Source: an uncultured Acidimicrobiaceae bacterium (GTDB lineage: Bacteria > Actinomycetota > Acidimicrobiia > Acidimicrobiales > Bog-793). Taken from it: a stretch of DNA of 64,000 bases. The stretch spans positions 430,663-494,662 of the forward strand of contig CAWISR010000002.1 of the NCBI GenBank assembly GCA_963838845.1. Reading direction: 5' to 3'. Positions 1-64,000 of the stretch are shown piece by piece. Within the stretch, counting starts at the first letter, position 1. Every line of letters starts with the position of its first letter. Under the pieces are notes generated by a model. It was not told where the DNA came from. It saw only the letters and a program-made list of their open reading frames with translations, and ran no database searches. Both the position numbers and the translations under genes were made by a program.

Positions 1-511
1 AGCGGTTGCGCTTCGCCCTCGCCCTCATTCCAGACCCGGAACTGCTGATTCTCGACGAGCCCACCCAGGGCATGGACGTGGAAGGCCGGCGTGAGTTCTG
101 GTCAGCCATCCGACATGACGCGGAGCGGGGCGCACCATCGTGTTCGCCACCCACTACTTGGAGGAGGCCGATGCGTACGCCGACCGGGTCGTGCTCATCA
201 GCAAAGGGGAGATCGTGGCGGACGGAACGGCCGCTCAGGTGAAGGGCCTGGGCTCGGGCCGGACTCTCCGAGCCACGTTGCCCGGAGCCGATCAAGCCTC
301 CTTGCGGGCGATCCCGGGCGTCGACAGCGTGGAGGTGCGGGGCGACACCGTGCTCATCCAATCGGCTGATTCGGACTCGGTGGCCCGTCAATTGTTGACC
401 ACCACTGCGGCTCGGGACCTAGAGATCACCGCCCATGGGATGGAAGAGGCCTTCGTGGCCCTGACCGGCGATGGCGGCCCCGGCATCGGTGATGGCAGGG
501 GTTCGGCATGA
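1..511 (+). CDS. ABC transporter ATP-binding protein, C-terminal part (runs off window; apparent 1-nt frameshift near 130)
   Basis: Walker B/D-loop LLILDEPTQGMD in ORF 6..242 continues as H-loop VFATHYLEEAD in ORF 140..511; the shift falls at a G run. Confidence 0.85.
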
Positions 512-565
512 GCACTGATGCCCCGGCTGGTGTGCCCGCGGCTGGTGGGCTGGACACCGACTTCC

Positions 566-880
566 TCAATCGGCGTGCGCCCCCGATGGCTGGGCCGACG
601 ACCGGGCGTGGACGGTGTCGTGGATGAGCATGAACCGCATCGACCAGTACCCGGGTCGCGACTCGGAAAGCTCATGCCGGGCCAAGAAAAAACCGGTCAA
701 CGTGACGGCGGCGGCCGCTAGCCAGATGATCACTCCGACGGCCAGGACCCATGGCGTGAATCCCGACAGCATCACGATGAGGCCCGCAATGGCGACGGCC
801 AGCCCGAGGTAGCCCACTCGGAGGGCCCAGACGGCCATCCTCCAGTGTTCGTTCTGCTGCAGCTCCGGCGGCTCATCCAT
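566..880 (-). CDS. Small membrane protein (2 predicted TM helices)
   Basis: 104-aa ORF with two hydrophobic segments. Confidence 0.55.
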   Translation of the reverse strand: MDEPPELQQNEHWRMAVWALRVGYLGLAVAIAGLIVMLSGFTPWVLAVGVIIWLAAAAVTLTGFFLARHELSESRPGYWSMRFMLIHDTVHARSSAQPSGAHAD

Positions 881-1152
881 ACCAGGATTGTGCAGGAGTC
901 ACGGTTGCGCGACAACGGTCATTGGTCCGCCCGGCACCGCCAGGATCTCGAGTACCCATCGAGCGCTGCCAGGAACAGCCGATGGGTATCCCCTATCCGC
1001 GAGCATCGCAGGCTGACGCCATGCCCCAGTACGCCGGGAGCGAGGCGCATCGACGGGCGCACGTCGGGCGCATTCGGATCGAACGCTTGCTGGGCTTCCT
1101 AGTCAATGATTTCCCCCGAGAGACGTGGGTGTCGAGAAGGAGAGCTGATGCC

Positions 1153-1527
1153 ATGCCGATGCCGAAGAGAACGAACGTCGATGATTACTTCGCGAAGCTG
1201 AGCGACGTGCAGCGGCCGCATCTCGAGACCCTGAGGGAGCTGAGCCGAAACGTCGACCCGAAGGCGCGGGAGGAACTCAAGTGGAACCTACCCATGTACG
1301 TCCGAGGGGAAAAGGCGAACCTCTGGATGCTGCAGAATTTTAAGAACCACTGTTCGCTGCGGTTCTCTCCATCGTTCTTTGCCACTCAAAAGGCCGCAGT
1401 CGAAGCCGCCGGCTACGAGGCCGGTGAAGGCTTCGTCAAGCTCCCCTATGACCGACCGCTACCGATCAATCTCCTCAGGCAGTTGATGCGGGCACGGGTC
1501 AAGGACTACGAGACGACGGGCGACTAG
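1153..1527 (+). CDS. DUF1801/YdhG-like protein
   Basis: VDDYFAKL...REELKWNLPMY...FKNHCSLRF...KLPYDRPLP pattern; start inferred. Confidence 0.8.
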   Translation: MPMPKRTNVDDYFAKLSDVQRPHLETLRELSRNVDPKAREELKWNLPMYVRGEKANLWMLQNFKNHCSLRFSPSFFATQKAAVEAAGYEAGEGFVKLPYDRPLPINLLRQLMRARVKDYETTGD

Positions 1528-1633
1528 TTCGCTGCGTTTGACCTATTGGCGCGGGGGCCGCGCGCAGTCTCACAGGGTCGCGTTGGACGGAGCGCGCCGG
1601 AAGCGTCCCTAATCGCCAGGACCTGGCGCTCCT

Positions 1634-1963
1634 ATGGTTAGTGCCAAAGTGGCCGAAGTTCGATTTCACCTCACAGCTGATATCAGCACGGACAGTCCGG
1701 ACAAGATCGGCCCGATGCTGGGTCGGCTCGTCGGTGGCACGATTACGCGAACTCCCGAAGGCTTCCGCGTCGAGGCTTCGATGCGAGGTACGGACCCCCG
1801 TGAGCTCAACCGCGAACTGTTGTCAGCGATGCGTCGGCTCGAGCGTCGTACCCGCCTGCGAGCCGAGTGGACCGGCAACGGCATGACTCACCGGTTCTTC
1901 GACTACGTGCCCAAGGGAACCCGGCCAGCCCCGAACCAGGGCGCGCCGCCAATCGAGTCGTGA
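1634..1963 (+). CDS. Hypothetical protein
   Basis: 109-aa ORF with globular-looking composition (RELNRELLSAMRR...RFFDY). Confidence 0.55.
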   Translation: MVSAKVAEVRFHLTADISTDSPDKIGPMLGRLVGGTITRTPEGFRVEASMRGTDPRELNRELLSAMRRLERRTRLRAEWTGNGMTHRFFDYVPKGTRPAPNQGAPPIES

Positions 1964-2252
1964 GCGTCGAGGAGACCTGGGTGACCCCGAACGCCGGGAG
2001 AGTGCGTCGCCGTTCGGCACCTTCGAGCTAGTCCGCGAAAATTGGCGCGCATTACGTGACGCTCGTGAACGCGCGTATCGCCGAGTATGCGCTTTCTGAC
2101 GCCGCAGCCTCGGAGCCCGAGAACGATTGATCTGAGTGGATTGGCTGCGGCGCCGATCGAAGCTACGGCGCAGACCCTGCCGACGCAGCCCGTTCAACTG
2201 GAGTCGAGAATTGTGACCTCGGTGTTACCCGCCAGGTAGCACAATTCGAGAT

Positions 2253-2800
2253 ATGGCCCAGTCGACAGCACGGAAAGCCGGCCTCACAGCGGCCCTCTTC
2301 GCCGGCTCTGTCCTCCTCATCGCCGCATGGGGTGTCCCAGCCGGGGCCGACGGAGGAGGAACAGGGGCGGCGTTTTCAAGTTCGTGGGCGCCAGTTACAC
2401 GCAGGAGCTCAAGTTCGCGGGTTGCATGCGCCGGCACGGCGAGCCCAACTTCCCCGATCCGAACGGCAACGGAGTCTTCACGGTGAGAGGTATCGACCTC
2501 AACTCGTCCCAGTACCAGCGGGCGCAGAAGGCCTGCCAGTATCTCCTCCCTAAGGGGGGCGCGCTGTCACCGGCGGAGCAGGCGAAGCTCCTCGAACAGG
2601 CGCTCAAGTTTGCGGCGTGCATGCGTTCCCACGGTGTGCCCAAGTTCCCCGACCCGACCTCCAAGGGCGGTGGCATCACCTTCAGTCTGCGGGGCGTCGA
2701 CCCGAACGCGCCTCAGTACCAGCGGGCACAGAAAACCTGCCAGCAGCTGTTCCCGTCCGGAGCATTCGGGCGAGGCGCGCCCTTAGCCGCGGCCGGCTAG
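2253..2800 (+). CDS. Secreted/lipoprotein-like protein with two FAxCMRxHGxPxFPDP repeats (frameshift near 2370)
   Basis: Signal peptide in ORF 2253..2486; tandem Cys-containing repeats in ORF 2327..2800. Confidence 0.7.
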
Positions 2801-3123
2801 CGGACGAGTGCCTGCTGAGAACGGTTGAGACCTCGCTCCGTTATTCGCCTGAACCGCCTGCGGGCGCGAGAGTTGACGCCAGTTCCGCGCACAAGCCGAC
2901 GACTTGAGGATGCCGGTCGAGGAACCAGAACAACCTCTTATGCACTGGCAGCTGCGCTACCAACCACCGCCGTTCGTCGCTCCTATCGACGGATCTGGAG
3001 TTCGACTCGCGCCCCATAACGCGCGCCAGGGTTAGGACGTGAAAGCGTCACCAAGCGCCGGTTAGGCGGCCACTGGGGAGTCTCGACCTTCGAGGAACAA
3101 GCTAAGGAGTCTGGCCCTTCTGC

Positions 3124-3498
3124 TCAGAGCAAACTCGCAGCAATGAGCAAAGCCGCTGTGATACTGAGCAAGACCGGGCAGATCTTGAAGAAGATGACGC
3201 GCGTGCGCGCTCCTGTCGACGCCGTCAGTAGGGCGACTGCGAAGAGCATCGTGGCCGACGCCCGGTCCACCCAGTCAGTCAATGCACTATGGGAACCGCT
3301 CACGGCTGAAGCAATCACCACGAGTGCGGCGATGAACCACATGGTCATCGCTTCAGCGATCCACTCCTGGGTGATGACGAGCCGGTTGTCATGCGAGGTG
3401 TCGTTGAAACCCCTGACGACTCGCGCTGTGGGCAGGATGTGAGCGACACCCCACAGCGCGACCACTCCGGCAGCAACGTAAGCGAGAACTGCGCTCAT
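3124..3498 (-). CDS. Four-TM membrane protein
   Basis: 124-aa ORF with four hydrophobic helices. Confidence 0.65.
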   Translation of the reverse strand: MSAVLAYVAAGVVALWGVAHILPTARVVRGFNDTSHDNRLVITQEWIAEAMTMWFIAALVVIASAVSGSHSALTDWVDRASATMLFAVALLTASTGARTRVIFFKICPVLLSITAALLIAASLL

Positions 3499-3586
3499 GC
3501 CATCAGTCTCCGTTGCTGAGGATTACGCCGCCGCTCTCAAGTCGGTCACACGGCCCTAACTCAGCAGCGACGACAGCTGCGCGTCG

Positions 3587-4408
3587 TCAGCAGCACGACG
3601 TCGGATCTACTGGGACCTCGTGCGATGCCACTGCCGCGGCGCCCACTACGGATGGCTTGGTCGCCTTGATGATCGCGGAATGCATGCCCGCGAGGTACTC
3701 GGCTGTCGGCGTGATGCTCACATCCTCTAATCCTGCAGCTCGAAGTCCTGCCTCGTACTCTTCGAACGAGAGCGCGCCCGCGATGCAGCCGACGTACGTT
3801 CCCCGTTCGGCTCGCTCCGCAGGTGTGAGGTTGTTATCGGCAACGACGTCGCTAATACCGATGCGCCCACCCGGACGGAGTACGCGATACATCTCGGCGA
3901 AGACCTGAGGCTTGTCGGTCGAAAGGTTGATGACGCAGTTCGAGACGATGACATCAATGGAGTTTGCCGGAAGCGGCACCTGCTCGATGAACCCCTTGAG
4001 GAACTCGACGTTCGTGAACCCGGCTGCGTCGCGATTCTTGATCGCGAGAGCAAGCATTTCCTCGGTCATGTCGAGCCCGTAGACCTTGCCGGTCGCTCCA
4101 ACACGCCTTGCTGAGAGCAGTACATCGATGCCCCCACCGGATCCGAGGTCGAGCACGGTCTCCCCGGCATTCAGGTCGGCCACGGCTGTCGGGTTGCCGC
4201 ATCCAAGGCTTGCGAGGACTGCCGCTTCCGGCAATCCTTCGTCGGCGAGCGTCTCGTAGAAGGTGGGGCCTGTCAGATGACCCTCCTCGGCGCAGGTAGA
4301 ACCGGCATGGCAGCAATCGTTTGCCGCTCCCGCGCCCGAGGTCACCATGCGCGCTGCCTCGGCGTAGCGGCGTCGAACGTCCTCACGAAGCTCTGTGTCG
4401 TTGGTCAC
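3587..4408 (-). CDS. arsM: Arsenite S-adenosylmethionine methyltransferase
   Basis: SLGCGNP, VLDLGSGGGID, SNCVINL, GCIAGA motifs and C-terminal CC; downstream of an ArsR gene. Confidence 0.92.
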   Translation of the reverse strand: MTNDTELREDVRRRYAEAARMVTSGAGAANDCCHAGSTCAEEGHLTGPTFYETLADEGLPEAAVLASLGCGNPTAVADLNAGETVLDLGSGGGIDVLLSARRVGATGKVYGLDMTEEMLALAIKNRDAAGFTNVEFLKGFIEQVPLPANSIDVIVSNCVINLSTDKPQVFAEMYRVLRPGGRIGISDVVADNNLTPAERAERGTYVGCIAGALSFEEYEAGLRAAGLEDVSITPTAEYLAGMHSAIIKATKPSVVGAAAVASHEVPVDPTSCC

Positions 4409-4812
4409 CTCACAACCTCCTGTGCATCGAATACCGAAGCAAGCCGACCCAAACGCTCACGCTCGAGCGAGTAGTAGGCCCACGTTCCGCGCTGTTGTCG
4501 CTCCAGCAGCCCGACGGCCACCAGCTTCTTCAGATGGAAGCTCACCGTCCCTTGAGCGAGCCCAAGATGGGACATGAACTCGCAAACACACACTGGCTCG
4601 GAGGCGTTGACGAGCAGGTTCACGATCCGTATCCGGTTCGGATCGGCCAGGGCCTTGAAGATGGAGGCCAGCGTCTTGGTCTGTCCCCGCGTGATCTCAC
4701 GGGCGGTCACAGGGGTGCAGCAAGCGACCGGTGACAGCGAGACCTCCTGAAGCAGGGCGTCCGCGATTGATCCCTCAGTTTGCGCGCTCGCCAAGCATTC
4801 ATTCAGGTTCAT
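4405..4812 (-). CDS. arsR: ArsR/SmtB family metalloregulator
   Basis: FKALADPNRIRI, CVC, QGTVSFHLKKL; overlaps arsM start; start chosen from promoter position. Confidence 0.88.
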   Translation of the reverse strand: MNLNECLASAQTEGSIADALLQEVSLSPVACCTPVTAREITRGQTKTLASIFKALADPNRIRIVNLLVNASEPVCVCEFMSHLGLAQGTVSFHLKKLVAVGLLERQQRGTWAYYSLERERLGRLASVFDAQEVVR

Positions 4813-4820
4813 CGATGTAG

Positions 4821-4854
4821 AAAGTACGCTCTTCATCGAGATCTGTCAATGTAA
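4821..4854 (-). promoter_or_regulatory. Sigma70-type promoter with overlapping dyad (probable ArsR operator)
   Basis: Minus strand TTGACA (4849-4844), 17-nt spacer, TACTTT (4826-4821); imperfect dyad CATCGA-GATCTG-TCAATG. Confidence 0.65.
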
Positions 4855-5834
4855 GGCAGAGGATCGGCTGGTCTGCCGCCCCTCAGCTGCGCCCCAGCTC
4901 AGCGTCGCGAGTGAACTGAGCCATCCCCTCCCGCTTCGTCCTAACCCAAGGGGCGCCGGTCGCCGGTCGCCCGCAACCTCCGGACAAGCCCTAGCGGGGG
5001 TGGTCGGACCGCTTATCGAAGCGCCGGTCTCCAAGGTCACGAGCTGAGAGCTGCCCAGCCTTACGGACCGAGACCCGCACGGTGGCTGTTCAGGCGTTCG
5101 ACAACCGCAACGCCCGGACCAGAAGTCCTTCCGCAGGCCGCGACTAGCTCGCCGACCGCGACCAGCGCCGTCCCGATCGCCCCGGCCCGCCAAGCACGTG
5201 TGGTCATTGATGCCCCTAAAGCGGCCTCTTGGTACTCCCAACGCGGTTGCAGGACGGTTACGAGGTTCGGCCAAGACCCCACGAAGACGAAGCTCGCCAG
5301 ATTGCCGGAGATCCAGAACGACGGCCTGTGGCCTCGAAAACCGTTTGGCCAATCGATTCGCCGATCCCCACTAGCAATTGGACAAAGCCCTTTCGGGCTA
5401 AGCGAGGGTTGCGTAGCGTCTGGCTCGGGTCCTCGGGGGTAAGCCCGCACCGAAGAGCCGGGGTTGAGGGTGAGATCCGGCCGCGCTGGTAGGTCTCTGG
5501 ACCACAGGTGTCGTTCCCTCCCTGGGACGCTCCCGAGGGCCCACTATTCCGAAATGCGGCAAGAGCGCGATCGGGGAGGCAGTTGCCGCGCGCTCCCAAC
5601 CGCGCCGCTCCCCGTCGAGCCGATCGACGCCGCCCTCGTACGGGCGCTCGGCGAGCCCATCGTCGGGGTGTGAAAGCAGAGCTGGACCATCATCAAAGCG
5701 GTCGAAAAAGCTTCAGCCCTCACCGTGGTACCCAACCTTTCCCTTCACGAGGTGGCGGATCAGCATGACTGTCGAGGGGACAACAAGTACAAACAGCCCA
5801 CGGAAACCGTGAACGAATGCTCGCAGAGGCGCCT

Positions 5835-7526
5835 CTAGATGCACGGGGGAGCCGAGCTAAGGCGCAGTGCGGCGGAAGCCCCAGCAGGGACGATTGGGCT
5901 GCGGGGTGCTATCGGGTCGATCCGCAAGTAGGGCGTGCCGAGCGGGGCTCGTTGGTCCGGTTCGCCGCGATTGGGCCACATCGCCATTGCCCGTTCTGCT
6001 TGCGCAGTGATTGTGAGTGCTGGATTGACACCGAGGTTGGCAGAGATCGCGGCACCGTCCACGACGTGGAGACCGGGGTAGCCGTAGACCCGGTGGTACG
6101 GATCGATCACTCCGCTCTCAGGCGAATCGCCGATTACAGCACCGCCGAGGAAGTGTGCCGTCATCGGGATATTGAAGATGTCGTTCCATCCTCCGGCGGG
6201 AAACCCGCCGATGCGTTTGGCAATGCGTCGCACAGCGTCGTGTCCAACGGGGATCCATGTCGGGTTGGGGTCACCGTGCCCTTGCTTCGAGGTCAGCCGT
6301 GGACCGAACAGTCCTGGTTTCGTGTAACAGGTAATGGAGTTGTCGCGTGTTTGCATGACGAGGGCGACGATGGTCTGCTCTGACCACCGATGCATATTGA
6401 GGTTGCGCGTCATCGTCACCGGATGACGCGTTATTTCGAGCGCCCAACTGAGCAGTCGCGATCGCCCGCCGCCATCAACAAGCGCTGTGGACAACAAACC
6501 CATGGAATTGCTGCCTCGCCCATAGCGCACGGGTTCAATGTGAGTTTGATCGTCGGGATAGAACGACGATGTGATGGCTACGCCTCGAGTGAAATCGACA
6601 TTGCGCCGAAATGTGCGCGCCCCAAGAATTGCTTCGGAGTTTGTGCGAGTGAGCTCACCGAGCCTGTGAGAAAGATTGGGCAGGTTCCCTACGTCGCGCA
6701 TGGAGTGCAGAAGCTTCTGGGTGCCCATCGTCCCTGCTGCCAGTACGACATGCGGGGCGATGAACGTGCTGCGGCGCTTACGTACCCACCCAGTTGTGCG
6801 TTCGGCCGTGACCTCGTAGCGACCGTCAGCCCGCGGCCGGATGCTGGTGACCGTCGTGAGCGGGTACACCTCGGCACCTCCGCGTTCGGCGAGGTAGAGA
6901 TAGTTCTTGAGAAGCGTGTTCTTCGCGTCGTGGCGACAGCCGGTCATGCACTCACCGCACTTGGTGCATCCTTTGCGGGCTGGGCCGGCGCCACCGAAGA
7001 AAGGGTCGTCGACTTCGACGCCAGGCTCGCCAAAGAACACGCCCACCGGGGCAGGAGTAAACGTTTCGGCGACTCCCATCTCCTCGGCGACCGCGAACAT
7101 CACGTCATCGGCCGGCGTCATGGTCGGGTTTGGTACCACGCCGAGCATGCGCATTGCTTGGTCGTAAAACGGTGCGAGCTCGGCGCGCCAGTCGGTGATG
7201 TGACCCCACTGAACATCGGTGTAGAAGGACGGGAAGGGTTCATAGAGCGTGTTGGCGTAGACCAGTGATCCTCCGCCGACACCAGCACCAGAGAGAACCA
7301 TCACGTTGTTCAGCAGCGACACCCGTTGGATGCCGAGTAGCCCGAGCTTGGGTGCCCAGAAGAACGAGCGCAGCCGCCACGATGTTTTCGGCAGCGTCGC
7401 CTCATTGAAGCGGCGCCCCGATTCGAGCACCGCTACTCGATAGCCCTTCTCGGTCAGACGAAGGGCCGCCGTGCTTCCGCCGAAGCCGCTGCCGACGACG
7501 AGGACGTCATACTCCTGGCACTCCAC
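5835..7526 (-). CDS. choD: Cholesterol oxidase-like GMC oxidoreductase (ChoD type)
   Basis: DVLVVGSGFGG FAD motif, GAGVGGGSLVYANT, CxxCGECMTGC, TAHFLGG, GVNPALTITAQAERAM. Confidence 0.85.
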   Translation of the reverse strand: MECQEYDVLVVGSGFGGSTAALRLTEKGYRVAVLESGRRFNEATLPKTSWRLRSFFWAPKLGLLGIQRVSLLNNVMVLSGAGVGGGSLVYANTLYEPFPSFYTDVQWGHITDWRAELAPFYDQAMRMLGVVPNPTMTPADDVMFAVAEEMGVAETFTPAPVGVFFGEPGVEVDDPFFGGAGPARKGCTKCGECMTGCRHDAKNTLLKNYLYLAERGGAEVYPLTTVTSIRPRADGRYEVTAERTTGWVRKRRSTFIAPHVVLAAGTMGTQKLLHSMRDVGNLPNLSHRLGELTRTNSEAILGARTFRRNVDFTRGVAITSSFYPDDQTHIEPVRYGRGSNSMGLLSTALVDGGGRSRLLSWALEITRHPVTMTRNLNMHRWSEQTIVALVMQTRDNSITCYTKPGLFGPRLTSKQGHGDPNPTWIPVGHDAVRRIAKRIGGFPAGGWNDIFNIPMTAHFLGGAVIGDSPESGVIDPYHRVYGYPGLHVVDGAAISANLGVNPALTITAQAERAMAMWPNRGEPDQRAPLGTPYLRIDPIAPRSPIVPAGASAALRLSSAPPCI

Positions 7527-7878
7527 GCGGCGACAATAGGTGTCGCGTCGCGAGTCGCTAAACGAATCTGGTTCGCTCTCGGGGCGAACGCGCGAAATCT
7601 GACCGGCACCCACCGAACCGGTCGATAGATCCGCGAGCGTGACCGATTCACGGAACCGAACGGCCGTCCCATATCACTCAGCGCCACCCGACTCTCGGGG
7701 TAGCTCATAACGCCGGGACGGTGGCGTTACAAGAACTGGAGGTTCAAGGTCACATCGGCGGCGCCTGCCTCTCCGTCGTCTACGTCGACACCGACCACCC
7801 TCTCCGAGACGCCGCGTCGGGGGGTCGGGATCGACCGAGCATCACCATGGAGTGGGTTGCGGGCTGTCGTCTCGGCAG

Positions 7879-9933
7879 TCAACAAGCGCGCACGCCGCCC
7901 GGCCCGGGAGTAAACGCACTAGTCGGGCGCGCGGGTCCGACGCCAGGCGACCGCACAGCGTTGCGCACTTCGCTGCACCACTTCTCTTGAAACCGATGGA
8001 AGCGGGGCTGGTCCCGGACGGAGGCGAACAGCGGTGAGTAGAGCATCTCCAGCACCGGGATCGCCCAGTCCTCGCGCTCCATGCGCTCCCAGAAGTTGTC
8101 GAGGTCGCCCAAGGCGAAGTACACGAAGCCGGCAAGGAACCCGCTGGCCGCGCCGTCGGGGTCGAGCTCGGCGAGGGCTTCGATGCAGCGCCTGGCGGTC
8201 TCGGCGTCTCCCTGTCGTGCCGCCAGGAATCCGCGGAACGCGAGCGACCAGCCGTTGCCGGGGCGTAAGCGCTCCATCTCGCGCAAGCTTTGCTCGGCGG
8301 CCTCGTAGTCACCGCGCCCGAGGTGGTACTCCGTACGGTGCTGATTGGTGCGAAATGCGACGAGCGGCTCCGTCGCGTCCCAATGAGCAATGGCGTCGGC
8401 AACGCGCCCGGCGTAGAAGTAGGCGCGCCCCAAGAAGGCGAGGACGTTGATGTTTAGCGGGTCGACGTTGCGCGCCTCCTCGAGCAGCCGCACCGTCTCG
8501 TCGATGTCACCGCTTCCGGCGGCGAGCTGCGCAAGGGTGCGGTACGGCTCGGAGCTGCTGGGATTGAGCTCGATCGCGCGGCGGGCTTCCCGATTGGCTC
8601 CGGCGTAGTCCTCGTCGCCGAGCATCAGGAGAGAGAGCGAAGCGTGGGCCTCGGCGAGCGCGTCGTTGGCGGAAAGCGCTCGCGCCAGCTCCTCACGCGC
8701 CCGCCGTTGCGAATCGTGCAGCGGCAGCGATCCCTCCGAGGCAAGCCACCCGTAACAGTCGGCGATGCCGACGCGGGCGCGGGCGAAGCCAGGGTCGCGA
8801 ACGACGGCCCGCTCGAAGAGGGCAAGGGCGCGGCGGATCGTCGCATCCGAGGCCTTGTCGTTGAGCAGCTTGCGGGCCTGCAGGAAGTCCGTGTAGGCGT
8901 CCATGTCGCTCGTGTCCGGTTGCGGCTGAGCCGGCGTGAGCTCGATGGTGCCCCCGCGTGCAGAAAGGTGCACCGAGATTGCGTGCGCGATCTGCTCAGC
9001 GATCTCGTCCTGGACGGCGAAGACGTCGTCGAGTTCGCGGTCGTAGCGCCCAGCCCAGAGGTGCTCCTCGGAGCTCGCTTCGATCAGTTGGGCGGTGATG
9101 CGCACGCGCTTGGCGGCCTTGCGCACGCTCGCCTCGAGCACCATCCCGACGTCGAGGGCGTGTCCGATCTGGCGGGCGGTGTCGTGGCTGCCCTTGTAGT
9201 GCATCGCCGTCGTTCGGGCGATCACACGCAGCCCCGCGACGTGGGCGAGCTTCTCGATCAGCTCCTCGGTCATCCCGTCGGCGAAGTAGTCGTCGTCGGG
9301 GTCGGCACTCATGCTGGCAAAAGGCAACACGACGACGCGCCGCAGACGATCGTCTCTGGCCGCGTTAGCCGCGCCGCGCCTGCCGGCGACGTCGGCGGTC
9401 TCGTCGGTGCCTGCTGGCAGCGGGGCGATCGAGTAGAGCTCGATCGGTTGCTCGATGTTCTTCAGTCTCGGGGCGCCCATGGCGCGGAAGGAGGCAGGCA
9501 GCTTGTCGCGTACCTGGTCGTAGATGTGGCGGGTGGCGCAGATGCCGCCAGCCTCCGCGTGCGCCTCGATACGGGCGACGATGTTGACGGCGTCGCCGAA
9601 GACGTCGTCGTCGCGATGCACGACATCGCCGAGGTGGACACCGATACGCAGCACGATCTCTTCGCCGGGCAAGGCGGCGTTACGGGCCTGGATCGCTTGC
9701 TGGATCTTGAGCGCGCAGCTCACGGCGTCGAGAGCGCTGGCGAACTCGACGAGCAGGCCGTCGCCGAGCGACTTGACGACGCGCCCCCCGAATGCCGAGA
9801 CGAGCGGCCGAAGGATCTCCTCCTGCTCGCGCACGAGGTCGAGGGCGAGTCGCTCGTCGCGCTGGGTGAGGGCTGAGTAGCCGACCATGTCCGTGAGCAT
9901 GACGGCGGCCAGCAGGCGCCGATCATCGGGCAC
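7879..9933 (-). CDS. Class III adenylate/guanylate cyclase with TolB-like N-terminal domain and TPRs
   Basis: LAAVMLTDMVGYS, KSLGDG, RIGVHLGDV, FGDAVNIVARIE; VLPFASMS...DYFADGMTEELI; TPR-like helices. Confidence 0.88.
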   Translation of the reverse strand: MPDDRRLLAAVMLTDMVGYSALTQRDERLALDLVREQEEILRPLVSAFGGRVVKSLGDGLLVEFASALDAVSCALKIQQAIQARNAALPGEEIVLRIGVHLGDVVHRDDDVFGDAVNIVARIEAHAEAGGICATRHIYDQVRDKLPASFRAMGAPRLKNIEQPIELYSIAPLPAGTDETADVAGRRGAANAARDDRLRRVVVLPFASMSADPDDDYFADGMTEELIEKLAHVAGLRVIARTTAMHYKGSHDTARQIGHALDVGMVLEASVRKAAKRVRITAQLIEASSEEHLWAGRYDRELDDVFAVQDEIAEQIAHAISVHLSARGGTIELTPAQPQPDTSDMDAYTDFLQARKLLNDKASDATIRRALALFERAVVRDPGFARARVGIADCYGWLASEGSLPLHDSQRRAREELARALSANDALAEAHASLSLLMLGDEDYAGANREARRAIELNPSSSEPYRTLAQLAAGSGDIDETVRLLEEARNVDPLNINVLAFLGRAYFYAGRVADAIAHWDATEPLVAFRTNQHRTEYHLGRGDYEAAEQSLREMERLRPGNGWSLAFRGFLAARQGDAETARRCIEALAELDPDGAASGFLAGFVYFALGDLDNFWERMEREDWAIPVLEMLYSPLFASVRDQPRFHRFQEKWCSEVRNAVRSPGVGPARPTSAFTPGPGGVRAC

Positions 9934-10005
9934 GCGCGCGAATCTACGTCGTCGAGTCCGAGAACGTCGGCGACGCCGAGGGGTCCCAGCCGCGTCGTGC
10001 GCGGA

Positions 10006-10035
10006 TAGTTCAACCCAATTAGGCGGGTTCAAATA
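10006..10035. repeat. Two overlapping, oppositely oriented degenerate cassette-type sites
   Basis: TAGT-TCAACCCA-ATTA (+, 10006-10021) and TATT-TGAACCCG-CCTA (-, 10035-10020). Confidence 0.5.
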
Positions 10036-10061
10036 AACGTGGAGTTGCGACGCGTGGTACC

Positions 10062-10096
10062 GTCCCCGACAGGTGTTCCACACACCTGTCGGGGAC
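10062..10096. repeat. Perfect 15-bp inverted repeat with 5-nt loop
   Basis: GTCCCCGACAGGTGT-TCCAC-ACACCTGTCGGGGAC. Confidence 0.9.
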
Positions 10097-10539
10097 CATT
10101 GACGACTCCGAGGACGCCGCCGAGGAAACGGAGGCTCTCGAAGGATGCTGATGGCTGTCACGGCTAAGCGTTTCCAGCCGAGCGGCGTCTTGAGCGTGCT
10201 CATCTCAGCACGGGAGTTCCGCGGGACCAAATCGCGATTTGCATGATCGAGTTTTGCCGTCGGTTCGTGCTGACGCGATCCACGAGCTGCCCTTGATGCG
10301 GGGCGGGCGATTAGCAAGCCAGGCATCACTTGTTCCGCTTTGCGCGGCTACCAATGGAGATGATGCGCTCTTCTCGTACAAGCACGGCTCCGTCGGTCCA
10401 ATGACTGAGCGCATCCATATCGGCATCCTGACGTTACGCGAGAGATCCGAGCGAACCTCACAGAAGACCTGTCCTGCCAACTCACGTCAGTGACGCCGAG
10501 AAACGCTGCGGATCAACGTCCGGGCGCGGAACTCCGCGT

Positions 10540-10555
10540 TACTTGAACTGAATTA
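10540..10555 (+). repeat. Putative recombination site, type A
   Basis: TACT-TGAACTGA-ATTA, 37 bp before the 10593 start. Confidence 0.65.
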
Positions 10556-10592
10556 AGCAGTCTGATCGGGACCTGCCGATCGCCCCGAGCTA

Positions 10593-11795
10593 GTGCGAAA
10601 CTTTGTCGTGCGATCGGCGAGACCGCGGCGTCCTTTCTCAGCCGCGCACGGTGGACGCGTCCTTCTCGTATCCGTCGCCTTGCTGGCGGCATGGGGACAA
10701 TCAACAAGCGTGGCGGCAACGAGAAAGCCTTCTTCGGTCACTCGTTCGGACGCGAGGCCGTCTTCGTCGGGCACGCTCGCCTATCTTTCGCCCGTCGATT
10801 CGGAAACGGCGTGGGCCGTCGTCGACAGCGTCGAGGGCGGTGAGCGCGTGCTGCGCACCACGAATGGGGCGGCGAGCTGGAACGACGTCACCCCGCGACA
10901 GCTAAAGGCTCTGGTCACCGGCGCCAACGTGGCAGCCGGTGCCGCGACTCCCCAAGTCCTATTCGTCGGTGCGAAACGGGCGTGGACGTCCGCAGATGGA
11001 TGGCTCGTCGCCACGACTGACGGCGGAAGGATGTGGGCCACCCTCGCCCGGTTGCCCAAAACGTGCGTTCCTCTCCAGTTCGTCGACCCAACACACGGTT
11101 GGTGCGAAGTGACCGGCGCGGCGGCCGGCTCCGAAAGCGTCGTCCTCTACCGGACCAACGACGGGGGCCTGCACTGGCAGCGGGTGAGTGCCACCGAGCC
11201 GAGCTCGTCGACCAAAGGAGCCCTCCCGTTCGGTTGCGAAAAGCCGATCAGTTTCACGAGCGAGACCGTGGGGTGGGCGGGACTCACCTGCTCGGGCTAT
11301 ATCAGCCGCGTGTACGAGACGACCGATGCCGGTGCCTATTGGACAGCTCGCACGATCAGCGGGATTCCGCCGTCAATGGCGGATGCCGAGATCTCAGTCG
11401 TCCCACCGAGGCTCTCCGGCGTCCTCGGCGCCGGCGTCATGTTGGTCAACAACGACGTCATCATGTATCGCAGTGAGAACCGCGGTGTCACTTGGCGGGC
11501 GGTCGCGCCGCCAGGAAAGCTCCAACCCTGGGATGCCGACGTGATCAACCCCCTTCAATGGCGCCTCGCTGATGACCGGCGCATCGAGTCCACCAACACG
11601 GGAGGTCGCACGTGGACGGTCATCAATCCCAACTGGCCTATCCCTCCGGCGGCCAACCCCCACCTAAACCTGCCCACCCTCCAGTTCGTCTCGGGAAGCG
11701 TTGGGTGGGGCACTTACTACATGCCAAACGGTTCGATAGTCCTTCGAACCACCGACGGCGGAGCACGGTGGACGAAGGTTCGATCACCGGCTTGA
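10593..11795 (+). CDS. Secreted BNR/Asp-box repeat beta-propeller (YCF48-like)
   Basis: Signal peptide; repeated TxDGGxxW motifs. Confidence 0.8.
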   Translation: MRNFVVRSARPRRPFSAAHGGRVLLVSVALLAAWGQSTSVAATRKPSSVTRSDARPSSSGTLAYLSPVDSETAWAVVDSVEGGERVLRTTNGAASWNDVTPRQLKALVTGANVAAGAATPQVLFVGAKRAWTSADGWLVATTDGGRMWATLARLPKTCVPLQFVDPTHGWCEVTGAAAGSESVVLYRTNDGGLHWQRVSATEPSSSTKGALPFGCEKPISFTSETVGWAGLTCSGYISRVYETTDAGAYWTARTISGIPPSMADAEISVVPPRLSGVLGAGVMLVNNDVIMYRSENRGVTWRAVAPPGKLQPWDADVINPLQWRLADDRRIESTNTGGRTWTVINPNWPIPPAANPHLNLPTLQFVSGSVGWGTYYMPNGSIVLRTTDGGARWTKVRSPA

Positions 11796-11852
11796 TTTGC
11801 CGCCCCGATCCTCGGATCCAATAGACGACGTTTGCCGGAACCTCAGCACGAT

Positions 11853-11868
11853 TACTTGAACTCAAATA
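11853..11868 (+). repeat. Putative recombination site, type A
   Basis: TACT-TGAACTCA-AATA between two genes. Confidence 0.6.
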
Positions 11869-11946
11869 CTCAGTCGACGCTCGTTCGTTTCGACGCTTCC
11901 CAAGGTGCTTCGTGGATACAGTGCAAGGCATCGCGATGAGCCGCCA

Positions 11947-12447
11947 ATGACCGAGCACGGGAGCGATGTCGACCGGCGCGCGGAGTGGGAGTCCTTGAAG
12001 GCCCGCTACCTCCGACCGCTGGACGCACGACCGGTCTCGTCGGCCCGAGGTCTGCACCACTTCGCCTTGCTCTGCAGCGATGTCGAACGGACCATCATCT
12101 TCTACCAGGAGCTTCTCGAGTTTCCCCTGGTCGAAGTCTTCGAGAACCGGGACTATCGCGGATCCACCCACTTCTTCTTCGATGTGGGACACGGCAACTA
12201 TCTGGCGTACTTCGATTTCCCCGGTCTTGACCTCGGGGACTACCGCGAAGTGCTCGGCGGCCTCCATCACATCGCGATTTCCGTTACTCCCGAGCAATGG
12301 AACCGGCTCGTGGCCAAGCTGGAAGCGGCAGGAATCGAGACCCTCATCGTGGACGGTTCATCGGTCTACTTTCCCGGACCAGATGGCGAACGACTCGAAT
12401 TGCTCTCGTACCCGCTCAACGACATGTACGGGACGATCGTCGGCTGA
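11947..12447 (+). CDS. VOC/glyoxalase family protein
   Basis: GLHHFAL...FYQELL, GLHHIAI, SVYFPGPDGERLEL. Confidence 0.85.
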   Translation: MTEHGSDVDRRAEWESLKARYLRPLDARPVSSARGLHHFALLCSDVERTIIFYQELLEFPLVEVFENRDYRGSTHFFFDVGHGNYLAYFDFPGLDLGDYREVLGGLHHIAISVTPEQWNRLVAKLEAAGIETLIVDGSSVYFPGPDGERLELLSYPLNDMYGTIVG

Positions 12448-12469
12448 GTCACGCGTGACGAGAGCACGA

Positions 12470-12506
12470 CGATGAGAGCTATCAGCACCGTATTTCTGCA
12501 CAATTA
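12470..12506 (+). repeat. Putative recombination site, type B, with conserved flank
   Basis: Core TATT-TCTGCACA-ATTA (12491-12506); 28/35 identity to 24668-24702. Confidence 0.6.
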
Positions 12507-12789
12507 CGCAGCGTCACCTTCGTGAGCGTCCCCGACCGGCATGTCTGAAGGAGCGGGGCCGTGTCAATCCTCGCGACAGGCGGTTCTTCCTGCTCGATGC
12601 TCTGGGACTCGACGACACAACCTGAGTGAAGGCGCGCGCCATCGAGGCGTCGGGGTCAAGGTGGAGCGCCCGTAGCAATGCGAGGACGAACGACCTTGAC
12701 GCCGGCGCCGAGTGGCGCAGGATGTCTCCGGTTGTGGTCGGCGGTCGCTAAGCGCCGTTGGGTTCGCACCAAGTTCTCTCGCGTCAGAG

Positions 12790-12955
12790 ATCGTGAGAGC
12801 GGCAAGCTCGGTTGCCGAGGCATGTCTTCGCTGAGTCGCTCAGCATGGTGTGTTCCGGCCGCGAACGGGCGGGCTCAATCACTTTGCCGGCTGCGCCACT
12901 CCTTTGAGTGGGAGCCCTGCCGATCGTCGAGCTCGCGCCCGTTCGCGTCCGAGCG
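12790..12955 (-). ncRNA. Predicted bridge RNA/seekRNA of IS copy 1 (3' end uncertain, may extend toward 12561)
   Basis: 11-bp closing stem (12861-12871 with 12936-12946) around an internal hairpin flanked by CGAUCGGCA and AAAGUGAU, which match the two target halves; a second hairpin loop carries AGACAUGC, matching the circle junction. Confidence 0.75.
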
Positions 12956-13966
12956 TCACGCCGCCTTGGGGCTCTTGAGACAGCGGATCTCTCCGTCTCT
13001 GAGCCCGTAGTAGACGAGCGTGAGGACCTTGCGGGCGATGGCGACAGTCGCCTTTTTCTTGCCGCGCCGGTCGGCGATCGACTGGAAGGCGGCTTCGAAG
13101 ATGCCGGCGTGGTAGCGGGCGACGGTCTCGACTGCTGCCCAGCGCACGAGGCGCGAGCCTTGTTTCGTGATCTGACCGCGACGGACCTTGGTGTCGGACT
13201 CGCGATGAATCGGCGTGAGCCCCGCCCACGAACAGAGTGCCTCTGGTGAGGGAAAGCGCGAGACGTCGCCGATCTCGGCGACGAAGATCGCCGCCATCAC
13301 TTCGCCGACGCCATAGATCGCCTGCACGGCGTTGTAACCGGGATCGTGGCGCAACAACAAATGCGTCTGGCGGTCGATCTCGAGGATCTCGCGGTTGAAG
13401 AAACAGACGAGGTCGCGCAGCACCTCGATGCGGTGCGAATAGGCGCGAGGGATCTCGAGCGAGTCGAACTGGGCGGCACCGCCGACGCCCCACATGTCGT
13501 TGCGAACGGGCAGCACACCGTTCTTCGCGAGGACGGCGTGTGCCTGAGCCTTCACGCCCGTGCGCATCGACGAGAGCTTGTTGCGGAATCTGACGAGCTC
13601 TCTCAGCTCACGGAGCTCCGGTGGCGCGATCCACGCCTCGGCAAGACGGCCGAGGCGCAACAGGTCGGCGAGGTCGTGCGCGTCGCGCTCGTCGTTCTTC
13701 ACGCGGCGGTGTCCCCAGTCGTTTCCCTTCGGGTTGGCGAGGTGGACGACATAACCGAGACCCTCGAGCAGGTCCGCCGCCCAATACCAGCCGTAGGTGG
13801 CTTCGAGGATCACGTCGCTTCCAGCCGGCGCCGCCAACACCGCGGCGGCGAACTCACCGGGATCGTTGTCGATGCGCACGCTCGAGAGCTGCTCTCCGCC
13901 TGCGTCCATGCGCACGATCACCGAACGGCGGCGGTGCAGGTCGATGCCGACGTACTCTCGTTCCAT
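12956..13966 (-). CDS. IS110 family transposase/recombinase
   Basis: YVGIDLH, VILEAT, KNDERDA (DEDD); C-terminal AEIGDVSRF...GLTPIHRESD...KQG. Confidence 0.96.
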   Translation of the reverse strand: MEREYVGIDLHRRRSVIVRMDAGGEQLSSVRIDNDPGEFAAAVLAAPAGSDVILEATYGWYWAADLLEGLGYVVHLANPKGNDWGHRRVKNDERDAHDLADLLRLGRLAEAWIAPPELRELRELVRFRNKLSSMRTGVKAQAHAVLAKNGVLPVRNDMWGVGGAAQFDSLEIPRAYSHRIEVLRDLVCFFNREILEIDRQTHLLLRHDPGYNAVQAIYGVGEVMAAIFVAEIGDVSRFPSPEALCSWAGLTPIHRESDTKVRRGQITKQGSRLVRWAAVETVARYHAGIFEAAFQSIADRRGKKKATVAIARKVLTLVYYGLRDGEIRCLKSPKAA

Positions 13967-14276
13967 CGGGGCCTCCCTTGTCGTGGGACTGGTGTGAGAA
14001 ACCCCAGTTTCGCCATTGAGACTGGAACTCTCACGGGGAGCGGAGGCCCCGCTCCTTCATCGCATCACTTATGCCACGCACGGGTTAATCGTTGCGGCGG
14101 CGTTATGGGCTACTTACCAGAGTGCAGATCGCCGAATCCGGCGTCGATCGAGGCTCAGATTCGGGTGGGGGGTCGAGGTGCGGGGATCGGCAGTTATGCG
14201 CTACCACCGCTTCGGTTAATCGGCCGTCTCATCTCTCACCCAAGAGGGTGCGGCCTCTGACGAGTCTGACGCCGGG

Positions 14277-14684
14277 TCAGCGTTGGGTTGGTTCTCCAGG
14301 TGCGATGTCGACGAACAGCTCGACTTCGTTTCCGTCGGGATCGTGCATGTGCATTCCTTTGGTGTTGGCGTGGCGCAGCTCGAACAAGATGACGACGCCG
14401 GCGGCTTCGAGCTCGCTTTTGGTGGCGTCGAACTCGTCGAGCGAGTCACCGACTTTGAACGCGACGTGGGCGAGGCCGGCGGTGTTGCGATCGGAAGAGG
14501 GTCCGTTCTTGCCGAGTTCCATGACCGCGAAGTCGTGATGGTGACCGAGGGTGAAGAAGACCATTGGTACCGGGTGGGCCGTGCGGCCGGCAATGGGGAT
14601 CCCCAGTGTCTTGCCGTAGAAGTGTTCGGCGCGTTGCGCATCGCGCACTTTGACAACGACGTGACCGAGTTCCTGAATCCGCAT
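14277..14684 (-). CDS. VOC family protein (catechol dioxygenase-like)
   Basis: LGHVVVKV, HHDFAV, GLAHVAF, DPDGNEVEL. Confidence 0.85.
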   Translation of the reverse strand: MRIQELGHVVVKVRDAQRAEHFYGKTLGIPIAGRTAHPVPMVFFTLGHHHDFAVMELGKNGPSSDRNTAGLAHVAFKVGDSLDEFDATKSELEAAGVVILFELRHANTKGMHMHDPDGNEVELFVDIAPGEPTQR

Positions 14685-14893
14685 CACGGCCTCACGGGCT
14701 GTCGGCCGAGCTTGGCGAGGAGTCGATCGGTGGGCGGCGCGCTCGAGTCGATGGGGACCTCGGCGCCGAACGCTCCGTGGGCGCGATAGAGGTCGAGGGA
14801 GATTGGACGGTAGAAGTTGTCGAGCATCGCTGCCACGGCCGGATCGATCGTCGCATCGGCTCCGAGCGCGGTGGCGACGTCCCATGTGTGCAC
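14684..14893 (-). pseudogene. C-terminal fragment of a TIGR03086/MDMPI-like metal-binding protein
   Basis: VHTWDVATALG...FGAEV...APPTDRLLAKLGR with the N-terminal part missing. Confidence 0.65.
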
Positions 14894-14898
14894 GACGG

Positions 14899-15336
14899 CT
14901 AGGCGGGCGTGAGGCCGTGGCGGCGCATCACTTCGAGCAGCGCGGCAACGTCGGGCGGGCCGTAGGGGGTGGCGGTCAGGACGTCGCGGATCTCGGTGAA
15001 GTACTCGGGCCCGAAGACGCCCGGAGTGGCCACCGAAAGAAACTTGGCGTCGACCGTTCCGGTGTTGACGAACTGGTGGACTTGGCCTCGTCGGATGCAG
15101 ACCGCGTCGCCGGGGCCGATCTCGCGCGAGTGGTCGTCAATGGTGAAGGTGAGGACGCCTTCGAGTCCATAGACGGTCTCGTCGAACGCGTCATGGCTGT
15201 GGGGCGGGGGAACCTGGGCTCCGCCTCGGACTGCGCATTCGAAGACGGTCGCGGCTCCGTCGGAATCCTGCGCCTCGACGAGGAATCGGACGTCGATCCC
15301 GCCGAGGGTGATGGTGGTGTTGGACGTGGTCTGCAT
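14899..15336 (-). CDS. Cupin domain protein
   Basis: PPPHSH...DETVYGLEG...PGDAVCIRRGQVHQF. Confidence 0.88.
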   Translation of the reverse strand: MQTTSNTTITLGGIDVRFLVEAQDSDGAATVFECAVRGGAQVPPPHSHDAFDETVYGLEGVLTFTIDDHSREIGPGDAVCIRRGQVHQFVNTGTVDAKFLSVATPGVFGPEYFTEIRDVLTATPYGPPDVAALLEVMRRHGLTPA

Positions 15337-15407
15337 GGTGCTCTCCCTGGTCGGTTGTTTAGCCTAGATGGAGATTCTGCGCAGATGTATCCTCTAATGT
15401 CAAGGCC

Positions 15408-16058
15408 ATGGCCCTGGCAAAACGCCCATACGACGCCCGCCGCCGCCGCGAGCGCGCGACCGAGGAACGCTCCGAGACCCGCCGCCGCGTCGTCAACGCC
15501 GCCCGCGAACTGTTTCTCGAGCGCGGCTACGTCGCCACGACGATGGCTGACATCGCCCGCGAAGCGGGCGTCGCGCTGCAATCGGTCTACACGGCCGGGC
15601 AAAGCAAAGCCGATCTGCTCCACCTAGTCACCGACCTCGCGGTCGCGGGCGACAGCCAAGAGGTCATGCTCGTCGACCGGCCCGTATACGCCACCGTCGC
15701 CGCCGAACCCGACCCGGCACGACAGATCGAGATGTTCGCCGGCTTGATCGCAACAACCATGGAACGTCTCGCACCCGTCTGGATCACCTACCGCGAGGCC
15801 GCCGCCGTCGACCCGAAGGCCGCCGCCAATCTCGTGGCGGCCCACCGTCGACGCCACGAAACCTTCCGAACCCTGATCCGCATGGTTCCCGAACAACACC
15901 TACGCAACGATCACGACCGCAGCGCCGACACGGCGTGGGCAGTCGGCAGCATCGACGTCTTCCTGCTTCTCCGCACGGTCCTCGAATGGGACCCGGCCCA
16001 ATACGCCGAATGGCTACGCGACACACTGATTGATCAGCTCGTCGCGCCGCTGCGCTGA
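15408..16058 (+). CDS. TetR/AcrR family regulator
   Basis: AARELFLERGYVATTMADIAREAGVALQSVY; divergent from the cupin gene. Confidence 0.9.
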   Translation: MALAKRPYDARRRRERATEERSETRRRVVNAARELFLERGYVATTMADIAREAGVALQSVYTAGQSKADLLHLVTDLAVAGDSQEVMLVDRPVYATVAAEPDPARQIEMFAGLIATTMERLAPVWITYREAAAVDPKAAANLVAAHRRRHETFRTLIRMVPEQHLRNDHDRSADTAWAVGSIDVFLLLRTVLEWDPAQYAEWLRDTLIDQLVAPLR

Positions 16059-16207
16059 CCGCGACCGGGACTGTCCGATCTGATCGGAACTGCGAGGCGC
16101 GTCCCATAATGCGCGCTGGCATCCGGCTCCGAGCGCGCCCACAAACGCCGGATTGGTGACGGCGCTACGACGGTTCACTGATTCAAACCGCTGCTCGGGG
16201 ATTGTCG

Positions 16208-16231
16208 CGTTTAATTGAACTGGATTAAACG
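16208..16231 (+). repeat. Putative recombination site, type A
   Basis: CGTTTAAT-TGAACTGG-ATTAAACG, perfect 8-bp arms. Confidence 0.75.
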
Positions 16232-16290
16232 GTTTGATCGAGGCGTGCGTCGATCAGTTACTGTTCCGCCACACCGAGCTCGAATCGACG

Positions 16291-16812
16291 CTACAAGGCC
16301 TTGCACGTCCAACTGCCGGAGATCTTGACCGTCTGCCCGGCGACATCGCGCATCGACGCGCTGATGGAATCGGTCTTGGCCGCGATCGTGACGGTGCCAG
16401 TCGTCGCGGTGAAGTCCCACTTCGCGCTCGTCTTGCCCAGCGGTTCCGGATCAAAGACGACATGTGGTTGCTTGATGGGGCTCCCCGTGATCTTGAATGT
16501 GCCCCTGTTGTTCTCGATCACATCGAGATTCCAGTAAGTGACGTTCTTCGTGAAACCCGAGATCGGCCCGACAAGGTCGCTGACACTCGTCGAGCCGCCG
16601 ATATCGACGCATCCCGCTGTAACGGAGTGACCGAAGTGAAGGGTGCCGTGCCCGGCTCCTGAGATCGTGAAGGTATTGACCGGTGAGCCTTTGGCCGGGG
16701 TCTTCGACGCGGCTGCCGTGCCAACTGCGAGGTACCCGGTCACTGACACGCACAGTGCAGCCGCGGCAATCCGTCCGGTCATCTGCGCCCGCTTGTTCGT
16801 CCGCGTCGTCAT
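16291..16812 (-). CDS. Secreted hypothetical protein
   Basis: Signal peptide-like N-terminus; beta-rich mature region. Confidence 0.6.
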   Translation of the reverse strand: MTTRTNKRAQMTGRIAAAALCVSVTGYLAVGTAAASKTPAKGSPVNTFTISGAGHGTLHFGHSVTAGCVDIGGSTSVSDLVGPISGFTKNVTYWNLDVIENNRGTFKITGSPIKQPHVVFDPEPLGKTSAKWDFTATTGTVTIAAKTDSISASMRDVAGQTVKISGSWTCKAL

Positions 16813-16914
16813 TTCGCACTCCCGGTTCGTCTTCGGGAGTAAGCGGGTCGGCCGAGCGCCCGCGCGACAGCTTCGAGTGCCGCCCATGGAAAGAAACTAC
16901 CAATCGCCGAAGGT

Positions 16915-17112
16915 GAGTGGGTTGGGCCACGACCCATCACCCCGGATGGGCTACCCGTAATCGGAGCAACGCGTTTGTCAAACGTCTTTGTCGCTGGAGG
17001 ACATGGAATGTGGGGCATGACTCTTGGACCGGCGTCGGGGAAGCTTCTGGCGCAACAGATTGCAACAGGTAGCCGGTCACAAGCACTGTTGCCGTTCGAT
17101 CCGTTGCGATGA
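16915..17112 (+). pseudogene. C-terminal fragment of an FAD-dependent D-amino acid dehydrogenase/oxidase
   Basis: Manual translation EWVGPRPITPDGLPVIGATRLSNVFVAGGHGMWGMTLGPASGKLLAQQIATG...PFDPLR*; N-terminus absent. Confidence 0.8.
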
Positions 17113-17185
17113 GTTGGCGCTTGCCTACTTCCGAGTCTTGCCGCAGAAGGAGCACTGCGCGTTCGGGTCGCCAAGGATCACGGCC

Positions 17186-17232
17186 GTTAATCCTTGCCGC
17201 TTTCGACGGTCGGGCGAAATTGAACACGAGTA
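17186..17232 (+). repeat. Accessory motif plus degenerate type A site
   Basis: GTTAATCCTTGCCGCTTTCGAC (20/22 to 23540-23561), then AAAT-TGAACACG-AGTA. Confidence 0.6.
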
Positions 17233-17369
17233 CTCAGTGAGACGGAGCACCTGCTGCGCACTGTTATCGGGGTTCGGCCAACCTCTAGCATGCGAGCAAT
17301 GAAATCACTCGCGCCAGACAACTTCCTTCTCCTCAACTGCGTGTGGTGAGCAGTCGTTAGTCCAGCAAG

Positions 17370-18749
17370 ATGAGGAAGTTCCTCCTTTGCGCGGGTCTAG
17401 GAATGGTTGGTTACGTCGCGGTTTTCGCGCTCTGCGGTCCGGCTGGCGGAGCCGTCCACCATCGAATAGTGCGTAGGCCCGATTTGGCGTGGTTCCGAGC
17501 AGGCCAGTCGTCAGTTCCCGCCTCGGGCGGGACGGTGGTTCTCACGGCGCGAGTCCTTCGGGCGGTTTCGTGTGAATTCGGAGGAGGAGAAGCCAAGCCG
17601 CTTTACGAACACTGTTCCGGGGGCGTGGCGCGAGTCGACGAGACGTTCCCCGCGAACTCAAGCGCGTCGGCTCAGCCCTGGCGATTTTGGGTGCGCGCAC
17701 GAGGGCGCTTCGGTTCGGTCGTGAAGTATCTGTCGCTCAACCAGCTAGGCAATGAGATCGTACTGACAGCATCTCTGAACTCGGACACGACGTTTCTGTC
17801 GTACACGGGCGGATCGTTCACCCTCTCGTACTCCTCGACAGACGCGTCGAATTGTTCGCTGTCCTCCTCACCTACTTTCTGGTCCGGCGTGAACCCGGCC
17901 ACGGTCAATTGCACAGGGACGTATTCGGCACCCCAGTCGAGCAACGCGTCAACTTCGACGCGGAGCTGGGCCTTCACGTTCACCGCCACCAACGCGAATG
18001 GTCTGTCAGCAAGCTCGTCCGTGACGATCACACAGGCTGGAGCTCCATACGTCACGGATCCGAACTGGTCGGGTTACGTGACGAACGAGGGAGCGATCGT
18101 CACTGAAGCAGACGGAACGTGGACTGTCCCGGCACTTAATTGCCCCGATACGCCAAACGCCGGTGCTTCCCAATGGGTTGGGACCGGCGCTGGTGGTGGC
18201 GCTGCAAGCGGCCTTCTCTTGCAGACCGGCGTCGTCAGCGAGTGCGTGAGCGGGAGCCAGGAGAACTACGGATGGTGGGAGCTGTACCCGACCTCAGGTA
18301 CAGGTGCAACGGAGTTCTCGTCGTTCACGGTCTCGACCGGAGATCAGATGACCGCGTACGTGTACCAAATCGAATCGAACTGCACGACGTACTGCGGTCA
18401 ATGGGAAACGGTTCTTGAGGACCTCACTACCGGCATCGAAGGGGTGATGGTGACCGAAGAGGGCTACGGCGTGACCTCGATCGGATCGAACTCATTCACT
18501 CAGCAAGGATCGACGGTGGGCCTCTCGTACTCTGGCGGCACCACGGCAGAGTGGATTGTCGAGGACTACGGGAGCCCGATGGTTCCCTTCGCGAACTACG
18601 GAACGGTGACGTTCTCGAACTTGCACTCCGACTTAAATACCCCAACTCTCGCCGGAGACGCCTGGGCAATCGAACAGAACGGAGTAGTTCTGTCGACGCC
18701 ATTCGCTCCTGAAGGCGACGGCTTCAGCGTTAGCTATACGGGCCCGTAG
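17370..18749 (+). CDS. Secreted G1-family glutamic peptidase (eqolisin) with N-terminal beta domains
   Basis: NWSGY, WTVP, QWVG, LLQTGV, WWELYP, TAEWIVE, YGTVTF. Confidence 0.85.
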   Translation: MRKFLLCAGLGMVGYVAVFALCGPAGGAVHHRIVRRPDLAWFRAGQSSVPASGGTVVLTARVLRAVSCEFGGGEAKPLYEHCSGGVARVDETFPANSSASAQPWRFWVRARGRFGSVVKYLSLNQLGNEIVLTASLNSDTTFLSYTGGSFTLSYSSTDASNCSLSSSPTFWSGVNPATVNCTGTYSAPQSSNASTSTRSWAFTFTATNANGLSASSSVTITQAGAPYVTDPNWSGYVTNEGAIVTEADGTWTVPALNCPDTPNAGASQWVGTGAGGGAASGLLLQTGVVSECVSGSQENYGWWELYPTSGTGATEFSSFTVSTGDQMTAYVYQIESNCTTYCGQWETVLEDLTTGIEGVMVTEEGYGVTSIGSNSFTQQGSTVGLSYSGGTTAEWIVEDYGSPMVPFANYGTVTFSNLHSDLNTPTLAGDAWAIEQNGVVLSTPFAPEGDGFSVSYTGP

Positions 18750-18791
18750 CGAACGCGCTGAACTTCTGAAGCGCATGAAGCGCCGTCAGAG

Positions 18792-18817
18792 CGCCGTAAT
18801 AGAACTGGATTACTGCG
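18792..18817 (+). repeat. Putative recombination site, type A
   Basis: CGCCGTAAT-AGAACTGG-ATTACTGCG. Confidence 0.75.
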
Positions 18818-18877
18818 ATGTCCGCCTGGGGACCTTCGACCCTGTCCCGACTCGGGTGAGGCGCCCACCATTGCCAG

Positions 18878-19486
18878 ATGGTCACGGGGGACCGTGGGGA
18901 TAAGCCGCGCGGAGAGCGCATCTTTATCCAGGACTTCGTCGACCTAGCACGCCCATTCGAACAGGTTCAGGAACGATTTCTTGGAGACGGCAGCTGGCTC
19001 ACGCCGCTCGCGAGCGCAGCCGAAGAAGATGGCGAGTCTCTTCGTATGCGGATCTCTCTTCGCATGCGGATTGGACCGACGTGGGCAGGTGGTCGGGTGA
19101 CCCGCCCGGTGAGAGTGGTCCTTCGACCAGCTTGGGACCGTGGCGACGCGCTCATCGTTCCACTCGCTTGGGAGGTCATCGGTCTTCATTCGATGATCCC
19201 GTCGCTCGAGGGCGACGTGGAGGTTGCCCCTCTTGGTCCGGATCACTGCCGGATCACCCTTTCGGCCTCGTACGTGCCACCGTTCGGCGAACTCGGGGTT
19301 CGTCTCGACCACGCCCTCATGCGTCATGTCGCCGCCTCGACCGTGCGCTCCTTCGTTGCCCGCGTGGCTGCGAGCATTCAAGATCAGGAGGGAGGGTCTT
19401 ACGCTGACATCGAGCCAGCCATTAAGCGGGTCGAGAAGCCCGAGAACTGGACACTCGACGAGTCCGAATATGGAGGCGAGGGTTAG
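18878..19486 (+). CDS. Hypothetical protein (possible SRPBCC-like fold)
   Basis: PSLEGDVEV...ITLSASYVPPFGELG...VRSFV pattern. Confidence 0.65.
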   Translation: MVTGDRGDKPRGERIFIQDFVDLARPFEQVQERFLGDGSWLTPLASAAEEDGESLRMRISLRMRIGPTWAGGRVTRPVRVVLRPAWDRGDALIVPLAWEVIGLHSMIPSLEGDVEVAPLGPDHCRITLSASYVPPFGELGVRLDHALMRHVAASTVRSFVARVAASIQDQEGGSYADIEPAIKRVEKPENWTLDESEYGGEG

Positions 19487-19502
19487 TAATAGAACTCGAT
19501 TA
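19487..19502 (+). repeat. Putative recombination site, type A
   Basis: TAAT-AGAACTCG-ATTA starting at the base after the TAG stop; core identical to 25929-25944. Confidence 0.75.
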
Positions 19503-20326
19503 AGACGCGCACGATTACTGCATCAGGCTGTCCAATCGTTTGTGCGACGTCGGGATTGTCGACGTTTTAAGGGAGATGGCGTAAGTGGCGCCCCATCGGG
19601 ATTCACGCGTAGCGACGCGTCTTGATACGACCCGGGCTGTTGCGCCACACCTTTGGCATCCTGCCACCACCCACTTGGATTTTGAGGTAGCTCTCGAGTG
19701 GGACGAAGTCGCTCGAGCAAGCTTTTCAGGTCACGCGTGGTACTCAACGAGCTTCTCCGAGTTTCCATCGAGCGGTTCGGCGTCGATAAGCGCTGACCGA
19801 TGTCGATCACAAGAATCCACGACATAAACGTTGCGACCAACATGGAGTGTGCCACGCCATGTGGCGCTCTCGCTGCACTGCCCTCGCGCATGCTCAGTTT
19901 TGACGACGCGTTGGCAACTTCGTCTCAACCGCGCAACGTTCACTTCGAGTACGACGGGGTGAGACGCACCCTCCCCGCGTCCAATCCCCGCGCCGCAATC
20001 TGGCGGGGGTCGTTCGAAATGAGAATCTCCCAGCACAGTTTACACAGCCACCATTTCGACAAGCTGGCGGCTTCGAATGACGAACCCAGGTCGGAGGTCT
20101 CCTGACATCTGGAGCATTGACGAGTTGTGAGGTGATCGAGAGTCGGAGTGCCAGTGGCTTGCGCGCCCGCGACCTCCTCAGAACGAGTCGCTGGGCACAT
20201 CGAAACCGCCGATCTTGCCGTCGAAAGCGGCGACGCTGAAGTTCGAGGTGGACTCGATACGCATCGTACAGCCGTTCGGTAGGTAGCCGAACATCCGTTC
20301 CGGGAGAAAGTTAAGCGACACGCGTG

Positions 20327-20342
20327 TTACTTCTCACTATTA
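20327..20342 (+). repeat. Putative recombination site, type B-like
   Basis: TTAC-TTCTCACT-ATTA, 5 bp before the conserved IS target motif. Confidence 0.5.
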
Positions 20343-20611
20343 AGCGTGCGTCCCCGACCGGCATGTCTGAAGGAGCGGGGCCGTGTCAATCCTCGCGACA
20401 GGCGGTTCTTCCTGCTCGATGCTCTGGGACTCGACGACACAACCTGAGTGAAGGCGCGCGCCATCGAGGCGTCGGGGTCAAGGTGGAGCGCCCGTAGCAA
20501 TGCGAGGACGAACGACCTTGACGCCGGCGCTGAGTGGCGCAGGATGTCTCCGGTTGTGGTCGGCGGTCGCTAAGCGCCGTTGGGTTCGCACCAAGTTCTC
20601 TCGCGTCAGAG

Positions 20612-20777
20612 ATCGTGAGAGCGGCAAGCTCGGTTGCCGAGGCATGTCTTCGCTGAGTCGCTCAGCATGGTGTGTTCCGGCCGCGAACGGGCGGGCTCAA
20701 TCACTTTGCCGGCTGCGCCACTCCTTTGAGTGGGAGCCCTGCCGATCGTCGAGCTCGCGCCCGTTCGCGTCCGAGCG
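20612..20777 (-). ncRNA. Predicted bridge RNA/seekRNA of IS copy 2
   Basis: Same sequence as 12790-12955. Confidence 0.75.
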
Positions 20778-21788
20778 TCACGCCGCCTTGGGGCTCTTGA
20801 GACAGCGGATCTCTCCGTCTCTGAGCCCGTAGTAGACGAGCGTGAGGACCTTGCGGGCGATGGCGACAGTCGCCTTTTTCTTGCCGCGCCGGTCGGCGAT
20901 CGACTGGAAGGCGGCTTCGAAGATGCCGGCGTGGTAGCGGGCGACGGTCTCGACTGCTGCCCAGCGCACGAGGCGCGAGCCTTGTTTCGTGATCTGACCG
21001 CGACGGACCTTGGTGTCGGACTCGCGATGAATCGGCGTGAGCCCCGCCCACGAACAGAGTGCCTCTGGTGAGGGAAAGCGCGAGACGTCGCCGATCTCGG
21101 CGACGAAGATCGCCGCCATCACTTCGCCGACGCCATAGATCGCCTGCACGGCGTTGTAACCGGGATCGTGGCGCAACAACAAATGCGTCTGGCGGTCGAT
21201 CTCGAGGATCTCGCGGTTGAAGAAACAGACGAGGTCGCGCAGCACCTCGATGCGGTGCGAATAGGCGCGAGGGATCTCGAGCGAGTCGAACTGGGCGGCA
21301 CCGCCGACGCCCCACATGTCGTTGCGAACGGGCAGCACACCGTTCTTCGCGAGGACGGCGTGTGCCTGAGCCTTCACGCCCGTGCGCATCGACGAGAGCT
21401 TGTTGCGGAATCTGACGAGCTCTCTCAGCTCACGGAGCTCCGGTGGCGCGATCCACGCCTCGGCAAGACGGCCGAGGCGCAACAGGTCGGCGAGGTCGTG
21501 CGCGTCGCGCTCGTCGTTCTTCACGCGGCGGTGTCCCCAGTCGTTTCCCTTCGGGTTGGCGAGGTGGACGACATAACCGAGACCCTCGAGCAGGTCCGCC
21601 GCCCAATACCAGCCGTAGGTGGCTTCGAGGATCACGTCGCTTCCAGCCGGCGCCGCCAACACCGCGGCGGCGAACTCACCGGGATCGTTGTCGATGCGCA
21701 CGCTCGAGAGCTGCTCTCCGCCTGCGTCCATGCGCACGATCACCGAACGGCGGCGGTGCAGGTCGATGCCGACGTACTCTCGTTCCAT
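20778..21788 (-). CDS. IS110 family transposase/recombinase
   Basis: Protein identical to 12956..13966. Confidence 0.96.
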   Translation of the reverse strand: MEREYVGIDLHRRRSVIVRMDAGGEQLSSVRIDNDPGEFAAAVLAAPAGSDVILEATYGWYWAADLLEGLGYVVHLANPKGNDWGHRRVKNDERDAHDLADLLRLGRLAEAWIAPPELRELRELVRFRNKLSSMRTGVKAQAHAVLAKNGVLPVRNDMWGVGGAAQFDSLEIPRAYSHRIEVLRDLVCFFNREILEIDRQTHLLLRHDPGYNAVQAIYGVGEVMAAIFVAEIGDVSRFPSPEALCSWAGLTPIHRESDTKVRRGQITKQGSRLVRWAAVETVARYHAGIFEAAFQSIADRRGKKKATVAIARKVLTLVYYGLRDGEIRCLKSPKAA

Positions 21789-22086
21789 CGGGGCCTCCCT
21801 TGTCGTGGGACTGGTGTGAGAAACCCCAGTTTCGCCATTGAGACTGGAACTCTCACGGGGAGCGGAGGCCCCGCTCCTTCATCGCATCACTTTTGTGACA
21901 TTCGGGAAATCGCGTAAGAGGCTGTGATCCGTCGGCCCAAAGCTAAGTTGAGTCGTGGGTTTACGAAACACCACATCGCCCGGACAGAATTAAATTGCGT
22001 AACCAGCCCAACGTGGGGTCCGTCGGCGGGTTAAGTAGCCCATTCGAACTCTCTTCGACAGAGTCAGTAGTCGTAGGCTGCCTCGT

Positions 22087-22614
22087 GTGATTGTTCCCGA
22101 CACGAAGGACTGGACATGGGTCCTCGAGCGAGCCTGTCCGGAGTGTGGCTTTGACGCAAGCAAATGCGAAGCTGAAGATGTCGCTGGTCTAATTCGAGAC
22201 GACGCGCAGGTATGGGAACGATTTCGGCGCAATGGCACCATTCGAGCTGGTCGTCCCAACGAGTCAACGTGGTCGACTCTCGAGTACACATGTCACGTGC
22301 GCGACGTCTATCGGATTTACAGAACACGGATCCAACGCATGCTGACCGAAGACGACCCTCTGTTTGAGAATTGGGACCAGGACGCCGCCGCAATGGTTCA
22401 TTCCTACGAGCAACAAGCTCCCGAGGTGGTCGCTGCTGAGCTCGCCTTTGCTGCCGAGTCGTTGGCGTCAACGCTCGACGGAGTGTCAGGTTCGTCCTGG
22501 CTTCGAGCTGGCCGTCGAAGTGACGGGGCGTCCTTCAGCGTTGGCACCATCGCCCGTTACATGATCCACGATCCCATCCATCACGCCTGGGATGTGCAGA
22601 AGCAGCACTCTTAG
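22087..22614 (+). CDS. DinB family protein
   Basis: DTKDWTWVLERACPECG, WSTLEYTCHVRD, HDPIHHAWD. Confidence 0.85.
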   Translation: MIVPDTKDWTWVLERACPECGFDASKCEAEDVAGLIRDDAQVWERFRRNGTIRAGRPNESTWSTLEYTCHVRDVYRIYRTRIQRMLTEDDPLFENWDQDAAAMVHSYEQQAPEVVAAELAFAAESLASTLDGVSGSSWLRAGRRSDGASFSVGTIARYMIHDPIHHAWDVQKQHS

Positions 22615-22684
22615 CATCTAGGACCCCTGATTATCGAAAGTACGGGGTCAGTGACGGTTGGGAACAGCGCTGATGGACGCGCCG

Positions 22685-22700
22685 CAATAGAACCCGATTA
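22685..22700 (+). repeat. Putative recombination site, type A
   Basis: CAAT-AGAACCCG-ATTA. Confidence 0.65.
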
Positions 22701-22806
22701 TGAGCGCCGAGCGGAAAGGGTGGAGCCCCATCTCGATTCGTCCCTGAGCAGCGACGCCTGACTTTCACTACCGTTCGGTCTGACCCATCTAGCGCCGGAG
22801 GCAGCC

Positions 22807-23103
22807 ATGCGGTTCCTTCAGTTCATTGAGTTCAAGACCGACGACATCGACGCATTCTCGGCTGAGGTCGACCAGTGGATAGCGGAGTCCAAGGATTGGC
22901 GAACGGCTTCGCGGTCCACTTTGTGCGCAGATCGTGACAACCCCGGTCATTACGTCAGCATCGTGGAATTCCCCTCCTACGAGGAAGCCATGGCCAACTC
23001 GAACGACCCCCGGACGGCCGAGTTCGCGGCGCGTTTGGAGAAAATCACATCCGGGGATCCGAAGTTCCGCAACCCCGACGTGCTCCGGGTTGAGGAGATG
23101 TAA
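22807..23103 (+). CDS. Small dimeric alpha/beta-barrel-like protein
   Basis: GGAGG RBS; DRDNPGHYVSIVEFPSYEEAMANS. Confidence 0.75.
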   Translation: MRFLQFIEFKTDDIDAFSAEVDQWIAESKDWRTASRSTLCADRDNPGHYVSIVEFPSYEEAMANSNDPRTAEFAARLEKITSGDPKFRNPDVLRVEEM

Positions 23104-23105
23104 GT

Positions 23106-23185
23106 CTCGGTGTAATTCCCCGATTAATGCGAAGCGCCGAAAGCCGCGTTTACTAAAGCGCGTATATCTGCACTATTACGCCGAG
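23106..23185. repeat. Composite element: shortened type A site, accessory motif and type B site
   Basis: TAAT-TCCCCG-ATTA (23113-23126) and TATA-TCTGCACT-ATTA (23163-23178); outer arms CTCGGTGTAAT/ATTACGCCGAG are near-complementary. Confidence 0.6.
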
Positions 23186-23563
23186 TCCTGAGGTAGTATC
23201 CGACGACGAGGTTGCACCGAGCGGAGCGAGCGGAGCCGCAAGCAACTGCTCGGTTCGCTCCCGAATCTGCTTGAGCGCGCATATATAACGAGAAACCAAT
23301 TTCCGGCTTGCTGCTATTCCGAGGGCCCGCTCTTTCGTCAGTTTTTGAGCGCCAGTACGTTCGGGCGCGTCCGAAGTCTTTAGTTCCTCCCAGATGACGT
23401 CGACGCAGAGATCCACGCAGTCGCCGCAAATCTGGACACCTCGTGCGGCGATCGTCTGTTTGACCTGCTCTTGCGACCGGCCACACCAGCTGCACTTCCC
23501 ATCGGCGCTTCCCGTTGGAACGGAGTCGTCGGCCACGGCGTTAATCCTCGCGGCTTTCGACAA
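23153..23563 (-). CDS. ClpX C4-type zinc-finger domain protein (boundaries uncertain)
   Basis: [30 protein letters not shown]; no AAA+ domain. Confidence 0.65.
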
Positions 23564-23607
23564 GCCGGGCGCAATTGTTCAGTATTAAGCGAGATCCCCG
23601 ACGAGCA
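23540..23607 (+). repeat. Accessory motif, core site and unoccupied IS-target-like motif
   Basis: GTTAATCCTCGCGGCTTTCGAC, then CAAT-TGTTCAGT-ATTA (23572-23587), then AGCGAGATCCCCGACGAGCA. Confidence 0.6.
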
Positions 23608-23690
23608 CTGCCGCCGATATGTCCGCTCGCAGGTGGCGTAGTCCCTAACTTCTCAGGTCACGCGAGGTACTCATAACGTAGTATTCGTCG

Positions 23691-24638
23691 TTGAATTCTG
23701 TCGTCTTCGTGACCAATCGGGCGACAACGCGACGATTGGACCTCCTCGAAATGCGGTGCGAGACCGTTGCCACATCCCATGGTCTGAGGCCCGTCTTCTT
23801 CGAGCGTGTCTCCGACGCGAGCGTCTCGATAGAAAGGGAAGCTGCGCTCGAAGAGTGCGTTGCTGAGAATGAAGCCGAACTCGTCGTTGCCGTCGGTGGC
23901 GACGGCACTGTCCACGTCTGTGTGCAGGCAATCCACGAAAGCGGTGCTGCTCTCGCCATCGTGCCGAGGGGAGCCGCCAACCTGATCGCCCACTCCTTGG
24001 ACCTGCCTTTCGGGATAGACGATGCCCTAGCGGTCGGTTTTGGCAATCATGAGCGCAGGGTCGACGTGGCGGTGGTGAATGGTCGGATCTCGCTTGCGAT
24101 GGCAGGCATGGGATCGGACGCGGCGGTCATCCAAGCCACACCGGCGCTCTTCAAACGGCACCTTGGTTGGATTGGTTATGCCATCGGCGGGCTCTCCCAG
24201 CTGCATGCTGCGCCACACCACTTCGAGATCCGCCTCGACGATGGAGAGCCGATGTACAGGACGGCACATTCTGTTGTCGTCGGCAACGTCGGGATCTTGC
24301 CGGGAGGATTCGAGCTACTTCCCGGAGCACAGCTCGACGACGGGCTCCTCGACGTGGGGGTGCTCGCCGTCGACGGTCTGTGGGGCTGGACGCGGCTTGC
24401 TGGTCGCCTGCTCGAAGAGCGCGCTTACTCCGAGGCTGGCAATACGAGGCTGTATGCGAGCGATGAATATCCCTTTGGCGAGGATGGCGTCGAGCATTAC
24501 CAGGCCCGTCACGTGGAAGTCAGGGCGGAGACCGAACTCTGCTGCGAGGTGGACGGCGAAGTCATTGGCATGAGCCGTTCATTGAACATCGACGTGCGCG
24601 AACAAGCGCTCAGGGTGCGAGCCCCTGTCGCGCCCTGA
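23691..24638 (+). CDS. Diacylglycerol/lipid kinase family protein
   Basis: VAVGGDGT, IVPRGAANL, DDGLLDV, EVDGE. Confidence 0.88.
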   Translation: MNSVVFVTNRATTRRLDLLEMRCETVATSHGLRPVFFERVSDASVSIEREAALEECVAENEAELVVAVGGDGTVHVCVQAIHESGAALAIVPRGAANLIAHSLDLPFGIDDALAVGFGNHERRVDVAVVNGRISLAMAGMGSDAAVIQATPALFKRHLGWIGYAIGGLSQLHAAPHHFEIRLDDGEPMYRTAHSVVVGNVGILPGGFELLPGAQLDDGLLDVGVLAVDGLWGWTRLAGRLLEERAYSEAGNTRLYASDEYPFGEDGVEHYQARHVEVRAETELCCEVDGEVIGMSRSLNIDVREQALRVRAPVAP

Positions 24639-24667
24639 ATTGCCAACGCCGTCATTCAAAGAGAGCG

Positions 24668-24704
24668 CGATGAGTGTTGTCAGCACCGAATATCCGCACG
24701 ATGC
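24668..24704 (+). repeat. Degenerate type B site with conserved flank
   Basis: 28/35 identity to 12470-12504. Confidence 0.55.
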
Positions 24705-24819
24705 AAGGCGACGGAAATAGCCACGGCACTGGCCGGGCGCTCTCGCGGCGAGTTCGATCTGGCGGTACGACGATCTGTTCGAGGGTTCCCGACGGACACG
24801 TCGGGATAGCGTTGTCACG

Positions 24820-25272
24820 GTGCGGGGTCTCGTAATCGCTGTGGTGGCAGCGATCTCTGGGATTGCCCTCGGAGTGGGGATCGCGGGAGCGGTCGCCGCC
24901 AACGCATCCTCGCCCGTGCTTGGATCCAAAGCGTTCGCGGGTCCGAGCGGCGTCGGCTGGGGAACGTACAGACCGCGCGAGATCTTCAACGGCGGCGACC
25001 CAAGCGGATTGGTGAAGGCGATTACCTGGAGGCATTGGGGGAAAACGGAGGCTTATGGCAACGGGAAGACCTACATCTTCAAACCGACGGGTGGCTATTA
25101 CCCCGGCCTTGTGAATATCGAGCTGCGCGCTTCCGATCTGGGGCACTGCACAACCGGTGGCCCGCTCGCATACGAACATCTGGACGCCCGCGTACCGGCG
25201 AAGCCTGGAGGAAGGCTCGGGCCGTGGTTCGCCTGGAGCGACGCAAAGACGCTCTGCCATTTCGGGTTCTGA
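24820..25272 (+). CDS. Secreted hypothetical protein
   Basis: Signal peptide; GWGTYRPREIFNGGDPSG. Confidence 0.7.
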   Translation: MRGLVIAVVAAISGIALGVGIAGAVAANASSPVLGSKAFAGPSGVGWGTYRPREIFNGGDPSGLVKAITWRHWGKTEAYGNGKTYIFKPTGGYYPGLVNIELRASDLGHCTTGGPLAYEHLDARVPAKPGGRLGPWFAWSDAKTLCHFGF

Positions 25273-25345
25273 AGCTCATTCACCGTATCTGTGGCGCGCT
25301 GTCGAGGAGTGAGGGCTAGAAGTTCCCGGGCCAATCATTCTTTGA

Positions 25346-25816
25346 CTAGGAGTTTCTAGGCCGACAAGTGCCGGGCGCCCAGTTCCAGACTGCGAGGACC
25401 GGAGCGGGCAGACGGACCGGGCATTTCGTCCCGGCGATCCCAGTCAGACCGACGTCATCTGCTCTCCAAGGCTTCCCGGCTCTGCGGTTGAAGAGAAGGT
25501 AGCTGCCGTCATCTTGGACCGAGATCTGAGCCCGAAGCGACTTGCTGCTCGGAACGAGCGCCGCGCCCGCCCAGTACGTAGTGGTTGCGGGGTCGTAGGC
25601 GTAGTACGTCTCATCGGCCACGAGTCCCTTGAAGGCCGACGCCGGAAGCCCGTCGAGGGCCGCCCCGGCTTTCAACAGCTCGGCGCGGACCGTGCTTGTG
25701 ACCGAAAGATCCTTGACTTCTTGCGGGGAGGAAGACGATGAAGTCCGGCCCGCGGTCGCACTTCCGCACGCTGCCAACGTCGCTGCCAGAACAGCGAGAA
25801 CAACGAAACGCCTCAC
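25346..25816 (-). CDS. Lipoprotein
   Basis: Lipobox LAAC after a hydrophobic stretch. Confidence 0.75.
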   Translation of the reverse strand: MRRFVVLAVLAATLAACGSATAGRTSSSSSPQEVKDLSVTSTVRAELLKAGAALDGLPASAFKGLVADETYYAYDPATTTYWAGAALVPSSKSLRAQISVQDDGSYLLFNRRAGKPWRADDVGLTGIAGTKCPVRLPAPVLAVWNWAPGTCRPRNS

Positions 25817-25922
25817 TCGAGACCTCCAATTCTAAGCGATTCTGCGTTAGCGACGTAACTCAATGCAACGACTCGGTCATCTGGCCGCGCTAAGTGTCCG
25901 TCAACGCGCAATCGTCAGACTT

Positions 25923-25950
25923 CGCGTTTAATAGAACTCGATTAAACGCG
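25923..25950 (+). repeat. Putative recombination site, type A (best copy)
   Basis: CGCGTTTAAT-AGAACTCG-ATTAAACGCG: perfect 10-bp arms and asymmetric 8-bp spacer. Confidence 0.8.
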
Positions 25951-25971
25951 CACGCTTCTGCCCGTATTTCG

Positions 25972-26280
25972 TCATCGGGGGCTTCCTCCAGGTCCGTTAG
26001 AGGCGTTCGTTTCGACCAAGATCTCCAACACCTCACCGATCGTTCGTTCTCGACCGATAGGTTCTCCGAGGGGCAATTCGATCTGGATGGAGTAGCGGTT
26101 GCGACGCCCCTCTTTGTCCTTGACGACGTAACCGGATGCGATGAGGTCGGTGACGATTCCGAAGGCGCTGCGCTCGGTGATGCCGACCGTCGTGGCGATG
26201 TCGCGCAAACGCACCCCGGGGTCGTGGGCGATGCAGACGAGGGCTCGGGCATGGTTGGTGAGGAAGCTCCACTCCGCCAT
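25972..26280 (-). CDS. Winged-helix transcriptional regulator
   Basis: WSFLTNHARAL...RLRDIA..VGITERS...GRRNRY. Confidence 0.85.
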   Translation of the reverse strand: MAEWSFLTNHARALVCIAHDPGVRLRDIATTVGITERSAFGIVTDLIASGYVVKDKEGRRNRYSIQIELPLGEPIGRERTIGEVLEILVETNASNGPGGSPR

Positions 26281-26415
26281 GCGACGAAGTGTAGCAAAAT
26301 ATTTCTAGAAGCAACTTGCTAGTTATTCCTAACTAGAGTACAGTGATGTCGCAGACCCCCTAGCCCTCCTGTCGCCGACACCGAGTTGCTCGAGAGTCAG
26401 CGAAAGGATGCAGCC

Positions 26416-26694
26416 ATGAAATACATCACGTTGCTGAACCTGACACCGAAGGGCCGCGAGCACTTGCCCGAGGCCAAGGACATTCTCATCAAGATGACCG
26501 GAGTCGCCGAGCAATACGGCGGCAAGGTCGAGTCGGTGTGGGCGACCGTCGGCCACTATGACTTCATTGCCGTGGCCGAGTACGCGACCCCAGAGAACGC
26601 CTTCAGGGCGCGGGTCAAGCTGGCGGAGCTCGGATACTTCCTGCTCGAGGGCCTGGAGGCCTTCGACATGGAGTTCTTCCTCACGACCGTCTGA
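26416..26694 (+). CDS. GYD domain protein
   Basis: YITLLNLT..G...GGKVESVWATVGHYD. Confidence 0.8.
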   Translation: MKYITLLNLTPKGREHLPEAKDILIKMTGVAEQYGGKVESVWATVGHYDFIAVAEYATPENAFRARVKLAELGYFLLEGLEAFDMEFFLTTV

Positions 26695-26906
26695 CGTCTT
26701 TGTACGCGCCACCCCCAAAGTCGGGGGTGGCGCGTTCTCTGTCAGTGACCCCAAACATTCACGCGGAGGCTGGCTTCGAAGTGCCCCCAACCGCCGGCTC
26801 TGCGCACGTCGCCAGCCAGTTGCGCCCTACGGCATCAGCTTTACAGCGGTCTAACGACCGTCCAGCTTGCTCTGACTGTCGACCAGAAGGTGCCAATTCG
26901 CGGTGA

Positions 26907-28054
26907 AATGATCGCCCCACGCGTGTCTTCGTCCTCCTTTCTATGGCTGTCGTTGGTGCCGTTGCGATGGGGGTTGCCGCCGAGGCGGGCGCGACGAGAC
27001 CACCGGTTCTGACTTCGGTAGCGCAGCCTCGCTGCACCACTGCGGTCAACGACGGATCGGTCATCAACTCGGTTCAACCCCACTTTGTGACGACCGGCGG
27101 CGCTCCGTTCGGTGTCGCCGTTGCGAGAACGTCCGAGGAAGCATTCGTCTCTACTGGCGCCGCGACGGAGGCGTTCTCCCTCGCATCGACGCCACCGCGC
27201 CTCGTTGGTGAGATCGGGGCGGGTGGCGAGGGCGATGCAATAACTCCGGACGGAAAATACGTGCTTGTTGCTCAGGGAAATGCTGTAGCGATTCTGCCGA
27301 CCTCTCTCCACGGCTCGGCTTCTCCAGCATCGCTTAGTGTGCCGGGAGCCGGCGCGATCGAGGTGGCCGTCACGCCCGACGGGAGCGCCGCTTTCGTTTC
27401 GCTCGAAGACTCTGCTGCTATCGCCGTCTTCCGGCTGCACGAGACCGCGACTGCGCTGAACGGCGACTATGTCGGCAAGATCCCTGTCGGTCTCGCACCG
27501 GTGGGGCTCGCCTTCTCGCCCGACGGCAAGTGGCTGTACTCGACGAGTGAGGGTGGTGGCTCTCGCTTCGCGTGATCGACGTCGCGCGTGCCGAGTCCGA
27601 CCCGGCGCGCTCGGTCGTCGCGACTGTCGATGCCGGATGCGAGCCGGTGCGCGTCGCGGTGAGTCCCAACGGAACCGTCGTCTGGGTGACCGCGCGGGCA
27701 AGCGACGCCCTCCTCGGGTTCTCTGCCGCTCGGCTGCTCACCGATCCCGCGCAGTCGCTCGTTGCGGACGTGAGGGTCGGCGAGGCACCGGTCGGCCTCG
27801 CTGTCGTGAACAACGGCGCGACGGTTGTCGTGGCCGACTCGAATCGCTTTAACGTCGCCGGTGCGCACGCCAACCTCTTGGTCGTAAACACGACTGCTGC
27901 CCTCGCCCATCGTCCAGCCGTGCTCGGCCACATCGAATCTGGGTACTTCCCTCGCGACATGGCCATCGCGCCAAGCGGTCGATCGGTACTCGTGGCGAAC
28001 TTCAACTCTGGTCAGCTCGAGGAAGTTGGAGTGGCCTCGCTGGCGCGCGGCTGA
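26907..28054 (+). CDS. YncE-like secreted beta-propeller (frameshift near 27570)
   Basis: Repeated xPxGxAxSPDG motifs across ORFs 26943..27575 and 27572..28054. Confidence 0.75.
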
Positions 28055-28195
28055 TCGATATTCAGCCTCCAAGGTCCACTGAGTTCTACGCGAAACCCTG
28101 GAATATGCGTTCGGTCGCGACAGGACCAGGGGAGAGGCGTCACGCCGATACCGCCTCCTCACTACCCGCTGAACGCGTAGATTCACGGGGCGCGG

Positions 28196-28621
28196 GTGAT
28201 GGCTGAAAGTTTCGAATCTCGTGGGATGGCCGATCTCCGGCGCACGCGCACGTTCACCGTTGGGGTTACCGCGCCCGGCGTCAGTGGAGGGGGCCATTTA
28301 CACGTCGTACCGAACTCGTTGGTCTGTGAGCTTGGGCCCATTGCGAAGCGAGTCTCGGGGATCGCAAGTGTGACGCACGCGGGGTCAGTCGTCCACATCT
28401 ATCGCGCACGCCTTATTCCCTTTTGGTTCAACGTAGCTGCAATCATCGACGATGGAAGTGTCGCGGTGGGTGCGTCTACCTGGGCATTCGGACTGAATAG
28501 TTTCGTTAAGGCATTGAATGCCGCAGGCTTCACTGTGGAGGTTCACCGAACCTGGTTCTTCCGCGGACTCCATTTTTCAGACGTTGTCAGTCGGACGAAC
28601 GGCCGAGCCGCCAAGCCCTAG
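28196..28621 (+). CDS. Hypothetical protein
   Basis: 141-aa ORF. Confidence 0.5.
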   Translation: MMAESFESRGMADLRRTRTFTVGVTAPGVSGGGHLHVVPNSLVCELGPIAKRVSGIASVTHAGSVVHIYRARLIPFWFNVAAIIDDGSVAVGASTWAFGLNSFVKALNAAGFTVEVHRTWFFRGLHFSDVVSRTNGRAAKP

Positions 28622-28652
28622 TACCTCTCGCATCGTTCTTTTGCGGAAGGCG

Positions 28653-28694
28653 GCGGGTGCGCTCCCTGTAACACAGCACCCTTGCAAACTGCAT
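28653..28694 (+). repeat. About 41-bp dispersed repeat, copy 1
   Basis: GCGGGTGCGCTCCCTGTAACACAGCACCCTTGCAAACTGCAT; second copy at 32548-32587. Confidence 0.8.
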
Positions 28695-28763
28695 CTTTAA
28701 TCATCTTGCCGTCGCTCTGATGGATGCTTGGGAGGGAAGGCCCTCCGGAGCAAAGGCGCTCAA

Positions 28764-29234
28764 CTAACTCCTGATCAGATACAGCTCGACCGTACCGCTG
28801 TTCGAGTTGACGACGTTCAGTTCCTCATCCCAGCCGTTGCCGAAATTCTTTGTGTGTTTCCCAGGCGCACCGGAAGTGAAGACGTTATTCGTCCACATCC
28901 CGGCCCTTCCGCCGATGTAGTAATCAGCGAGCAGGATCATCGTGGCCCCAGCGAACTGAAGTTGGCTCGATGAAGCGTTGTCGATGTGCAAGTACCTCAA
29001 CGAGATCCCTTTTGGCGCTGCGAGCGCCTCCCAGGCCATGCCTTCGTAGTTCCTGGCGCACGTCCCGTACATTGCGTGGGCGCCGCCATCAGTTATGGAC
29101 CGCCAGTGCAAGCCGGGGACGTTCGCATTGATCTTCGCCTGTTCACTCGACACGTTTGTCGAGGCTCCCGCTGTCGTTACGGCAAGCATCAACGTCATGC
29201 CCACGATGACGAGTCCTACGAGGAATTTCCTCAT
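28764..29234 (-). CDS. Secreted hypothetical protein
   Basis: MRKFLVGLVIVG signal peptide; AGGAG RBS. Confidence 0.7.
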   Translation of the reverse strand: MRKFLVGLVIVGMTLMLAVTTAGASTNVSSEQAKINANVPGLHWRSITDGGAHAMYGTCARNYEGMAWEALAAPKGISLRYLHIDNASSSQLQFAGATMILLADYYIGGRAGMWTNNVFTSGAPGKHTKNFGNGWDEELNVVNSNSGTVELYLIRS

Positions 29235-29569
29235 CTCTACTCCTGCACAGAAATCTCGTTGATCGATGAAGGACCTCAATTGAACGTTGCTCTTCATCAA
29301 CGATGATCCCGCGAGTATGCGAGCGCATCGGCAATTTTGAAGATGAGGGAAGAATGCGAACCGGGGCAAGTCCCGATTCAAATGAAGCATTCACGAAGCG
29401 CATCGATTCGACCACCGAATGTGCTCTTCGCATTCAGAACCTGCAAATCGAGTTGGACTTCGAAGTCATCACGACGGCGAGGGAACAAACACAGGATCAC
29501 AACCGATACCACCCCTTCATCGTCAACGATTAACTCCAGTGTCAGGTTCCGTGAGGCAAGCTGCGGGAT

Positions 29570-30641
29570 GTGACAACCCCACCTAAGGACCCTACGCAGG
29601 CTTTTGACTCAGCCTTCGCAACGATTGTCAACTCGATTTCGATCAAAAGCACTGAGCCACAAGACGATCCGGCTGATCGTGCAGAGGCGGCTCTCTACGA
29701 GAACGAGGGCTCTCTCGTTGATGTGGCGCTTGCGATGCGGAATTATCGAGATGCATTTGAGCAGCAGATTCAGGACGTCTGGAATGCCAGCTTCTCATGG
29801 GTCGACATTGCTCTCGCATACTTGCATTTCGTCATATCGACGCTCGGCGGTCCTACGCATCGTGAGAAGGTACCCAGCACCGTCGCCGCAGCAATTCGTC
29901 GACGTCGCCTCACGAGCAACGAGTGTCGGCCACGAAGTATTGGCCCTGATGCGATCAGGGTTTCCTAATGGTGCAGAGGCACGATGGAGGACCCTTTACG
30001 AGCTGGCGGTCACAGCTGAAGTTCTCCGAGTCGGCGGCCGTCAGGTCGCAGGTCGTTTCGAGAACCACCGCTTCGTCTTCCTCGCCAAAGAAGGGAACCG
30101 GCTATTTCCCGACACCGAGGTGGGACATCGATCACACACTCTCGCAGTTCGAGAGTGCAACAGGCTCGTGCGTCGCTATGGAGATGCTTTTGCGGGGAAT
30201 TACGGGTGGGCGGCGGTTCTCACAGGACGTCGACTTAACAAGCTTTCTCCTAGCTTTAGTGACCTCGAAAGTCTCACGGAGTCCAAACGCTTTACGACCC
30301 TGCGCCAATTCGCTAATCATCACACGCATGCTGACGCTCTCGGTGGTCGGCTCCTCTATGACGAGCAAGGCTCGATCCACCACGGAAGCAAGCCGTTTGA
30401 CCTCGGAGAGATCGCAGGCGCAACAGCAGACTGTCTCACCGTCACCGCTTCTGCCGTCACCTACTCGTGGGCGAACTACGTGCAGTCGGATCCGTCGATT
30501 GAGACTCTCCGATTTCTCAGTGATGAAATTCAGCTAGTGGCCACTCGTAATGCCCGAGCTTCAATTCCGTCGCTCGCCGCCCTAAATGACTTCCTGGAAT
30601 CCGCAACACGACTACGAGGCGGCGCAGACAACAGGATGTGA
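29570..30641 (+). pseudogene. DUF5677-like protein, frameshifted
   Basis: GFPNGAEARWRTLYEL, YGWA, ANHHTHA; N-terminal part in a different frame. Confidence 0.6.
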
Positions 30642-31171
30642 GTGGCATTGCGAGAGGGCGCGAACATAACGCCAACAACACCGCTGTGATCATGGCCATG
30701 AGACGCGATGCGACAGCGACCACATCGATTACAAGACGCTGACGAGCAACAAAAGTACGAGCGAGATCACGATGATTACGACAAGGACGGTACGCCAAGG
30801 ATGGCGCGTCGAGGAAAGTCCTCTTTGGTTTCGGGGACAGATTCCGAGGGTGCGACTATGGGCGCCCGTTAAGTCTGCTCGGACGACTCCTCTTCCTCAG
30901 GGAAGCTGACGAGCCGGGGACGTGAGCCCGCGACAACATCGAAAAATGGAGTCGTCGATGGCGGCGGAGGAGGAAGCCGATTCACCGCAGCCTCGGCGGC
31001 ACGTAGTTCGGGATTTGATTCGATTTGCTCTAATTCGGAGAGTGCGTGGTTTGCATGAGCATCGCGACGTCTGCGGTGAAAAATGCTCATGAATCTCACG
31101 ATAACTGAGCGGGCGTCGTGCCGCTACGGACCCGGCGATCGAGGACAGCACTTATTCCTTAGGATCAAATC

Positions 31172-31618
31172 GTGACTCTTAGCGGAGAATACGAACCAAG
31201 TCCCGCCGATTGGGTCCGCGAACAGGTCGAGCTGTACGAGCGCTCCGGCGGAGCACAAGCGAACACGCTTCGGGACACCGGCCTCCCAGTCATCATCGTC
31301 ACGATGCGCGGCAACAAGAGCGGGAAGATTCGAAAGGTTCCCCTCATGCAAGTAGAGGACAACGGCGATTACGCCCTCGTTGCCTCAAAGGGCGGGTCAC
31401 TCAAACATCCGGTCTGGTATTACAACCTGAAATCTGATCCCGACAACGTCATGATCCAGGACGGCCCAGAGCCATTCCCGGCATCGGTGCACGAGGCGGT
31501 TGGCGCGGAGAAGGACACATGGTGGGACCGAGCGGTCAACGCTTATCCGCCGTACGCCGAGTATCAGGCGGAAACCGATCGTCAAATTCCGGTGTTCGTC
31601 GCGACTCGCCGCCACTAG
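31172..31618 (+). CDS. F420 (deazaflavin)-dependent nitroreductase family protein
   Basis: GNKSGKIRKVPLM, VASKGG..HPVWYYNL, YQAETDRQIPVF. Confidence 0.9.
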   Translation: MTLSGEYEPSPADWVREQVELYERSGGAQANTLRDTGLPVIIVTMRGNKSGKIRKVPLMQVEDNGDYALVASKGGSLKHPVWYYNLKSDPDNVMIQDGPEPFPASVHEAVGAEKDTWWDRAVNAYPPYAEYQAETDRQIPVFVATRRH

Positions 31619-31749
31619 TCAATTTGCGTCGTGTCCCGAGAGCCATCGACCGTTTACCGCTGCCGAAGAACCCGCACGATCCATTTCGCCACTTTTGTCG
31701 TGGGCGGGTTCCTCTTCCTCTATTCGGCCGATAAGAAGTCCCTCGGTCA

Positions 31750-32328
31750 ATGAAGCGCCTTCTACTTTCCGCGGTTGTCGTAATCGTTCTGTTGGTGTCC
31801 GCCTCGCCTGCTGTCGCGAACGCGAAGGCGCCGAACCTCAAAGCGCGGCTACTCAGAATCGAGCAACTGCCAAGCGGGTGGGCAGTTGTACCGGTGGTGG
31901 CCAAAGGCGTCGGCTGTTATCAGGGCGGACTCGAATTGAAGGAAATCCCGCGAACTGCGGACGTGAAGATCGAGTTTCTCTACAAGGGCGGCCTTTCCGT
32001 CATTGGAGAGGAGCTGGCTACTTACGCCGGATCGTCAAGAGTCGCGTACTCGCAGGCTGTGTCGAAACTGGCCTCCTGCAGGAAGATAAGCGGCACCTTG
32101 GATGGCAGGAAGGTGACCGGATCGGTCAGGTCGATGTCATTTCCGAGGTTCGGAGACGAGTCAAGCGCCTTCAACGCGATCTTTAACGAGGAAGGAACGG
32201 AACGCGTTGAAGACGACGTGATCGTCCGAAAAGGTTCCATCGTGATGCTCCTCTTCGAAGGGAACTTCGGCACGCCGAACGTCAGCAAGTTCGAGAATCT
32301 GGTCAGCAAGGCAGTGGCAAGGTTGTGA
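31750..32328 (+). CDS. Secreted hypothetical protein
   Basis: Signal peptide; LLRIEQLPSGW; paired Cys. Confidence 0.7.
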   Translation: MKRLLLSAVVVIVLLVSASPAVANAKAPNLKARLLRIEQLPSGWAVVPVVAKGVGCYQGGLELKEIPRTADVKIEFLYKGGLSVIGEELATYAGSSRVAYSQAVSKLASCRKISGTLDGRKVTGSVRSMSFPRFGDESSAFNAIFNEEGTERVEDDVIVRKGSIVMLLFEGNFGTPNVSKFENLVSKAVARL

Positions 32329-32547
32329 GGGGCGCAGGTTCGATCTGGAAATGCACCTCGGTCCCGAAGACGCCGGTCACTCGGCTCGCCAACGCTGAAG
32401 CCTCCAGTCGCAGAATGTGGACGTCGGCCCTCCGAACCCTCATGAAGACCGCTCCCACGCCGAGTGCGCCTTCGTTGGGTGTCCCTAAATGTTCAACCGC
32501 GCATCGTACGGGCTCACAGTGGCCGTGGTGGGAAGTGGCGGGATTGC

Positions 32548-32587
32548 GCGGGTGCGCTCCCTATAACACAGCATCCGCAAACTGCAT
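32548..32587 (+). repeat. About 41-bp dispersed repeat, copy 2
   Basis: GCGGGTGCGCTCCCTATAACACAGCATCCGCAAACTGCAT. Confidence 0.8.
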
Positions 32588-32593
32588 GATCGT

Positions 32594-33004
32594 TTAGAAC
32601 GAACCATTCGGAGACGTAGTTACGACGATCTCGATCTCGCCGGTCGCGTCGTAATCAAGAAATTGGAAACCTGTTTTGCCCGTCAGTGGGTCGAGTAATC
32701 GTGATCTGGTTTCCCACTGCTCGCGATCGCCATCGAATATCAATTCGGACGGCGCGGCCCAGTGCAAGGCTCCGTGTATTCCTCGCCGAAATTGGAGTGC
32801 GGAGAAGCCGATCAGCTTCGCTGATCTCAGAGTCGCGGTGTATTCATCGTGGGCGAGCCGCGCACAGAGATCCCGAAGCTCGGTAACTCCCGTCGTGTCG
32901 GTCGCGAAGCGGATCAACGGTCCCTCCGCGGCGTCTGCGAGGTAATCGACGGTGATCGAGTGATCACTCACGCGGGCACGGCAAGCACCGAGATAGATCG
33001 CCAT
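32594..33004 (-). CDS. Hypothetical protein
   Basis: 136-aa ORF, start uncertain. Confidence 0.45.
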   Translation of the reverse strand: MAIYLGACRARVSDHSITVDYLADAAEGPLIRFATDTTGVTELRDLCARLAHDEYTATLRSAKLIGFSALQFRRGIHGALHWAAPSELIFDGDREQWETRSRLLDPLTGKTGFQFLDYDATGEIEIVVTTSPNGSF

Positions 33005-33006
33005 TT

Positions 33007-33228
33007 TGAAACGCGTGCGAACAACAACGAAAGTGAGCCGTTCAGTCCGCGCGATCTGCGGCGTTCGTGAGTGTCAGATCTTTTAGACCCAGGTATCGAC
33101 ATCTCGGTTGTGCAGCAGTTCGTCGGTCACGCCAATGTGACGACAACTGCCCGTTACGACCGTCGAGGTGAGCACGCCAAGAAACGAGCGGCGAAATCGC
33201 TCACATCCCGTTCGTGGTTGACACGTGA
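33007..33228 (+). pseudogene. Tyrosine recombinase C-terminal relic 1
   Basis: [41 protein letters not shown] with internal stop and frameshift. Confidence 0.85.
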
Positions 33229-33446
33229 TCGGACCTATCCGACGACTAGCCCCGGATTTATCCATGATCGGTTCCGGTGTCTTCGTCCTGTTCATCTGAT
33301 CGATGGAAACGAGATCTCGTAGTTCGATTTGCTCAGCTTGAGTTAGCTCTTTCGAGCTAATTCCAACCTTTTTCTTTCTCTTCCCACAACGACGACGTCA
33401 AACTCCAACGAGTTGGGGCTACCAACGAGAGAGAAGGAATCGGACA

Positions 33447-34169
33447 ATGGGCATACGTTCAGCGCAACACTTCAAAATACGAACTGGAGCGCAAAACCTA
33501 AAGGAGCGACCTGCGTCATTGCGGAAGGGGTTACTCATCGCCGCTGCAGTACTTATAACCGGACTGGTCGCCATCCCGAGTACAGCACTTGCGTCCGATC
33601 GGGGTACCCACAATGGCGACCACCACCACGGTAAGCAGGACAACGGCGAGCAGCACAACGGCGCAGGATTGAGCTATCCGTGGGTCTACACTTTCGACAA
33701 CAACAGCGGGCCAGACTCTGGCTACTGCACCAGTTACACGAATGCTTGGGCGAACGACAGGTACTCACGCACATTCGTTGTTATCCCGCAAGCGGACGGC
33801 AGCTATCTCGTTGACGAAAGCTTTACTGGAACATTTGTCACGATCGCTGGTAATCCTCAACCGAACGCTTCGCCTTGCGGGGCGACAGAGACAGGTGGCG
33901 TGAAAGGTAACTACGTCGGCACTGAATCCTTTACGATCAGCGGACCGGTGGAGTTCAATCCTGATGCCACGTGCGTCGCATGCAATGCGACTACGACAAA
34001 CTCGTCATCTGCCGAGGCTGGTAATGCCGCATTCGTGGCAGCGTTCTTCCCTGGCGGCACGTACAGCGGAGTCGGTAACTTCGACTTCCGGTACACGACG
34101 CAGCACAACGGCTCGTGGATCGATTCGATCGCTACTCCACAAGCATCGAGCGGTAACATCACCGGCTGA
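33447..34169 (+). CDS. Secreted hypothetical protein
   Basis: Signal peptide, His-rich linker, Cys-containing beta-rich domain; followed by a terminator. Confidence 0.7.
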   Translation: MGIRSAQHFKIRTGAQNLKERPASLRKGLLIAAAVLITGLVAIPSTALASDRGTHNGDHHHGKQDNGEQHNGAGLSYPWVYTFDNNSGPDSGYCTSYTNAWANDRYSRTFVVIPQADGSYLVDESFTGTFVTIAGNPQPNASPCGATETGGVKGNYVGTESFTISGPVEFNPDATCVACNATTTNSSSAEAGNAAFVAAFFPGGTYSGVGNFDFRYTTQHNGSWIDSIATPQASSGNITG

Positions 34170-34191
34170 CGTTCAGACAGCTTCTTAACCG

Positions 34192-34233
34192 AAATCCCCC
34201 GGTCTCGTAATGGGGCCGGGGGATTTTGTTTTA
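34192..34233 (+). terminator. Rho-independent terminator
   Basis: AAATCCCCCGGTCTC-GTAAT-GGGGCCGGGGGATTT followed by a T-rich tail. Confidence 0.8.
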
Positions 34234-34299
34234 CCGTCACACGAATCAAGGCGAGCCTATTCATCCCACGAACGACATGATTCGGAGCTTTGTGTACGA

Positions 34300-34607
34300 A
34301 GACGGGACACCCCATTCCGCCTTTGTTCTTCTGGCCCATCAGCCGCCTCCGATCGATGAGCGATCAGGCTGCTTACGCAATCCTTCGATCTCGGGCACAA
34401 AAGGCGAAAGTGAAAGAGTTCAGCCCTCACGACTTGCGGCGTTCGTGCGTTTCAGATCCTTTGGGCGCAGGTATCGACATCTCGATCGTGCAGCGTTTTG
34501 TGGGCCACGCAAATGTGGCGACGACTGCTCGTTACGACCGCAGAGGAGAACACGCCAAGAAACGAGCGGCTAAAAGCTTGCACGTCCCGTTCGTGGTCGA
34601 TTCATAA
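34300..34607 (+). pseudogene. Tyrosine recombinase C-terminal relic 2
   Basis: MSDQAAYAILRSRAQKAKVKEFSPHDLRRS...[17 protein letters not shown]-terminus missing. Confidence 0.85.
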
Positions 34608-34646
34608 CGCAGAACTTCAAACGATCACCGCCGCCATCCAGAGTGA

Positions 34647-35126
34647 TCAGATCACTCCGATGGTCCAACAGGCGATCTCAGCTCCGAACGACACGAGTGC
34701 TGCAATGAAAACCCATTGAAGTACATAGATCTTGTAGCTGTCCCGGTTGATTTCCTTAGGAATCTGTCGTGCAAGCTTCGCTCGCACCTCATCTGCGTTC
34801 ATGCGAGGTTCGCACGTCGTCATGCGCCGCACTTTGCCTGGCCGAGAATAGAAATGCCACCGCAATAACGGACTAAACACGATTCCCAGCAACACGAAGC
34901 TGAGCAGGAACAGTGAGAGTGCGGCAAGCTCAACCGGATGTTTGGAGATTTGCTGATGTGATTCGCTGATCAAAGCTGCAAACAGCGCCGTCGTGATTGC
35001 CACGACAGACAACATTGTTCCTGTTCGAATTCGCAACTCGTCGAGTATGTCGGCGGTTTCCCGCCGAGCTTCGACGGCTTCGGCGTACCAAAGCGCAACG
35101 GCGTCTCGATCAAGGACCTGTTTCAA
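34647..35126 (-). CDS. Membrane hypothetical protein (3 TM)
   Basis: Three hydrophobic segments. Confidence 0.55.
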   Translation of the reverse strand: MKQVLDRDAVALWYAEAVEARRETADILDELRIRTGTMLSVVAITTALFAALISESHQQISKHPVELAALSLFLLSFVLLGIVFSPLLRWHFYSRPGKVRRMTTCEPRMNADEVRAKLARQIPKEINRDSYKIYVLQWVFIAALVSFGAEIACWTIGVI

Positions 35127-35251
35127 TGCCTCTTCGGGCGAGATTGCTCTCGTAAATATCGACTATCGGCAGCGAACGGACTCTGATGTGGTGACCCTGA
35201 CAAAGCGAGGTAAACCGCCCATCGTTGTTGCGCCACGTCCTAGGGTCAGCT

Positions 35252-36350
35252 TCAGGTCGGACCACAATTCTCTGGAAGAACAGGTGTGACCGGCGGGACG
35301 GTATACATGGCCCCGACCGCCGGATCGCGATCGCCGTACGCTACGAAGCCGGCTCCGATGCGCGCGTTTCGAACCGACAGCCGGAGGAATCGAATCGAAG
35401 TGGCGGTTACGAGGGTGAGTGCCTGCTCGTCCGTGCCGTCAAAGGGCGATCGGTGTTGTGCGGTCCGCAAGAGCAAGAAGAAGCGCTCGTCTACGCGGAT
35501 CGCTTGATAGAGGACGACGGCATCTCGCTCGGGGTTGCAATGATCGCCGGCGCTTTGCACGATGAGCAGCGGGAGGCTTGGATCGGGAGCGCCGTATGGG
35601 CCGAGTCCATCTTCGGCACCCGAGAAGATCAGTGCTCCGCGAAGCGAAAAGCCTGCGCGGAGGGTTGACTCTGGAACGCTTTGTGGATCCGATCCGGTCC
35701 CGAAGGCGAAGAGCGCGGCCGCGGTCGCGCCGTCTGAGTGTCCGGCGACGACGAGCACGTGCGGATCGATCACCCCGAATACTCCCGGGCACAACCCGCT
35801 GCGATGCGCTGATGCTTGTTCCAGCGCGTGCCCAACGTAGGCGAGGTCGGCCGGCTCGTTCGCGAGATCGCCCTCGGTGTTGGTGCCCTGGGCAACAACC
35901 TCCGCTGGGTTTTCGTCGGGGAACGTCGGAGCGGCGACGACAAAGCCCGCTTTTGCCCACGCTGTTAAGAGCGGTGCATATACGCCGGGGTAGGAGTCGT
36001 AACCGGCAGCGAAGAGAACGAGCGGCCGAGGGCGGACGGGCGCGCTGGAAGTTGGGAGCCAGATCGTGGTCGGCAGTGAACGGACCTTCGCGGCAACAGA
36101 TGGTGGTTGGTTCGCATAATCGGGTACTGACCGCGATGAATCGACAAAGCCGCAATGGATCTCTGTCGGTGCTGGAGCACTCGATGGCCGGCGCGCAGTG
36201 GCTGGCGTGGCCGATGCCGGCAAGATGTCGGTGACGAGAAAAGCAATCGCGCAAAGCAAACCGAGCCGGACCGGAAGAGCGCGACGCCGAAAGCGCTCTC
36301 GATGCGAATAGGCGACGCGACCCAACGCACCCCAGTCGAAGGGACGTCGT
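35252..36350 (-). CDS. Secreted alpha/beta hydrolase (start uncertain)
   Basis: PLVLFAAG, AGFVVAAPTFP, nucleophile elbow GHSDG. Confidence 0.75.
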
Positions 36351-36547
36351 ATGTGGTGTTCGCGATTTCGACGGAGGGGCACCCGGGCGAAACCTAGCCC
36401 CCCAGCACGCCTCCTAGGCACAGCGAATTGGACATTGCGGCCGACGGTACGTCGATGGCTCCGGCTCTTCATCGAATCTTCCAGGAACATTGGAACATGC
36501 TCGGGCATCGGTGCCGGAAAGTTGTCTCGCCGAACGCCCAAGTTCCC

Positions 36548-37855
36548 TTAGTTGAACGGAACGGTGATCGGGCCGGGTAGGCGCCGGTAGACGGCGAAGA
36601 AGTCGCGATCATCGGGAACGAGGTATCTGTCGGGGGACTGATTGGGCTGGGGTTCGACCATGGTCGGGGTGAGACCGTGCGCATGGGTGTACGTAATGAG
36701 GGTGTGCCAATAGGGGTTGATGTCGAACTCCATCGCGTCCACCGCGCCCACATGTTGCAGGATCTGCGCGAGTGAGATCACGGTCTGGTCGTTCGCGACG
36801 ATAAAGATGAGGTTCCCGTGACGGTCGATGCCGACGCCGGTACGCCAGACCTGCGTGACGCCGCCCAACGTGTAGCCCCACTGCGGGCTGTTGGGGTTGG
36901 TGTTGAGCGTCGGGTTTAGCTGTCCGTTCCAGACAATCGGAGCGAGGCTCTGGCGCGCCCACGCGACGTTCGGCCCGAGGTGCGAACCAGCACTCCACTT
37001 CACGATCGCGACGGTGCCGTTGCGGTAGCCAATCAGCGTGGCGTTACCGTCGGTGAGCGGTTCGTTCACAAGGCCGTTGTCGGCGGACCCATTGGTGCCG
37101 TCTGAGTAGATGAAGCCGGCATTGAAGATTGCGAGCAGTCGGTAGCGCTGGTCGTTCGGGACCATCATCGGTCCTCTTACGGCAGCGTGCGGCGGCTCGT
37201 AGCGACCCGGGTAGTACGCGAGCGCGGTGCGCGAATGGTCAAACCAGGCGACGTAAGCGACGATCTGCGGGTATTCGAGCTCCGGCCGGTAGGTCGTGAC
37301 GAGCACCGGTGGGCCACCGTCGACGGGCGGCCCGGTCGGCTTCCAGATTCCTTCACCAGGAAGCGGGTGTGAGAAGACCGGCTTGATTGGCGGCGGCCAG
37401 GGCGCCCTCTGCGTCGACGGCGTTGTTGTGGTCACCCGATGCGCTTGACCGATGGTCGGATCGGAGAGCCCGACCGAGGGAAGTCTCTTAAGTTGCGGGC
37501 CGCCCGGCTTCGGCGCCTTCGAGCCGTAGTAGTAATGCTCGGCCTTGTCGACGATGAAGTTTCCGCCTGGAAGGCTCCTTACCCACTCGGCGCTGCGCGC
37601 GCCGAAAGACTCGCTCGTTGGCGCCAGCATCCAGCTCGCATAAGAGACCGCGAGCCAGACGACTGGAATTAGGACGAGAACGGCCGCTGCGAGCAAGGGG
37701 CGGCGATGTCTCCTTCGCCATTGCTTTCGCGTCTCGCGTCGCTGCGCTCGACGCGCGGACCTCCGGGCGAATAGTGCCGAGGCAGATGTGTCACCAGCAT
37801 CTGCCTGAAGCCTTGGGTGAGTCGAGCGTCTCCTACGTCCAAGGGCACTACTCAT
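36548..37855 (-). CDS. Phosphodiester glycosidase-like (NAGPA/DUF2233) membrane-anchored protein
   Basis: N-terminal TM; FNAGF, WRTGVGID, GAVDAMEFDIN, RDFF. Confidence 0.7.
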   Translation of the reverse strand: MSSALGRRRRSTHPRLQADAGDTSASALFARRSARRAQRRETRKQWRRRHRRPLLAAAVLVLIPVVWLAVSYASWMLAPTSESFGARSAEWVRSLPGGNFIVDKAEHYYYGSKAPKPGGPQLKRLPSVGLSDPTIGQAHRVTTTTPSTQRAPWPPPIKPVFSHPLPGEGIWKPTGPPVDGGPPVLVTTYRPELEYPQIVAYVAWFDHSRTALAYYPGRYEPPHAAVRGPMMVPNDQRYRLLAIFNAGFIYSDGTNGSADNGLVNEPLTDGNATLIGYRNGTVAIVKWSAGSHLGPNVAWARQSLAPIVWNGQLNPTLNTNPNSPQWGYTLGGVTQVWRTGVGIDRHGNLIFIVANDQTVISLAQILQHVGAVDAMEFDINPYWHTLITYTHAHGLTPTMVEPQPNQSPDRYLVPDDRDFFAVYRRLPGPITVPFN

Positions 37856-38238
37856 GATTGCGTTGCCTTCGAGCGCGTGCGGGCATTGCCGAGCTCGCCC
37901 CGGGATGAACAGGCTTCGCCACGACGACCGGCGTCATCCAGTCGCGGTGTGCGTCGGCGTGACACCATCGGACGCGAGGCGCTCGAAGCCGTCCGCGGTG
38001 TTGAGGAAGCCGGCCGCAGTTCCCGTGACACCCGTCGTGCCGTTCGTGGCGTGATGGGTCTCGTCGAGCATCTACTTCCGTGCTGCGGTTAGAGCAGACC
38101 GCGGGGTAGCGATGACCGTCGGTGCCCCGCGTCTCTCACAGCAGGAACGGTAAAGGTCGAGCCTTACGGGCACATGAACGACGCCATTGATCCCCAGAGG
38201 GATCGAGCGCGACGCCTTCGCCATGTAGGCGCCCGTGC

Positions 38239-38787
38239 TCAGTGTCCGAGGACGAGCCGTTGGCGCGTACTCCCGACGAGAATCAGCGCGAGGCCGAGCA
38301 CGCCGACGTCCCGCAGCACGAGATCGGACAGACCACCAGATGCGATAAGCGAGACGACAATTTCGAAGAGCAAAACCGCTGCGATCCCGGCTGACACCCG
38401 CAGCGCAAAGCCGAAGATGAGCGCCGCGGCCAACACGAACAACACCCAGCCGTGGATGAGGACGAGCGCCACGCTCAGGTTCGACCGGGGTGAGAGGATC
38501 GGCACGTACCCGGTCCACACGCCGGGCTGGACGAGTTCGTGGTACCCGAACCACGCGAGCACCAGGCCGAGCAGTACCCGACCAAGAGTGGGCGCCCAAT
38601 CGCCAAATGTGAGGGCCGCCTTTTTGACGACGTCCTCGAGTTCCAAGGGCGCGCCACCTGCGACGTGCCGCCCGAGGCCGGCATTGCTCGAATCCTCGGA
38701 GACGTCAAGCTGTGACGCGATCGCGGTGGTCGCTGCGGCTCGCGGTCGGCGGTCCGTCCGGCGTCGCGCTCGTCTTCCTCTACTCAT
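38239..38787 (-). CDS. DoxX-like membrane protein
   Basis: GRVLLGLVLAWFG...RDVGVLG; four TM. Confidence 0.65.
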   Translation of the reverse strand: MSRGRRARRRTDRRPRAAATTAIASQLDVSEDSSNAGLGRHVAGGAPLELEDVVKKAALTFGDWAPTLGRVLLGLVLAWFGYHELVQPGVWTGYVPILSPRSNLSVALVLIHGWVLFVLAAALIFGFALRVSAGIAAVLLFEIVVSLIASGGLSDLVLRDVGVLGLALILVGSTRQRLVLGH

Positions 38788-38811
38788 CGCTTCCCGCTCA
38801 GTTGTCGAAGC

Positions 38812-39438
38812 TCACTGGACGATATGGCCCGACGAGTCGGTCGCGATCAGCCCGTCGTCGCCGTAGCTGTAGTCAGAGCCGCCCGAGTCGTCACCCAAGG
38901 TGGTGTCGACGAAGTAGAGCTTGTCGCTCGAGGGGTAAACCTTCTGCAGCGCTGACTGCCCGCTTCCGGATGCGACGAGATTGATCGAGATCTCGGAGCC
39001 GCGATGGTGGATCGAATACTTAAAACCGGAGAGCGCCAGCTGTGCCGACGCCGTCTCCTTCGACGGGTAGATCTCGTAAGCGTACGGTGCATATGGGCTG
39101 CTCGACAGGACCGGTCCTCGCGTCTTCGGTGGCGACGACGATGTTGACGTCGAATTCGGGCGCTGACTTGTACTCGCCGTACCGTGGTGTGCCGGCGGAT
39201 TGTGATGAGCGCGAACTGGACGCTTCGCGGCCGATTGTTGCGCGTCGGAGGACTGGTAGTTGTTCCCGCTGACGGACAGGGCGCCCGTCACCACGCCTGA
39301 TCCACGAACCGACCATCCACGGGCTCCGAGGGCGACGCCGACAATTGCGACGAGGACCGTGAGCGCAAGTGGTGCTCGCGCCCGGTTCGAGCTGAGGCGA
39401 TTACGGTCGACGATCGCCGTGTTCTTGCGCGTATTCAC
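38812..39438 (-). CDS. Exported hypothetical protein
   Basis: N-terminal TM, Ser-rich linker, C-terminal globular region. Confidence 0.6.
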   Translation of the reverse strand: MNTRKNTAIVDRNRLSSNRARAPLALTVLVAIVGVALGARGWSVRGSGVVTGALSVSGNNYQSSDAQQSAAKRPVRAHHNPPAHHGTASTSQRPNSTSTSSSPPKTRGPVLSSSPYAPYAYEIYPSKETASAQLALSGFKYSIHHRGSEISINLVASGSGQSALQKVYPSSDKLYFVDTTLGDDSGGSDYSYGDDGLIATDSSGHIVQ

Positions 39439-39922
39439 CGCCGGACCTCTCCGGATCGGGTCTCGTGGCCAGTAGGCACTGGAGCAGGAAAGCCGCGATG
39501 CGCACGGCGCGAAGATTCACGTCCGCTTGCCATCCTCCTCCTCGGTCTGTCGGTATCGAACCGCGGCGATGCCACGATCGTGAGGTCGAGGGTAGGAGCC
39601 GGACCTTACGCAAACATGAAGCTGACGACCGTGCCCTAAGTGAAAGCGATCCTGCGCCTCCTGGAACTCGACGGGTCGGACAATAAAAAGATCGCTCAGC
39701 GGAGCGTCACGCGGTGAGGCGCTCGTGCACAGGTGCCGGCCCAGATCCTGTCGCGACGTAGGGGGCGATTCGGCAACGTGCGCGAACAATCGGGAACTAC
39801 GTTGGCACTGACGAGTAAATAACGGGTGATTTCTTACTTGGTACTTCCAACGCGTCAATCCCTCGTAAATGTGAATCTGACGTGTCGTCGCGTTTGTACA
39901 ACTACTCCAACGAATCTCCGTC

Positions 39923-41302
39923 TCATTTGGCGAGAGGTGCACTGATGGGTGTGTCAGATGGGCCATCATCAATGAAAGGGCGCGCCGAAGGCAGCTGAGT
40001 GCCTTCTTGGAGGATCGGCGTATCGATCCCGTCTTCTGCTCGAAATCGCGGCCACGAGACTTCGATATGTGCGCCTCCGAAGCGCGCAGTGGCCACGCTC
40101 AATGTGCCGCCGGTCGCTTTGACGACCGCGTTCGCGATTGAGAGGCCGAGGCCGGCACCTCCAGGGACGGTACTCGCGCGGTGAAACCGCAACAGGATGT
40201 GCTGGCGCTCCTCCTCGGCGATCCCAGGACCGCTGTCGTCGACGGTGACCGTCACGCGATTCTCCGTCGAGGCGACCGACACTTCGACGCGTCCGTCCGG
40301 GTTGGTGTACCGACAGGCGTTGTCGAGAAGAACCGAGACGAGGCGATCGAGCCAGTCCGCGGGAGCGACGACGATCGGAGCGAGCTCACCCGACTCAGCG
40401 AACGAGATGGTGAGCCTCTGGCGAGAAGCGAGGGCGCCGAAACGCTCTGAACACGCCCTCGAGATGTTCGCCACGTCGACCGGCTCCTGCGGCGGACTCA
40501 CGGGAAGTGCATCGAGACGCGCCAACCACAACAGGTCATCGACGATGCTGCGCAACCTTTTGGACTCATCCGCGACCCGTTCCAGCGCGATCCGATAGGC
40601 GGAAGCTGTCCGATCGGAGCTGAGCGCGAGACCGACTTCCGCCTCAATCACGCTGAGCGGCGTGCGCAACTCGTGTGAAGCATCTGCGGTGAACTCGAGC
40701 TGGCGAAGGCGCGCCCGCTCGATCGGCGTCGCGGCACGCCGACCGATGATCGTTGCTGCGAGGAACAAACTGAGCAGGATGATCGGCGCGAGTACCCCCT
40801 CGACGAGCAGGAGCGTCGAGCGCACGCTTCCGACTTCCTCGGTGCTCGTGGCGACCACGATCCGGCCGCTCGGAATCTCGACCCCCTCGAGTCGAAATGT
40901 TCGACCCCCGAACCCTGCGTTCACGGGTTCACCGGCCCGCAAATCGGCCACGGGAAGCGAGGGGGCACCGGCGCTGAGCCGATTGGCTTTCGTCGCACCG
41001 GCTGGCACGAACCAGGCGAGGATCGGCGCGTCATCGAAGTCACCCGCCGAGCTCGGCACTGCGGTGGTGACCGGACTCCCCGGACTTAGCTGCTTCGGGA
41101 ACCCATGGGTGAGCGAAACCAGGCGCCCTGCTAGGCGAGCGTCGATCGAGGTGTAGAGGTGATCAACGACGACGAGGTCGGCAACCGTACAGGCCAAGAG
41201 GTAGACGACGAGGGCGAGCACGGTCGCGCTGAACGCGACACGTCGGGCGTGGAGGCGAACGCGTCCGCTCGAAACGCCAGATCCGAGCTTCTCTGCGTTC
41301 AT
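39923..41302 (-). CDS. Sensor histidine kinase
   Basis: ADASHELRTPL, LLDNACRY, DDSGPGI, GAGLGL. Confidence 0.92.
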   Translation of the reverse strand: MNAEKLGSGVSSGRVRLHARRVAFSATVLALVVYLLACTVADLVVVDHLYTSIDARLAGRLVSLTHGFPKQLSPGSPVTTAVPSSAGDFDDAPILAWFVPAGATKANRLSAGAPSLPVADLRAGEPVNAGFGGRTFRLEGVEIPSGRIVVATSTEEVGSVRSTLLLVEGVLAPIILLSLFLAATIIGRRAATPIERARLRQLEFTADASHELRTPLSVIEAEVGLALSSDRTASAYRIALERVADESKRLRSIVDDLLWLARLDALPVSPPQEPVDVANISRACSERFGALASRQRLTISFAESGELAPIVVAPADWLDRLVSVLLDNACRYTNPDGRVEVSVASTENRVTVTVDDSGPGIAEEERQHILLRFHRASTVPGGAGLGLSIANAVVKATGGTLSVATARFGGAHIEVSWPRFRAEDGIDTPILQEGTQLPSARPFIDDGPSDTPISAPLAK

Positions 41303-41967
41303 GAAGCCACCAAGCGGTATCCCGCGCCCCGCAGCGTCTCGATCCTCGCGTCGCAGCGGGCGAGCTTGGCTCGAAGACGGGCGATGTGTACGTCGATCGT
41401 GTTCGAGCCGACGGCGTCGGCCTCTTCGGGCCATGCTTGGAGCGCGATCGTGCTGCGTTGAACGACCGCCGGACTTCTTCTGAGGAGCAGCTCGATGATG
41501 GCGAACTCCCGGGGAGTGAGCTCCGCGGGTGCACCGCCCACGAGCACCTCTCGGGTGGCTGGGTCAATACTGAGCGATCCACACCGGAGGAGAGGATTGC
41601 GGTCGCCGCTTGGTCGGCGGAGCAAGGCGCGAAGGCGGGCCAGCAGTTCGCCGTAGTCGAACGGCTTGATCAGGTAGTCATCTGCGCCCTCGTCGAGGGC
41701 CCGGATGCGGTCAGGAGGGGCATCTTTTGCCGTGAGCATGAGGAACGGAGTGCGGATACCCTGCCGGCGTGCCCAAATGATGATCTCGAGTCCGGAAGCT
41801 CCCGGCATGCGCCAGTCGAGAACACCCACACAGTATTCATAGGCGCGTAGGTACTGGCGGGCATCCTCGCCGTTCGTAACGGCATCGACGACGTAGCCGG
41901 CTTCGCGAAGCCCACGTTCGAGCACGTCCCGCAGGCTGGCATCATCCTCGGCTACAAGAACCCGCAT
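41299..41967 (-). CDS. OmpR-family response regulator
   Basis: MRVLVAEDD, LDWRMP, GADDYLIKPF, ETLRGAGY. Confidence 0.93.
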   Translation of the reverse strand: MRVLVAEDDASLRDVLERGLREAGYVVDAVTNGEDARQYLRAYEYCVGVLDWRMPGASGLEIIIWARRQGIRTPFLMLTAKDAPPDRIRALDEGADDYLIKPFDYGELLARLRALLRRPSGDRNPLLRCGSLSIDPATREVLVGGAPAELTPREFAIIELLLRRSPAVVQRSTIALQAWPEEADAVGSNTIDVHIARLRAKLARCDARIETLRGAGYRLVAS

Positions 41968-41989
41968 AACAACAAATAGTGTCGCAGCC

Positions 41990-42622
41990 TCAGCCCAGCT
42001 CATCCTGCAAAGCGATGCGCTCGAGCTTGAGCTGTCGTAGTCGGTGGACGATGAACACACTCCCGATGACGACGACCACTCCGGCGGCGAGATAGCCGAC
42101 GTAACTGAAGTCCGTGACGATGCGGTGCCAGCTCGAACCGAGCGCGAATCCGATGCTCGCGAGCCCTCCGCACCAGATGGTGCAGGCGGCCAGGGTAAAG
42201 GTCACGAATTTCGCGAGCGACATCTCGCCGATCCCCGCAGCGATCGAGATGAACGACCGTACGAACGGTATGAAGCGACCGAAGAAGACCAGCGGTTCTC
42301 CTCGGCGAGCGAACCATCCCTCGGCGCGATCGAGGTCCTTATGGGTGAGAAGGACGTACTTGCCGACCCGATCGACGAGATTGCGACCTTCGTAGCGCCC
42401 GATCGCGTACCCGATGGACGATCCCGTGACCTCACCGATGGCTGCAAAGAGGATGACGAGCAGCAGCTGAAGGCGGTCGTGGTGACCGGTGACCACTTGG
42501 CCGCTGGCGAGCACCCCGGCGTAACCGATGGCGATCTCGGAGCCAACTGGTATGCCGAGCGCCGCGAGCGCCGCGATGCCGAAGAGCGCGAGATAGCCCC
42601 AAGTTGCCAGGATGTGTTCCAT
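41990..42622 (-). CDS. DedA family membrane protein
   Basis: GIPVGSE, VFFGRFIPFVRSFISIAAG. Confidence 0.9.
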   Translation of the reverse strand: MEHILATWGYLALFGIAALAALGIPVGSEIAIGYAGVLASGQVVTGHHDRLQLLLVILFAAIGEVTGSSIGYAIGRYEGRNLVDRVGKYVLLTHKDLDRAEGWFARRGEPLVFFGRFIPFVRSFISIAAGIGEMSLAKFVTFTLAACTIWCGGLASIGFALGSSWHRIVTDFSYVGYLAAGVVVVIGSVFIVHRLRQLKLERIALQDELG

Positions 42623-42710
42623 CGTGCCTCTCTAGACAGACGATCGAGTTAACGATGGTCCGCGAACATGACGCCTACATGAAGGCGATTCTCGGCGGCT
42701 CGGCATCACG

Positions 42711-43454
42711 GTGCCGATGAAGTCGACCTCTACTGCCTCAGATCGAAGCGGAGTCGCGCCGGCGCTGTTCGCGCCGCTGGGTCCCCGGTACGACAAACTC
42801 TCCGAGCTGTTGTCGTTCGGCCAAGACCGCCGCTGGCGTCAAGCGATGGTCGACCGCATCGAGGCGGCACGACCCAAGGTCGTGCTGGACGTCGCTTCAG
42901 GAACCGGCAAGGTGTCCTTCGACCTGCTGCATCGGACGGGTTGTCGGGTCGTCGGTCTCGATCTTTCAGAAGAAATGTTGACCGAGGCAACTCGGAAGTC
43001 GCGAACGGAAGACCGCGCGGGCCGTGCTTGCTTCGTGTCCGGACATGCCGACAGCCTCCCGTTTCCGGACGGAACATTCGATGCTCTTACCTTCACCTAC
43101 CTCCTTCGTTACGTCGGTGATCCGCAGCACACCCTCGACGAGCTCGCCCGGGTCGTGCAGCCCGGTGGGGTGATGGCGAGTGTCGAGTTCCTTCGTCCAC
43201 CGAACATGTTCTGGCGGTTCTGGTGGTGGGGATACACGAGATGGCTGCTCCCCTTTGCAGGGTGGATCACCGGCGGTCGCGCCTGGTTCCGGGTGGGGCG
43301 CTTCCTCGGTCCGAGCATCTCCGCGCACGACGAGCGCTACCCGGTGTCCTGGGCCGTTGACAGCTGGCGCCGAGCGGGATTCGAGGACGTCGGCTGGAAG
43401 GTGATGAGCCTTGGCGGTGGATTGGTCATGTGGGGGCGGCGCGCTGGTGAATGA
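42711..43454 (+). CDS. UbiE/MenG-like class I SAM methyltransferase
   Basis: YDKLSELLSFGQDRRWR, VLDVASGTG, LPFPDGTFD, LLRYV. Confidence 0.8.
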   Translation: MPMKSTSTASDRSGVAPALFAPLGPRYDKLSELLSFGQDRRWRQAMVDRIEAARPKVVLDVASGTGKVSFDLLHRTGCRVVGLDLSEEMLTEATRKSRTEDRAGRACFVSGHADSLPFPDGTFDALTFTYLLRYVGDPQHTLDELARVVQPGGVMASVEFLRPPNMFWRFWWWGYTRWLLPFAGWITGGRAWFRVGRFLGPSISAHDERYPVSWAVDSWRRAGFEDVGWKVMSLGGGLVMWGRRAGE

Positions 43455-44238
43455 AGACAGGGTGCCCGCGAGGCGTTTCGAAGGCGCGGACGAGCAACCG
43501 GGGTCAGAAACCGAAGAGACGCGCCCCGCCTTCTACGCGGCGCGTTCGGGGTCCTGGGGGGATTGGTGGACGCTTCTACATCCTCCCTATACCGCATGGC
43601 ACCTCGCGTACGTCGTCATCGGCGCTTCGCTCGCGCCGCTGGTGAACGCCACCAAGCTCGTTGCCACGGTGCTGGCGTTCTTTCTGGCCGTCGGGTTGGC
43701 GGCCCACGCCCTCGACGAGCTGAAGGGACGTCCGTTGAGGACGGGTATCCCCGACTGGGTGCTAGGTGGCGTCGCGGCGGTCGCTCTTGCCGGCGCGGTT
43801 GCCCTCGGTATCGCCGGAGTCATCAAGGTCGGGTGGGTTCTCGTGCCGTTCCTCGTAATCGGGCCGGTTCTCGTCGTCGGCTACTGCTCAGAACTGATGG
43901 GCGGCGTCCTGCACAACGACCTGACGTTTGGTATCGCCTGGGGTGCCTTTCCAGTCCTCACCGCCTACGTCGCTCAGACCGACCGACTCACCGCCGCGGC
44001 CGTGCTCGCCGCGCTCGCCGCGCTGGCCTTTTCCGTCGTCCAGCGGATGCTCAGCACGCCGGCACGACTGCTGCGCCGGAGGGCCTCCGCGGTCGAAGGG
44101 AGCGTCGAGCTGACGAGCGGAACGTCGATCGCGCTCGACCGGCGAACCTTGCTCATCCCGCTGGAAAGGGCGCTGCGAGCGATGGCCGGTGCCATAGTCC
44201 TGCTTGCGACGGCACTGGCGATTGCGCGACTGACGTGA
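43447..44238 (+). CDS. Polytopic membrane protein, possibly UbiA-like
   Basis: LLHPPYT, AHALDELKGRPL, HND; overlaps the methyltransferase stop. Confidence 0.6.
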   Translation: MNEDRVPARRFEGADEQPGSETEETRPAFYAARSGSWGDWWTLLHPPYTAWHLAYVVIGASLAPLVNATKLVATVLAFFLAVGLAAHALDELKGRPLRTGIPDWVLGGVAAVALAGAVALGIAGVIKVGWVLVPFLVIGPVLVVGYCSELMGGVLHNDLTFGIAWGAFPVLTAYVAQTDRLTAAAVLAALAALAFSVVQRMLSTPARLLRRRASAVEGSVELTSGTSIALDRRTLLIPLERALRAMAGAIVLLATALAIARLT

Positions 44239-44289
44239 GCACGCCCAGCAGCGGGAGTGCTTGAAAAGCGCCGGGTGGAACGCTGCGAA

Positions 44290-44654
44290 TGAACGATGCG
44301 ACGAGGGTCGAGCAGCGCCGCAACGACGACCATGCTCGCCGCTGGTCGGATCTCTTTGAAGATCTCGCCGTGCACCCGTCCGACGGCACCGGCATCAGCG
44401 GCTGACGTCAAATACATCCGGGTACGAACGACGTCACTGAATTCGGCCCAAGCTGCACAAGAGCGTCGTTGATGATTTCGAAACACCGTCGTGTTTTGCT
44501 CCTCGACATCGTAAGGACACTCGCCCGACGGCCAAATCGGTGCTGTCCCGGAATCAACGACCCGATTACCAACACGAACGGCACGGCTGAAACCGATCGA
44601 TGTTTCGTATGGTGAACCGGAGGTAATCGTTGACCTGTGCGTCTCTCTTCGCAT
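44290..44654 (-). pseudogene. RidA family protein, degraded
   Basis: SGSPYETSIGFSRAVRVG, DVVRTRMY, HGEIFKEIRPAASMVVV; disrupted middle and C-terminus. Confidence 0.7.
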
Positions 44655-44858
44655 CCGGATACGCGTATCACGTGTCGGGACGACACCGAGCAGGAGCGGT
44701 TATGGGATGCGTTCGGGGAATCTCTCATAATCGACCTCCCCATCCTTTAACGCCGTCGTCGATTTGGAGCCTCAGGCAAGCGCCACAGATCCTTGACGTA
44801 ATCCGTAATCGGATAATCCCCATGCAAGGAGCTTGAACTGAATCACATCCAGAGCTCG

Positions 44859-45980
44859 TCATTGAACGCCGAACGTCGCATGGACAACCTGGCCAGATCG
44901 ACCAGCATGAGCTTCGGCCAAGCGCTCGTCAAAGGACGCAGCAATCGCCTCGTCAAGTTCTGGGAATAGGTGCCCATAGCGATCGAGTGTCACGCTGATC
45001 GACGAGTGTCCCATCCGCATTTGTATTGCTTTCGGATGTGCGCCTGAGGCGATAGCGAGAGCGACGCTCGTGTGACGCAGGTCGTGAAAGCGGCACGTTA
45101 TCCCTGCCTGCTGGAGTGCCGGGCCGAAGTAGTGGGTCTGAAAGCTCGATGCGATGAGCGGATTACCGGCAACGTTGGCGAAGACCAGTCCATCGGAGCC
45201 CTGCTGCGAGAACCGTTCCAGATGATCTGCGAGGGACGATGCTGTGAAGGTGGCGATCGTTATCGATCGGACCGAGCTTTTGGTCTTCGGCTTCTTGCGT
45301 AGCCACTGACCAGCTCCGAGACGAATCAGCTGCTCGGTGACCCGGATCTTTCGTTCTCGGAGCTCAACTGCATTTCGACGCAAGCCGATGAGTTCGCTCC
45401 AACGCATGCCGGTGTCCACCGCCAGATAGATCAGGGTCCGGTATCGGTCGGGATGTGCCTCTGCGAGGAGCGCTACCTCGTTCCACGAGAGGAAATTCAT
45501 TTCCCTCGTGGCTACCCGAGGAGCTTGTACCCGGTCGCATGGGTTTGAGGGGATCTTCTCCTTTTCGACCGCCACTTGCAGCATTCTTCGCAAGGTGCGG
45601 TAATGGCGATGAACGGAACTCGACGACAAACCGGCATCGATCTCATCGAGCAACCAAGCCTCGATTTCAGCAGCGGGCAGGTTTCCGATTCGGTAAGTAC
45701 CAAAGCGGGGGAGGATATAACGGTCTAGGTCTCTGCGGTATGTCTGCTGCGTTGTGATCTCTAGCCGTCGAGCAAGAGACAGGAACTCTTCGGACCACTG
45801 CTTGACGGTGATGTTGGCTCCGCGTGGATCGAGCCAGTTGCCCCGTTCGATATCGACCTGCACTTCTCGCAGAAACCGATGAGCATCGTCTTTCCGTGTG
45901 AACGTTTTGCTGCGTTGTTTGCCGAGACTGTCTCGGTAACGCGCCCGGTATCGCCCGTTGCGCCTTTCGATGTACGCCAC
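44859..45980 (-). CDS. Tyrosine integrase (phage/ICE type)
   Basis: N-terminal arm-binding-like region; TGMRWSE, HDLRHT, MGHSSISVTLDRYGH; directly downstream of tRNA-Cys. Confidence 0.95.
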   Translation of the reverse strand: MAYIERRNGRYRARYRDSLGKQRSKTFTRKDDAHRFLREVQVDIERGNWLDPRGANITVKQWSEEFLSLARRLEITTQQTYRRDLDRYILPRFGTYRIGNLPAAEIEAWLLDEIDAGLSSSSVHRHYRTLRRMLQVAVEKEKIPSNPCDRVQAPRVATREMNFLSWNEVALLAEAHPDRYRTLIYLAVDTGMRWSELIGLRRNAVELRERKIRVTEQLIRLGAGQWLRKKPKTKSSVRSITIATFTASSLADHLERFSQQGSDGLVFANVAGNPLIASSFQTHYFGPALQQAGITCRFHDLRHTSVALAIASGAHPKAIQMRMGHSSISVTLDRYGHLFPELDEAIAASFDERLAEAHAGRSGQVVHATFGVQ

Positions 45981-46129
45981 TGGAACCTCCCTCGTTGGCT
46001 CCCCTGGGAGCGTGCTGGGAGCACACAGGGAGCGGAACAGGGGGTTCCAGGGGTCTCGATCGGTCAGCCACGGTCCCTGACGGACAAGTCGAAAACCGGC
46101 CCTGACCTGCCACGATAGAGGAAAATCGC

Positions 46130-46204
46130 TGGAGGCGGCGAGCGGAATCGAACCGCTGTAGAGGGCTTTGCAGGCCCTTGCCTGAGCCACTCGGCCACGC
46201 CGCC
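46130..46204 (-). tRNA. tRNA-Cys(GCA)
   Basis: GGCGGCGTGGCCGAGTGG...CTGCAAA...GGTTCGATTCC...CGCCGCCTCCA: cloverleaf, GCA anticodon, encoded CCA. Confidence 0.95.
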
Positions 46205-46260
46205 GGCGAATTCACCCTACTGGGAATCTCCTCGATTACTTGTGGGAAAGGATGTCGTCT

Positions 46261-47061
46261 TCAGGCGCCAACGGCGTGGTAGCCGCCGTCAACGTGCACG
46301 ATCTCTCCGGTCGTCCTTGGAAACCAATCCGATAAGAGTGCGACGCAGGCCTTCGCGACCGCGTCGCTGTCCTCCGAGACACTCCAACCAAGCGGCGCTC
46401 GATCGGTCCAGGCCTCTTCGAACTCCGAGAATCTCGGGATCGATTTTGCAGCAACGGTTCTGATCGGTCCAGCAGCGACGAGGTTGACGCGAATCTGTTT
46501 CGGTCCGAGGTCGCGCGCGAGATAACGCGTCAGCGACTCGAGTGCAGCCTTCGCAACACCCATCCAGTCGTACCCGGGCCACGCGTACTGCGCGTCGAAA
46601 TCGAGTCCCACGATCGAGGCCGACGGTGCGGCTTCCAGAAGAGAGATGAATCCTCCGGCCAGCACGCGGAGTGAATACACGGACACTTCGATCGCGGTCG
46701 CGACCTCGGGCCAGCTCGCTTCAAACATCCCGTGCCCGATCGCACTTTCTGGCGCGAATGCGATCGAATGCAAGATGCCATCGAGTTGACCAAAGCGTTC
46801 AGCGACCGCTTCTGCAACCCGACGCGGGTGCTCGCGGTTCGTGACGTCGAGCTCAAAGATCTCGGTCGGTTCGGGAAGCTTGCGCGCGGTGCGTTCGGTG
46901 AGCGACATCGCCCGGCCGAATCCGGTGAGAACCACGTCCGCCCCCTCGAGCTGGGCGAGTCGCGCCGCGCCGAAGGCGAGCGAGTCAGGCGTAAGAACGC
47001 CTGTGATCAGGAACTTCTTCCCGTCGACGATGCCCAATTCGTCACCCCCGATCGTCTCCAC
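46261..47061 (-). CDS. fabI: Enoyl-ACP reductase (InhA/FabI)
   Basis: LITGVLTPDSLAF, YDWMGVAKAALES, AAGPIRT, GEIVHVDGG. Confidence 0.92.
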   Translation of the reverse strand: METIGGDELGIVDGKKFLITGVLTPDSLAFGAARLAQLEGADVVLTGFGRAMSLTERTARKLPEPTEIFELDVTNREHPRRVAEAVAERFGQLDGILHSIAFAPESAIGHGMFEASWPEVATAIEVSVYSLRVLAGGFISLLEAAPSASIVGLDFDAQYAWPGYDWMGVAKAALESLTRYLARDLGPKQIRVNLVAAGPIRTVAAKSIPRFSEFEEAWTDRAPLGWSVSEDSDAVAKACVALLSDWFPRTTGEIVHVDGGYHAVGA

Positions 47062-47266
47062 CGTCCGCGAGTGCGCCGGACACTACCGACGGCGGCTCGC
47101 GCCGTCCACCGGTTCGATCAACGCGATGTCGATGGAGTAATCGGTAAGTGTCATGGGTCGATTGTTCCGAGCGCGGCTGATTTGGGCGTCCACCTGGAGT
47201 TTGATCAGGGGGTGGATTCGACGTCCACCCGTCAGGGGAAGATGCGCGCTGGTACCGTCGATCACT

Positions 47267-48136
47267 ATGGAACTCGGAAGGATCGGCGTCTGGGCAGGCG
47301 GTCCATGGCGCGACCGCGACCGCGTCGCCGAAGCCCGAGACGTCGCGGCGGAACTCGAATCCTTGGGATTCGGGACGTTGTGGCTTTCGGGGGGGTACAA
47401 GGGGCCAATCCAGGGCTTGTTCGAACCTCTGCTCGACGCGACGAAGACGATGACGATCGCGAGCGGGATCGCGAGTATCTGGCACACGTCGCCCGATGTC
47501 GCAAAGGATGCCTTCGCCGAGTTCGAAAAGGCGTATCCGGGTCGCTTCCTTCTCGGGCTCGGCGCGAGCCACGCGCCGTTCGTCGAGCGAACGGGGGTTG
47601 TCTACGACCGTCCGTACAGCCACATGGTCGATTACCTCGATGCGCTCGACCAAGGTCCACGGCCCGTCCCGGCCGACCGGCGCATTCTCGCCGCGCTCGG
47701 GCCGCGCATGCTCCGCCTCGGCGCAGAGCGCTCGCTCGGCGCCCATCCATATTTCGTACCGGTCGAACACACCGAGTTCGCGCGCAAGATCCTCGGCAAA
47801 GGTCCGTTGCTCGTACCCGAGCAGGCGGTCGTCGTCGAGCGCGATCGAGAAACGGCCTTGCGAGTCGCCCGTGAGTACTTGAAGGTCTATTTGGCCTTGC
47901 CGAACTACACATCGAATCTCCGCAGGCTCGGCTTCAGCGAAGACGACCTTGAGCCGCCAGGCCCAGCGTCGACCGCAGACCGACTCGTCTTCATGGGGGA
48001 CGCGCAGACGGTGGCGCATCGGGTGGGAGAGCACTTCTCGCTCGGCGCCGACCACGTCTGTCTCCAGGTTTTCGCAGCGGACGCCGGGCGCTTTCCCCTT
48101 AACGAGTACGCGCAGCTCGCCGAGGTCCTCCTCTGA
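47267..48136 (+). CDS. LLM-class F420-dependent oxidoreductase (TIGR03620-like)
   Basis: GRFLLGLGASH, LAALGPRML, GAHPY, GADHV. Confidence 0.88.
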   Translation: MELGRIGVWAGGPWRDRDRVAEARDVAAELESLGFGTLWLSGGYKGPIQGLFEPLLDATKTMTIASGIASIWHTSPDVAKDAFAEFEKAYPGRFLLGLGASHAPFVERTGVVYDRPYSHMVDYLDALDQGPRPVPADRRILAALGPRMLRLGAERSLGAHPYFVPVEHTEFARKILGKGPLLVPEQAVVVERDRETALRVAREYLKVYLALPNYTSNLRRLGFSEDDLEPPGPASTADRLVFMGDAQTVAHRVGEHFSLGADHVCLQVFAADAGRFPLNEYAQLAEVLL

Positions 48137-48226
48137 CCTCTTTAAGCGCTGTCACGTGACATTTTTGGCACCGAATCGTCATCTGCCAGCAGCCAGATGG
48201 GGAGGATCCGCGACTAGGAAATCGGC

Positions 48227-48700
48227 GTGGCGTTTGCGATTGAGGAGCGGACGTCCGAATGGATCGCGGACGCTCCCCTGCGGGTCGAGCACGCCTTCGA
48301 CGTAGAGGCTCCTCCCGAGTCGGTGTTCTCCGTTCTTTCGGATGACGTGAGCTGGCCCGTTTGGTATTCGGGCGTGCGAAGCGTTCGGCTCACGAATGGC
48401 GTCGGGGGCGAAGGTTCGACGCGATCAGTTTGGTTTCGCGGCGCACGTGTCGATGAGCGGGTGCTGCTCTACGAGGAACCCTGCCGCATCGTCTTTGCCG
48501 GAGTGTCGTCGAACGTGCCCGGGCTGAAGTCGGTTGTGACGGACTGGAGGATCGTCCCTCTCGGCGCCGGCTGCTCGCGCCTGACGGTGGCCGTCGGCCT
48601 CGAGTGCTCTGGCCCGTTGCGGTTCACGCCCTGGCTCGCGCGACTGGCGCTGCGTCGCGCGACAAGGGGAGCACGGGGAATCGCACGGATCGTCGGCTGA
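48227..48700 (+). CDS. SRPBCC family protein
   Basis: APPESVFSVLSD..SWPVW, GGEGSTR. Confidence 0.8.
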   Translation: MAFAIEERTSEWIADAPLRVEHAFDVEAPPESVFSVLSDDVSWPVWYSGVRSVRLTNGVGGEGSTRSVWFRGARVDERVLLYEEPCRIVFAGVSSNVPGLKSVVTDWRIVPLGAGCSRLTVAVGLECSGPLRFTPWLARLALRRATRGARGIARIVG

Positions 48701-48734
48701 CCTCGAAAACGCAGGCCGTACGCCGGTTCGCGCG

Positions 48735-48753
48735 ATAACTGTTCAGTTATAAT
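48735..48753 (+). promoter_or_regulatory. Operator palindrome overlapping a -10 box
   Basis: ATAACTG-TT-CAGTTAT (48735-48750); TATAAT 48748-48753, 7 nt before the ATG. Confidence 0.75.
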
Positions 48754-48760
48754 CCCTGGA

Positions 48761-49102
48761 ATGTCACGAGCGGGATCGGTCTTGTCGCGGGTACGGAGGG
48801 AAGCGGCGCTTACCCAGAGTCAGCTCGCGGCTGCGGCCCAGGTCCGCCAGCCGCTCATTTCACGCATCGAGCGGGGGCGGGAGCGTCCTTCTCTCGAGAC
48901 GCTCGCCAGGTTGGTGCGGGCGGGAGGTTACGAACTCGTGCTGGAGATCGAACCGCTACCCGATCCGCACGACTTGAGCCTTCTCGAAGTCAACCTCCGC
49001 CTCAGTCCTGAGCAACGGATTGACCGGCTCGTGACGCTGCGCAGGACCGCCGACGAGCTGCGGGATGCCACACGCGCGACTCGAAACGGCGGAGATGCTT
49101 GA
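48761..49102 (+). CDS. XRE-family HTH protein (putative antitoxin)
   Basis: LTQSQLA...QPLISRIERG..RPSLETL; C-terminal NLRLSPEQR. Confidence 0.85.
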   Translation: MSRAGSVLSRVRREAALTQSQLAAAAQVRQPLISRIERGRERPSLETLARLVRAGGYELVLEIEPLPDPHDLSLLEVNLRLSPEQRIDRLVTLRRTADELRDATRATRNGGDA

Positions 49103-49616
49103 CGCGTACGACCCCGTCGCGATCCTCGAGACCCTCAACCGCCACGGCGTGGCGTACGTCGTCATCGGTGGCTTCGCGGCGACCGCGCACGGGAGCCCGC
49201 TGCCGACGGTCGACGTCGACGTCACGCCGGAACCATCGAGGGAGAACCTGGCGCGCCTGGCTCACGCGTTGACCGACCTCGGGGCGCGCGTGCGCGTCGA
49301 TGGAATCCCGGAAGGGCTCGCCTTCTCGCGCAGTGTGAAGACCCTCGCAGCGACGTCGGTTCTGAATTTGATCACCTGCCTCGGCGAGCTGGATATCGTC
49401 CGCCGCCCCGCCAGCACCACCTACGAGTCCTTGGCGTCACACGCACTCGTTGTGAGATTGCACGACGTCGACGTTCCGTTGGCGGCGCTTCGTGACGTCA
49501 TCGAGTCAAAAGAAACCGCAAACCGGCCGAAGGACCGTCGGGCGCTGCCGATCCTTCGGGCGCTCGAAGAACGTTCGGCGCGAGACGAGCGTGACGAGGG
49601 GCAGTCGGAGAGTTAG
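49095..49616 (+). CDS. Nucleotidyltransferase-fold protein (putative toxin)
   Basis: YVVIGGFAATAHG..PTVDVD...K..ANRPKD. Confidence 0.8.
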   Translation: MLDAYDPVAILETLNRHGVAYVVIGGFAATAHGSPLPTVDVDVTPEPSRENLARLAHALTDLGARVRVDGIPEGLAFSRSVKTLAATSVLNLITCLGELDIVRRPASTTYESLASHALVVRLHDVDVPLAALRDVIESKETANRPKDRRALPILRALEERSARDERDEGQSES

Positions 49617-49625
49617 CGGCCGACG

Positions 49626-51194
49626 CTACGCGAAGGTGTTCGTGAACGGCACCTCCGTCCTTCCCAAAAGCCGCTCATACAGGCGCACGGTCTCGGGGTG
49701 GACGCCGCGGAGCGGATCCCCGTCGATCTCGAGCACGAGCGCGAGGTGACGGAGAGTTTGCTCGACGCCGGCGCGATCGCCGTTCGCGTCCGCCGCCCGC
49801 ATCAGCAGCCGGTACAGGCGCTCGTCCCACGGGGTTGCTCGCAGTCCTCGATGCGCCGCCCACGTCGCGCCGTCGGGGTCGCCGCATCGGAGTGCGTGGC
49901 CTCCGTAGCGGAGTGCGAGCGACGAAATCGCGTGCTCGATCTCGGCAGAGAAACCTTCGAGGAGCGCCCACTGCCCCTGCTGGAGGTCGCCAAACGGGCG
50001 GCCTCGCACGAGCTCGAGCGCCCCGCGCCACGACGCGACGTCGTCTTTGTCCGCGAGCGATGAGAACTCGTCCCAGTCGGTCGTCACATCGAAGACGAGG
50101 TGGCGTTCATCGACTTTGCGCAGCCGCGGACGCCCGTCTGCGGCGTTGCCGAGCGCGCGGCGCGCCTCGGAGAGGCGGTTCGCGATCGTCTGTTGCGGCA
50201 TCCGGCGCTCTGGCCAGATCGCTGTTTCCCATGCCGAGGTGGTCGCCCCCTCTTGGTGCATCGCGAGGTAGACGACGAGCTCGGTGAGGAGGGGATGTCC
50301 CCCGAGTGGCTCTTCGGTCCTGCGAATCTCGACGGGTCCCAAGATCGCGACTTCGACCGGTGCCGGTGAATGCTTCGACGTCGACACGTTGTCCGCGTGC
50401 GTGGCGTTGGCTTCGACGGCGCGTGCCGCCTTCGGCGTGACAGCGCGCAGCAGAACAGCGGAGCGTCCAAGTTCGCCTGCGACGAGGACGACGCGGGCAT
50501 CAGGGTGCGCCCCGGTCGTCACGATGCCCGCTGATCCATGGCGTCGCGTCGCGATGATGAGACGTTCGAACGCGTCGTTCGTCGTCAGCTCGCCGGCGAC
50601 GAAGATGACGAGTGGGCGAGCGGAGCGACTGACGAGAGAACATGCCTCGGCGATCGAATCGACGCGTACGAACCGCTCGTTGCGGACGGTGCCGACAACC
50701 ACCACGTCGACCTCGCGATCACGTCGGCGGGCGAAGCTGCCCAAGAGCGCGAAGGCCAACTCGACGGCGCGCTCGCCGGGCCCGACGATCGAGGTCACGA
50801 CCGCGGCGAACACATCGATCACCGTCGCGGTCGTGTTTTGGGAGGGAACACCGACGAGTCCGAGACGGGCGTCGTGACGGGGAACCTCGTCCCACTTCTC
50901 CGATAAGGGCGTCGTCGCGATCAACCGCGGCGTTGCGATTCCCGACGAGGTTGCGATGAACGGCACCTCCGCCGCGCACGTCACGTCGTCGCTGTCGACG
51001 GTGTAGAGGACGGGCCGTTCGCTCGATTCCAGCATCACGATCGTCGCGGCCGCGTACGCGACTTCGTCTTCGATCGGCGGCACGGTCTTGTCGGGGATGA
51101 GTTCAATCCCCGGGGGAGCCGGGCGCGTTGCGAAGTCGTCGGGAATCGGCGGGAGGCGATCCTCCACTCGATCGAATACGTCCACTCCGTCCAC
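49626..51194 (-). CDS. BTAD (SARP-like) domain transcriptional regulator
   Basis: VAILGPVEI, ELVVYLA, ALELVRGRPF, PWDERLYRLLM, HPETVRLY. Confidence 0.75.
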   Translation of the reverse strand: MDGVDVFDRVEDRLPPIPDDFATRPAPPGIELIPDKTVPPIEDEVAYAAATIVMLESSERPVLYTVDSDDVTCAAEVPFIATSSGIATPRLIATTPLSEKWDEVPRHDARLGLVGVPSQNTTATVIDVFAAVVTSIVGPGERAVELAFALLGSFARRRDREVDVVVVGTVRNERFVRVDSIAEACSLVSRSARPLVIFVAGELTTNDAFERLIIATRRHGSAGIVTTGAHPDARVVLVAGELGRSAVLLRAVTPKAARAVEANATHADNVSTSKHSPAPVEVAILGPVEIRRTEEPLGGHPLLTELVVYLAMHQEGATTSAWETAIWPERRMPQQTIANRLSEARRALGNAADGRPRLRKVDERHLVFDVTTDWDEFSSLADKDDVASWRGALELVRGRPFGDLQQGQWALLEGFSAEIEHAISSLALRYGGHALRCGDPDGATWAAHRGLRATPWDERLYRLLMRAADANGDRAGVEQTLRHLALVLEIDGDPLRGVHPETVRLYERLLGRTEVPFTNTFA

Positions 51195-51400
51195 CGGAGT
51201 TCCCCCTTTCGCCTCCGGGTCCTCGGAACGACCCGAGCCCGCCGACCCAGCCGGAATGTCCGAGCAAGACAGATATCTAGTCCAGGTGTTCCCGTTCTCG
51301 CTACTGTCCGTAGTTGCCTCGCCGCAGAGGGTGAGAGTCGGCCTTTTCTGCGGAACAGCCAAGGCGACCTCGCCGCGGCGCAGTGAGCCGCGAGATGGCC

Positions 51401-51431
51401 TTGACCTTCCCCGTGGGTCAGGCGCCAGGAT
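51401..51431 (+). promoter_or_regulatory. MerR-type promoter
   Basis: TTGACC, 19-bp spacer with TGACC...GGTCA dyad, CAGGAT; GTG start 6 nt later. Confidence 0.75.
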
Positions 51432-51437
51432 CGGGCC

Positions 51438-52277
51438 GTGGCGAATGACGACCAGGCGGGGCTGCTGTCGATCGGGGAGTTCGCTCGCCGTTCGCGCCTC
51501 ACCCCGAAGGCGCTTCGGATCTACGACCGCATCGGGCTGCTCCGACCGGCGAGCACCGATCCGATCAGCGGCTACCGCCGCTACCGCATCGACCAGGTCC
51601 GCGCGGGACAGCTGATCGGGCTGTTACGCGGAGCCGGCCTCGGCCTCGCCGAGGTTGAGCTGGTGGTCGAGGACGCGGCGGTGGACGCGCAGGCTGCGGT
51701 GCGCCGCCTCGAGTCTCTCCTCTCCGACCTCGACCGTCGCCACGCCGATCGCAGGTTGCTGATCCGCCACATCCAAATGTCGTTGAGAGAAGGAGTCGAC
51801 CCAATGTTCCCGGTCCAAACTCGACATGTCCCCGCCCGCCGAGTCATGTCGATGCAACGGCGCGTGTTCGCGCAGGAGACCGACGGCTTCGTTCGCGAAG
51901 CAAAGGCCGCGTTCCGTCGGCACCTCGACGGCATCGCGCCGAGCTGGCCGTTCCAGCTGATCTTCCACAGCGAGATCAGCCCCGAAAGCGATGGCCTGCT
52001 CGAAGCCGTCGTCGGCTGCCCAGAAAGCATGGTGCCAAGCGACGCCGTCGGAATCCGCACGGAGCCGGAGCACGACGAGGCGTACACGACGATCACCAAG
52101 GCCCAATGGGCGTACCCGGCGATCCTCGCCGCCTATGACGCCGTCGCCTGCTCGCCCGAAGTGAAGAACCGCTCGAACAGCCGGCTCTCCTGCCGGGAGG
52201 TGTACTGGGTGGAGCCGGATGATCTCGGCGAGGACGACCCAGTCTGTGACATCGCCTTTCCGCTCGCCGATCGTTGA
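51438..52277 (+). CDS. MerR family regulator with effector-binding domain
   Basis: LSIGEFARRSRLTPKALRIYDRIGLL..P...SGYRRY. Confidence 0.9.
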   Translation: MANDDQAGLLSIGEFARRSRLTPKALRIYDRIGLLRPASTDPISGYRRYRIDQVRAGQLIGLLRGAGLGLAEVELVVEDAAVDAQAAVRRLESLLSDLDRRHADRRLLIRHIQMSLREGVDPMFPVQTRHVPARRVMSMQRRVFAQETDGFVREAKAAFRRHLDGIAPSWPFQLIFHSEISPESDGLLEAVVGCPESMVPSDAVGIRTEPEHDEAYTTITKAQWAYPAILAAYDAVACSPEVKNRSNSRLSCREVYWVEPDDLGEDDPVCDIAFPLADR

Positions 52278-52428
52278 GCGGCTCCGGCGAAGGAACTCGA
52301 TCGACGGAGTCGAAGTGACCGCGACCCGGGCGCGATCAGGCTCGTCGCGCCCGCGAAACGCCGTCGGAATCTGAGGACTTCGAAGGTATACTCCACCAGC
52401 GGTTTGTCGAACGGAGGGCAGGTTGTGA

Positions 52429-52461
52429 ACGTGGGCTTTCCGCCCACGTTCTTCTTTTCTT
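52429..52461 (+). promoter_or_regulatory. rimP leader hairpin with T-rich tail
   Basis: ACGTGGGC-TTTCC-GCCCACGT followed by TCTTCTTTTCTT upstream of rimP. Confidence 0.6.
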
Positions 52462-52538
52462 GCCCGCGGACGACTCGAGTGCCAGCAAGAGCGGGGGAGC
52501 GGGAGTTGACGGAAGTGAGCAACGGCGTCGGGTCCGAG

Positions 52539-53057
52539 ATGACGTCGGGGGTTCCCGACGCGCTCGAGCGCGCCCTCACGCCGGTCGTCGGCGCCTTCGG
52601 ACTCGAGGTCATCGACATCGAGCGCTCCGGCGGCACGTTGCGTGTCGTCGTCGACTGCGCCGAGCCGATCGACCTCGACCGACTCTCCCAGGTCTCGGCG
52701 GCCGTCTCTGGCTTGCTCGACGATGAACCGGGGCTCGCCCCGAGTCACCGCTACGAACTCGAGGTCTCGAGCCCTGGTCTCGAGCGTCGGCTGCGGCGCG
52801 CCGCGCACTTTGTGCGCGCGGTCGGACAGCAGGTGGCGGTGCGCACCGTCGCCACCGCGGCGGGGGACCGCCGCGCCGAAGGCGCGCTCGTGAGCGCCGA
52901 CGAGGAGGGATTTTCGCTTGTGCTCGCAGACGGCGCGACGCGGCGATTCGCCTATGCGGACGTGGATCGGGCGCACACGGTCTTTGACTGGAAGGCAGCG
53001 CTGAAGAGCGCAAAGCGCGGCGCCGGCCAGGAACAGGACGCGGGAGCGGCGCGATGA
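52539..53057 (+). CDS. rimP: Ribosome maturation factor RimP
   Basis: YELEVSSPGLERRL; precedes nusA. Confidence 0.9.
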   Translation: MTSGVPDALERALTPVVGAFGLEVIDIERSGGTLRVVVDCAEPIDLDRLSQVSAAVSGLLDDEPGLAPSHRYELEVSSPGLERRLRRAAHFVRAVGQQVAVRTVATAAGDRRAEGALVSADEEGFSLVLADGATRRFAYADVDRAHTVFDWKAALKSAKRGAGQEQDAGAAR

Positions 53058-54286
53058 GCACGACGAACTTCGAATTCCTCGACGCGCTGCAGCAGATCGC
53101 GCGCGACAAGGGCATCTCGGTTGACACCTTGCTGGAGGCGCTCGCGAACGCGCTCGTCGCGGCCTACAAAAGGCTGCCCGATTCGGCCGAGGAAGCCTTC
53201 GTGACGATCGACTCGGACTCCGGGGAGATCCGCGTCTACGGACAAGAGCTCGATGAGGACGGCAATGTCGTCCGCGAGTGGGACGACACGCCGGACGACT
53301 TCGGGCGCATCGCCGCGCAAGCGGCGAAGCAGGTCATCCTGCAGCGCATCCGAGAGGCCGAGCGCGACTTGAAGTACGAGGAGTACGCGGGTCGCGAGGG
53401 CGACATCGTCACCGGGATCATCCAGCAGTCCGACAACCGCTACACGCTGCTGGACCTCGGCAAGGTCGAGGCGTTGCTGCCGCAGGCCGAGCAAGTCCCC
53501 TACGAGCGCTACGACCACGGCGCGCGCCTGAAGGCGTACATCGTCGAGGTGCGCAAGACCGCCAAGGGGCCCCAGATCGTCGTCTCTCGTAGCCACCCCG
53601 GACTCATCAAGCGTCTGTTCGAGCTCGAGGTGCCAGAGATCTCGAACGGCGTCGTCGAGATCAAGGCGTGCGCCCGCGAGCCCGGACACCGAACGAAGAT
53701 CGCCGTCTGGTCGAACGACCCGAACGTCGACCCGGTCGGCGCCTGCGTCGGCGCGCGCGGCGCGCGCGTCCGCATGGTGACGAACGAGCTGCGTGGTGAA
53801 AAGGTCGACATCGTCCCCTATTCAGACGATCCCGCCGAATTCGTCGCCCGCGCGCTCCAGCCGGCGCGGGTGAAAGAGGTGCGACTCGACGAGACGACCG
53901 GGACGGCCACGGTGATCGTTCACGACTTCCAGTTGTCGCTCGCTATCGGCAAGGAGGGCCAGAACGCCCGCCTCGCGGCGCGGCTCACGGGCTGGCGGAT
54001 CGATATCAAGAGCGAGACCCAGCTGGCCGAGGAGGAGTCCGGCGTCCCCGGCGTCGATTGGGCCGAGGGCGAGTGGATCGAGAACGAGTCGGGCGAGATG
54101 GTATTCCAGCCAGCCGGCGGCGGCGCCCCCGTCTCGGTCGCCGAGTGGGAACAAGGCGGCGCCGCTCAGGGAGACGGTTCGGCGGAGTCAGCAGCCGAGC
54201 CGGAGACGGCCGTGCCCGCGCCCGGCGACGAGGCACCGGCCGAGCCGGCGCAGGAGAGCGCCCAGGCGGAAGGGGAAGCCGGGTAG
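53054..54286 (+). CDS. nusA: Transcription factor NusA
   Basis: [37 protein letters not shown]. Confidence 0.97.
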
Positions 54287-54430
54287 CACCACGCTGCGCG
54301 CGGTCGCTCCACGCGTCTGCCTCGCTCACCTCAAACGACCTGGTCCGAGGTGTGGGAGGATGGAGTAGCTGCACGCTTCGTCCGGTTCGTGCCGTCCGGA
54401 GCGTGAGGAGACCTGAGGAGTCATTCGAAG

Positions 54431-57073
54431 TTGGCGAGGAATATCCGCGTCTATGAGCTCGCTCGAGAGCTCGGATTGACGAACAAAGAGGCGCTCGACC
54501 TCGCGTTGTCGCTCGGCATCGGGGTGAAAAGCCACTCGTCGTCGATCGAAGACGCCCAGGCCGATCGCGTCCGCCGCAAGGCAGAGCGTGAAGGCCTCAT
54601 CCGGGCGACCGCGCCCGAGACACCGACGCCGGCACCCGAGCCGGAGCGTCCTGCCCCGCCAAGGCGCGTCGCCGAACCGGAACCCGCCCCGGAGATCCAC
54701 CGGGTCGTGCGCAGCCGACCCGCCTCGGAGCTCGGCGAGACGGCTGCCCAGATGGCACAGCGCCCGGCGCCGGTCCGGCCCCAGCCCCCGGCGCCGCCTC
54801 GGCCGGCTCCCGCCCGACCCGCCGGTGCGCCCCCGTCCGGACCGCCGCGTCCGCCGCTCACGAGCCCGAGCGGAAGGCCGATCCCGCCGCCGCCAGGACC
54901 GCGCGGCCCGAGCGGACGGCCGATCCCGCCGCCGCCCGGAATGGGCCGACCGTCCGGTTCGCCGGGGCGGCCGGCGCCTTCTGGTGCGCCACGGGGCGGG
55001 GGATTCGGTCAGCGCTCCGCGCCGGGGGGAACCCCACGCTCAGGCGGCTTCGGCGGCGGAGGCGGACGACCGGGCGGAGGCTTCGGCGGCGGCGGCGGAC
55101 GACCGGGCGGAGGCTTCGGCGGCGGGCGTCCGGGTGGCCCGGGTGGCCCCGGAGGCGCGCCCGGCGGTCGCGGCGGCCCGGGTGGGCGCGGCCGCGCCCC
55201 GCATCGTCGTCAGCGCCGCCGGCGCAACATCGAAGAGCTCGAGCCGATCCAGGTCGCCCAGTACGTCCCGTCGAACGCGCCCGTGCCGGATCACGAGGTG
55301 ATCGTCGAGCGCGGCAGCACGCCCCAGGATCTCGGCCCGAAGCTCAACCGTTCCGCAGGCGATGTGATCCGCTTTCTGTTCCTGCAAGGCGAGGTCGTCA
55401 CCGCGACGCAATCGCTTACCGACGACATGATCGAGCTGTTTGCTGCCGAGATCGGTGCGCAGGTGACCCTCGTCGACGCGGGCGAGGAGCAAGAAGCGGA
55501 GTTGCAGGCGCGTTTTTTCGCCGACGACTCCGAGGTCGACCCGTCGCTCCTGCGGCCGCGTCCGCCGATCGTGACGGTGATGGGACACGTCGACCACGGA
55601 AAGACGCTGCTGCTCGACAAGATCCGATCCGCGCACGTCGTCGAGTCCGAAGCGGGTGGCATCACCCAGCACATCGGCGCGTACCAGGTCGAACGGAACG
55701 GCCAGCACATCACCTTCATCGACACGCCCGGCCACGAGGCGTTCACGGCGATGCGCGCCCGCGGCGCGCAGGTCACCGACCTCGTCGTCTTGGTCGTCGC
55801 CGCAGATGACGGCGTCATGCCCCAGACGATCGAGGCGATCAACCACGCGAAGGCGGCCGGGGTGCCGATCATCGTCGCCATCAACAAGATGGATAAAGAA
55901 GGTGTCGACACGAACCGCGTCCTGCAGCAGCTCTCCGAGCAGGGACTCGTGCCCGAGGCGTGGGGCGGCGACACCATCACCGTGCAGGTCTCAGCGCTGA
56001 CGGGGATGGGGGTCGACGACCTGCTCGACCAGATCTCGGTCCTTGCCGAGGTACTCGAGTTGCGAGCGAGCCCCGAGGGGCCGGCGCGCGGCGTCGTTTT
56101 GGAGGCGAACCTCGACGTCGGTCGCGGGCCTGTGGCGACGTTGATCGTCCAGTCCGGCACGCTGCGCGTCGCGGACACGATCGTCGCCGGCGCGGCATGG
56201 GGCAAGGCGCGAGCGCTGCTCGACGACCGCGGCGATCAAGTGAAAGAGGCGCTGCCATCGATGCCGGTGCAGGTGCTCGGTCTTTCCGAGCCACCGAACG
56301 CGGGCGACGAGCTGCGCGCCACGCTGGATCTCTCCGTCGCGCGCGCGATCGGCGAGGCGCGCGCCCAACGGCAACGTTCGGCGGGGTACGCGCCGACGCC
56401 GAGCGCGGCGCAATCGGGGGCGAGGCTCGAGGACATCTTCGAACAGATCCAGCGCGGCGAAGCGGCGACGCTGAACGTCGTGCTGAAGGCCGACGTGCAG
56501 GGTTCGCTCGAAGCCGTCACCGAGAGCCTGCGTCGACTCGAGCGCGACGACGTGAAGATCGCGTTCGTGCACCGCGCTGTCGGTGCGATCACCGAGTACG
56601 ACGTCCAGTTGGCCGTGGCGTCGAAGGCGACGATCATCGGCTTCAACGTCCGACCGGACCGACGCGCCCGCGAGCTCGCCGAGGCGCACGACGTCGAGAT
56701 CCGGACCTACGAGATCATCTACAAGCTCGTCGAGGACATCGAAGCGGCGATGGTTGGCATGTTGGCACCGATCTTCGAAGAGGTCGTGACCGGCGAGGCA
56801 GAAGTGCGCGAGATCTTCCGCGTGCCGCGCGTCGGAGCGATCGCCGGCTGTTACGTCCAGTCGGGCGTCATCACCCGCGGCTCGAAGGTTCGGTTCCTGC
56901 GCGACGGGGTCGTCATCTGGAAGGGCGCGATCAGCTCGTTGCGCCGCTTCAAAGACGACGTGCGCGAGGTCCAGTCCGGCTTCGAATGTGGCATCGGACT
57001 GACCGATTTCCAGGATCTCCACTCAGGCGACATCATCGAGACCTACGAAGAGCGGGAGATCCCCCGGAGCTGA
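54431..57073 (+). CDS. infB: Translation initiation factor IF-2
   Basis: [31 protein letters not shown]. Confidence 0.98.
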
Positions 57074-57112
57074 CCGGGGGCCCCGGCTGACCGCGAAACG
57101 CTGGAGGCCGAC

Positions 57113-57511
57113 ATGAGCCGACGAGCGACGCACCATCACCGCCACGCCCCCGAGCGTCCCTACCCGCGGCTCGCGCGGGTGAACCGCCTCGTCCACCAGG
57201 TGCTCGCCGACGAGATCGAGCGGCTCGCCGATTCCGATGATCGGCTCGCCCTGTTGACCGTGACGGGCGTGATCTGCGAGGAGGACCTCCGCCACGCGGT
57301 CGTCTTTTTCGCCTCGCTACCCGAGGGCGCCGCCGACGCGCTCGAGGAGCACCGGCGCCACCTGCAGCGCTGCCTCGGTTCGGAGATCCGCATGAAACGA
57401 ACGCCGGCACTGCGTTTCGAAGCGGACCCGGCTGTCGCGACGGGGAATCGCATCGAGGACGCACTGCGCCGCGTTCGGCCGACGACGATGTTTGACGAGG
57501 ACGCGCCCTGA
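57113..57511 (+). CDS. rbfA: Ribosome-binding factor A
   Basis: RLARVN...LTVTGV...DLRHA...MKRTPALRF. Confidence 0.92.
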   Translation: MSRRATHHHRHAPERPYPRLARVNRLVHQVLADEIERLADSDDRLALLTVTGVICEEDLRHAVVFFASLPEGAADALEEHRRHLQRCLGSEIRMKRTPALRFEADPAVATGNRIEDALRRVRPTTMFDEDAP

Positions 57512-58395
57512 CCGAGCACGTCCCCCTCGACGGCGTCGTCGTCGTCGACAAACCCTCGGGATGGACGTCGCACGACGTCGTCGCGAGATCGCGCCAGCTC
57601 CTTGGTGAGCGTCGGATCGGCCACGCCGGCACGCTCGATCCCGCGGCAACCGGCGTGCTTGTCTTGGGCGTCGGTCGCGCTACGAGGCTCTTGCGGTTCG
57701 CGTCCGAGTTGGAGAAGCGCTACGTCGGCGAGGTCGTGCTCGGCGTCGCGACGTCGACACTCGACGACGAAGGCGAAGTCGTCGCGGAGTTCGACATGGA
57801 CGGGGTGACCCTCGACGACGTGCGCGCCGCCGCCACGGCGTTCACCGGATCGATCGAGCAGATTCCACCGATGGTCTCGGCCTTGAAGGTCGGCGGCCGC
57901 CGGCTGCACGCGCTCGCCCGCCAGGGAATCGAGGTCGAACGAGCGCCGCGCACGGTCGAAGTGCTCCGCTACGACGTGGAGGAGACGGCCGATCCTCTCG
58001 TGTTTCGAGTCGATGTCGTCTGTTCATCGGGGACGTACGTGCGCGCACTCGCCGCCGATCTCGGTACGTCGTTGGGCGGTGGTGCGCACCTGCGCGCGCT
58101 GCGTCGGTTGTCGGTCGGACATCTTGACCTCGCCGGTGCCGTGGCGCCGGAGGACGTCACCGCCGCCGCGCTGCGTCCGCCGAACGAGCTCGTCGCTCAC
58201 CTCGCAAAGGGCGTCGTCGACGCGGACGTCGCTGCGATGGTGCGCCACGGCCGCGTGCTCGAGCGCCGTCGGATCGGTACCGTCGGCGATGGCCCGTCCG
58301 CGATCTACGACGAGAACGACGCCTTGTTGGGGGTCTACGCGCCGGTGAGCGCCGAGCGCTCGAAGCCCCTCGTCGTCTTCGCCGCGAACCAATGA
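57508..58395 (+). CDS. truB: tRNA pseudouridine(55) synthase TruB (apparent CTG start)
   Basis: GVVVVDKPSGWTSHDVV and GHAGTLDP upstream of the listed ORF; PPMVSA, CSSGTYVR. Confidence 0.93.
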   Translation: MTEHVPLDGVVVVDKPSGWTSHDVVARSRQLLGERRIGHAGTLDPAATGVLVLGVGRATRLLRFASELEKRYVGEVVLGVATSTLDDEGEVVAEFDMDGVTLDDVRAAATAFTGSIEQIPPMVSALKVGGRRLHALARQGIEVERAPRTVEVLRYDVEETADPLVFRVDVVCSSGTYVRALAADLGTSLGGGAHLRALRRLSVGHLDLAGAVAPEDVTAAALRPPNELVAHLAKGVVDADVAAMVRHGRVLERRRIGTVGDGPSAIYDENDALLGVYAPVSAERSKPLVVFAANQ

Positions 58396-58428
58396 CGCCA
58401 TCGCGTCCACCATTAGCGTGACGACACG

Positions 58429-59265
58429 ATGACACCGTCGGTGGACGTGCCGGGAGAGCGAGCGCGGACTGCCGCGACGATCGGGACCTTCGACGGCGTG
58501 CACGTCGGCCATCAGCTGCTCGTCTCGACGACGCGTCGCCTCGCCGACGAGCAAGGGCTGCGCGACGTCGTCGTGACCTTCGATCGCCATCCGTTCGCGA
58601 CGATCCGGCCCGAAGCGACGCCGAAGCTGCTTACGACGCAGGAACAGAAGATCGAGCTCTTGCGCTCGCTCGGCGCCGACGACGTCGTCGTCTTGGAGTT
58701 CGACGCCGCCCGGTCCCACCAGGAACCGGAGAGCTTCATCGAGGACTTCCTCGTCGGTGAGTTGGGGGTCGCCGTCGTCGTCGTCGGTGCGGCTTTCCGA
58801 TTCGGCCATCGGGCGCGGGGCGACGCGGCGATGCTCCAGCAGATGGGGGAGAAGCTCGGGTTCTCGGTCGTGACCTTGGACCTCGTCGGGGACGAGACCG
58901 GTGGAATCGTCTCTTCGACGCACATCCGCGAGCTGATCGGCGAGGGGCGGCTCTCCGACGCCGCGCAGCTCCTCGGCCGGCCGTACGAGGTTCGCGGCGT
59001 GCTCTTGGGCGGCGACCGACTGCGGGTGGTCGTGGCCCGCGAGCTCTTGGTCCCGCCGGCCGGCACCTACGGCGCGGAACTCGTCACCGCCGATGGAACC
59101 GTGGACGTGGCTGTCGTTGTCGCGGCGCCTGCGTCAGACGAGGACGCGATCGTCACCGTCACCGTGGCGTCGGGAGCGATTCCGCCGGTCGGCCCGGCGG
59201 CGCTGCGCTTTCTGGCGGCCACCGCTCACTCTCTTATTTCGCGCGAATCCCGACCGGTAGCCTCG
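58429..59265 (+). CDS. ribF: RibF-like FAD synthetase with degenerate riboflavin-kinase module (3' end uncertain)
   Basis: TIGTFDGVHVGH, TFDRHP, FRFG, VSSTHIR, LLGRPY; PTAN motif absent. Confidence 0.8.
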
Positions 59266-59269
59266 TCTC

Positions 59270-59779
59270 GTGGCCCTCATCCCGATCCGTCTCTTCGGCG
59301 ACCCCGTCTTGCGCCATCCGACGGTCGACGTCACCGAGATCGACGACGCGTTGCGCCAGCTGACCGCCGACATGTTCGAGACGATGTACGACGCACCGGG
59401 TGTGGGACTCGCCGCCAACCAGGTCGGCGTTCAGCGCCGTTTCTTCGTCTACGACGTCGGCGAGGGGCCGGGTGTCGTCATCAACCCGCAGATCGTCGAG
59501 ACCTCGGGCGAATGGACGTACCTCGAGGGGTGCCTCTCGGTCCCGGATCAGCACTTTGACATCGTCCGGCCGCACAAGGTGCGCCTCGTTGGGATCGACC
59601 TCGACGGCAACGCTCTCGAGATCGAGGCGGAAGACCTTCTCGCGCGGTGTTTCCTCCACGAGGTCGACCACCTGGACGGCAAGCTGCTGCTCGAACGGCT
59701 GAACGACGCGCAGCACAAAGAAGCGATGCGCGTGCTGCGCACCCGGGACTTGTCGACCGCGCAGGTCGCCGATTCCTGA
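59270..59779 (+). CDS. def: Peptide deformylase
   Basis: GVGLAANQ, EGCLS, HEVDH. Confidence 0.95.
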   Translation: MALIPIRLFGDPVLRHPTVDVTEIDDALRQLTADMFETMYDAPGVGLAANQVGVQRRFFVYDVGEGPGVVINPQIVETSGEWTYLEGCLSVPDQHFDIVRPHKVRLVGIDLDGNALEIEAEDLLARCFLHEVDHLDGKLLLERLNDAQHKEAMRVLRTRDLSTAQVADS

Positions 59780-60707
59780 TCCGACGGCACGGCGACTAGC
59801 GTTCGCCGGCACGCCCGAGGTCGCGGCGAGAACGCTCGAGGCGCTCGTCGACGCCGGACACGACATCCGCTGTTGCGTGACGCGGTCCGATCGGCGTCGC
59901 GGGCGTGGCGCGGCGCCCTCTCCTTCACCGGTGAAGGCGGTCGCGCTCGCCCGCAACCTGCCCGTGACGACCGACATCGGGGCCGTCGCCACCTCGGGCG
60001 CCGAACTCGGCGTCGTCGTCGCCTACGGACGGCTGATCCCCGCCGCGGTTTTCTCGGTGGTGCCGTTCATCAACATCCACTTCTCGTTGCTGCCGCGCTG
60101 GCGCGGCGCGGCACCGGTCGAACGGGCGATCCTCGCCGGCGACGCGACGACGGGCGTGTCTCTGATGGCGATCGAAGCGGGCCTCGACACCGGTCCGCTC
60201 TACGCGCGTCGGGAGGTGCGCATCGGTGAGGAAGAGACGGCCGACGAGCTCGAGCGACGCATCGGCGAGATCGGCACCGCGATGCTGCTCGAGCTGCTCG
60301 AGCGGCCGCATCTCCCCGAGCCGGTCGCTCAGTCGGGCGAGGCGACGTTCGCGAACAAGGTCACGAAGGAAGAGCTCCACCTCGATTTCTCCCGGTCGGC
60401 CGACGAGCTCGCCCGTGTCGTGCGCCTGGGAGGCGCCTGGACGACGTTTCGAAGGCGACGGCTGATCGTCCGGAAAGCGCACGCGCGTCCCGAGGCGCGT
60501 GTCGCCGAGCGGCCCGGTGTGGTCGTCGGTGACCTCGTGCAGTGCGGAAAGGGTGCACTCGAGCTCGTCGCCGTGCAGTCCGAAGGACGCGCGACACTCG
60601 ACTTTCGTGCGTGGGCCGCGGGCGTGCGGCTCGTCGCCGATGAGGTGCTCGGGGGGGCTGCGGACCGTCGTCCGGTGGCGGGCGAACGAATCGAGGGGGG
60701 CGGGTGA
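59776..60707 (+). CDS. fmt: Methionyl-tRNA formyltransferase (start unclear)
   Basis: RLAFAGTPE upstream of the listed ORF; VVAYG, NIHFSLLPRWRGAAP, GLDTG. Confidence 0.92.
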
Positions 60708-61404
60708 CAGGGACGATCCTCGGCGATGAGCGGTTCAAGGTGAACCCCTCGCTGCTCGCGTCGGACTTCGCCGAGCTCGCGGGAGCGGCGCGTGCCGTCG
60801 CCTCGGAGACCGACTGGTTGCACATCGACGTGATGGACGGCCATTTCGTCCCGAACCTCACCATCGGTCCTCCCGTCGTCGCGTCGTTGCGCGCCCACTC
60901 CCGCGCGTACTTCGACTGCCACTTGATGATCACGAATCCCGGTGACTTCATCCACGCCTTCGCGAGGGCGGGAGCGAACCTCACGACGATGCACGCCGAG
61001 GTCGGTTCGATAAAAGATGTCATCGAAGAGATGCGCGCCCACGATCTCGCCGTCGGTCTCGCGCTGAACCCCGATACCAGCTTCGAGGCGGCGGAGCCGT
61101 ACCTCGAATCGATCGACCTGCTGTTGTTGATGACCGTCTACCCGGGCTTCGGGGGACAGGGATTCATCGACGCGGTCTTGCCGAAGATCGAACGGGCGTA
61201 CGCGGCGATCCGTCGTCGCGACCTCGGCGTCGTCATCGAGGTCGACGGCGGGATTGACGACCAGACGGTGGCGACGACCGCCTGCGCGGGGCGCGGGTCT
61301 TTGTTGCCGGCACGGCGGTCTACGGGGAGCCGAGCCCGTCCGACGCCGTGCGCGAACTTCGCCGAATCGTCGAGCAGGCATTGGGGTCGGCGGAGGACGC
61401 GTGA
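60704..61404 (+). CDS. rpe: Ribulose-phosphate 3-epimerase (frameshift near 61290)
   Basis: PSLLASDF, HIDVMDGHFVPN, DCHLM, EVDGGI; GARVFVAGTAVY continues in another frame. Confidence 0.92.
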
Positions 61405-61631
61405 AACCCACCGCGACGTCGCGCCACGTGGTTCGGTCCGGAGTCGTCCGCGTCTACGACGAGGAGGTCGGCCTCGGCGAGGTCGAGTCCGACGATGGCG
61501 CGACCTTCCCGTTCCACGCGACGACGATCGCCGACGGCACGCGCACGATCCTTCCGGGCACACGGGTCCACTTCGTCCTCGTGTTCGCGCCCCGTGGGCG
61601 CATCGAAGCGGCCGAGGTCACGCCGCGCTGA
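61401..61631 (+). CDS. Small cold-shock/OB-fold-like protein
   Basis: GVVRVYDEEVGLG...FPFHATTIADG...V.F. Confidence 0.6.
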   Translation: MKPTATSRHVVRSGVVRVYDEEVGLGEVESDDGATFPFHATTIADGTRTILPGTRVHFVLVFAPRGRIEAAEVTPR

Positions 61632-61635
61632 ACGG

Positions 61636-62058
61636 TCAGGTTCCCGACGCGTCCTCGTCGTTCGGCGCTGCGGTGCCTTCGCCGTCGCGCGGCTTCGAGA
61701 TCTCGACGAAAGCGAGCCGGATGCTCGAGAGCGCGTCCTTCAGCGTGTCGGAATGGGCGCCGAGGCGGTCCCCGAGGGTGTCGACGACGCCTCCCAAGCC
61801 GTCGATCGCCAGCCTGGCCTTTTCGAGGTTCGGAGGGCGTGCGCCGAGGTGCAACGCGGCGAGCTCGAAGAGCCCGAAGCAGTGGTTCGCCACGATGTCC
61901 TCGACCGGGGCGGCGAGCAATTCGTCGCGCAGAGCCTCGACGTCGGCCTCGTCGGGCGGCGAATCGGCGTGGTCTTCGCCCGGCGGCGGGAGATCGGCGG
62001 CATCGTCGGTCTGCTCCGAGACGCGGTACTCGCCTTCTGGTGTCCAAAGACTCGACAC
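61636..62058 (-). CDS. DUF1844-like protein
   Basis: LFELAALHL...EKARLAID...L..IRLAFV. Confidence 0.7.
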   Translation of the reverse strand: MSSLWTPEGEYRVSEQTDDAADLPPPGEDHADSPPDEADVEALRDELLAAPVEDIVANHCFGLFELAALHLGARPPNLEKARLAIDGLGGVVDTLGDRLGAHSDTLKDALSSIRLAFVEISKPRDGEGTAAPNDEDASGT

Positions 62059-62227
62059 ATTGCTACCCTAGGAGGAAACTCAACGGGTAAGCGGGGTCGC
62101 AGGACGCGGCTCCCACCTGATCACCGTGACCGGGTCGGTCCCGAAGTGTGCATCAGGTTCGGGTCCTGCCCTCGGCATCGCTTCCCCTCTGCGGCACGGG
62201 CCGCGCAACCGGAAGGAGTGATGCCCG

Positions 62228-62818
62228 ATCTCGACAGCACCCACCATCAACGAGCCGCGCATGAACGAACAGATCCGGGCGCGCGAGGTTCGCCTCGTCG
62301 ATCCGGATGGTCAGCAGCTCGGGATCAAGCTGCTTCCTGAGGCACTTGCGATCGCCCGAGACTTGGACCTCGATCTCGTTGAGGTGGCACCCCTCGCGGA
62401 TCCTCCCGTCTGCCGGATCATGGATTACGGGAAGTTCAAATTCGACGAGGCGCAGCGCCAGAAGGAGTCACGGCGCCGGTCGACGAACGTCGGGATCAAA
62501 GAGATGAAGTACCGCCCCAAGATCGGGCAAGGTGACTTCGACACCAAGACCCGTCGCGTGGCGAAGTTCCTCGCCGACGGGCACAAGGTGAAGATCACGA
62601 TCATGTTCCGTGGCCGCGAGGTCTACCACCCCGAGCTCGGGCGCAAGATCCTCGACCGGATCGCCGAAGCGACGGAGGGCAGTGGCAAGGTCGAGGCCGA
62701 GGCACGACTCGACGGCCGGAACATGGTGATGGTTCTCGCGCCCGACAAACGGGCCCGTCAGTCCCAGGCGGCGCGTGCGGCGACACAGGACGCGGCGGAG
62801 ACGAACGGGACCGAGTGA
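62228..62818 (+). CDS. infC: Translation initiation factor IF-3 (probable ATC start)
   Basis: [36 protein letters not shown] 9 nt before in-frame ATC at 62228. Confidence 0.95.
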
Positions 62819-62865
62819 GCGGGTCGGCGGGGACGCCCCCGCCGGAAGGGCAGATGGGAAAAGCG

Positions 62866-63060
62866 ATGCCGAAGATGAAAACTGATCGAGGCGCCGCGGC
62901 GCGCTTCAAGGTCACCGGGACGGGCAAGATCATGCGCCGGAAGGCGAACCGGTCGCACCTTTTGGAGAAGAAGTCGTCGGTGCGCACGCGCCGACTCGGG
63001 CGCGACACCGAGGTGTCGGCAGCCGACCGCAAGAGCGTGCGGAGGATCCTCGGGATCTGA
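62866..63060 (+). CDS. rpmI: 50S ribosomal protein L35
   Basis: [19 protein letters not shown]...HLLEKK. Confidence 0.95.
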
Positions 63061-63119
63061 CGCCAGGCCCGGGACGCGTTCGTTCGCCCCGGGGTGTTCG
63101 AGCATCAGAAAGGAGCACG

Positions 63120-63518
63120 ATGGCGAGGATCAAGCGCGCCGTCCACGCGAAGAAGAGTCATAAGGCGGTCCTCCGCCAGGCGCGGGGCTACTACGGCAAC
63201 AAGTCGCGTTCGTTTCGCTCTGCGAACGAGCAGGTCATGCACTCGATGCAGTACGCGTACCGGGACCGTCGGGCGCGCAAGGGCGAGTTCCGCAAGCTGT
63301 GGATCCAGCGCATCAACGCCGCGGCCCGCGCCGAGGGGATGAGCTATTCGCGCCTCATCGCCGGGCTGCATCGCGCCGAGGTGGCGGTCGACCGCAAGGT
63401 CCTCGCCGATCTCGCGGTGCGCGACGCCGACACCTTCGGAAAGCTCGTCGCAATCGCACGCCGTCACCTCGAACAAGACGGCGCGTCGGACGCCGAGGGC
63501 GAGCGGGCGGCTTCCTGA
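63120..63518 (+). CDS. rplT: 50S ribosomal protein L20
   Basis: MARIKR...GYYG...YAYRDR...[12 protein letters not shown]. Confidence 0.97.
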
Positions 63519-64000
63519 ACGAAGCCGCGCTCGGGCCGCACCACGCCGAGGTGCGGCGACTGCGTCGGCTCGTTGAAAAACGAGCCGAGCGCCGCCGCGA
63601 AGGCGTGCTCGTCGCCGAGGGACCGAAGGTGATCGCCGCCGCGCTCGATGCGGGCGCGGAGATCGCGGCGATCTATGCGGCGCCACGCGCAGAGCGCAGC
63701 CCGATGGCGCATGCCGTGCTCGAACGGGCGTCGGACCTCGGAATCGAGACCTTCCAACTCGCGCCCGGGGTGATCGACTCCGTCGCCGACGCGCAGACGC
63801 CGCAACCGCTCATCGCGACGGTGCGGACGATCGAGCGCGGCATCGACGCGACGATCGACGGCGACGCCGTGCTCGTGCTCGTCGACGTGCGCGACCCGGG
63901 CAATCTCGGTGCCATCTTGCGGGTCGCCGACGCGACTGGCATCGGCGCGGTGATCTGCTGCGTCGGCTGTGTCGACTGGCAGAACCCGAAAGCCGTGCGA
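63515..64000 (+). CDS. TrmH/SpoU family RNA methyltransferase, partial (apparent CTG start)
   Basis: Manual translation: [37 protein letters not shown]. Confidence 0.85.

Follow-up and report, generated by a model that had tools for sequence, protein, structure and literature searches.

Candidate crossover sites at the joints of gene modules in a genus of Acidimicrobiia

Platforms that shuffle gene cassettes are known mainly from integrons and from the dif modules of Acinetobacter. The locus described here lies in a 64,000-nucleotide stretch of DNA (the window) from an uncultured Acidimicrobiaceae bacterium and raises the question whether an actinobacterium has such a platform of its own. A first-pass annotation had described short AT-rich repeats between its genes as recombination-like sites of a mobile-cassette array. 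Comparison of contigs, from which we infer recombination at the cores, supports this reading: modules appear to change neighbours at the sites. The cores mark the joints of modules of one or two genes and are likely the crossover sites of a tyrosine recombinase, probably a single-subunit enzyme, that would act across the central 6 bp.

A clustered motif confined to one genus among those searched

The exact motif TAAT-N8-ATTA occurs 22 times in the 2.78-Mb genome, 93-fold above expectation, while spacers of 5, 6, 7, 9 and 10 nt give 0, 1, 1, 0 and 0 matches. It tops all 4-mer inverted-repeat classes with spacers of 4-12 nt (the runner-up reaches 4.7-fold), and a 5th-order Markov simulation of the genome yields one exact copy. 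With a profile, 60 sites score at least 16, compared with 3 simulated ones. The core consensus is TAMTW-N6-RATTA (16 bp), and the inverted arms around an asymmetric spacer of 6-8 bp, highlighted earlier as tyrosine-recombinase-like architecture, are indeed present at the sites. Over all strong sites, outer-arm complementarity is 2.44 of 8, against 2.41 in shuffled left/right pairings. Tandem doublets with a 14-bp period and a TA in common were found 32 times. The profile scan, proposed as a check for clustering, places a neighbour within 5 kb of 54 of the 58 collapsed sites (random mean 10, maximum 23 of 500). The clusters occupy variable regions, and for half of the multi-site ones the nearest tRNA or rnpB gene is at most 10 kb away. 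Each of the five genomes of the genus that were compared (G000-G004, 84-96% complete) shows the enrichment, with 22, 6, 28, 31 and 4 exact matches and 0-1 for reversed-pattern controls. No enrichment was found among the other genera searched, and neither homologous genes of other genera nor core orthologues of this genus carry the motif.

The window holds twelve strong cores of 16-29 bits (Table 1). All 16-mers listed in the first-pass annotation are in place, and its five gene-bracketing site pairs are correct. Perfect arms of 8-10 bp, which it ascribed to the best copies, occur at 16212 and 25929 and at none of the other sites. Three of its cores are degenerate and score below 0: that given as 20327 is a 5-nt-spacer core starting at 20328, that at 23113 has a 4-nt spacer, and that at 24689 lies in register with a good one in G003. 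The array was delimited as 10006..25950; it stands as an array, and its right end moves to at least 26748.

Table 1. Sites, modules and neighbouring features (positions in the window)
Position	Strand	Feature	Remarks
10006..10035		Left-most site, 14-bp-period doublet	strong; 10006-10021 score 16, 10020-10035 score 8
10540..10555	+	Site, spacer GAACTG	strong; score 28
10593..11795	+	Secreted BNR/YCF48-like repeat protein	cargo
11853..11868	+	Site, spacer GAACTC	strong
11947..12447	+	Glyoxalase/VOC gene	cargo
12491..12506	+	Site, second spacer class, CTGCAC as read on +	strong
12530..14068	-	IS110-family element within a module	5 near-identical genome copies
14138..16151		Glyoxalase / cupin / TetR block	
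16212..16227	+	Site, spacer GAACTG	strong; between convergent genes
16291..16812	-	Secreted-looking protein	cargo; no Pfam/NCBIfam family
17217..17232	+	Site, spacer GAACAC	strong; score 19.5
17370..18749	+	Peptidase A4 (glutamic peptidase) domain protein	cargo
18797..18812	+	Site, spacer GAACTG	strong; score 28
18878..19486	+	202-aa protein	cargo; no known family
19487..19502	+	Site, spacer GAACTC	strong; directly after stop codon
20328..20342		Degenerate site, 5-nt spacer	adjoins second IS110 copy
20352..21890	-	Second IS110 copy	
21977..21992	+	Probable half-site, left end of DinB module	inferred from G003 homologue
22087..22614	+	DinB-superfamily gene	cargo
22685..22700	+	Site, spacer GAACCC	strong; score 20
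22807..23103	+	98-aa protein	cargo; family found again in other modules
23113..23178		Degenerate 4-nt-spacer core 23113, weak core 23151, CTGCAC-class site 23163-23178	23163 strong
23153..23563	-	Stand-alone ClpX-type C4 zinc-finger protein	cargo; frame as listed
23572..23587	+	Site, spacer GTTCAG	strong
23691..24638	+	Diacylglycerol-kinase/YegS family gene	cargo
24689..24704	+	Degenerate CTGCAC-class site	in register with intact G003:C5:347294
24820-25272, 25346-25816	+, -	Two convergent secreted-looking proteins	cargo; no known family
25929..25944	+	Site, spacer GAACTC, 10-bp perfect arms	strong
25945..26748		Module: MarR-like HTH gene and GYD-domain gene	
44859..46204	-	Arm-binding-type integrase and tRNA-Cys	right edge of variable region; weak site 44830

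Exchange of neighbours at the sites

Among 245 sites compared, 93 pairs share one flank only (45 left, 48 right) and 5 share both, where pairs are non-independent and the regions had been picked for containing sites; before re-orientation of the CTGCAC class (see below) the counts were 51 left-only, 41 right-only and 5 both. At control positions 100-200 bp off the sites, one-sided pairs drop to 0-6 and two-sided pairs climb to 8-18. For 40 of 494 BLAST matches, the end falls on a site in each of the two sequences (null mean 0.075, maximum 2 of 200), and the ends of the remaining 454 are not at sites on both sides. In the synteny comparison between relatives suggested earlier, breakpoints do coincide with sites. 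Cargo enters by other routes too, namely the IS110 element and the 14138-16151 block; the latter also occurs in soil-metagenome contigs with its ends away from sites and was therefore captured by another route.

Whole modules were found again in ten pairs (84-99% identity), none of which has a neighbour in common. Two modules of the window are found again from one site to the next: 11853-12506 in G002 (96.6%) and G003 (95%), beside different neighbours, and 23573-24702 in G003 (93%). The DinB module is common to G003 (90%, up to site 22685) and G002 (91%); its probable half-site at 21977 has spacer and right arm intact and the left arm lost, and G003 carries a weak site there. From site 25929 onward, the module is shared with G002 (90%) and G003 (89%). 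Single flanks have also changed partners. The final 100 bp of the BNR/YCF48 module recur at a site of contig C3 with another right neighbour, each flank of site 11853 turns up at sites elsewhere where it has another partner (in a soil-metagenome contig, its right flank adjoins the left neighbour known from G002), and G003:C6:592936 joins the left flank of 16212 to the right flank of 25929. The right flank of 23572 (about 60 bp) opens six modules in three genomes. Overall, a flank match in register was found elsewhere for only 5 of the 12 strong sites in the window. Paralogues of the 202-aa protein are site-bracketed at two further loci of the genome and likewise in G003, whereas homologues in other genera lack sites. 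All five stand-alone ClpX-type zinc-finger copies of the genome lie within site clusters; the true start of the gene in the window may be internal to the listed frame.

Junctions were seen in empty, filled, inverted and circularly permuted form. At six single-site junctions both flanks map to two sites of one array elsewhere, for example around a 569-bp insert between two GAACTG sites or in a 4,015-bp circular permutation involving three CTGCAC sites. At the rnpB locus of four genomes, the same core genes surround about 4, 12, 23 and 38 kb of different content.

The position of the exchange can be narrowed down within the core. Non-redundant left-sharing pairs keep positions 1-4 in 18-20 of 20 and 6-11 in 17-19 of 20 cases and do not keep 12-14, while right-sharing pairs keep 13-16 in 25-28 of 28 and 6-11 in 20-28 of 28 and do not keep 2-3. 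The entire spacer is identical in 11 of 20 left-sharing and 15 of 28 right-sharing pairs (26/48, against 0.066 for random pairs), so that about half of the related pairs carry some spacer difference. That both flank classes retain the central 6 bp is, as read from these alignments, the mark of a tyrosine recombinase whose overlap depends on homology. Strands are most likely exchanged across these 6 bp; because positions 5 and 12 track neither flank cleanly (13/20, 19/28), 8 bp stay conceivable.

The 'type B' sites, earlier set apart as a class, do have a distinct spacer, CTGCAC, but their direction is best read as direct. With this post-hoc re-orientation 126 of 152 neighbouring site pairs are direct, compared with 91 of 153 before. 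Neighbouring sites have identical spacers in 4 of 127 cases (8.5 expected, P = 0.07, a weak depletion). Since neighbours so rarely share a spacer, single-module circles such as 18797-19502 are not expected to be the main route.

In the mechanism that we propose, two enzyme subunits would bind the near-symmetric arms of each site and exchange strands across the central 6 bp. Partner sites would need matching or near-matching spacers, and GAACTG, GAACTC, GAACCC, CTGCAC, GATCTC and others would be address classes. Where directly repeated sites have like spacers, one or more modules could be excised or integrated as a circle; modules with unlike ends could be swapped via two crossovers, as in models for dif modules. 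Modules would bring their own promoters, in either orientation, within a median 5' gap of 131 bp. The enzyme would probably be supplied in trans, and our guess is a plasmid, phage or element missing from the assemblies.

Candidate enzymes and other explanations

Dimeric regulators typically bind interrupted AT-rich palindromes, and this is the shape of the site; the copies in 14-bp tandem could be bound cooperatively. The motif might then mark a regulator or nucleoid-protein site, with joints made by short-homology or illegitimate joining without a dedicated enzyme, in line with the fact that no recombinase was found for the sites. The gene layout makes this hardly credible. Units between sites have a median length of 849 bp and contain a single gene in 81 of 153 cases; the single genes run with the site in 37 cases and against it in 37, and the 5' gap ranges from -11 to 773 bp. 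The fixed distance upstream of start codons, named at the outset as the mark of a transcription-factor site, is thus not seen, and an operator is rejected for want of a consistent position or orientation. Strong sites lie in convergent gaps in 67 of 215 cases and in divergent ones in 35 (189 and 199 of all 818 gaps), and the stop codon overlaps the core in 8 of 74 single genes. Furthermore, breakpoints fall only within the core with spacer identity retained, and the motif is missing from both sets of genes mentioned above.

Across the five genomes no recombinase tracks the motif, and the only tyrosine recombinases common to all are XerC and XerD (the latter in two pieces in G003). These could recombine the sites as they do Acinetobacter pdif: the overlap is 6 bp, and a weak outer consensus, CGCGTTTAA, resembles a XerC arm once a gap of 10 bp is permitted. 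However, a separate canonical host dif lies at the GC-skew switch (C2:1030155), the site arms match it at a mean of 6 of 22 bases (best 10), TAA-N6-TTA occurs within 1 of 218 sites, and the DNA-recognition region is unchanged relative to genera without the motif, which makes action by XerC or XerD very unlikely. Arm-binding integrases of tRNA and rnpB islands, acting with relaxed core specificity and no dedicated enzyme, are an unlikely source as well, albeit a somewhat better one. Arrays of 7 sites each lie inside att-flanked tRNA-Lys and tRNA-Ala islands that hold integrase, excisionase and prohead-protease remnants, one site is located 28 bp beyond the stop codon of the integrase at the rnpB locus, and another, weak one lies past the tRNA-Cys integrase. 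On the other hand, the motif is constant though the integrases vary from island to island, the att repeats are tRNA ends and not the motif, two tRNA-Val islets lack sites, and for five multi-site clusters the nearest tRNA, rnpB or tmRNA gene identified is 20-145 kb away. The tRNA-Cys integrase of the window belongs to a host island.

Type A cores are palindromic about the central AC, which would suit a serine recombinase or an IS110/Piv-type enzyme swapping the central dinucleotide, as proposed for Neisseria dRS3. Genes for IS110 and serine recombinases occur in all five genomes, and the 14-bp doublets recall the short sites that bridge recombination uses. For 5 of 9 copies of the IS110 family of the window, the distance from the transposase 3' end to a site is no more than 80 bp, but the G002/G003 copies in this count were drawn from site-selected regions, and a site lies within the fetched stretch at only 5 of 30 IS110 loci. 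The IS ends are unlike the motif, and left-sharing pairs keep positions 10 and 11 in 17 and 18 of 20 cases, where identity of the central pair alone would predict fractions of 0.45 and 0.53 (P about 3e-4 and 5e-4). A dinucleotide exchange is as improbable as action by the Xer proteins, and the IS110 element at 12530..14068 is best regarded as a passenger. A Cre-like gene (C2:3253-4296) was rejected as cognate: it was not found in G001-G004, its family has another site (13-7-13 in relatives), and among 38 viral loci of that family there is one with a single site scoring at least 16. No other candidate gene beside its site was found in the genomes searched.

Relation to known cassette systems

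Sites and predicted products are base-exact, and the claim of a tyrosine-recombinase crossover is therefore directly testable. If it holds, the sites would lead to a new recombinase suited to GC-rich hosts, naturally multi-address (cassette-exchange) and with spacer classes comparable to orthogonal lox sites. A site family that shuffled cassettes in Actinomycetota without IntI or the dif sequence would demonstrate that cassette platforms arise repeatedly and that current tools miss them, and it would account for the hypervariable islands of this genus. Whether this is a third independent platform beside integrons and dif modules, with genus-wide self-expressing modules, several spacer classes of one symmetric site, circles and two-crossover swaps, and a dedicated tyrosine recombinase acting in trans in an actinobacterium, we regard as evenly balanced.

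Integrons and CALINs resemble the present arrays in several respects: most sites are direct and most separate single genes, whose functions are diverse and in many cases uncharacterised; a stop codon may overlap the site; one genome can have several arrays with no integrase next to them; and the gene units reassort at the sites that delimit them. Here, in contrast, there is no long hairpin, genes point either way, 5' regions are long and spacer homology is kept. The first-pass annotation had set the motif apart from attC and dif, and rightly so: attC boxes have the form RYYYAAC...GTTRRRY, and no such pair lies within 100 bp of any of the 218 strong sites. The best matches to IntI (TIGR02249) reach 77-79 bits in the five genomes, all of them XerD, against a cut-off of 265. 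Without IntI, attC boxes or co-oriented cassettes, an integron or CALIN was rejected; so was a dif/pdif array, as alternating inverted C/D and D/C sites are missing, the arms are unlike host dif and XerC/D are ordinary. Cre/lox-type homotetrameric sites share the inverted arms, the asymmetric spacer and spacer classes as would-be non-interchangeable addresses. Unlike them, dozens of degenerate sites occur per genome here, with conserved arms of only 5 bp.

In Neisseria, dRS3 (ATTCCC-N8-GGGAAT) flanks non-coding elements of 50-150 bp, and the consulted part of the source proposes a phage-encoded transposase or recombinase as its enzyme (PMC1797815). As described there, dRS3/NIME also is a genus-specific short inverted repeat with 8 variable bases in clustered dynamic arrays, a proposed recombinase target with an enzyme from a mobile element; the core sequence is another one here, and the units are genes. 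The modules of Acinetobacter, bounded by pdif or extra chromosomal dif sites and moved by XerC/XerD, have in the consulted parts of two reports much in common with our arrays: small modules that alternate with short sites whose spacer is 6 bp long, crossover inside the site, identical or near-identical spacers needed between partners, module reuse with new neighbours, inversions and multi-module excisions, and no recombinase gene in the array itself (PMC13141974, PMC12907356). Compared with what these parts describe, the present sites are mostly direct rather than alternating, have near-symmetric arms without a XerC and a XerD arm and unrelated to host dif, form 14-bp doublets and reside in an actinobacterium. 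Judged by its sequence traces, the platform appears to work like Acinetobacter dif modules, but with a different, symmetric site.

Motif, clustering and genomic setting

Cores of the form TAMTW-N6-RATTA constitute a recombination-type site family that delimits shuffled gene modules. In the genome carrying the window (G000; 2.78 Mb on 3 contigs, 65% GC, 89% complete) the exact pattern TAAT-N8-ATTA occurs 22 times; other spacer lengths give 0-1 matches, and a 5th-order Markov simulation yields 1. The pattern lies 93-fold above expectation, the next inverted-repeat class 4.7-fold. The cores listed in the first-pass annotation were all found in the sequence, with those at 20327, 23113 and 24689 degenerate by profile. 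A profile built from the cores recovers 67 sites at a score of at least 16, or 58 once doublets are collapsed, and the scan for clustering proposed at that stage places 54 of these 58 within 5 kb of another site (random mean 10, maximum 23). The consensus of 220 strong sites (high profile score) reads T A A/C T W - G A/T/G A/G/T C T/A/C S - R A/T T T A and is surrounded by a faint outer consensus, CGCGTT...AACGCG. Doublets are represented by 32 site pairs exactly 14 bp apart with TA in common, and their commonest first spacer is GATCTC (10/28).

G000 sites form ten multi-site clusters and four singles, and five of the ten clusters have a tRNA or rnpB gene no more than 10 kb away. A mosaic accessory region fills window positions 1-46,000 and is closed on the right by a tRNA-Cys gene with an integrase, beyond which come core genes; apart from this tRNA the window contains no Rfam family, and PADLOC returned no match for 18 window proteins. 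Between the same core genes, the rnpB locus holds about 4 (G000), 12 (G003), 23 (G002) and 38 kb (G004) of differing DNA. Two multi-site clusters reside within att-flanked islands that carry integrase, excisionase and prohead-protease remnants, and temperate elements may therefore serve to carry the arrays and spread them. The assemblies of the genus are 84-96% complete and may be without some plasmids or phages.

Features in G000, in related genomes of the genus (G001-G004) and in a genome assigned to another genus (G063); C, contig; L, examined locus; window positions unless a contig or locus is given
Feature	Position	Observation
RNase P RNA gene	L040:12921-13258 (G000:C3:1550920-1551257)	integration hotspot in genus; integrase immediately downstream in G000
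c-di-GMP-II riboswitch	L038:16946-17031	within site cluster
Non-coding repeat, about 42 bp	28652-28696; 32548-32587; C2 about 636,650 and 662,530	hairpin-like ends; four genome copies; no Rfam match at gathering score
Second non-coding repeat, about 65 bp	32370-32437; C2 about 639,160, 656,420, 937,900 and 941,350; C3 about 662,960	six copies; no Rfam match
Stand-alone ClpX-type C4 zinc-finger genes	23153-23563, plus four G000 loci	5/5 copies in site clusters; nine in examined regions of four genomes; products possibly ClpXP adaptors or decoys
IS110 element	12530-14068; 20352-21890	about 430 bp of non-coding DNA past transposase, a candidate bridge RNA; non-coding end at most 80 bp from a site in 5/9 examined copies (G000: 1/5, plus one degenerate site)
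Tyrosine-recombinase 3'-end remnants	33014-33221; 34348-34603	
Cre-like gene	C2:3253	
PF13495 trace	C3:1258917	143-aa protein; no catalytic domain seen
xerD of G003	L086 (G003:C5:526468-527329)	in two frames: frameshift or assembly error
Hybrid site	G003:C6:592936	left flank of 16212 (77 bp, 83%) with right flank of 25929 (497 bp, 89%); skips 9,717 bp
Shortened array	G002:C3:197844	without 569 bp found in G000 between two GAACTG sites
Circle-type junction	G003:C5:367060	last module joined to first of a 4,015-bp CTGCAC-to-CTGCAC G002 segment, as expected of a circle; last module is the window's glyoxalase module
Inversion-type junction	G003:C3:1336	
Site doublet in G063	L271:9130-9170 (G063:C21)	contig GC 66%; adjoins gene resembling cargo of this genus

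Reassortment at the core

We show here that flanks reassort at the core, that modules are reused, that sites cluster and that reciprocal-type junctions occur. The comparison set comprised 40 regions (905 kb, 245 sites at a score of at least 13), namely the G000 clusters and stretches around strict matches in G001-G004, which are a selected part of the relatives and not whole genomes. Among 29,890 pairs of in-register 40-nt flanks (background identity 0.27 ± 0.08), 51 share the left flank only, 41 the right only and 5 both; when the comparison is made 100-200 bp away from the sites, one-sided pairs number 0-6 and two-sided pairs 8-18. Among 494 BLAST matches of at least 100 bp, 40 have an end that coincides with a site in each of the two sequences (null mean 0.075, maximum 2 of 200), and 454 lack such an end. 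Whole modules recur as well: among 152 modules, 10 pairings between genomes align over their full length (84-99% identity), with a homologous neighbour in none of the ten, and module ends of 20-60 bp are common to unrelated cargo. Six single sites pair the left flank of one site with the right flank of another from one array elsewhere. Breakpoints between relatives thus coincide with sites in flank pairs, module ends and hybrid junctions, as the first-pass annotation had anticipated. Reads were also searched for circles, as it had suggested: contigs from four sequencing runs, 21900-29000 excepted, contain one site-precise alternative junction, at 11853, where a soil-metagenome contig joins the glyoxalase module to its left neighbour as in G002, and no circle. 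The cores are very probably true site-specific crossover points.

The position of exchange can be narrowed within the core. A second spacer class, previously called type B (GTGCAG in profile orientation, with a palindromic inner TGCA), does exist; because module ends occur with both classes, it is better read as CTGCAC in a common direction. Applying this re-orientation, which was chosen post hoc, makes 126 of the 152 neighbouring pairs direct and changes the flank counts to 45 left-only, 48 right-only and 5 both. Among spanning-tree pairs, the 20 that share the left flank keep core positions 1-4 and 6-11, with 12-14 at background, and the 28 that share the right flank keep 13-16 and 6-11, with 2-3 at background; positions 5 and 12 are intermediate. 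The whole 6-bp spacer is identical in 11/20 left and 15/28 right pairs, compared with 0.066 at random. A stretch retained by both flank classes is expected of the homology-dependent overlap used by XerCD, Cre and other tyrosine recombinases; the data speak against a crossover over only the 2 central bp. Of 127 neighbouring direct pairs, 4 have identical spacers where 8.5 would be expected (P = 0.07), which is in line with loss of like-ended modules without being proof of it. Within the window, matching spacers occur at 10540, 16212 and 18797 (GAACTG; 2,585 bp from 16212 to 18797), at 11853, 19487 and 25929 (GAACTC) and at 12491 and 23163 (CTGCAC), whereas the spacers of 18797 and 19487 are unlike at the most conserved base, and exchange between these two is predicted to be less frequent.

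Candidate enzymes and alternative readings

A regulatory role would place sites at a fixed distance from start codons, and this is not what the gene context looks like. By a simple home-made gene-calling model, 215 strong sites fall into 109 tandem, 67 convergent and 35 divergent gaps, with 4 intragenic (all gaps: 430, 189 and 199). The 74 single-gene modules between direct sites hold 37 genes facing with the site and 37 against it, their 5' gap measures anything between -11 and 773 bp, with a median of 131 as against 49 for the 3' gap, and the stop codon overlaps the core in 8. The sites are not regulator sites. An attC-like hairpin was considered for the core, and its outer arms do not co-vary; no attC boxes were found and the sites do not resemble the host dif, which is canonical and lies at the skew switch, so the initial statement that the motif is neither attC nor dif holds. 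No IntI was found in the five genomes, and none of the five yielded Y1/RAYT transposases. Serine recombinases are present but varied, and the enzyme hunt was negative for IS110.

Among tyrosine recombinases, G000 encodes XerC, XerD, a Cre-like protein and six to seven arm-binding integrases plus fragments, and only XerC and XerD are common to all five genomes. These two are ordinary, with a recognition region like that of other genera. The Cre-like gene is missing from 4/4 relatives and its family has its own, different site; Cre-like genes of genus g3 (L062, L064, L066) are overlapped in their 5' region by a 13-7-13 inverted repeat with CGATAA/TTATCG arms, their probable cognate site. A further Xer-like family, the third, occurs in truncated form in G000 and is present in G001 and G002; no sites lie near it. 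The PF13495 trace was set aside. Two home-made profiles and a motif search revealed no small or divergent tyrosine recombinase in G000, and no relatives of the tRNA-Lys integrase were found among viruses. The simple tyrosine-recombinase family left as remnants in the window is represented in G001 and G004 by genes of full or nearly full length (L082, L083, L084, L027) and was not found in G003 with the query used; three of its loci hold 0 motif sites and a different box upstream. This conserved box, TTATGAGAAT, is dif-like in one copy, and further 3' remnants follow the genes in tandem, which together suggest that the genus has another, independent site-specific system.

A dedicated tyrosine recombinase is the rather likely agent at the TAMTW/RATTA sites. 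Such an enzyme, perhaps supplied in trans, would bind the arms as a homotetramer and exchange strands over the 6-bp spacer, whose classes would serve as addresses. Like-ended segments would leave and enter as circles, and unlike-ended modules might be swapped via two crossovers, as in published dif-module models (PMC13141974).

Range and relation to known systems

The site family is genus-specific. Exact matches number 6, 28, 31 and 4 in the other four genomes of the genus (controls 0-1), whereas other genera of the family show no marked excess over their own controls, and the 5 of 61 relatives positive for the strict pattern all belong to this genus. In 401-genome samples of the class and of the order, genomes outside G000 have at most 2 and 3 matches, compared with 16 in G000; 18 stretches around such outside matches comprise 16 low-GC stretches with scattered hits, a single site, and the doublet in G063, which may reflect misbinning or cross-genus transfer. 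A genome-contig collection gave two matches, one of them real (L057, the same motif cluster as in a same-genus relative). Metagenome-contig scans (0 and 5 matches) and viral-contig scans (1, 0, 0, 0 and 1) hit 25-47% GC DNA throughout and were judged chance, and a plasmid search gave no match. Across 28 loci, neither the homologues of cargo gene 18878 from other genera nor its core orthologues within the genus are accompanied by sites; the scan gave one hit of 15 bits and one of 11 bits.

The attC box consensus, the loxP layout and the geometry of serine and bridge recombination formed part of the background to the comparison. In the literature searched, which excluded most subscription journals, neither the motif nor arrays of this kind from Acidimicrobiia were found described. 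A pdif site consists of a XerC arm, a 6-bp spacer and a XerD arm, C and D modules alternate in pdif arrays, and dif-module crossovers require identical or near-identical spacers (PMC13141974). In addition, dif-module islands occur on chromosomes (PMC12907356), IS elements are reported to target pdif (PMC10132070), tyrosine recombinases fall into groups (PMC8138268), and dRS3/NIME arrays have a postulated recombinase (PMC1797815). By defining site, and probably by enzyme too, the present arrays are neither dif modules nor CALINs, yet they would work like the former and resemble the latter in layout.

Follow-up and report, generated by a model that had tools for sequence, protein, structure and literature searches.

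IS1111 elements with bridge RNAs or seekRNAs, such as ISEc11, ISKpn4, and ISPa11, are the closest described systems. As these are presented in PMC11187229 and PMC11208160, IS1111 elements carry subterminal repeats with 7-bp and 3-bp extensions, encode a DEDD transposase, and have a structured non-coding region past the gene with guides matching both target and donor; the handshake-guide concept is likewise published for bridge RNA systems. The IS1111-attC group (ISKpn4; PMC11187229) homes to recombination junctions of gene arrays. Other parasites also gather at recombination sites: Acinetobacter dif modules are described with pdif sites of arm, 6-bp spacer, and arm, placed inverted around cargo and with either arm type inside segments (PMC13141974), and the ISAjo2/IS1202 elements hunt such sites (PMC10132070). 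The locus analysed here resembles all of these in the traits listed. By those descriptions, it differs from ISEc11, ISKpn4, and ISPa11 in its target, the centre of a three-arm repeat in Acidimicrobiia, and in having sister clades that split two centre types between them (PMC11187229, PMC11208160). ISAjo2 is described as a DDE element that inserts 5 bp outside the site (PMC10132070), whereas the parasite found here is predicted to be RNA-guided and inserts inside the spacer.

Two copies of the element lie in the window (the whole 64,000-nucleotide stretch analysed). We assign a probability of about 0.72 to the reading that both are IS1111-type elements inserted in the CGGCAC centre of a dispersed three-arm repeat, likely guided by a bridge RNA, with the repeat likely being a junction of a module system separate from the TAAT-N8-ATTA cassettes. 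The elements and their parts are as follows:

12542-14067, minus strand: IS1111-type element copy 1 (1,526 bp; subterminal repeats and 7/3-bp end rule)
12956-13966, minus strand: IS110-family transposase of 336 aa (PF01548 and PF02371; NF033542 above cut-off)
12546-12560, plus strand: subterminal inverted repeat at the right end of copy 1 (sequence)
14045-14059, minus strand: subterminal inverted repeat at the left end of copy 1 (sequence)
20364-21889, minus strand: IS1111-type element copy 2 (1,526 bp; comparison with copy 1)

The transposase carries the DEDD and Transposase_20 domains of IS1111 elements. Its 15-bp subterminal inverted repeats, with a 7-bp left and a 3-bp right extension, give a boundary that fits the empty sites. 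We placed both elements at these positions on the basis of the 7/3-bp end rule, an unoccupied site with the same junction beside a TAAT-N8-ATTA core in one relative (L058 in G002), and a module that is IS-free in the study genome (G000) and IS-occupied in another relative (G003). The genome contains five copies in total; copies 1 and 2 differ by a single base where they align. At 17 of 79 homologue loci the IS ends could not be parsed, and no contigs skipping the IS were found in four sequencing runs of one study.

The first-pass annotation had the empty sites sharing 22 bp. True empty sites share 19 bp; the motif lies outside the IS, but the other three of the claimed bases belong to it. The left flank common to both, GCGTCCCCGACCG, lies outside the IS, as it differs at the other three genomic copies, and it does begin 19 bp past the core at 12491-12506 and 5 bp past a degenerate core ending at 20342. 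Shared bases beyond the reach of the guides, also claimed there, exist, but they make up the outer arm of the site, and a longer guide is not required to explain them. A longer guide as the explanation of a 22-bp site was rejected together with that site, the IS boundary leaving 19 bp.

A long non-coding region downstream of the transposase gene contains target-matching guides, as in other IS1111 elements, within a predicted bridge RNA:

12790-12950, minus strand: predicted bridge RNA (fold z -4.0; guide-target covariation)
12918-12926, minus strand: its left target guide (sequence match)
12878-12885, minus strand: its right target guide and handshake (sequence match)
about 12845-12853, minus strand: its weak left donor guide (sequence match)
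12819-12826, minus strand: its right donor guide and handshake (sequence match)

The predicted guides spell the target CGAYCGG-CA-CTT. The left guide CGAUCGGCA and the right guide AAAG-UG-AU fit the target and the post-exchange donor, and the guide GACA-UG-CC fits the donor and the post-exchange target; six of nine bases of the left donor guide are matched. Across 14 elements (13 parsed homologues with the same end, plus the study genome), guides matched targets at 44 of 70 variable positions versus 31.0 after shuffling (P = 0.00035, a permutation value that overstates the case because related elements have guides and targets in common). The guide of one close copy (L004) has two mismatches to its own target. 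The only Rfam match in the window was a tRNA-Cys.

The target proved to be the 6-bp centre of a repeat about 64 bp long, composed of an 11-bp arm, the centre, an inverted 11-bp arm, and a third arm 33-37 bp further in. One consensus is common to all three arms. Centres were of two types, CGGCAC (s1) and CCGGCG (s2), and these sites were located in the window:

1990-2022, no strand assigned: back-to-back junction with s2 centre 1992-1997, 17-bp linker, and s1 centre 2015-2020
3009-3072, minus strand: s2 site, centre ending at 3061 (site model)
7664-7727, minus strand: s2 site, centre ending at 7716 (site model)
12526-12541, plus strand: s1 site 1, outer arm 12526-12536 and first five centre bases (insertion after 12541)
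14068-14113, plus strand: s1 site 1 continued, with last centre base, inner arm 14069-14079, and third arm 14103-14113
16099-16162, minus strand: s2 site with centre 16146-16151; it faces s1 site 1, with glyoxalase, cupin, and TetR genes in between
20348-20363, plus strand: s1 site 2, outer arm and first five centre bases (site model)
21890-21901, plus strand: s1 site 2 continued, with last centre base and inner arm (third arm none detected)
26745-26808, minus strand: s2 site, centre 26792-26797 (site model)

The genome holds about 67 copies at ≥18 bits (21 s1 and 46 s2, versus 0 and 0 in the reversed genome); these counts are circular, since the site models were trained on this genome, and the thresholds were picked after the data had been seen. 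Two-block matrices were used for the search in place of an nhmmer model, which failed to expand from three seeds. Sites stand in mixed orientations, and s2 is about twice as frequent as s1 and often occurs in direct repeats, so that strict s1-s2 pairing does not fit all arrays. Among 401 genomes of the class, with one other family member sampled, a strict s2 pattern matched the study genome only, and it is too strict to indicate absence. The back-to-back s2/s1 pattern exceeded its control in two genera (g1 and g18) and stayed close to it elsewhere. A search of the openly accessible literature returned no description of either repeat family, that is, of these repeats or of the TAAT-N8-ATTA cores. 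Inverted core arms with a direct-repeat accessory arm for one recombinase also occur at integron attI and the Tn4430 IRS; each of those is a single site, versus dozens of cargo-bounding copies here.

Compared with the targets of IS1111-attC elements as described in PMC11187229, the repeats showed no attC-like fold (mean z -0.5 to -0.9, both strands), no fixed AAC/GTT pair (AAC in 6/17 s1 and 8/29 s2; GTT in 13/17 s1 and 13/29 s2), and mixed orientation; among the recombinases scanned no integron integrase was above cut-off, TIGR02249 scoring far below it. The layout is that of dif modules, 11-6-11 with inverted sites around cargo. One view we weighed is that s1 and s2 are divergent dif-like sites of the host XerC and XerD, hunted by the IS in the manner of pdif parasites. 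The likely host dif (C2:1030148-1030175) has the same layout and a centre, CGGACA, that resembles CGGCAC; the third arm agrees with one dif arm in about 6 of 11 positions (best 9), XerC- and XerD-like genes are intact in the study genome, and inner-arm and outer-arm segments parallel the C and D modules as those are described. However, the outer and inner arms agree with those of dif in just 3.3-4.9 of 11 positions on average and resemble each other instead of forming distinct XerC and XerD arms, and relatives encode a separate integrase between s2 and s1. Relative to pdif sites as given in PMC13141974, both arms here follow one consensus unlike host dif, and there are a third arm, two fixed spacer classes, and a location in chromosomal islands. 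We consider the dif-like view unlikely.

Comparison with relatives suggests what the repeats do. Outer and inner flanks reassort at the repeat centre; for instance, the outer flank of the s2 site at 16099-16162 is shared with G003 as far as the centre. One module of 2,283 bp has 98.8% identity between G003 and the study genome and ends ≤6 bp from an s1 and an s2 centre, the one module for which both ends at centres were shown (n = 1). Alignment ends between relatives fell ≤25 bp from a site in 39 of 155 cases (chance about 1.6% per genome). That the repeats are a functional family, as first proposed, is thus borne out: both families behave as junctions where relatives' homology breaks. We read the repeat as a likely junction for site-specific recombination in a system of gene modules that is distinct from the TAAT-N8-ATTA cassettes. 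In a rival account the repeats are transposon ends or protein-binding repeats, and flanks are exchanged at the insertion point when IS copies recombine and then excise; no intact owner enzyme was found in the study genome. This account appears quite improbable, as flanks in this genus are exchanged at s2 too, with no s2-type IS found in the study genome, back-to-back linkers are conserved with differing inner flanks, no target duplications surround the pairs (by inspection), and serine-recombinase and IS1595 loci lack sites.

Candidate owner enzymes differed in their association with sites. A XerC-like integrase of 303 aa lies between s2 and s1 in relatives and is broken in the study genome, where no complete copy was found (assembly 89% complete). 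Seven of ten close loci have a site ≤170 bp away, compared with 0/12 distant homologues within ≤200 bp; the former count includes the study genome, and the site models are less sensitive in distant genera. The link could reflect cargo. No relative of the integrase was found in viral contigs. Flanked by s2 and s1, this integrase would be the best candidate owner of the repeat family. A large serine recombinase that ends at an s1 site in the study genome was rejected, as 0/11 homologue loci outside that genome hold sites. IS1595-family ends have a CGGnnTT motif; they were rejected as s1/s2 sites, with a site at 0 of the 6-7 IS1595 transposase loci examined.

Under the module-system reading, the IS would circularize and then insert via bridge-RNA pairing with the s1 centre. 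A homomeric tyrosine recombinase, probably the XerC-like protein, would bind the repeat arms and join like centre to like centre (s1 × s1 and s2 × s2), and modules would travel alone or two at a time, like dif modules.

The first-pass annotation had instead proposed that the IS parasitizes the TAAT-N8-ATTA cassette system, with the target motif as part of its sites. The relevant features are as follows:

11853-12506, plus strand: core-to-core glyoxalase cassette (same ends in G002 and G003; L278, L288)
12491-12506, no strand assigned: TAAT-N8-ATTA core with one mismatch (homology with G002 and G003 breaks here)
20327-20342, no strand assigned: degenerate TAAT-N8-ATTA core, 5 bp before s1 site 2 (sequence)
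23572-23610, plus strand: core followed by a decayed, unoccupied s1-like outer arm (scores below background thresholds)

A core adjoins 5 of 20 s1 sites and 5 of the 12 closest IS copies (chance 0.24-0.28% in both cases); these five are the only ones among 48 distinct junctions of the IS lineage, and L058 is an unoccupied core-plus-target junction. The 36 junctions outside the closest 12 have none, however; of 54 strong cores, only 5 are within 80 bp of a target-family site, and core-to-site spacing lies anywhere between 16 and 45 bp. Of 12 genomic occurrences of the guide-defined 13-mer, eight are in the repeat family and two are beside a core. The exact type-A core was present in 5/5 genomes of the genus and 0/87 other family genomes, and the IS lineage and its target are present in other genera. 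The five genomic copies, examined for insertions away from cores, gave a mixed result: two have a core with ≤1 mismatch, one has a core with two mismatches, and two have none. We regard the cassette view as very unlikely. What survives of it is that a conserved motif belonging to a module system is where the IS homes; the target belongs to a separate three-arm family and not to the cores, which are a separate cassette system confined to this genus in the genomes searched. Cores presumably adjoin some s1 sites because the two systems accumulate in shared islands and short linkers between core and s1 have been copied.

The strings quoted at 20338 and after 23572 are present in the sequence. At 23572 the core is there as well, but the motif scores low as a target-family site. 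TCCCCGA accompanies cores no more often than chance would have it: three occurrences were counted within 45 bp of 54 strong cores versus 1.5 expected, the one at 10061 is one arm of a hairpin, and the one at 16212 is conserved flank with an s2 centre some 60 bp away. As owner of the cores, the window's broken recombinase (34290-34604) gained no support: its homologues had no model-scored core in the five loci examined (seven returned), with one loose match. Another candidate, a Cre-like protein at C2:3253, had no match in five genomes.

Beyond the window, repeat features outside the guide footprint were detected at 10 of the 12 closest IS sites (6/7 without the study genome's copies) and at 24/48 overall, against a background of 5%. 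Half of the 48 junctions were negative, though in 17 the inner flank is missing; copy 4 (C2:428483) and L148 have no repeat features. On the IS tree (60 rows), a sister clade on the s2 centre forms one branch (support 100/100). The arm beyond the footprint was present at 10/21 of its sites (background 1%), and its target core is CG, its own end still being CA.

IS1111 homing to recombination sites (attC) is already known, so by itself the IS would be a modest finding. It matters for where it points: the guide leads to a widespread junction family that bounds movable genes for stress and metabolism in a soil lineage that is abundant and mostly uncultured, and names a testable recombinase for it. 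The two clades also offer a natural example of a bridge RNA retargeted from one site class to the other, with the target core changing too, and IS110-family guides could generally be read as probes for recombination sites not yet known. A broader reading, which we hold tentatively and at somewhat below even odds, is that soil Acidimicrobiia possess a module system new to the literature, in which two incompatible double-stranded site classes and one XerC-like recombinase amount to natural cassette exchange. The system would be old, with two sister RNA-guided IS clades and two-recombinase variants each specialized on one class, and in one genus interleaved with an unrelated cassette system with 8-bp spacers. 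If s1 and s2 are mutually incompatible, they would be a ready orthogonal site pair for exchanging cassettes in bacteria of high GC content.

Three kinds of mobile element use s1/s2 centres: this IS lineage, its sister clade, and an element with two tyrosine recombinases. The last resembles the Tn554-related elements of Actinobacteria described in PMC3414803 in its adjacent pair of tyrosine recombinase genes and its identical copies at several places. Set against that description, the element found here has no unusually long recombinase (the two are about 350 and 430 aa) and no third gene that could be identified, and it has CGGCAC at both ends. Four copies of about 2.57 kb are ≥99.7% identical. 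The element integrates at s1 centres, CGGCAC being repeated at both ends, and CGGCAC with the s1 inner flank was present at the right junction in five of seven close copies. Since it sits inside s1 centres and was not found in the study genome, it was rejected as owner of the repeats. Its C-terminal cysteine motif may resemble that of TnpB.

The insertion sequence (IS) in the window is of significance mainly for a family of junctions that it reveals, more than in itself. Its two copies there differ by a single base; three further copies and one 58%-identical relative lie elsewhere in the genome (G000).

12542-14067, IS copy 1, boundary by the published 7/3-bp end rule
12956-13966, minus strand, IS transposase gene with both IS110 domains
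20364-21889, IS copy 2, boundary by the published 7/3-bp end rule

Subterminal inverted repeats of 15 bp, together with a long non-coding region downstream of the transposase gene, mark the IS as being of the IS1111 type (PMC11187229, accessible sections), and on every feature open to testing it belongs to that family. The 58%-identical IS1111 relative (contig C3:13905-15076) has another target and lies ~800 bp from an s1-like site (see below). The first-pass annotation had given a 22-bp empty site, which was over-reconstructed: the 7/3-bp end rule leaves 19 bp common to both copies. This boundary is supported by three concurring observations: an unoccupied site in the related genome G002 (locus L058) has the junction of the 19-bp model, after a perfect TAAT-N8-ATTA core; a module with the IS in relative G003 is empty in G000, its junction identical to the 7/3-bp boundary; and dinucleotides that differ between the two ends of a sister IS clade are explained by this boundary only. 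The distances of 19 bp and 5 bp to the cores were confirmed, and the flank GCGTCCCCGACCG was placed outside the IS because other genomic copies differ at that position.

The non-coding region has a strong predicted fold (z -4.0) with two looped stems. The first contains CGAUCGGCA, which equals the left target apart from one wobble, as well as AAAG-UG-AU, complementary to the right target, the core and two post-strand-exchange donor bases; the second holds GACA-UG-CC, the reciprocal pairing. This arrangement follows the handshake guide pattern reported for IS621 (PMC11208158, sections available), with a weak left donor guide (6/9). Guides and targets covaried across homologues, with 44 of 70 variable positions matching versus 31.0 when shuffled (P = 0.00035) in 14 elements that include kin and are not independent. 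Site choice would proceed through predicted guide pairing with the target. With the IS copies removed, the genome contains 12 occurrences of the 13-mer defined by the guides, eight inside the repeat family described below and four outside, and the IS occupies five of these (4/8 and 1/4, respectively). On these counts, base pairing alone suffices to explain the sites. The IS works like IS1111-attC elements, but its target fails attC tests. ISAjo2-type elements, as described in the accessible part of PMC10132070, are of the DDE type and insert 5 bp outside pdif.

Iterated matrices seeded on the empty sites recovered a dispersed family of repeats. Each copy runs from an outer arm of 11 bp through a centre of 6 bp to an inner arm, also 11 bp long but inverted, and a third arm follows 33–37 bp further inward; one consensus is common to all three arms. 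The centre is CGGCAC in 16 of 17 strong copies of type s1 and CCGGCG in 24 of 29 of type s2. At 18 bits or more the genome holds 21 s1 and 46 s2 matches, and the reversed genome none. Copies are grouped in islands, several adjoining tRNA genes, among genes that include glyoxalases, SnoaL-like proteins, regulators and methyltransferases. Repeats resembling tRNA ends precede several s2 sites. At the repeat centre, outer flanks are found joined to different inner flanks. When 20 array regions from three relatives were aligned to G000, 39 of 155 alignment ends fell no more than 25 bp from an s1/s2 site or a TAAT-N8-ATTA core, versus ~1.6% per genome by chance. A 2,283-bp segment (98.8% identical between G003 and G000) is bounded by one s1 and one s2 centre. 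Back-to-back junctions are found repeatedly in two genera, where the 15-bp linkers are identical and the inner flanks differ. One such junction lies in the window:

1990-2022, back-to-back s2-linker-s1 junction

That s2 is twice as frequent as s1, often in direct repeats, counts against a tidy model. The family works like the Acinetobacter dif modules (PMC13141974, as far as its text is accessible), yet its arms do not pass the dif-arm test. Searches of the openly accessible literature turned up no description of the s1/s2 repeats or of the TAAT-N8-ATTA repeats.

Other mobile elements use the same centres. Among 79 loci with IS homologues, 62 were parsed. Elements at least 72% identical target [CA]GG-CA-C, and the sister clade (one branch, support 100/100) targets the s2 centre on the opposite strand with matching guides; outside the guide footprint, the arm is present at 10 of its 21 sites (background 1%). 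At L171 both clades occupy a single back-to-back junction. An element with two tyrosine recombinases (four copies, ~2.57 kb, at least 99.7% identical) was found repeatedly close to IS sites, and its right end carries CGGCAC plus the s1 inner flank in 5/7 close copies; by inspection, variants lie at s2 in L168 and L237. It resembles Tn554-related actinobacterial elements (PMC3414803, accessible portion). Parasites pile up at L171, L157, L168 and L227, including IS copies within junctions of this element.

Three possible owners of the s1/s2 sites were examined and discarded: a large serine recombinase, IS1595 and the two-recombinase element. A XerC-like protein (303 aa, catalytic motifs intact) is a candidate: of 10 close loci, 7 have a site within 170 bp of its gene (s2 at -48 and -49, each in a different genus; s1 at +38, +70 and +70), and within 200 bp none of 12 distant homologues has one. 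It is only a candidate because one locus is G000, where the gene is truncated, the site models work better in close genera and the gene might itself be cargo. Action of the host XerCD remains a competing explanation, given that the likely chromosomal dif (C2:1030148-1030175, near the GC-skew maximum) has the same layout, although s1/s2 core arms agree with it at only 3.3–4.9 of 11 positions. Recombinase genes noted in G000 include a large serine recombinase that lies, together with a replication-initiator-like gene, close to tRNA-Leu (C2:631150-633804); two C-terminal tyrosine recombinase stumps in the window (33040-33196 and 34290-34604), with full-length homologues in relatives G001 and G004 lacking nearby cores; and a phage-type integrase overlapping tRNA-Cys (window 44859-46204), probably the end of the array-holding island.

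The IS had been proposed to parasitise a cassette system with TAAT-N8-ATTA cores. The cores are real, bound mobile units and adjoin some s1 sites, but are a system separate from the IS target and the s1/s2 repeats. The glyoxalase cassette at 11853-12506 recurs as the same core-to-core unit in G002 and G003, and the exact type-A core was found in 5/5 genomes of the genus and 0/87 others of the family. About 54 strong cores in roughly eight clusters make up this cassette system, seen in this genus only, with several cassettes core-to-core in relatives:

10006-29532 of the window, core cluster
C1:21117-25382, core cluster
C2:11398-19482, core cluster
C3:550648-555181, core cluster
C3:1546613-1549617, core cluster

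A core adjoins 5 of 20 s1 and 1 of 43 s2 sites, where chance predicts 0.24%; in the other direction, a repeat-family site lies within 80 bp of 5 of the 54 strong cores. Core enrichment at IS junctions is local: 5 of 48 distinct junctions with this IS end have a core, all among the closest 12. Repeat features beyond the guide footprint appear at 10 of these 12 and at 24 of 48 overall, against a 5% background; 17 of the 48 are without an inner flank. The local core enrichment near s1 and IS sites is strong, yet secondary. IS copy 4, the one copy without repeat features, has a 17-bp tandem duplication immediately adjacent (C2:428450-428482). The suggested association of TCCCCGA with cores dissolved (3 seen, 1.5 expected); one match comes from a perfect hairpin with 12-bp arms (window 10061-10097) upstream of a cyclase-TPR gene. 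Tandem cores with a 14-bp period and shared arms (C1:22354-22397, C2:15312-15341, C2:946397-946426) are possibly scars of empty cassettes. An IS1595-family transposase (C3:270618-271079) begins directly after a perfect TAAT core.

Follow-up and report, generated by a model that had tools for sequence, protein, structure and literature searches.

Bridge RNA and seekRNA systems have been described since 2024 (PMC11208160, PMC11187229), and the statements on published systems made here follow the accessible text of the papers cited. For IS621, the layout comprises 7 + 2 nucleotides on the 5′ strand of the target loop, 5 + 2 + 2 handshake nucleotides on its 3′ strand, and 3 + 2 + 2 handshake nucleotides on the 3′ strand of the donor loop (PMC11208160 supplement). 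The first exchange is between the top strands, which are cleaved 3′ of the core, and the handshake bases pair with the noncognate DNA afterward (PMC11208158). Single-strand transfer has been reported in preprints for CazIS110-1 (10.1101/2025.10.25.684509) and for IS621. Among IS1111 elements, 93% have a predicted RNA in their right end (PMC11208160), and a reversed guide order has been described for them together with a rule of 7/3, or occasionally 6/3, terminal extensions and no target duplication (PMC11187229). We found no account of a handshake or of strand order for IS1111-type elements in the accessible text of the literature searched; one may stand in figures, such as Extended Data Fig. 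10c of PMC11208160, in supplements to preprints, or in papers behind subscription.

The element, its recombinase, and its relatives

An earlier note on the 64,000-nucleotide stretch of DNA analyzed here (the window) had described two insertions of a single element. Both are real (Table 1), but the count was too low: the source genome (2.78 Mb) holds five near-identical copies, all inserted at their target sites in the same orientation and differing at no more than three positions, as well as a paralogue (L182, C3:13.7–15.3 kb) with 58% identity to the element. The target guides of L182 differ from those of the five copies and match its own, different site, and on sequence the two would form a natural orthogonal pair. 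Three of the five copies lie in one orientation within 24 kb (G000 C2:428.5–452.5 kb), a clustering that may reflect local hopping or an accessory region.

Table 1. Features of the element and its predicted RNA (window coordinates)
Feature	Position	Strand	Remarks
IS copy 1	12543..14065	minus	1,523 bp; left end starts ATGCGA, right end stops GAC; without target duplication
IS copy 2	20365..21887	minus	1 difference from copy 1
IS110-family recombinase, 336 aa	12956..13966	minus	D9, E55, D92, D95, and S257 invariant in 14 homologues
Left subterminal inverted repeat	14045..14059	minus	15 bp; 6 nt inside left end
Right subterminal inverted repeat	12546..12560	minus	15 bp; 3 nt inside right end
TTGACA, predicted −35 box of circle-junction promoter	12562..12567	minus	no consensus −10 recognized
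Left target half at copy 1	14066..14071	minus	
Right target half at copy 1	12533..12542	minus	ATGC in right half is target derived
Predicted bridge/long seekRNA, ~150 nt	12806..12954	minus	closing helix 12954–12949/12811–12806
Right-target guide, 5′ strand of target loop	12917..12926	minus	complements target top strand +2 to +10; 12917 mismatched to +1 here
Left-target guide, 3′ strand of target loop	12878..12885	minus	identical to target −6 to −1 plus AT brought by element
Right-donor guide, 5′ strand of donor loop	12845..12853	minus	CAU pairs with element's first 3 nt; weak segment 12853–12851 past 3-nt bulge
Left-donor guide, 3′ strand of donor loop	12822..12827	minus	identical to element's last 4 nt plus AT
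Handshake-like bases GCC	12819..12821	minus	12820 follows target +4, not donor +4

Homologues were collected as 182 loci, in 120 of which both ends could be parsed (62 were unparsed). After removal of L165 and L173 (doubtful ends) and of L127 and L139 (no RNA anchor), 116 loci remained, six of them from the source genome, and these fell into 71 clusters at 90% RNA identity. The left-end pattern imposed an A at +1 and a G at +3 as well as the beginning of the repeat; it left +2, +4, +5, the left flank, and the whole right side free. Because the RNA anchor imposed CAYG and the TG within the left-target guide, the invariance of these two is circular. A later set of 25 loci yielded 12 that could be parsed (31–57% identity) and 13 that could not; the ends of L197, L199, L200, and L206 were located partly through guide matches, and these four are therefore not fully independent. 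Proteobacterial loci with ATG-started repeats were judged by eye (four of seven parsed). Throughout, −1 stands for the target base that adjoins the left end of the element, +1 for the A of ATG at either junction, and top for the gene sense strand. Named homologue records are mostly from Acidimicrobiia; a match was present in 13 of 301 genomes surveyed from the class and in 10 of 401 surveyed from the phylum. Close relatives occur in cultured hosts (Rhodococcus opacus, L183, 56% identity). Among viral contigs, 51 pattern matches included no relative of the element.

The inverted repeats are perfect over their 15 bp, with 6/3 terminal extensions, and the noncoding ends measure 100 nt on the left and 416 nt on the right, the right being the longer in 71/71 clusters. 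TTGACA stands 24 to 25 nt from the right end in 59/71 clusters with no clear −10, and this conserved hexamer is likely a −35 box at the circle junction. The contig sets of four public runs (X1, X2, X3, and X11) list no end-to-end joint of the element, contigs being a form of data that drops rare forms. A second palindrome, with GTCAAG…CTTGAC arms, lies ∼110 nt inside the right end (window 12655–12700, minus strand); it is present in 37/71 clusters versus 0/71 coding-region controls and occurs once more in the genome, at C2:634342, outside all six element copies.

The surroundings of copy 1 are ordinary. It is flanked by two glyoxalase-family genes (window 11905–12447, plus strand, and 14277–14885, minus strand), with an adenylate cyclase-TPR gene, a cupin gene, and a TetR gene nearby. 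A 50-bp segment elsewhere (G000 C3:1547954–1548003) matches the right flank of copy 1 at 96% and carries neither the element nor the left target half. Two ideas on the nature of the target were rejected. The five rebuilt sites have no other genomic copies except three short flank matches, which does not make them a repeat family, and no run of flank-to-flank complementarity that would form an attC-like hairpin was seen in 69 clusters.

The recombinase carries the domains PF01548 (DEDD RuvC-like) and PF02371 (Transposase_20) and scores 203.8 bits against NF033542 (cutoff 140). Its catalytic-serine motif ends in S-D rather than S-G, invariantly across 14 aligned rows, and it departs in these last two positions from the IS1111-group motif GL-P----S(T)G. 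Other traits of that group are present, namely the perfect subterminal repeats (15 bp, compared with ∼11–13 bp or more as the mark of the group) with 6/3 extensions and no duplication, the long downstream noncoding region, and a predicted RNA in which the top-strand match precedes the bottom-strand match. In a quick, midpoint-rooted tree of 23 rows, from which the references IS1111, ISEc11, and IS621 are absent, the element groups with ISHvo9-type proteins (SH-aLRT 92, a branch not starred) and apart from ISPpu24 and three other proteobacterial elements with subterminal repeats. The closest named element among those listed is ISHvo9 of Haloferax volcanii, at 31% identity. By sequence, we regard the element as IS1111 type in anatomy and as a divergent branch near ISHvo9 in its protein. 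A search of the PDB for a solved member with subterminal repeats returned none, the entries being ISCro4, IS621, and 9mty only. Among the entries listed for Supplementary Table 1 of PMC11208160, two relatives lack an ISfinder name.

Compared with ISEc11, ISKpn4, ISPa11, and ISPst6 as presented in the accessible text of PMC11187229, the element has the same subterminal repeats, short left and long right noncoding ends, RNA just past the stop codon, top-strand match 5′ of the bottom-strand match, and absence of target duplication, and its 336 aa are likewise typical. It differs in having 6/3 rather than the usual 7/3 extensions and S-D rather than S(T)-G; neither a donor loop nor a handshake is described for those four elements in that text. 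The protein had been called a compact RNA-guided recombinase of 336 aa. RNA guidance, with a target readable from the RNA, is supported; the size is ordinary, IS1111 transposases having 330 to 350 aa (PMC11187229).

The predicted RNA and covariation of its guides with DNA

The region downstream of the recombinase gene folds as a two-loop structure (z = −3.66; 0/200 shuffles as stable), as had been proposed, with an 11-bp stem (12946–12936/12871–12861) and a hairpin (12844–12830), both on the minus strand. The stem and the strings CGAUCGGCA (12926–12918), AAAGUGAU (12885–12878), and AGACAUGC (12827–12820) all lie on that strand where the earlier note had placed them. In an RNA alignment of 72 rows, two-sided changes occur at 16 of 22 consensus pairs, and 93.4% of cells are paired versus 80.6% in shuffled (0/500) and at most 44.9% in slid alignments, the structure having been derived from this same alignment. 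A scan of the region against Rfam gave no match at E up to 1, and the single RNA run examined holds contigs of an ∼93%-identical relative only. Because its bases vary with the landing site in dozens of relatives, as set out below, this short folded stretch very likely belongs to the known bridge/seekRNA class of guide RNAs.

The two target guides together spell a 16-nt site, to which the five insertions conform at 15, 15, 15, 14, and 13 of 16 positions. On both strands of the 2.78-Mb genome, there are no unoccupied sites with 15 or 16 matches, five with 14, and 59 with 13. A lack of covariation between guides and target among homologues had been named as a refutation; such covariation is present, and three guides vary with the adjoining DNA in the 71 clusters, where RNA–DNA concordance, judged against expectations from 2000 permutations, takes the form of three diagonals. 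In the first, 12925–12920 are complementary to target +9 to +4, and 12918 is complementary to +2; thus, 12920 agrees with +4 in 67/71 clusters (25.7 expected), 12922 with +6 in 65 (31.3 expected), and 12923 with +7 in 57/70 (20.1 expected). The second comprises 12885–12882, which equal target −6 to −3, with 12882 agreeing with −3 in 70/71 clusters (25.9 expected). In the third, 12826–12824 equal the element's last three bases in 67, 70, and 66 of 71 clusters, the expected value for 12824 and the last base being 24.5. The right-target guide stops at +3, leaving the core positions unpaired, in L072, L075, L076, L114, L115, L117, L135, L183, and L185.

The partner donor guide had been called only a weak match, and this holds across the family: CAU (12847–12845), which fits the invariant ATG, is the only part in register. 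A possible second segment follows a bulge, and given a bulge of 3 nt, 12851 complements donor +4 in 44/71 clusters (22 expected). This weakness would be expected if only a processed RNA of ∼85 nt (12946–12861) containing the target loop were used, with the protein reading the inverted repeats and the second loop being dispensable. The accessible text of PMC11187229 reports that an 82-nt ISEc11 seekRNA suffices for transposition. However, the covariation of 12826–12824 with the end of the element implies selection on the donor loop, and CazIS110-1 needs its full RNA according to the accessible text of 10.1101/2025.10.25.684509. A role for the target loop only is thus, in our estimation, quite improbable.

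One locus of the later set, L196, has two right ends 88 nt apart, and past the first of them the sequence found behind the left-donor guide of its own RNA is repeated. This locus looks as though the element had recombined with its guide-coding DNA.

Junction bases and base 12820 of the donor loop

The earlier note had inferred a 4-bp ATGC core, duplicated at both insertions and common to donor and target, and had read AGACAUGC as a guide for the donor only. The string itself is present at both junctions of all five copies, and its match to the predicted donor junction is true in all of them. It is not a duplicated core, however, because the two junctions agree at the fourth base in only 46/116 loci (at the second base in 79/116), and +4 is common to donor and target in only 30/71 clusters. 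The repetition of ATGC in this element is fortuitous. This correction leaves the predicted sequence of the circle junction as it was.

The left junction reads AT in 116/116 loci, and the right junction reads AT in 78, AC in 35, and otherwise in three, with guide base 12918 following the right junction (58/65). The core dinucleotide AT, shared in this element, differs between junctions in 38/116 loci, and both core positions differ in L189, L199, L200, and L206. AC on the left and GT on the right are found in L189, L200, and L206 (ISHvo9), and the distant relatives, ISHvo9 included, appear by sequence to have no shared core at all. Position +1 differs between junctions (A left, G right) in L189, L193, L198, L200, and L206, which places the crossover to the left of +1. 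The targets are not without constants: TG at −2/−1 and G at +3 are fixed in 116/116, with variable neighbors, and are possibly PAM-like bases read by the protein.

The final C of AGACAUGC, base 12820, argues against a pure donor reading of the string. It equals target +4 in 65/71 clusters (23.8 expected) and donor +4 in 27 (21.0 expected), and where donor and target differ at +4 (41/71 clusters), it equals the target 39 times and the donor once. Although the string matches in every copy, a shared ATGC core with a pure donor guide is therefore highly improbable. We interpret 12820 as a putative handshake-like base on the bottom-strand guide. By contrast, 12877 matches neither DNA (0/71), which leaves the target loop without a handshake.

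The clusters are related, and the counts above are to be read with this in mind. On a FastTree tree, target +4 changes only six times and 12820 ten times. In our reading of this tree, five of the six changes at +4 are matched by the same change at 12820, and the sixth is L064, whose entire right flank mismatches the guides. With two to four independent pairs per base for 12820 and target +4, the sign test lacks the numbers to reach significance. For 12918 and target +2, the listed independent pairs number five, with 2.9 going the same way and 0.5 the other way.

The 12 later loci extend the pattern. At +1 to +4, their donor-loop guide equals the target at 28 of 29 informative positions and the donor at none, the single miss being a misparse of L196, whose guide does match. 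The last two nucleotides of their left-target guide equal the donor in 9/11 cases and the target in none. Among the proteobacterial loci, judged by eye, the donor-loop extension leans to the target (5/5 in L211, partially in L209, L213, and L214); in L211 and L213, which have subterminal repeats, the left-target guide past the junction follows the target, not the donor.

The tracking of +4 might also arise indirectly, if 12823–12819 paired with the right-target guide at 12921–12917, an RNA–RNA contact in an RNA that still guides the target but is silent on strand order. Both 12920 and 12820 track target +4 and are thus complementary by construction, and covariation at +4 cannot separate the two readings. 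At 53 positions where the right-target guide is noncomplementary to the target, 48 donor-loop bases are identical to the DNA and one to the RNA complement, a comparison that is weak in that nearly all cases lie at +1/+2, where the base also equals the donor, and several registers were mispicked. In addition, the junction asymmetry sits at the DNA level, and the IS621 handshake bases, found by a like signal, were confirmed as RNA–DNA pairs (accessible text of PMC11208158). On balance, we consider an RNA–RNA origin of the signal unlikely.

Proposed strand order and its implications

The reading we favor, with a probability of roughly 65%, is a two-loop bridge RNA with the geometry of IS621 on the opposite DNA strand and the bottom strand exchanged first. 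The guide layout is 7 + 2, 6 + 2, and 3 + 2 + 2(3), with top and bottom swapped relative to IS621, and because these lengths fit the IS621 layout with its strands swapped, the bottom strand is likely the first to be exchanged. As in IS621 (accessible text of PMC11208160, PMC11208158, and PMC13626964), there are two internal loops, four guides, and matching guide lengths, and the handshake base was found through covariation with the noncognate DNA. Unlike in IS621, the RNA is downstream, the guide order and strands are reversed, the handshake is in the donor loop only, and the subterminal repeats are long. Here, donor and target frequently carry unequal natural cores, a mismatch that the design code for IS621 does not accept.

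By this mechanism, a circle would form whose junction completes a promoter, and the resulting RNA would load the recombinase. The target loop would open the target, pairing 7 nt + 2 on the top strand and 6 nt on the bottom, while the donor loop would read the element's last 3 to 4 nt and the protein would read the inverted repeats. The bottom strands would be cut just left of +1 and then swapped, and a cut at that place would give a left junction with bases of the donor and a right junction with bases of the target, which is the pattern observed. The 3′ guide of the donor loop would then pair with 4 to 5 nt of the incoming target, favoring insertion. Replication or repair would fix the bottom-strand product, so that no duplication would arise and no shared core would be needed.

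A top-strand transfer with the cut after the 2-nt core, as in IS621, would be expected to give the opposite junction asymmetry. A top-strand cut placed after +1, however, would also give AT on the left and AC on the right. The same two-loop RNA might then act in a top-strand-first, double-strand recombination, with the donor-loop extension serving the second (bottom) exchange or recognition of the right junction at excision. Circle formation by ISEc11 needs target-derived flanks (accessible text of PMC11187229), and IS621 excision substrates bind across both loops, both of which agree with such a scheme. Nevertheless, the difference at +1 (A left, G right) in the five loci named above runs counter to it, and the 45 highest-ranking pairs include no signal across the junction for either top-strand guide. 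We therefore hold a top-strand-first reaction to be rather improbable and retain the bottom-strand-first reading. Single-strand transfer, as reported for CazIS110-1 and IS621, would explain the one-sided inheritance of junction bases seen here; the transfer reported for CazIS110-1 in the accessible text of 10.1101/2025.10.25.684509 is of the top strand, whereas the bottom strand is inferred here.

ISHvo9 and other haloarchaeal IS110 elements share with this element the 6/3 ends, the guide order, and a donor-loop extension that matches the target, and ISHvo9 differs from it in having its RNA upstream of the gene and AC/GT junctions. In the haloarchaeal loci L199, L200, and L206 (ISHvo9 included), the RNA is upstream of the gene and the IS1111-type guide order is kept, indicating that guide order goes with the clade and not with RNA position.

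The element adds a further bridge/seekRNA system that can be read from sequence, on a divergent branch in actinobacteria, and its relatives with mismatched junction bases are a natural series that bears on which strand is moved, on the role of the second loop, and on the need for a shared core. For use as a tool, the fixed TG and G mark limits on programmability, and because these bases are fixed in all targets, ∼11 positions look freely programmable. We lean slightly toward a broader proposal, in which elements with subterminal repeats (IS1111 type) would run the IS621 reaction on the opposite strand, with a functional donor loop, a one-sided target handshake, transfer of the bottom strand, and no need for homology at the crossover. 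If true, this strand flip would account both for the reversed order of the guides and for the long-standing disagreement about target duplications, and bridge editing would be freed from the shared-core constraint.
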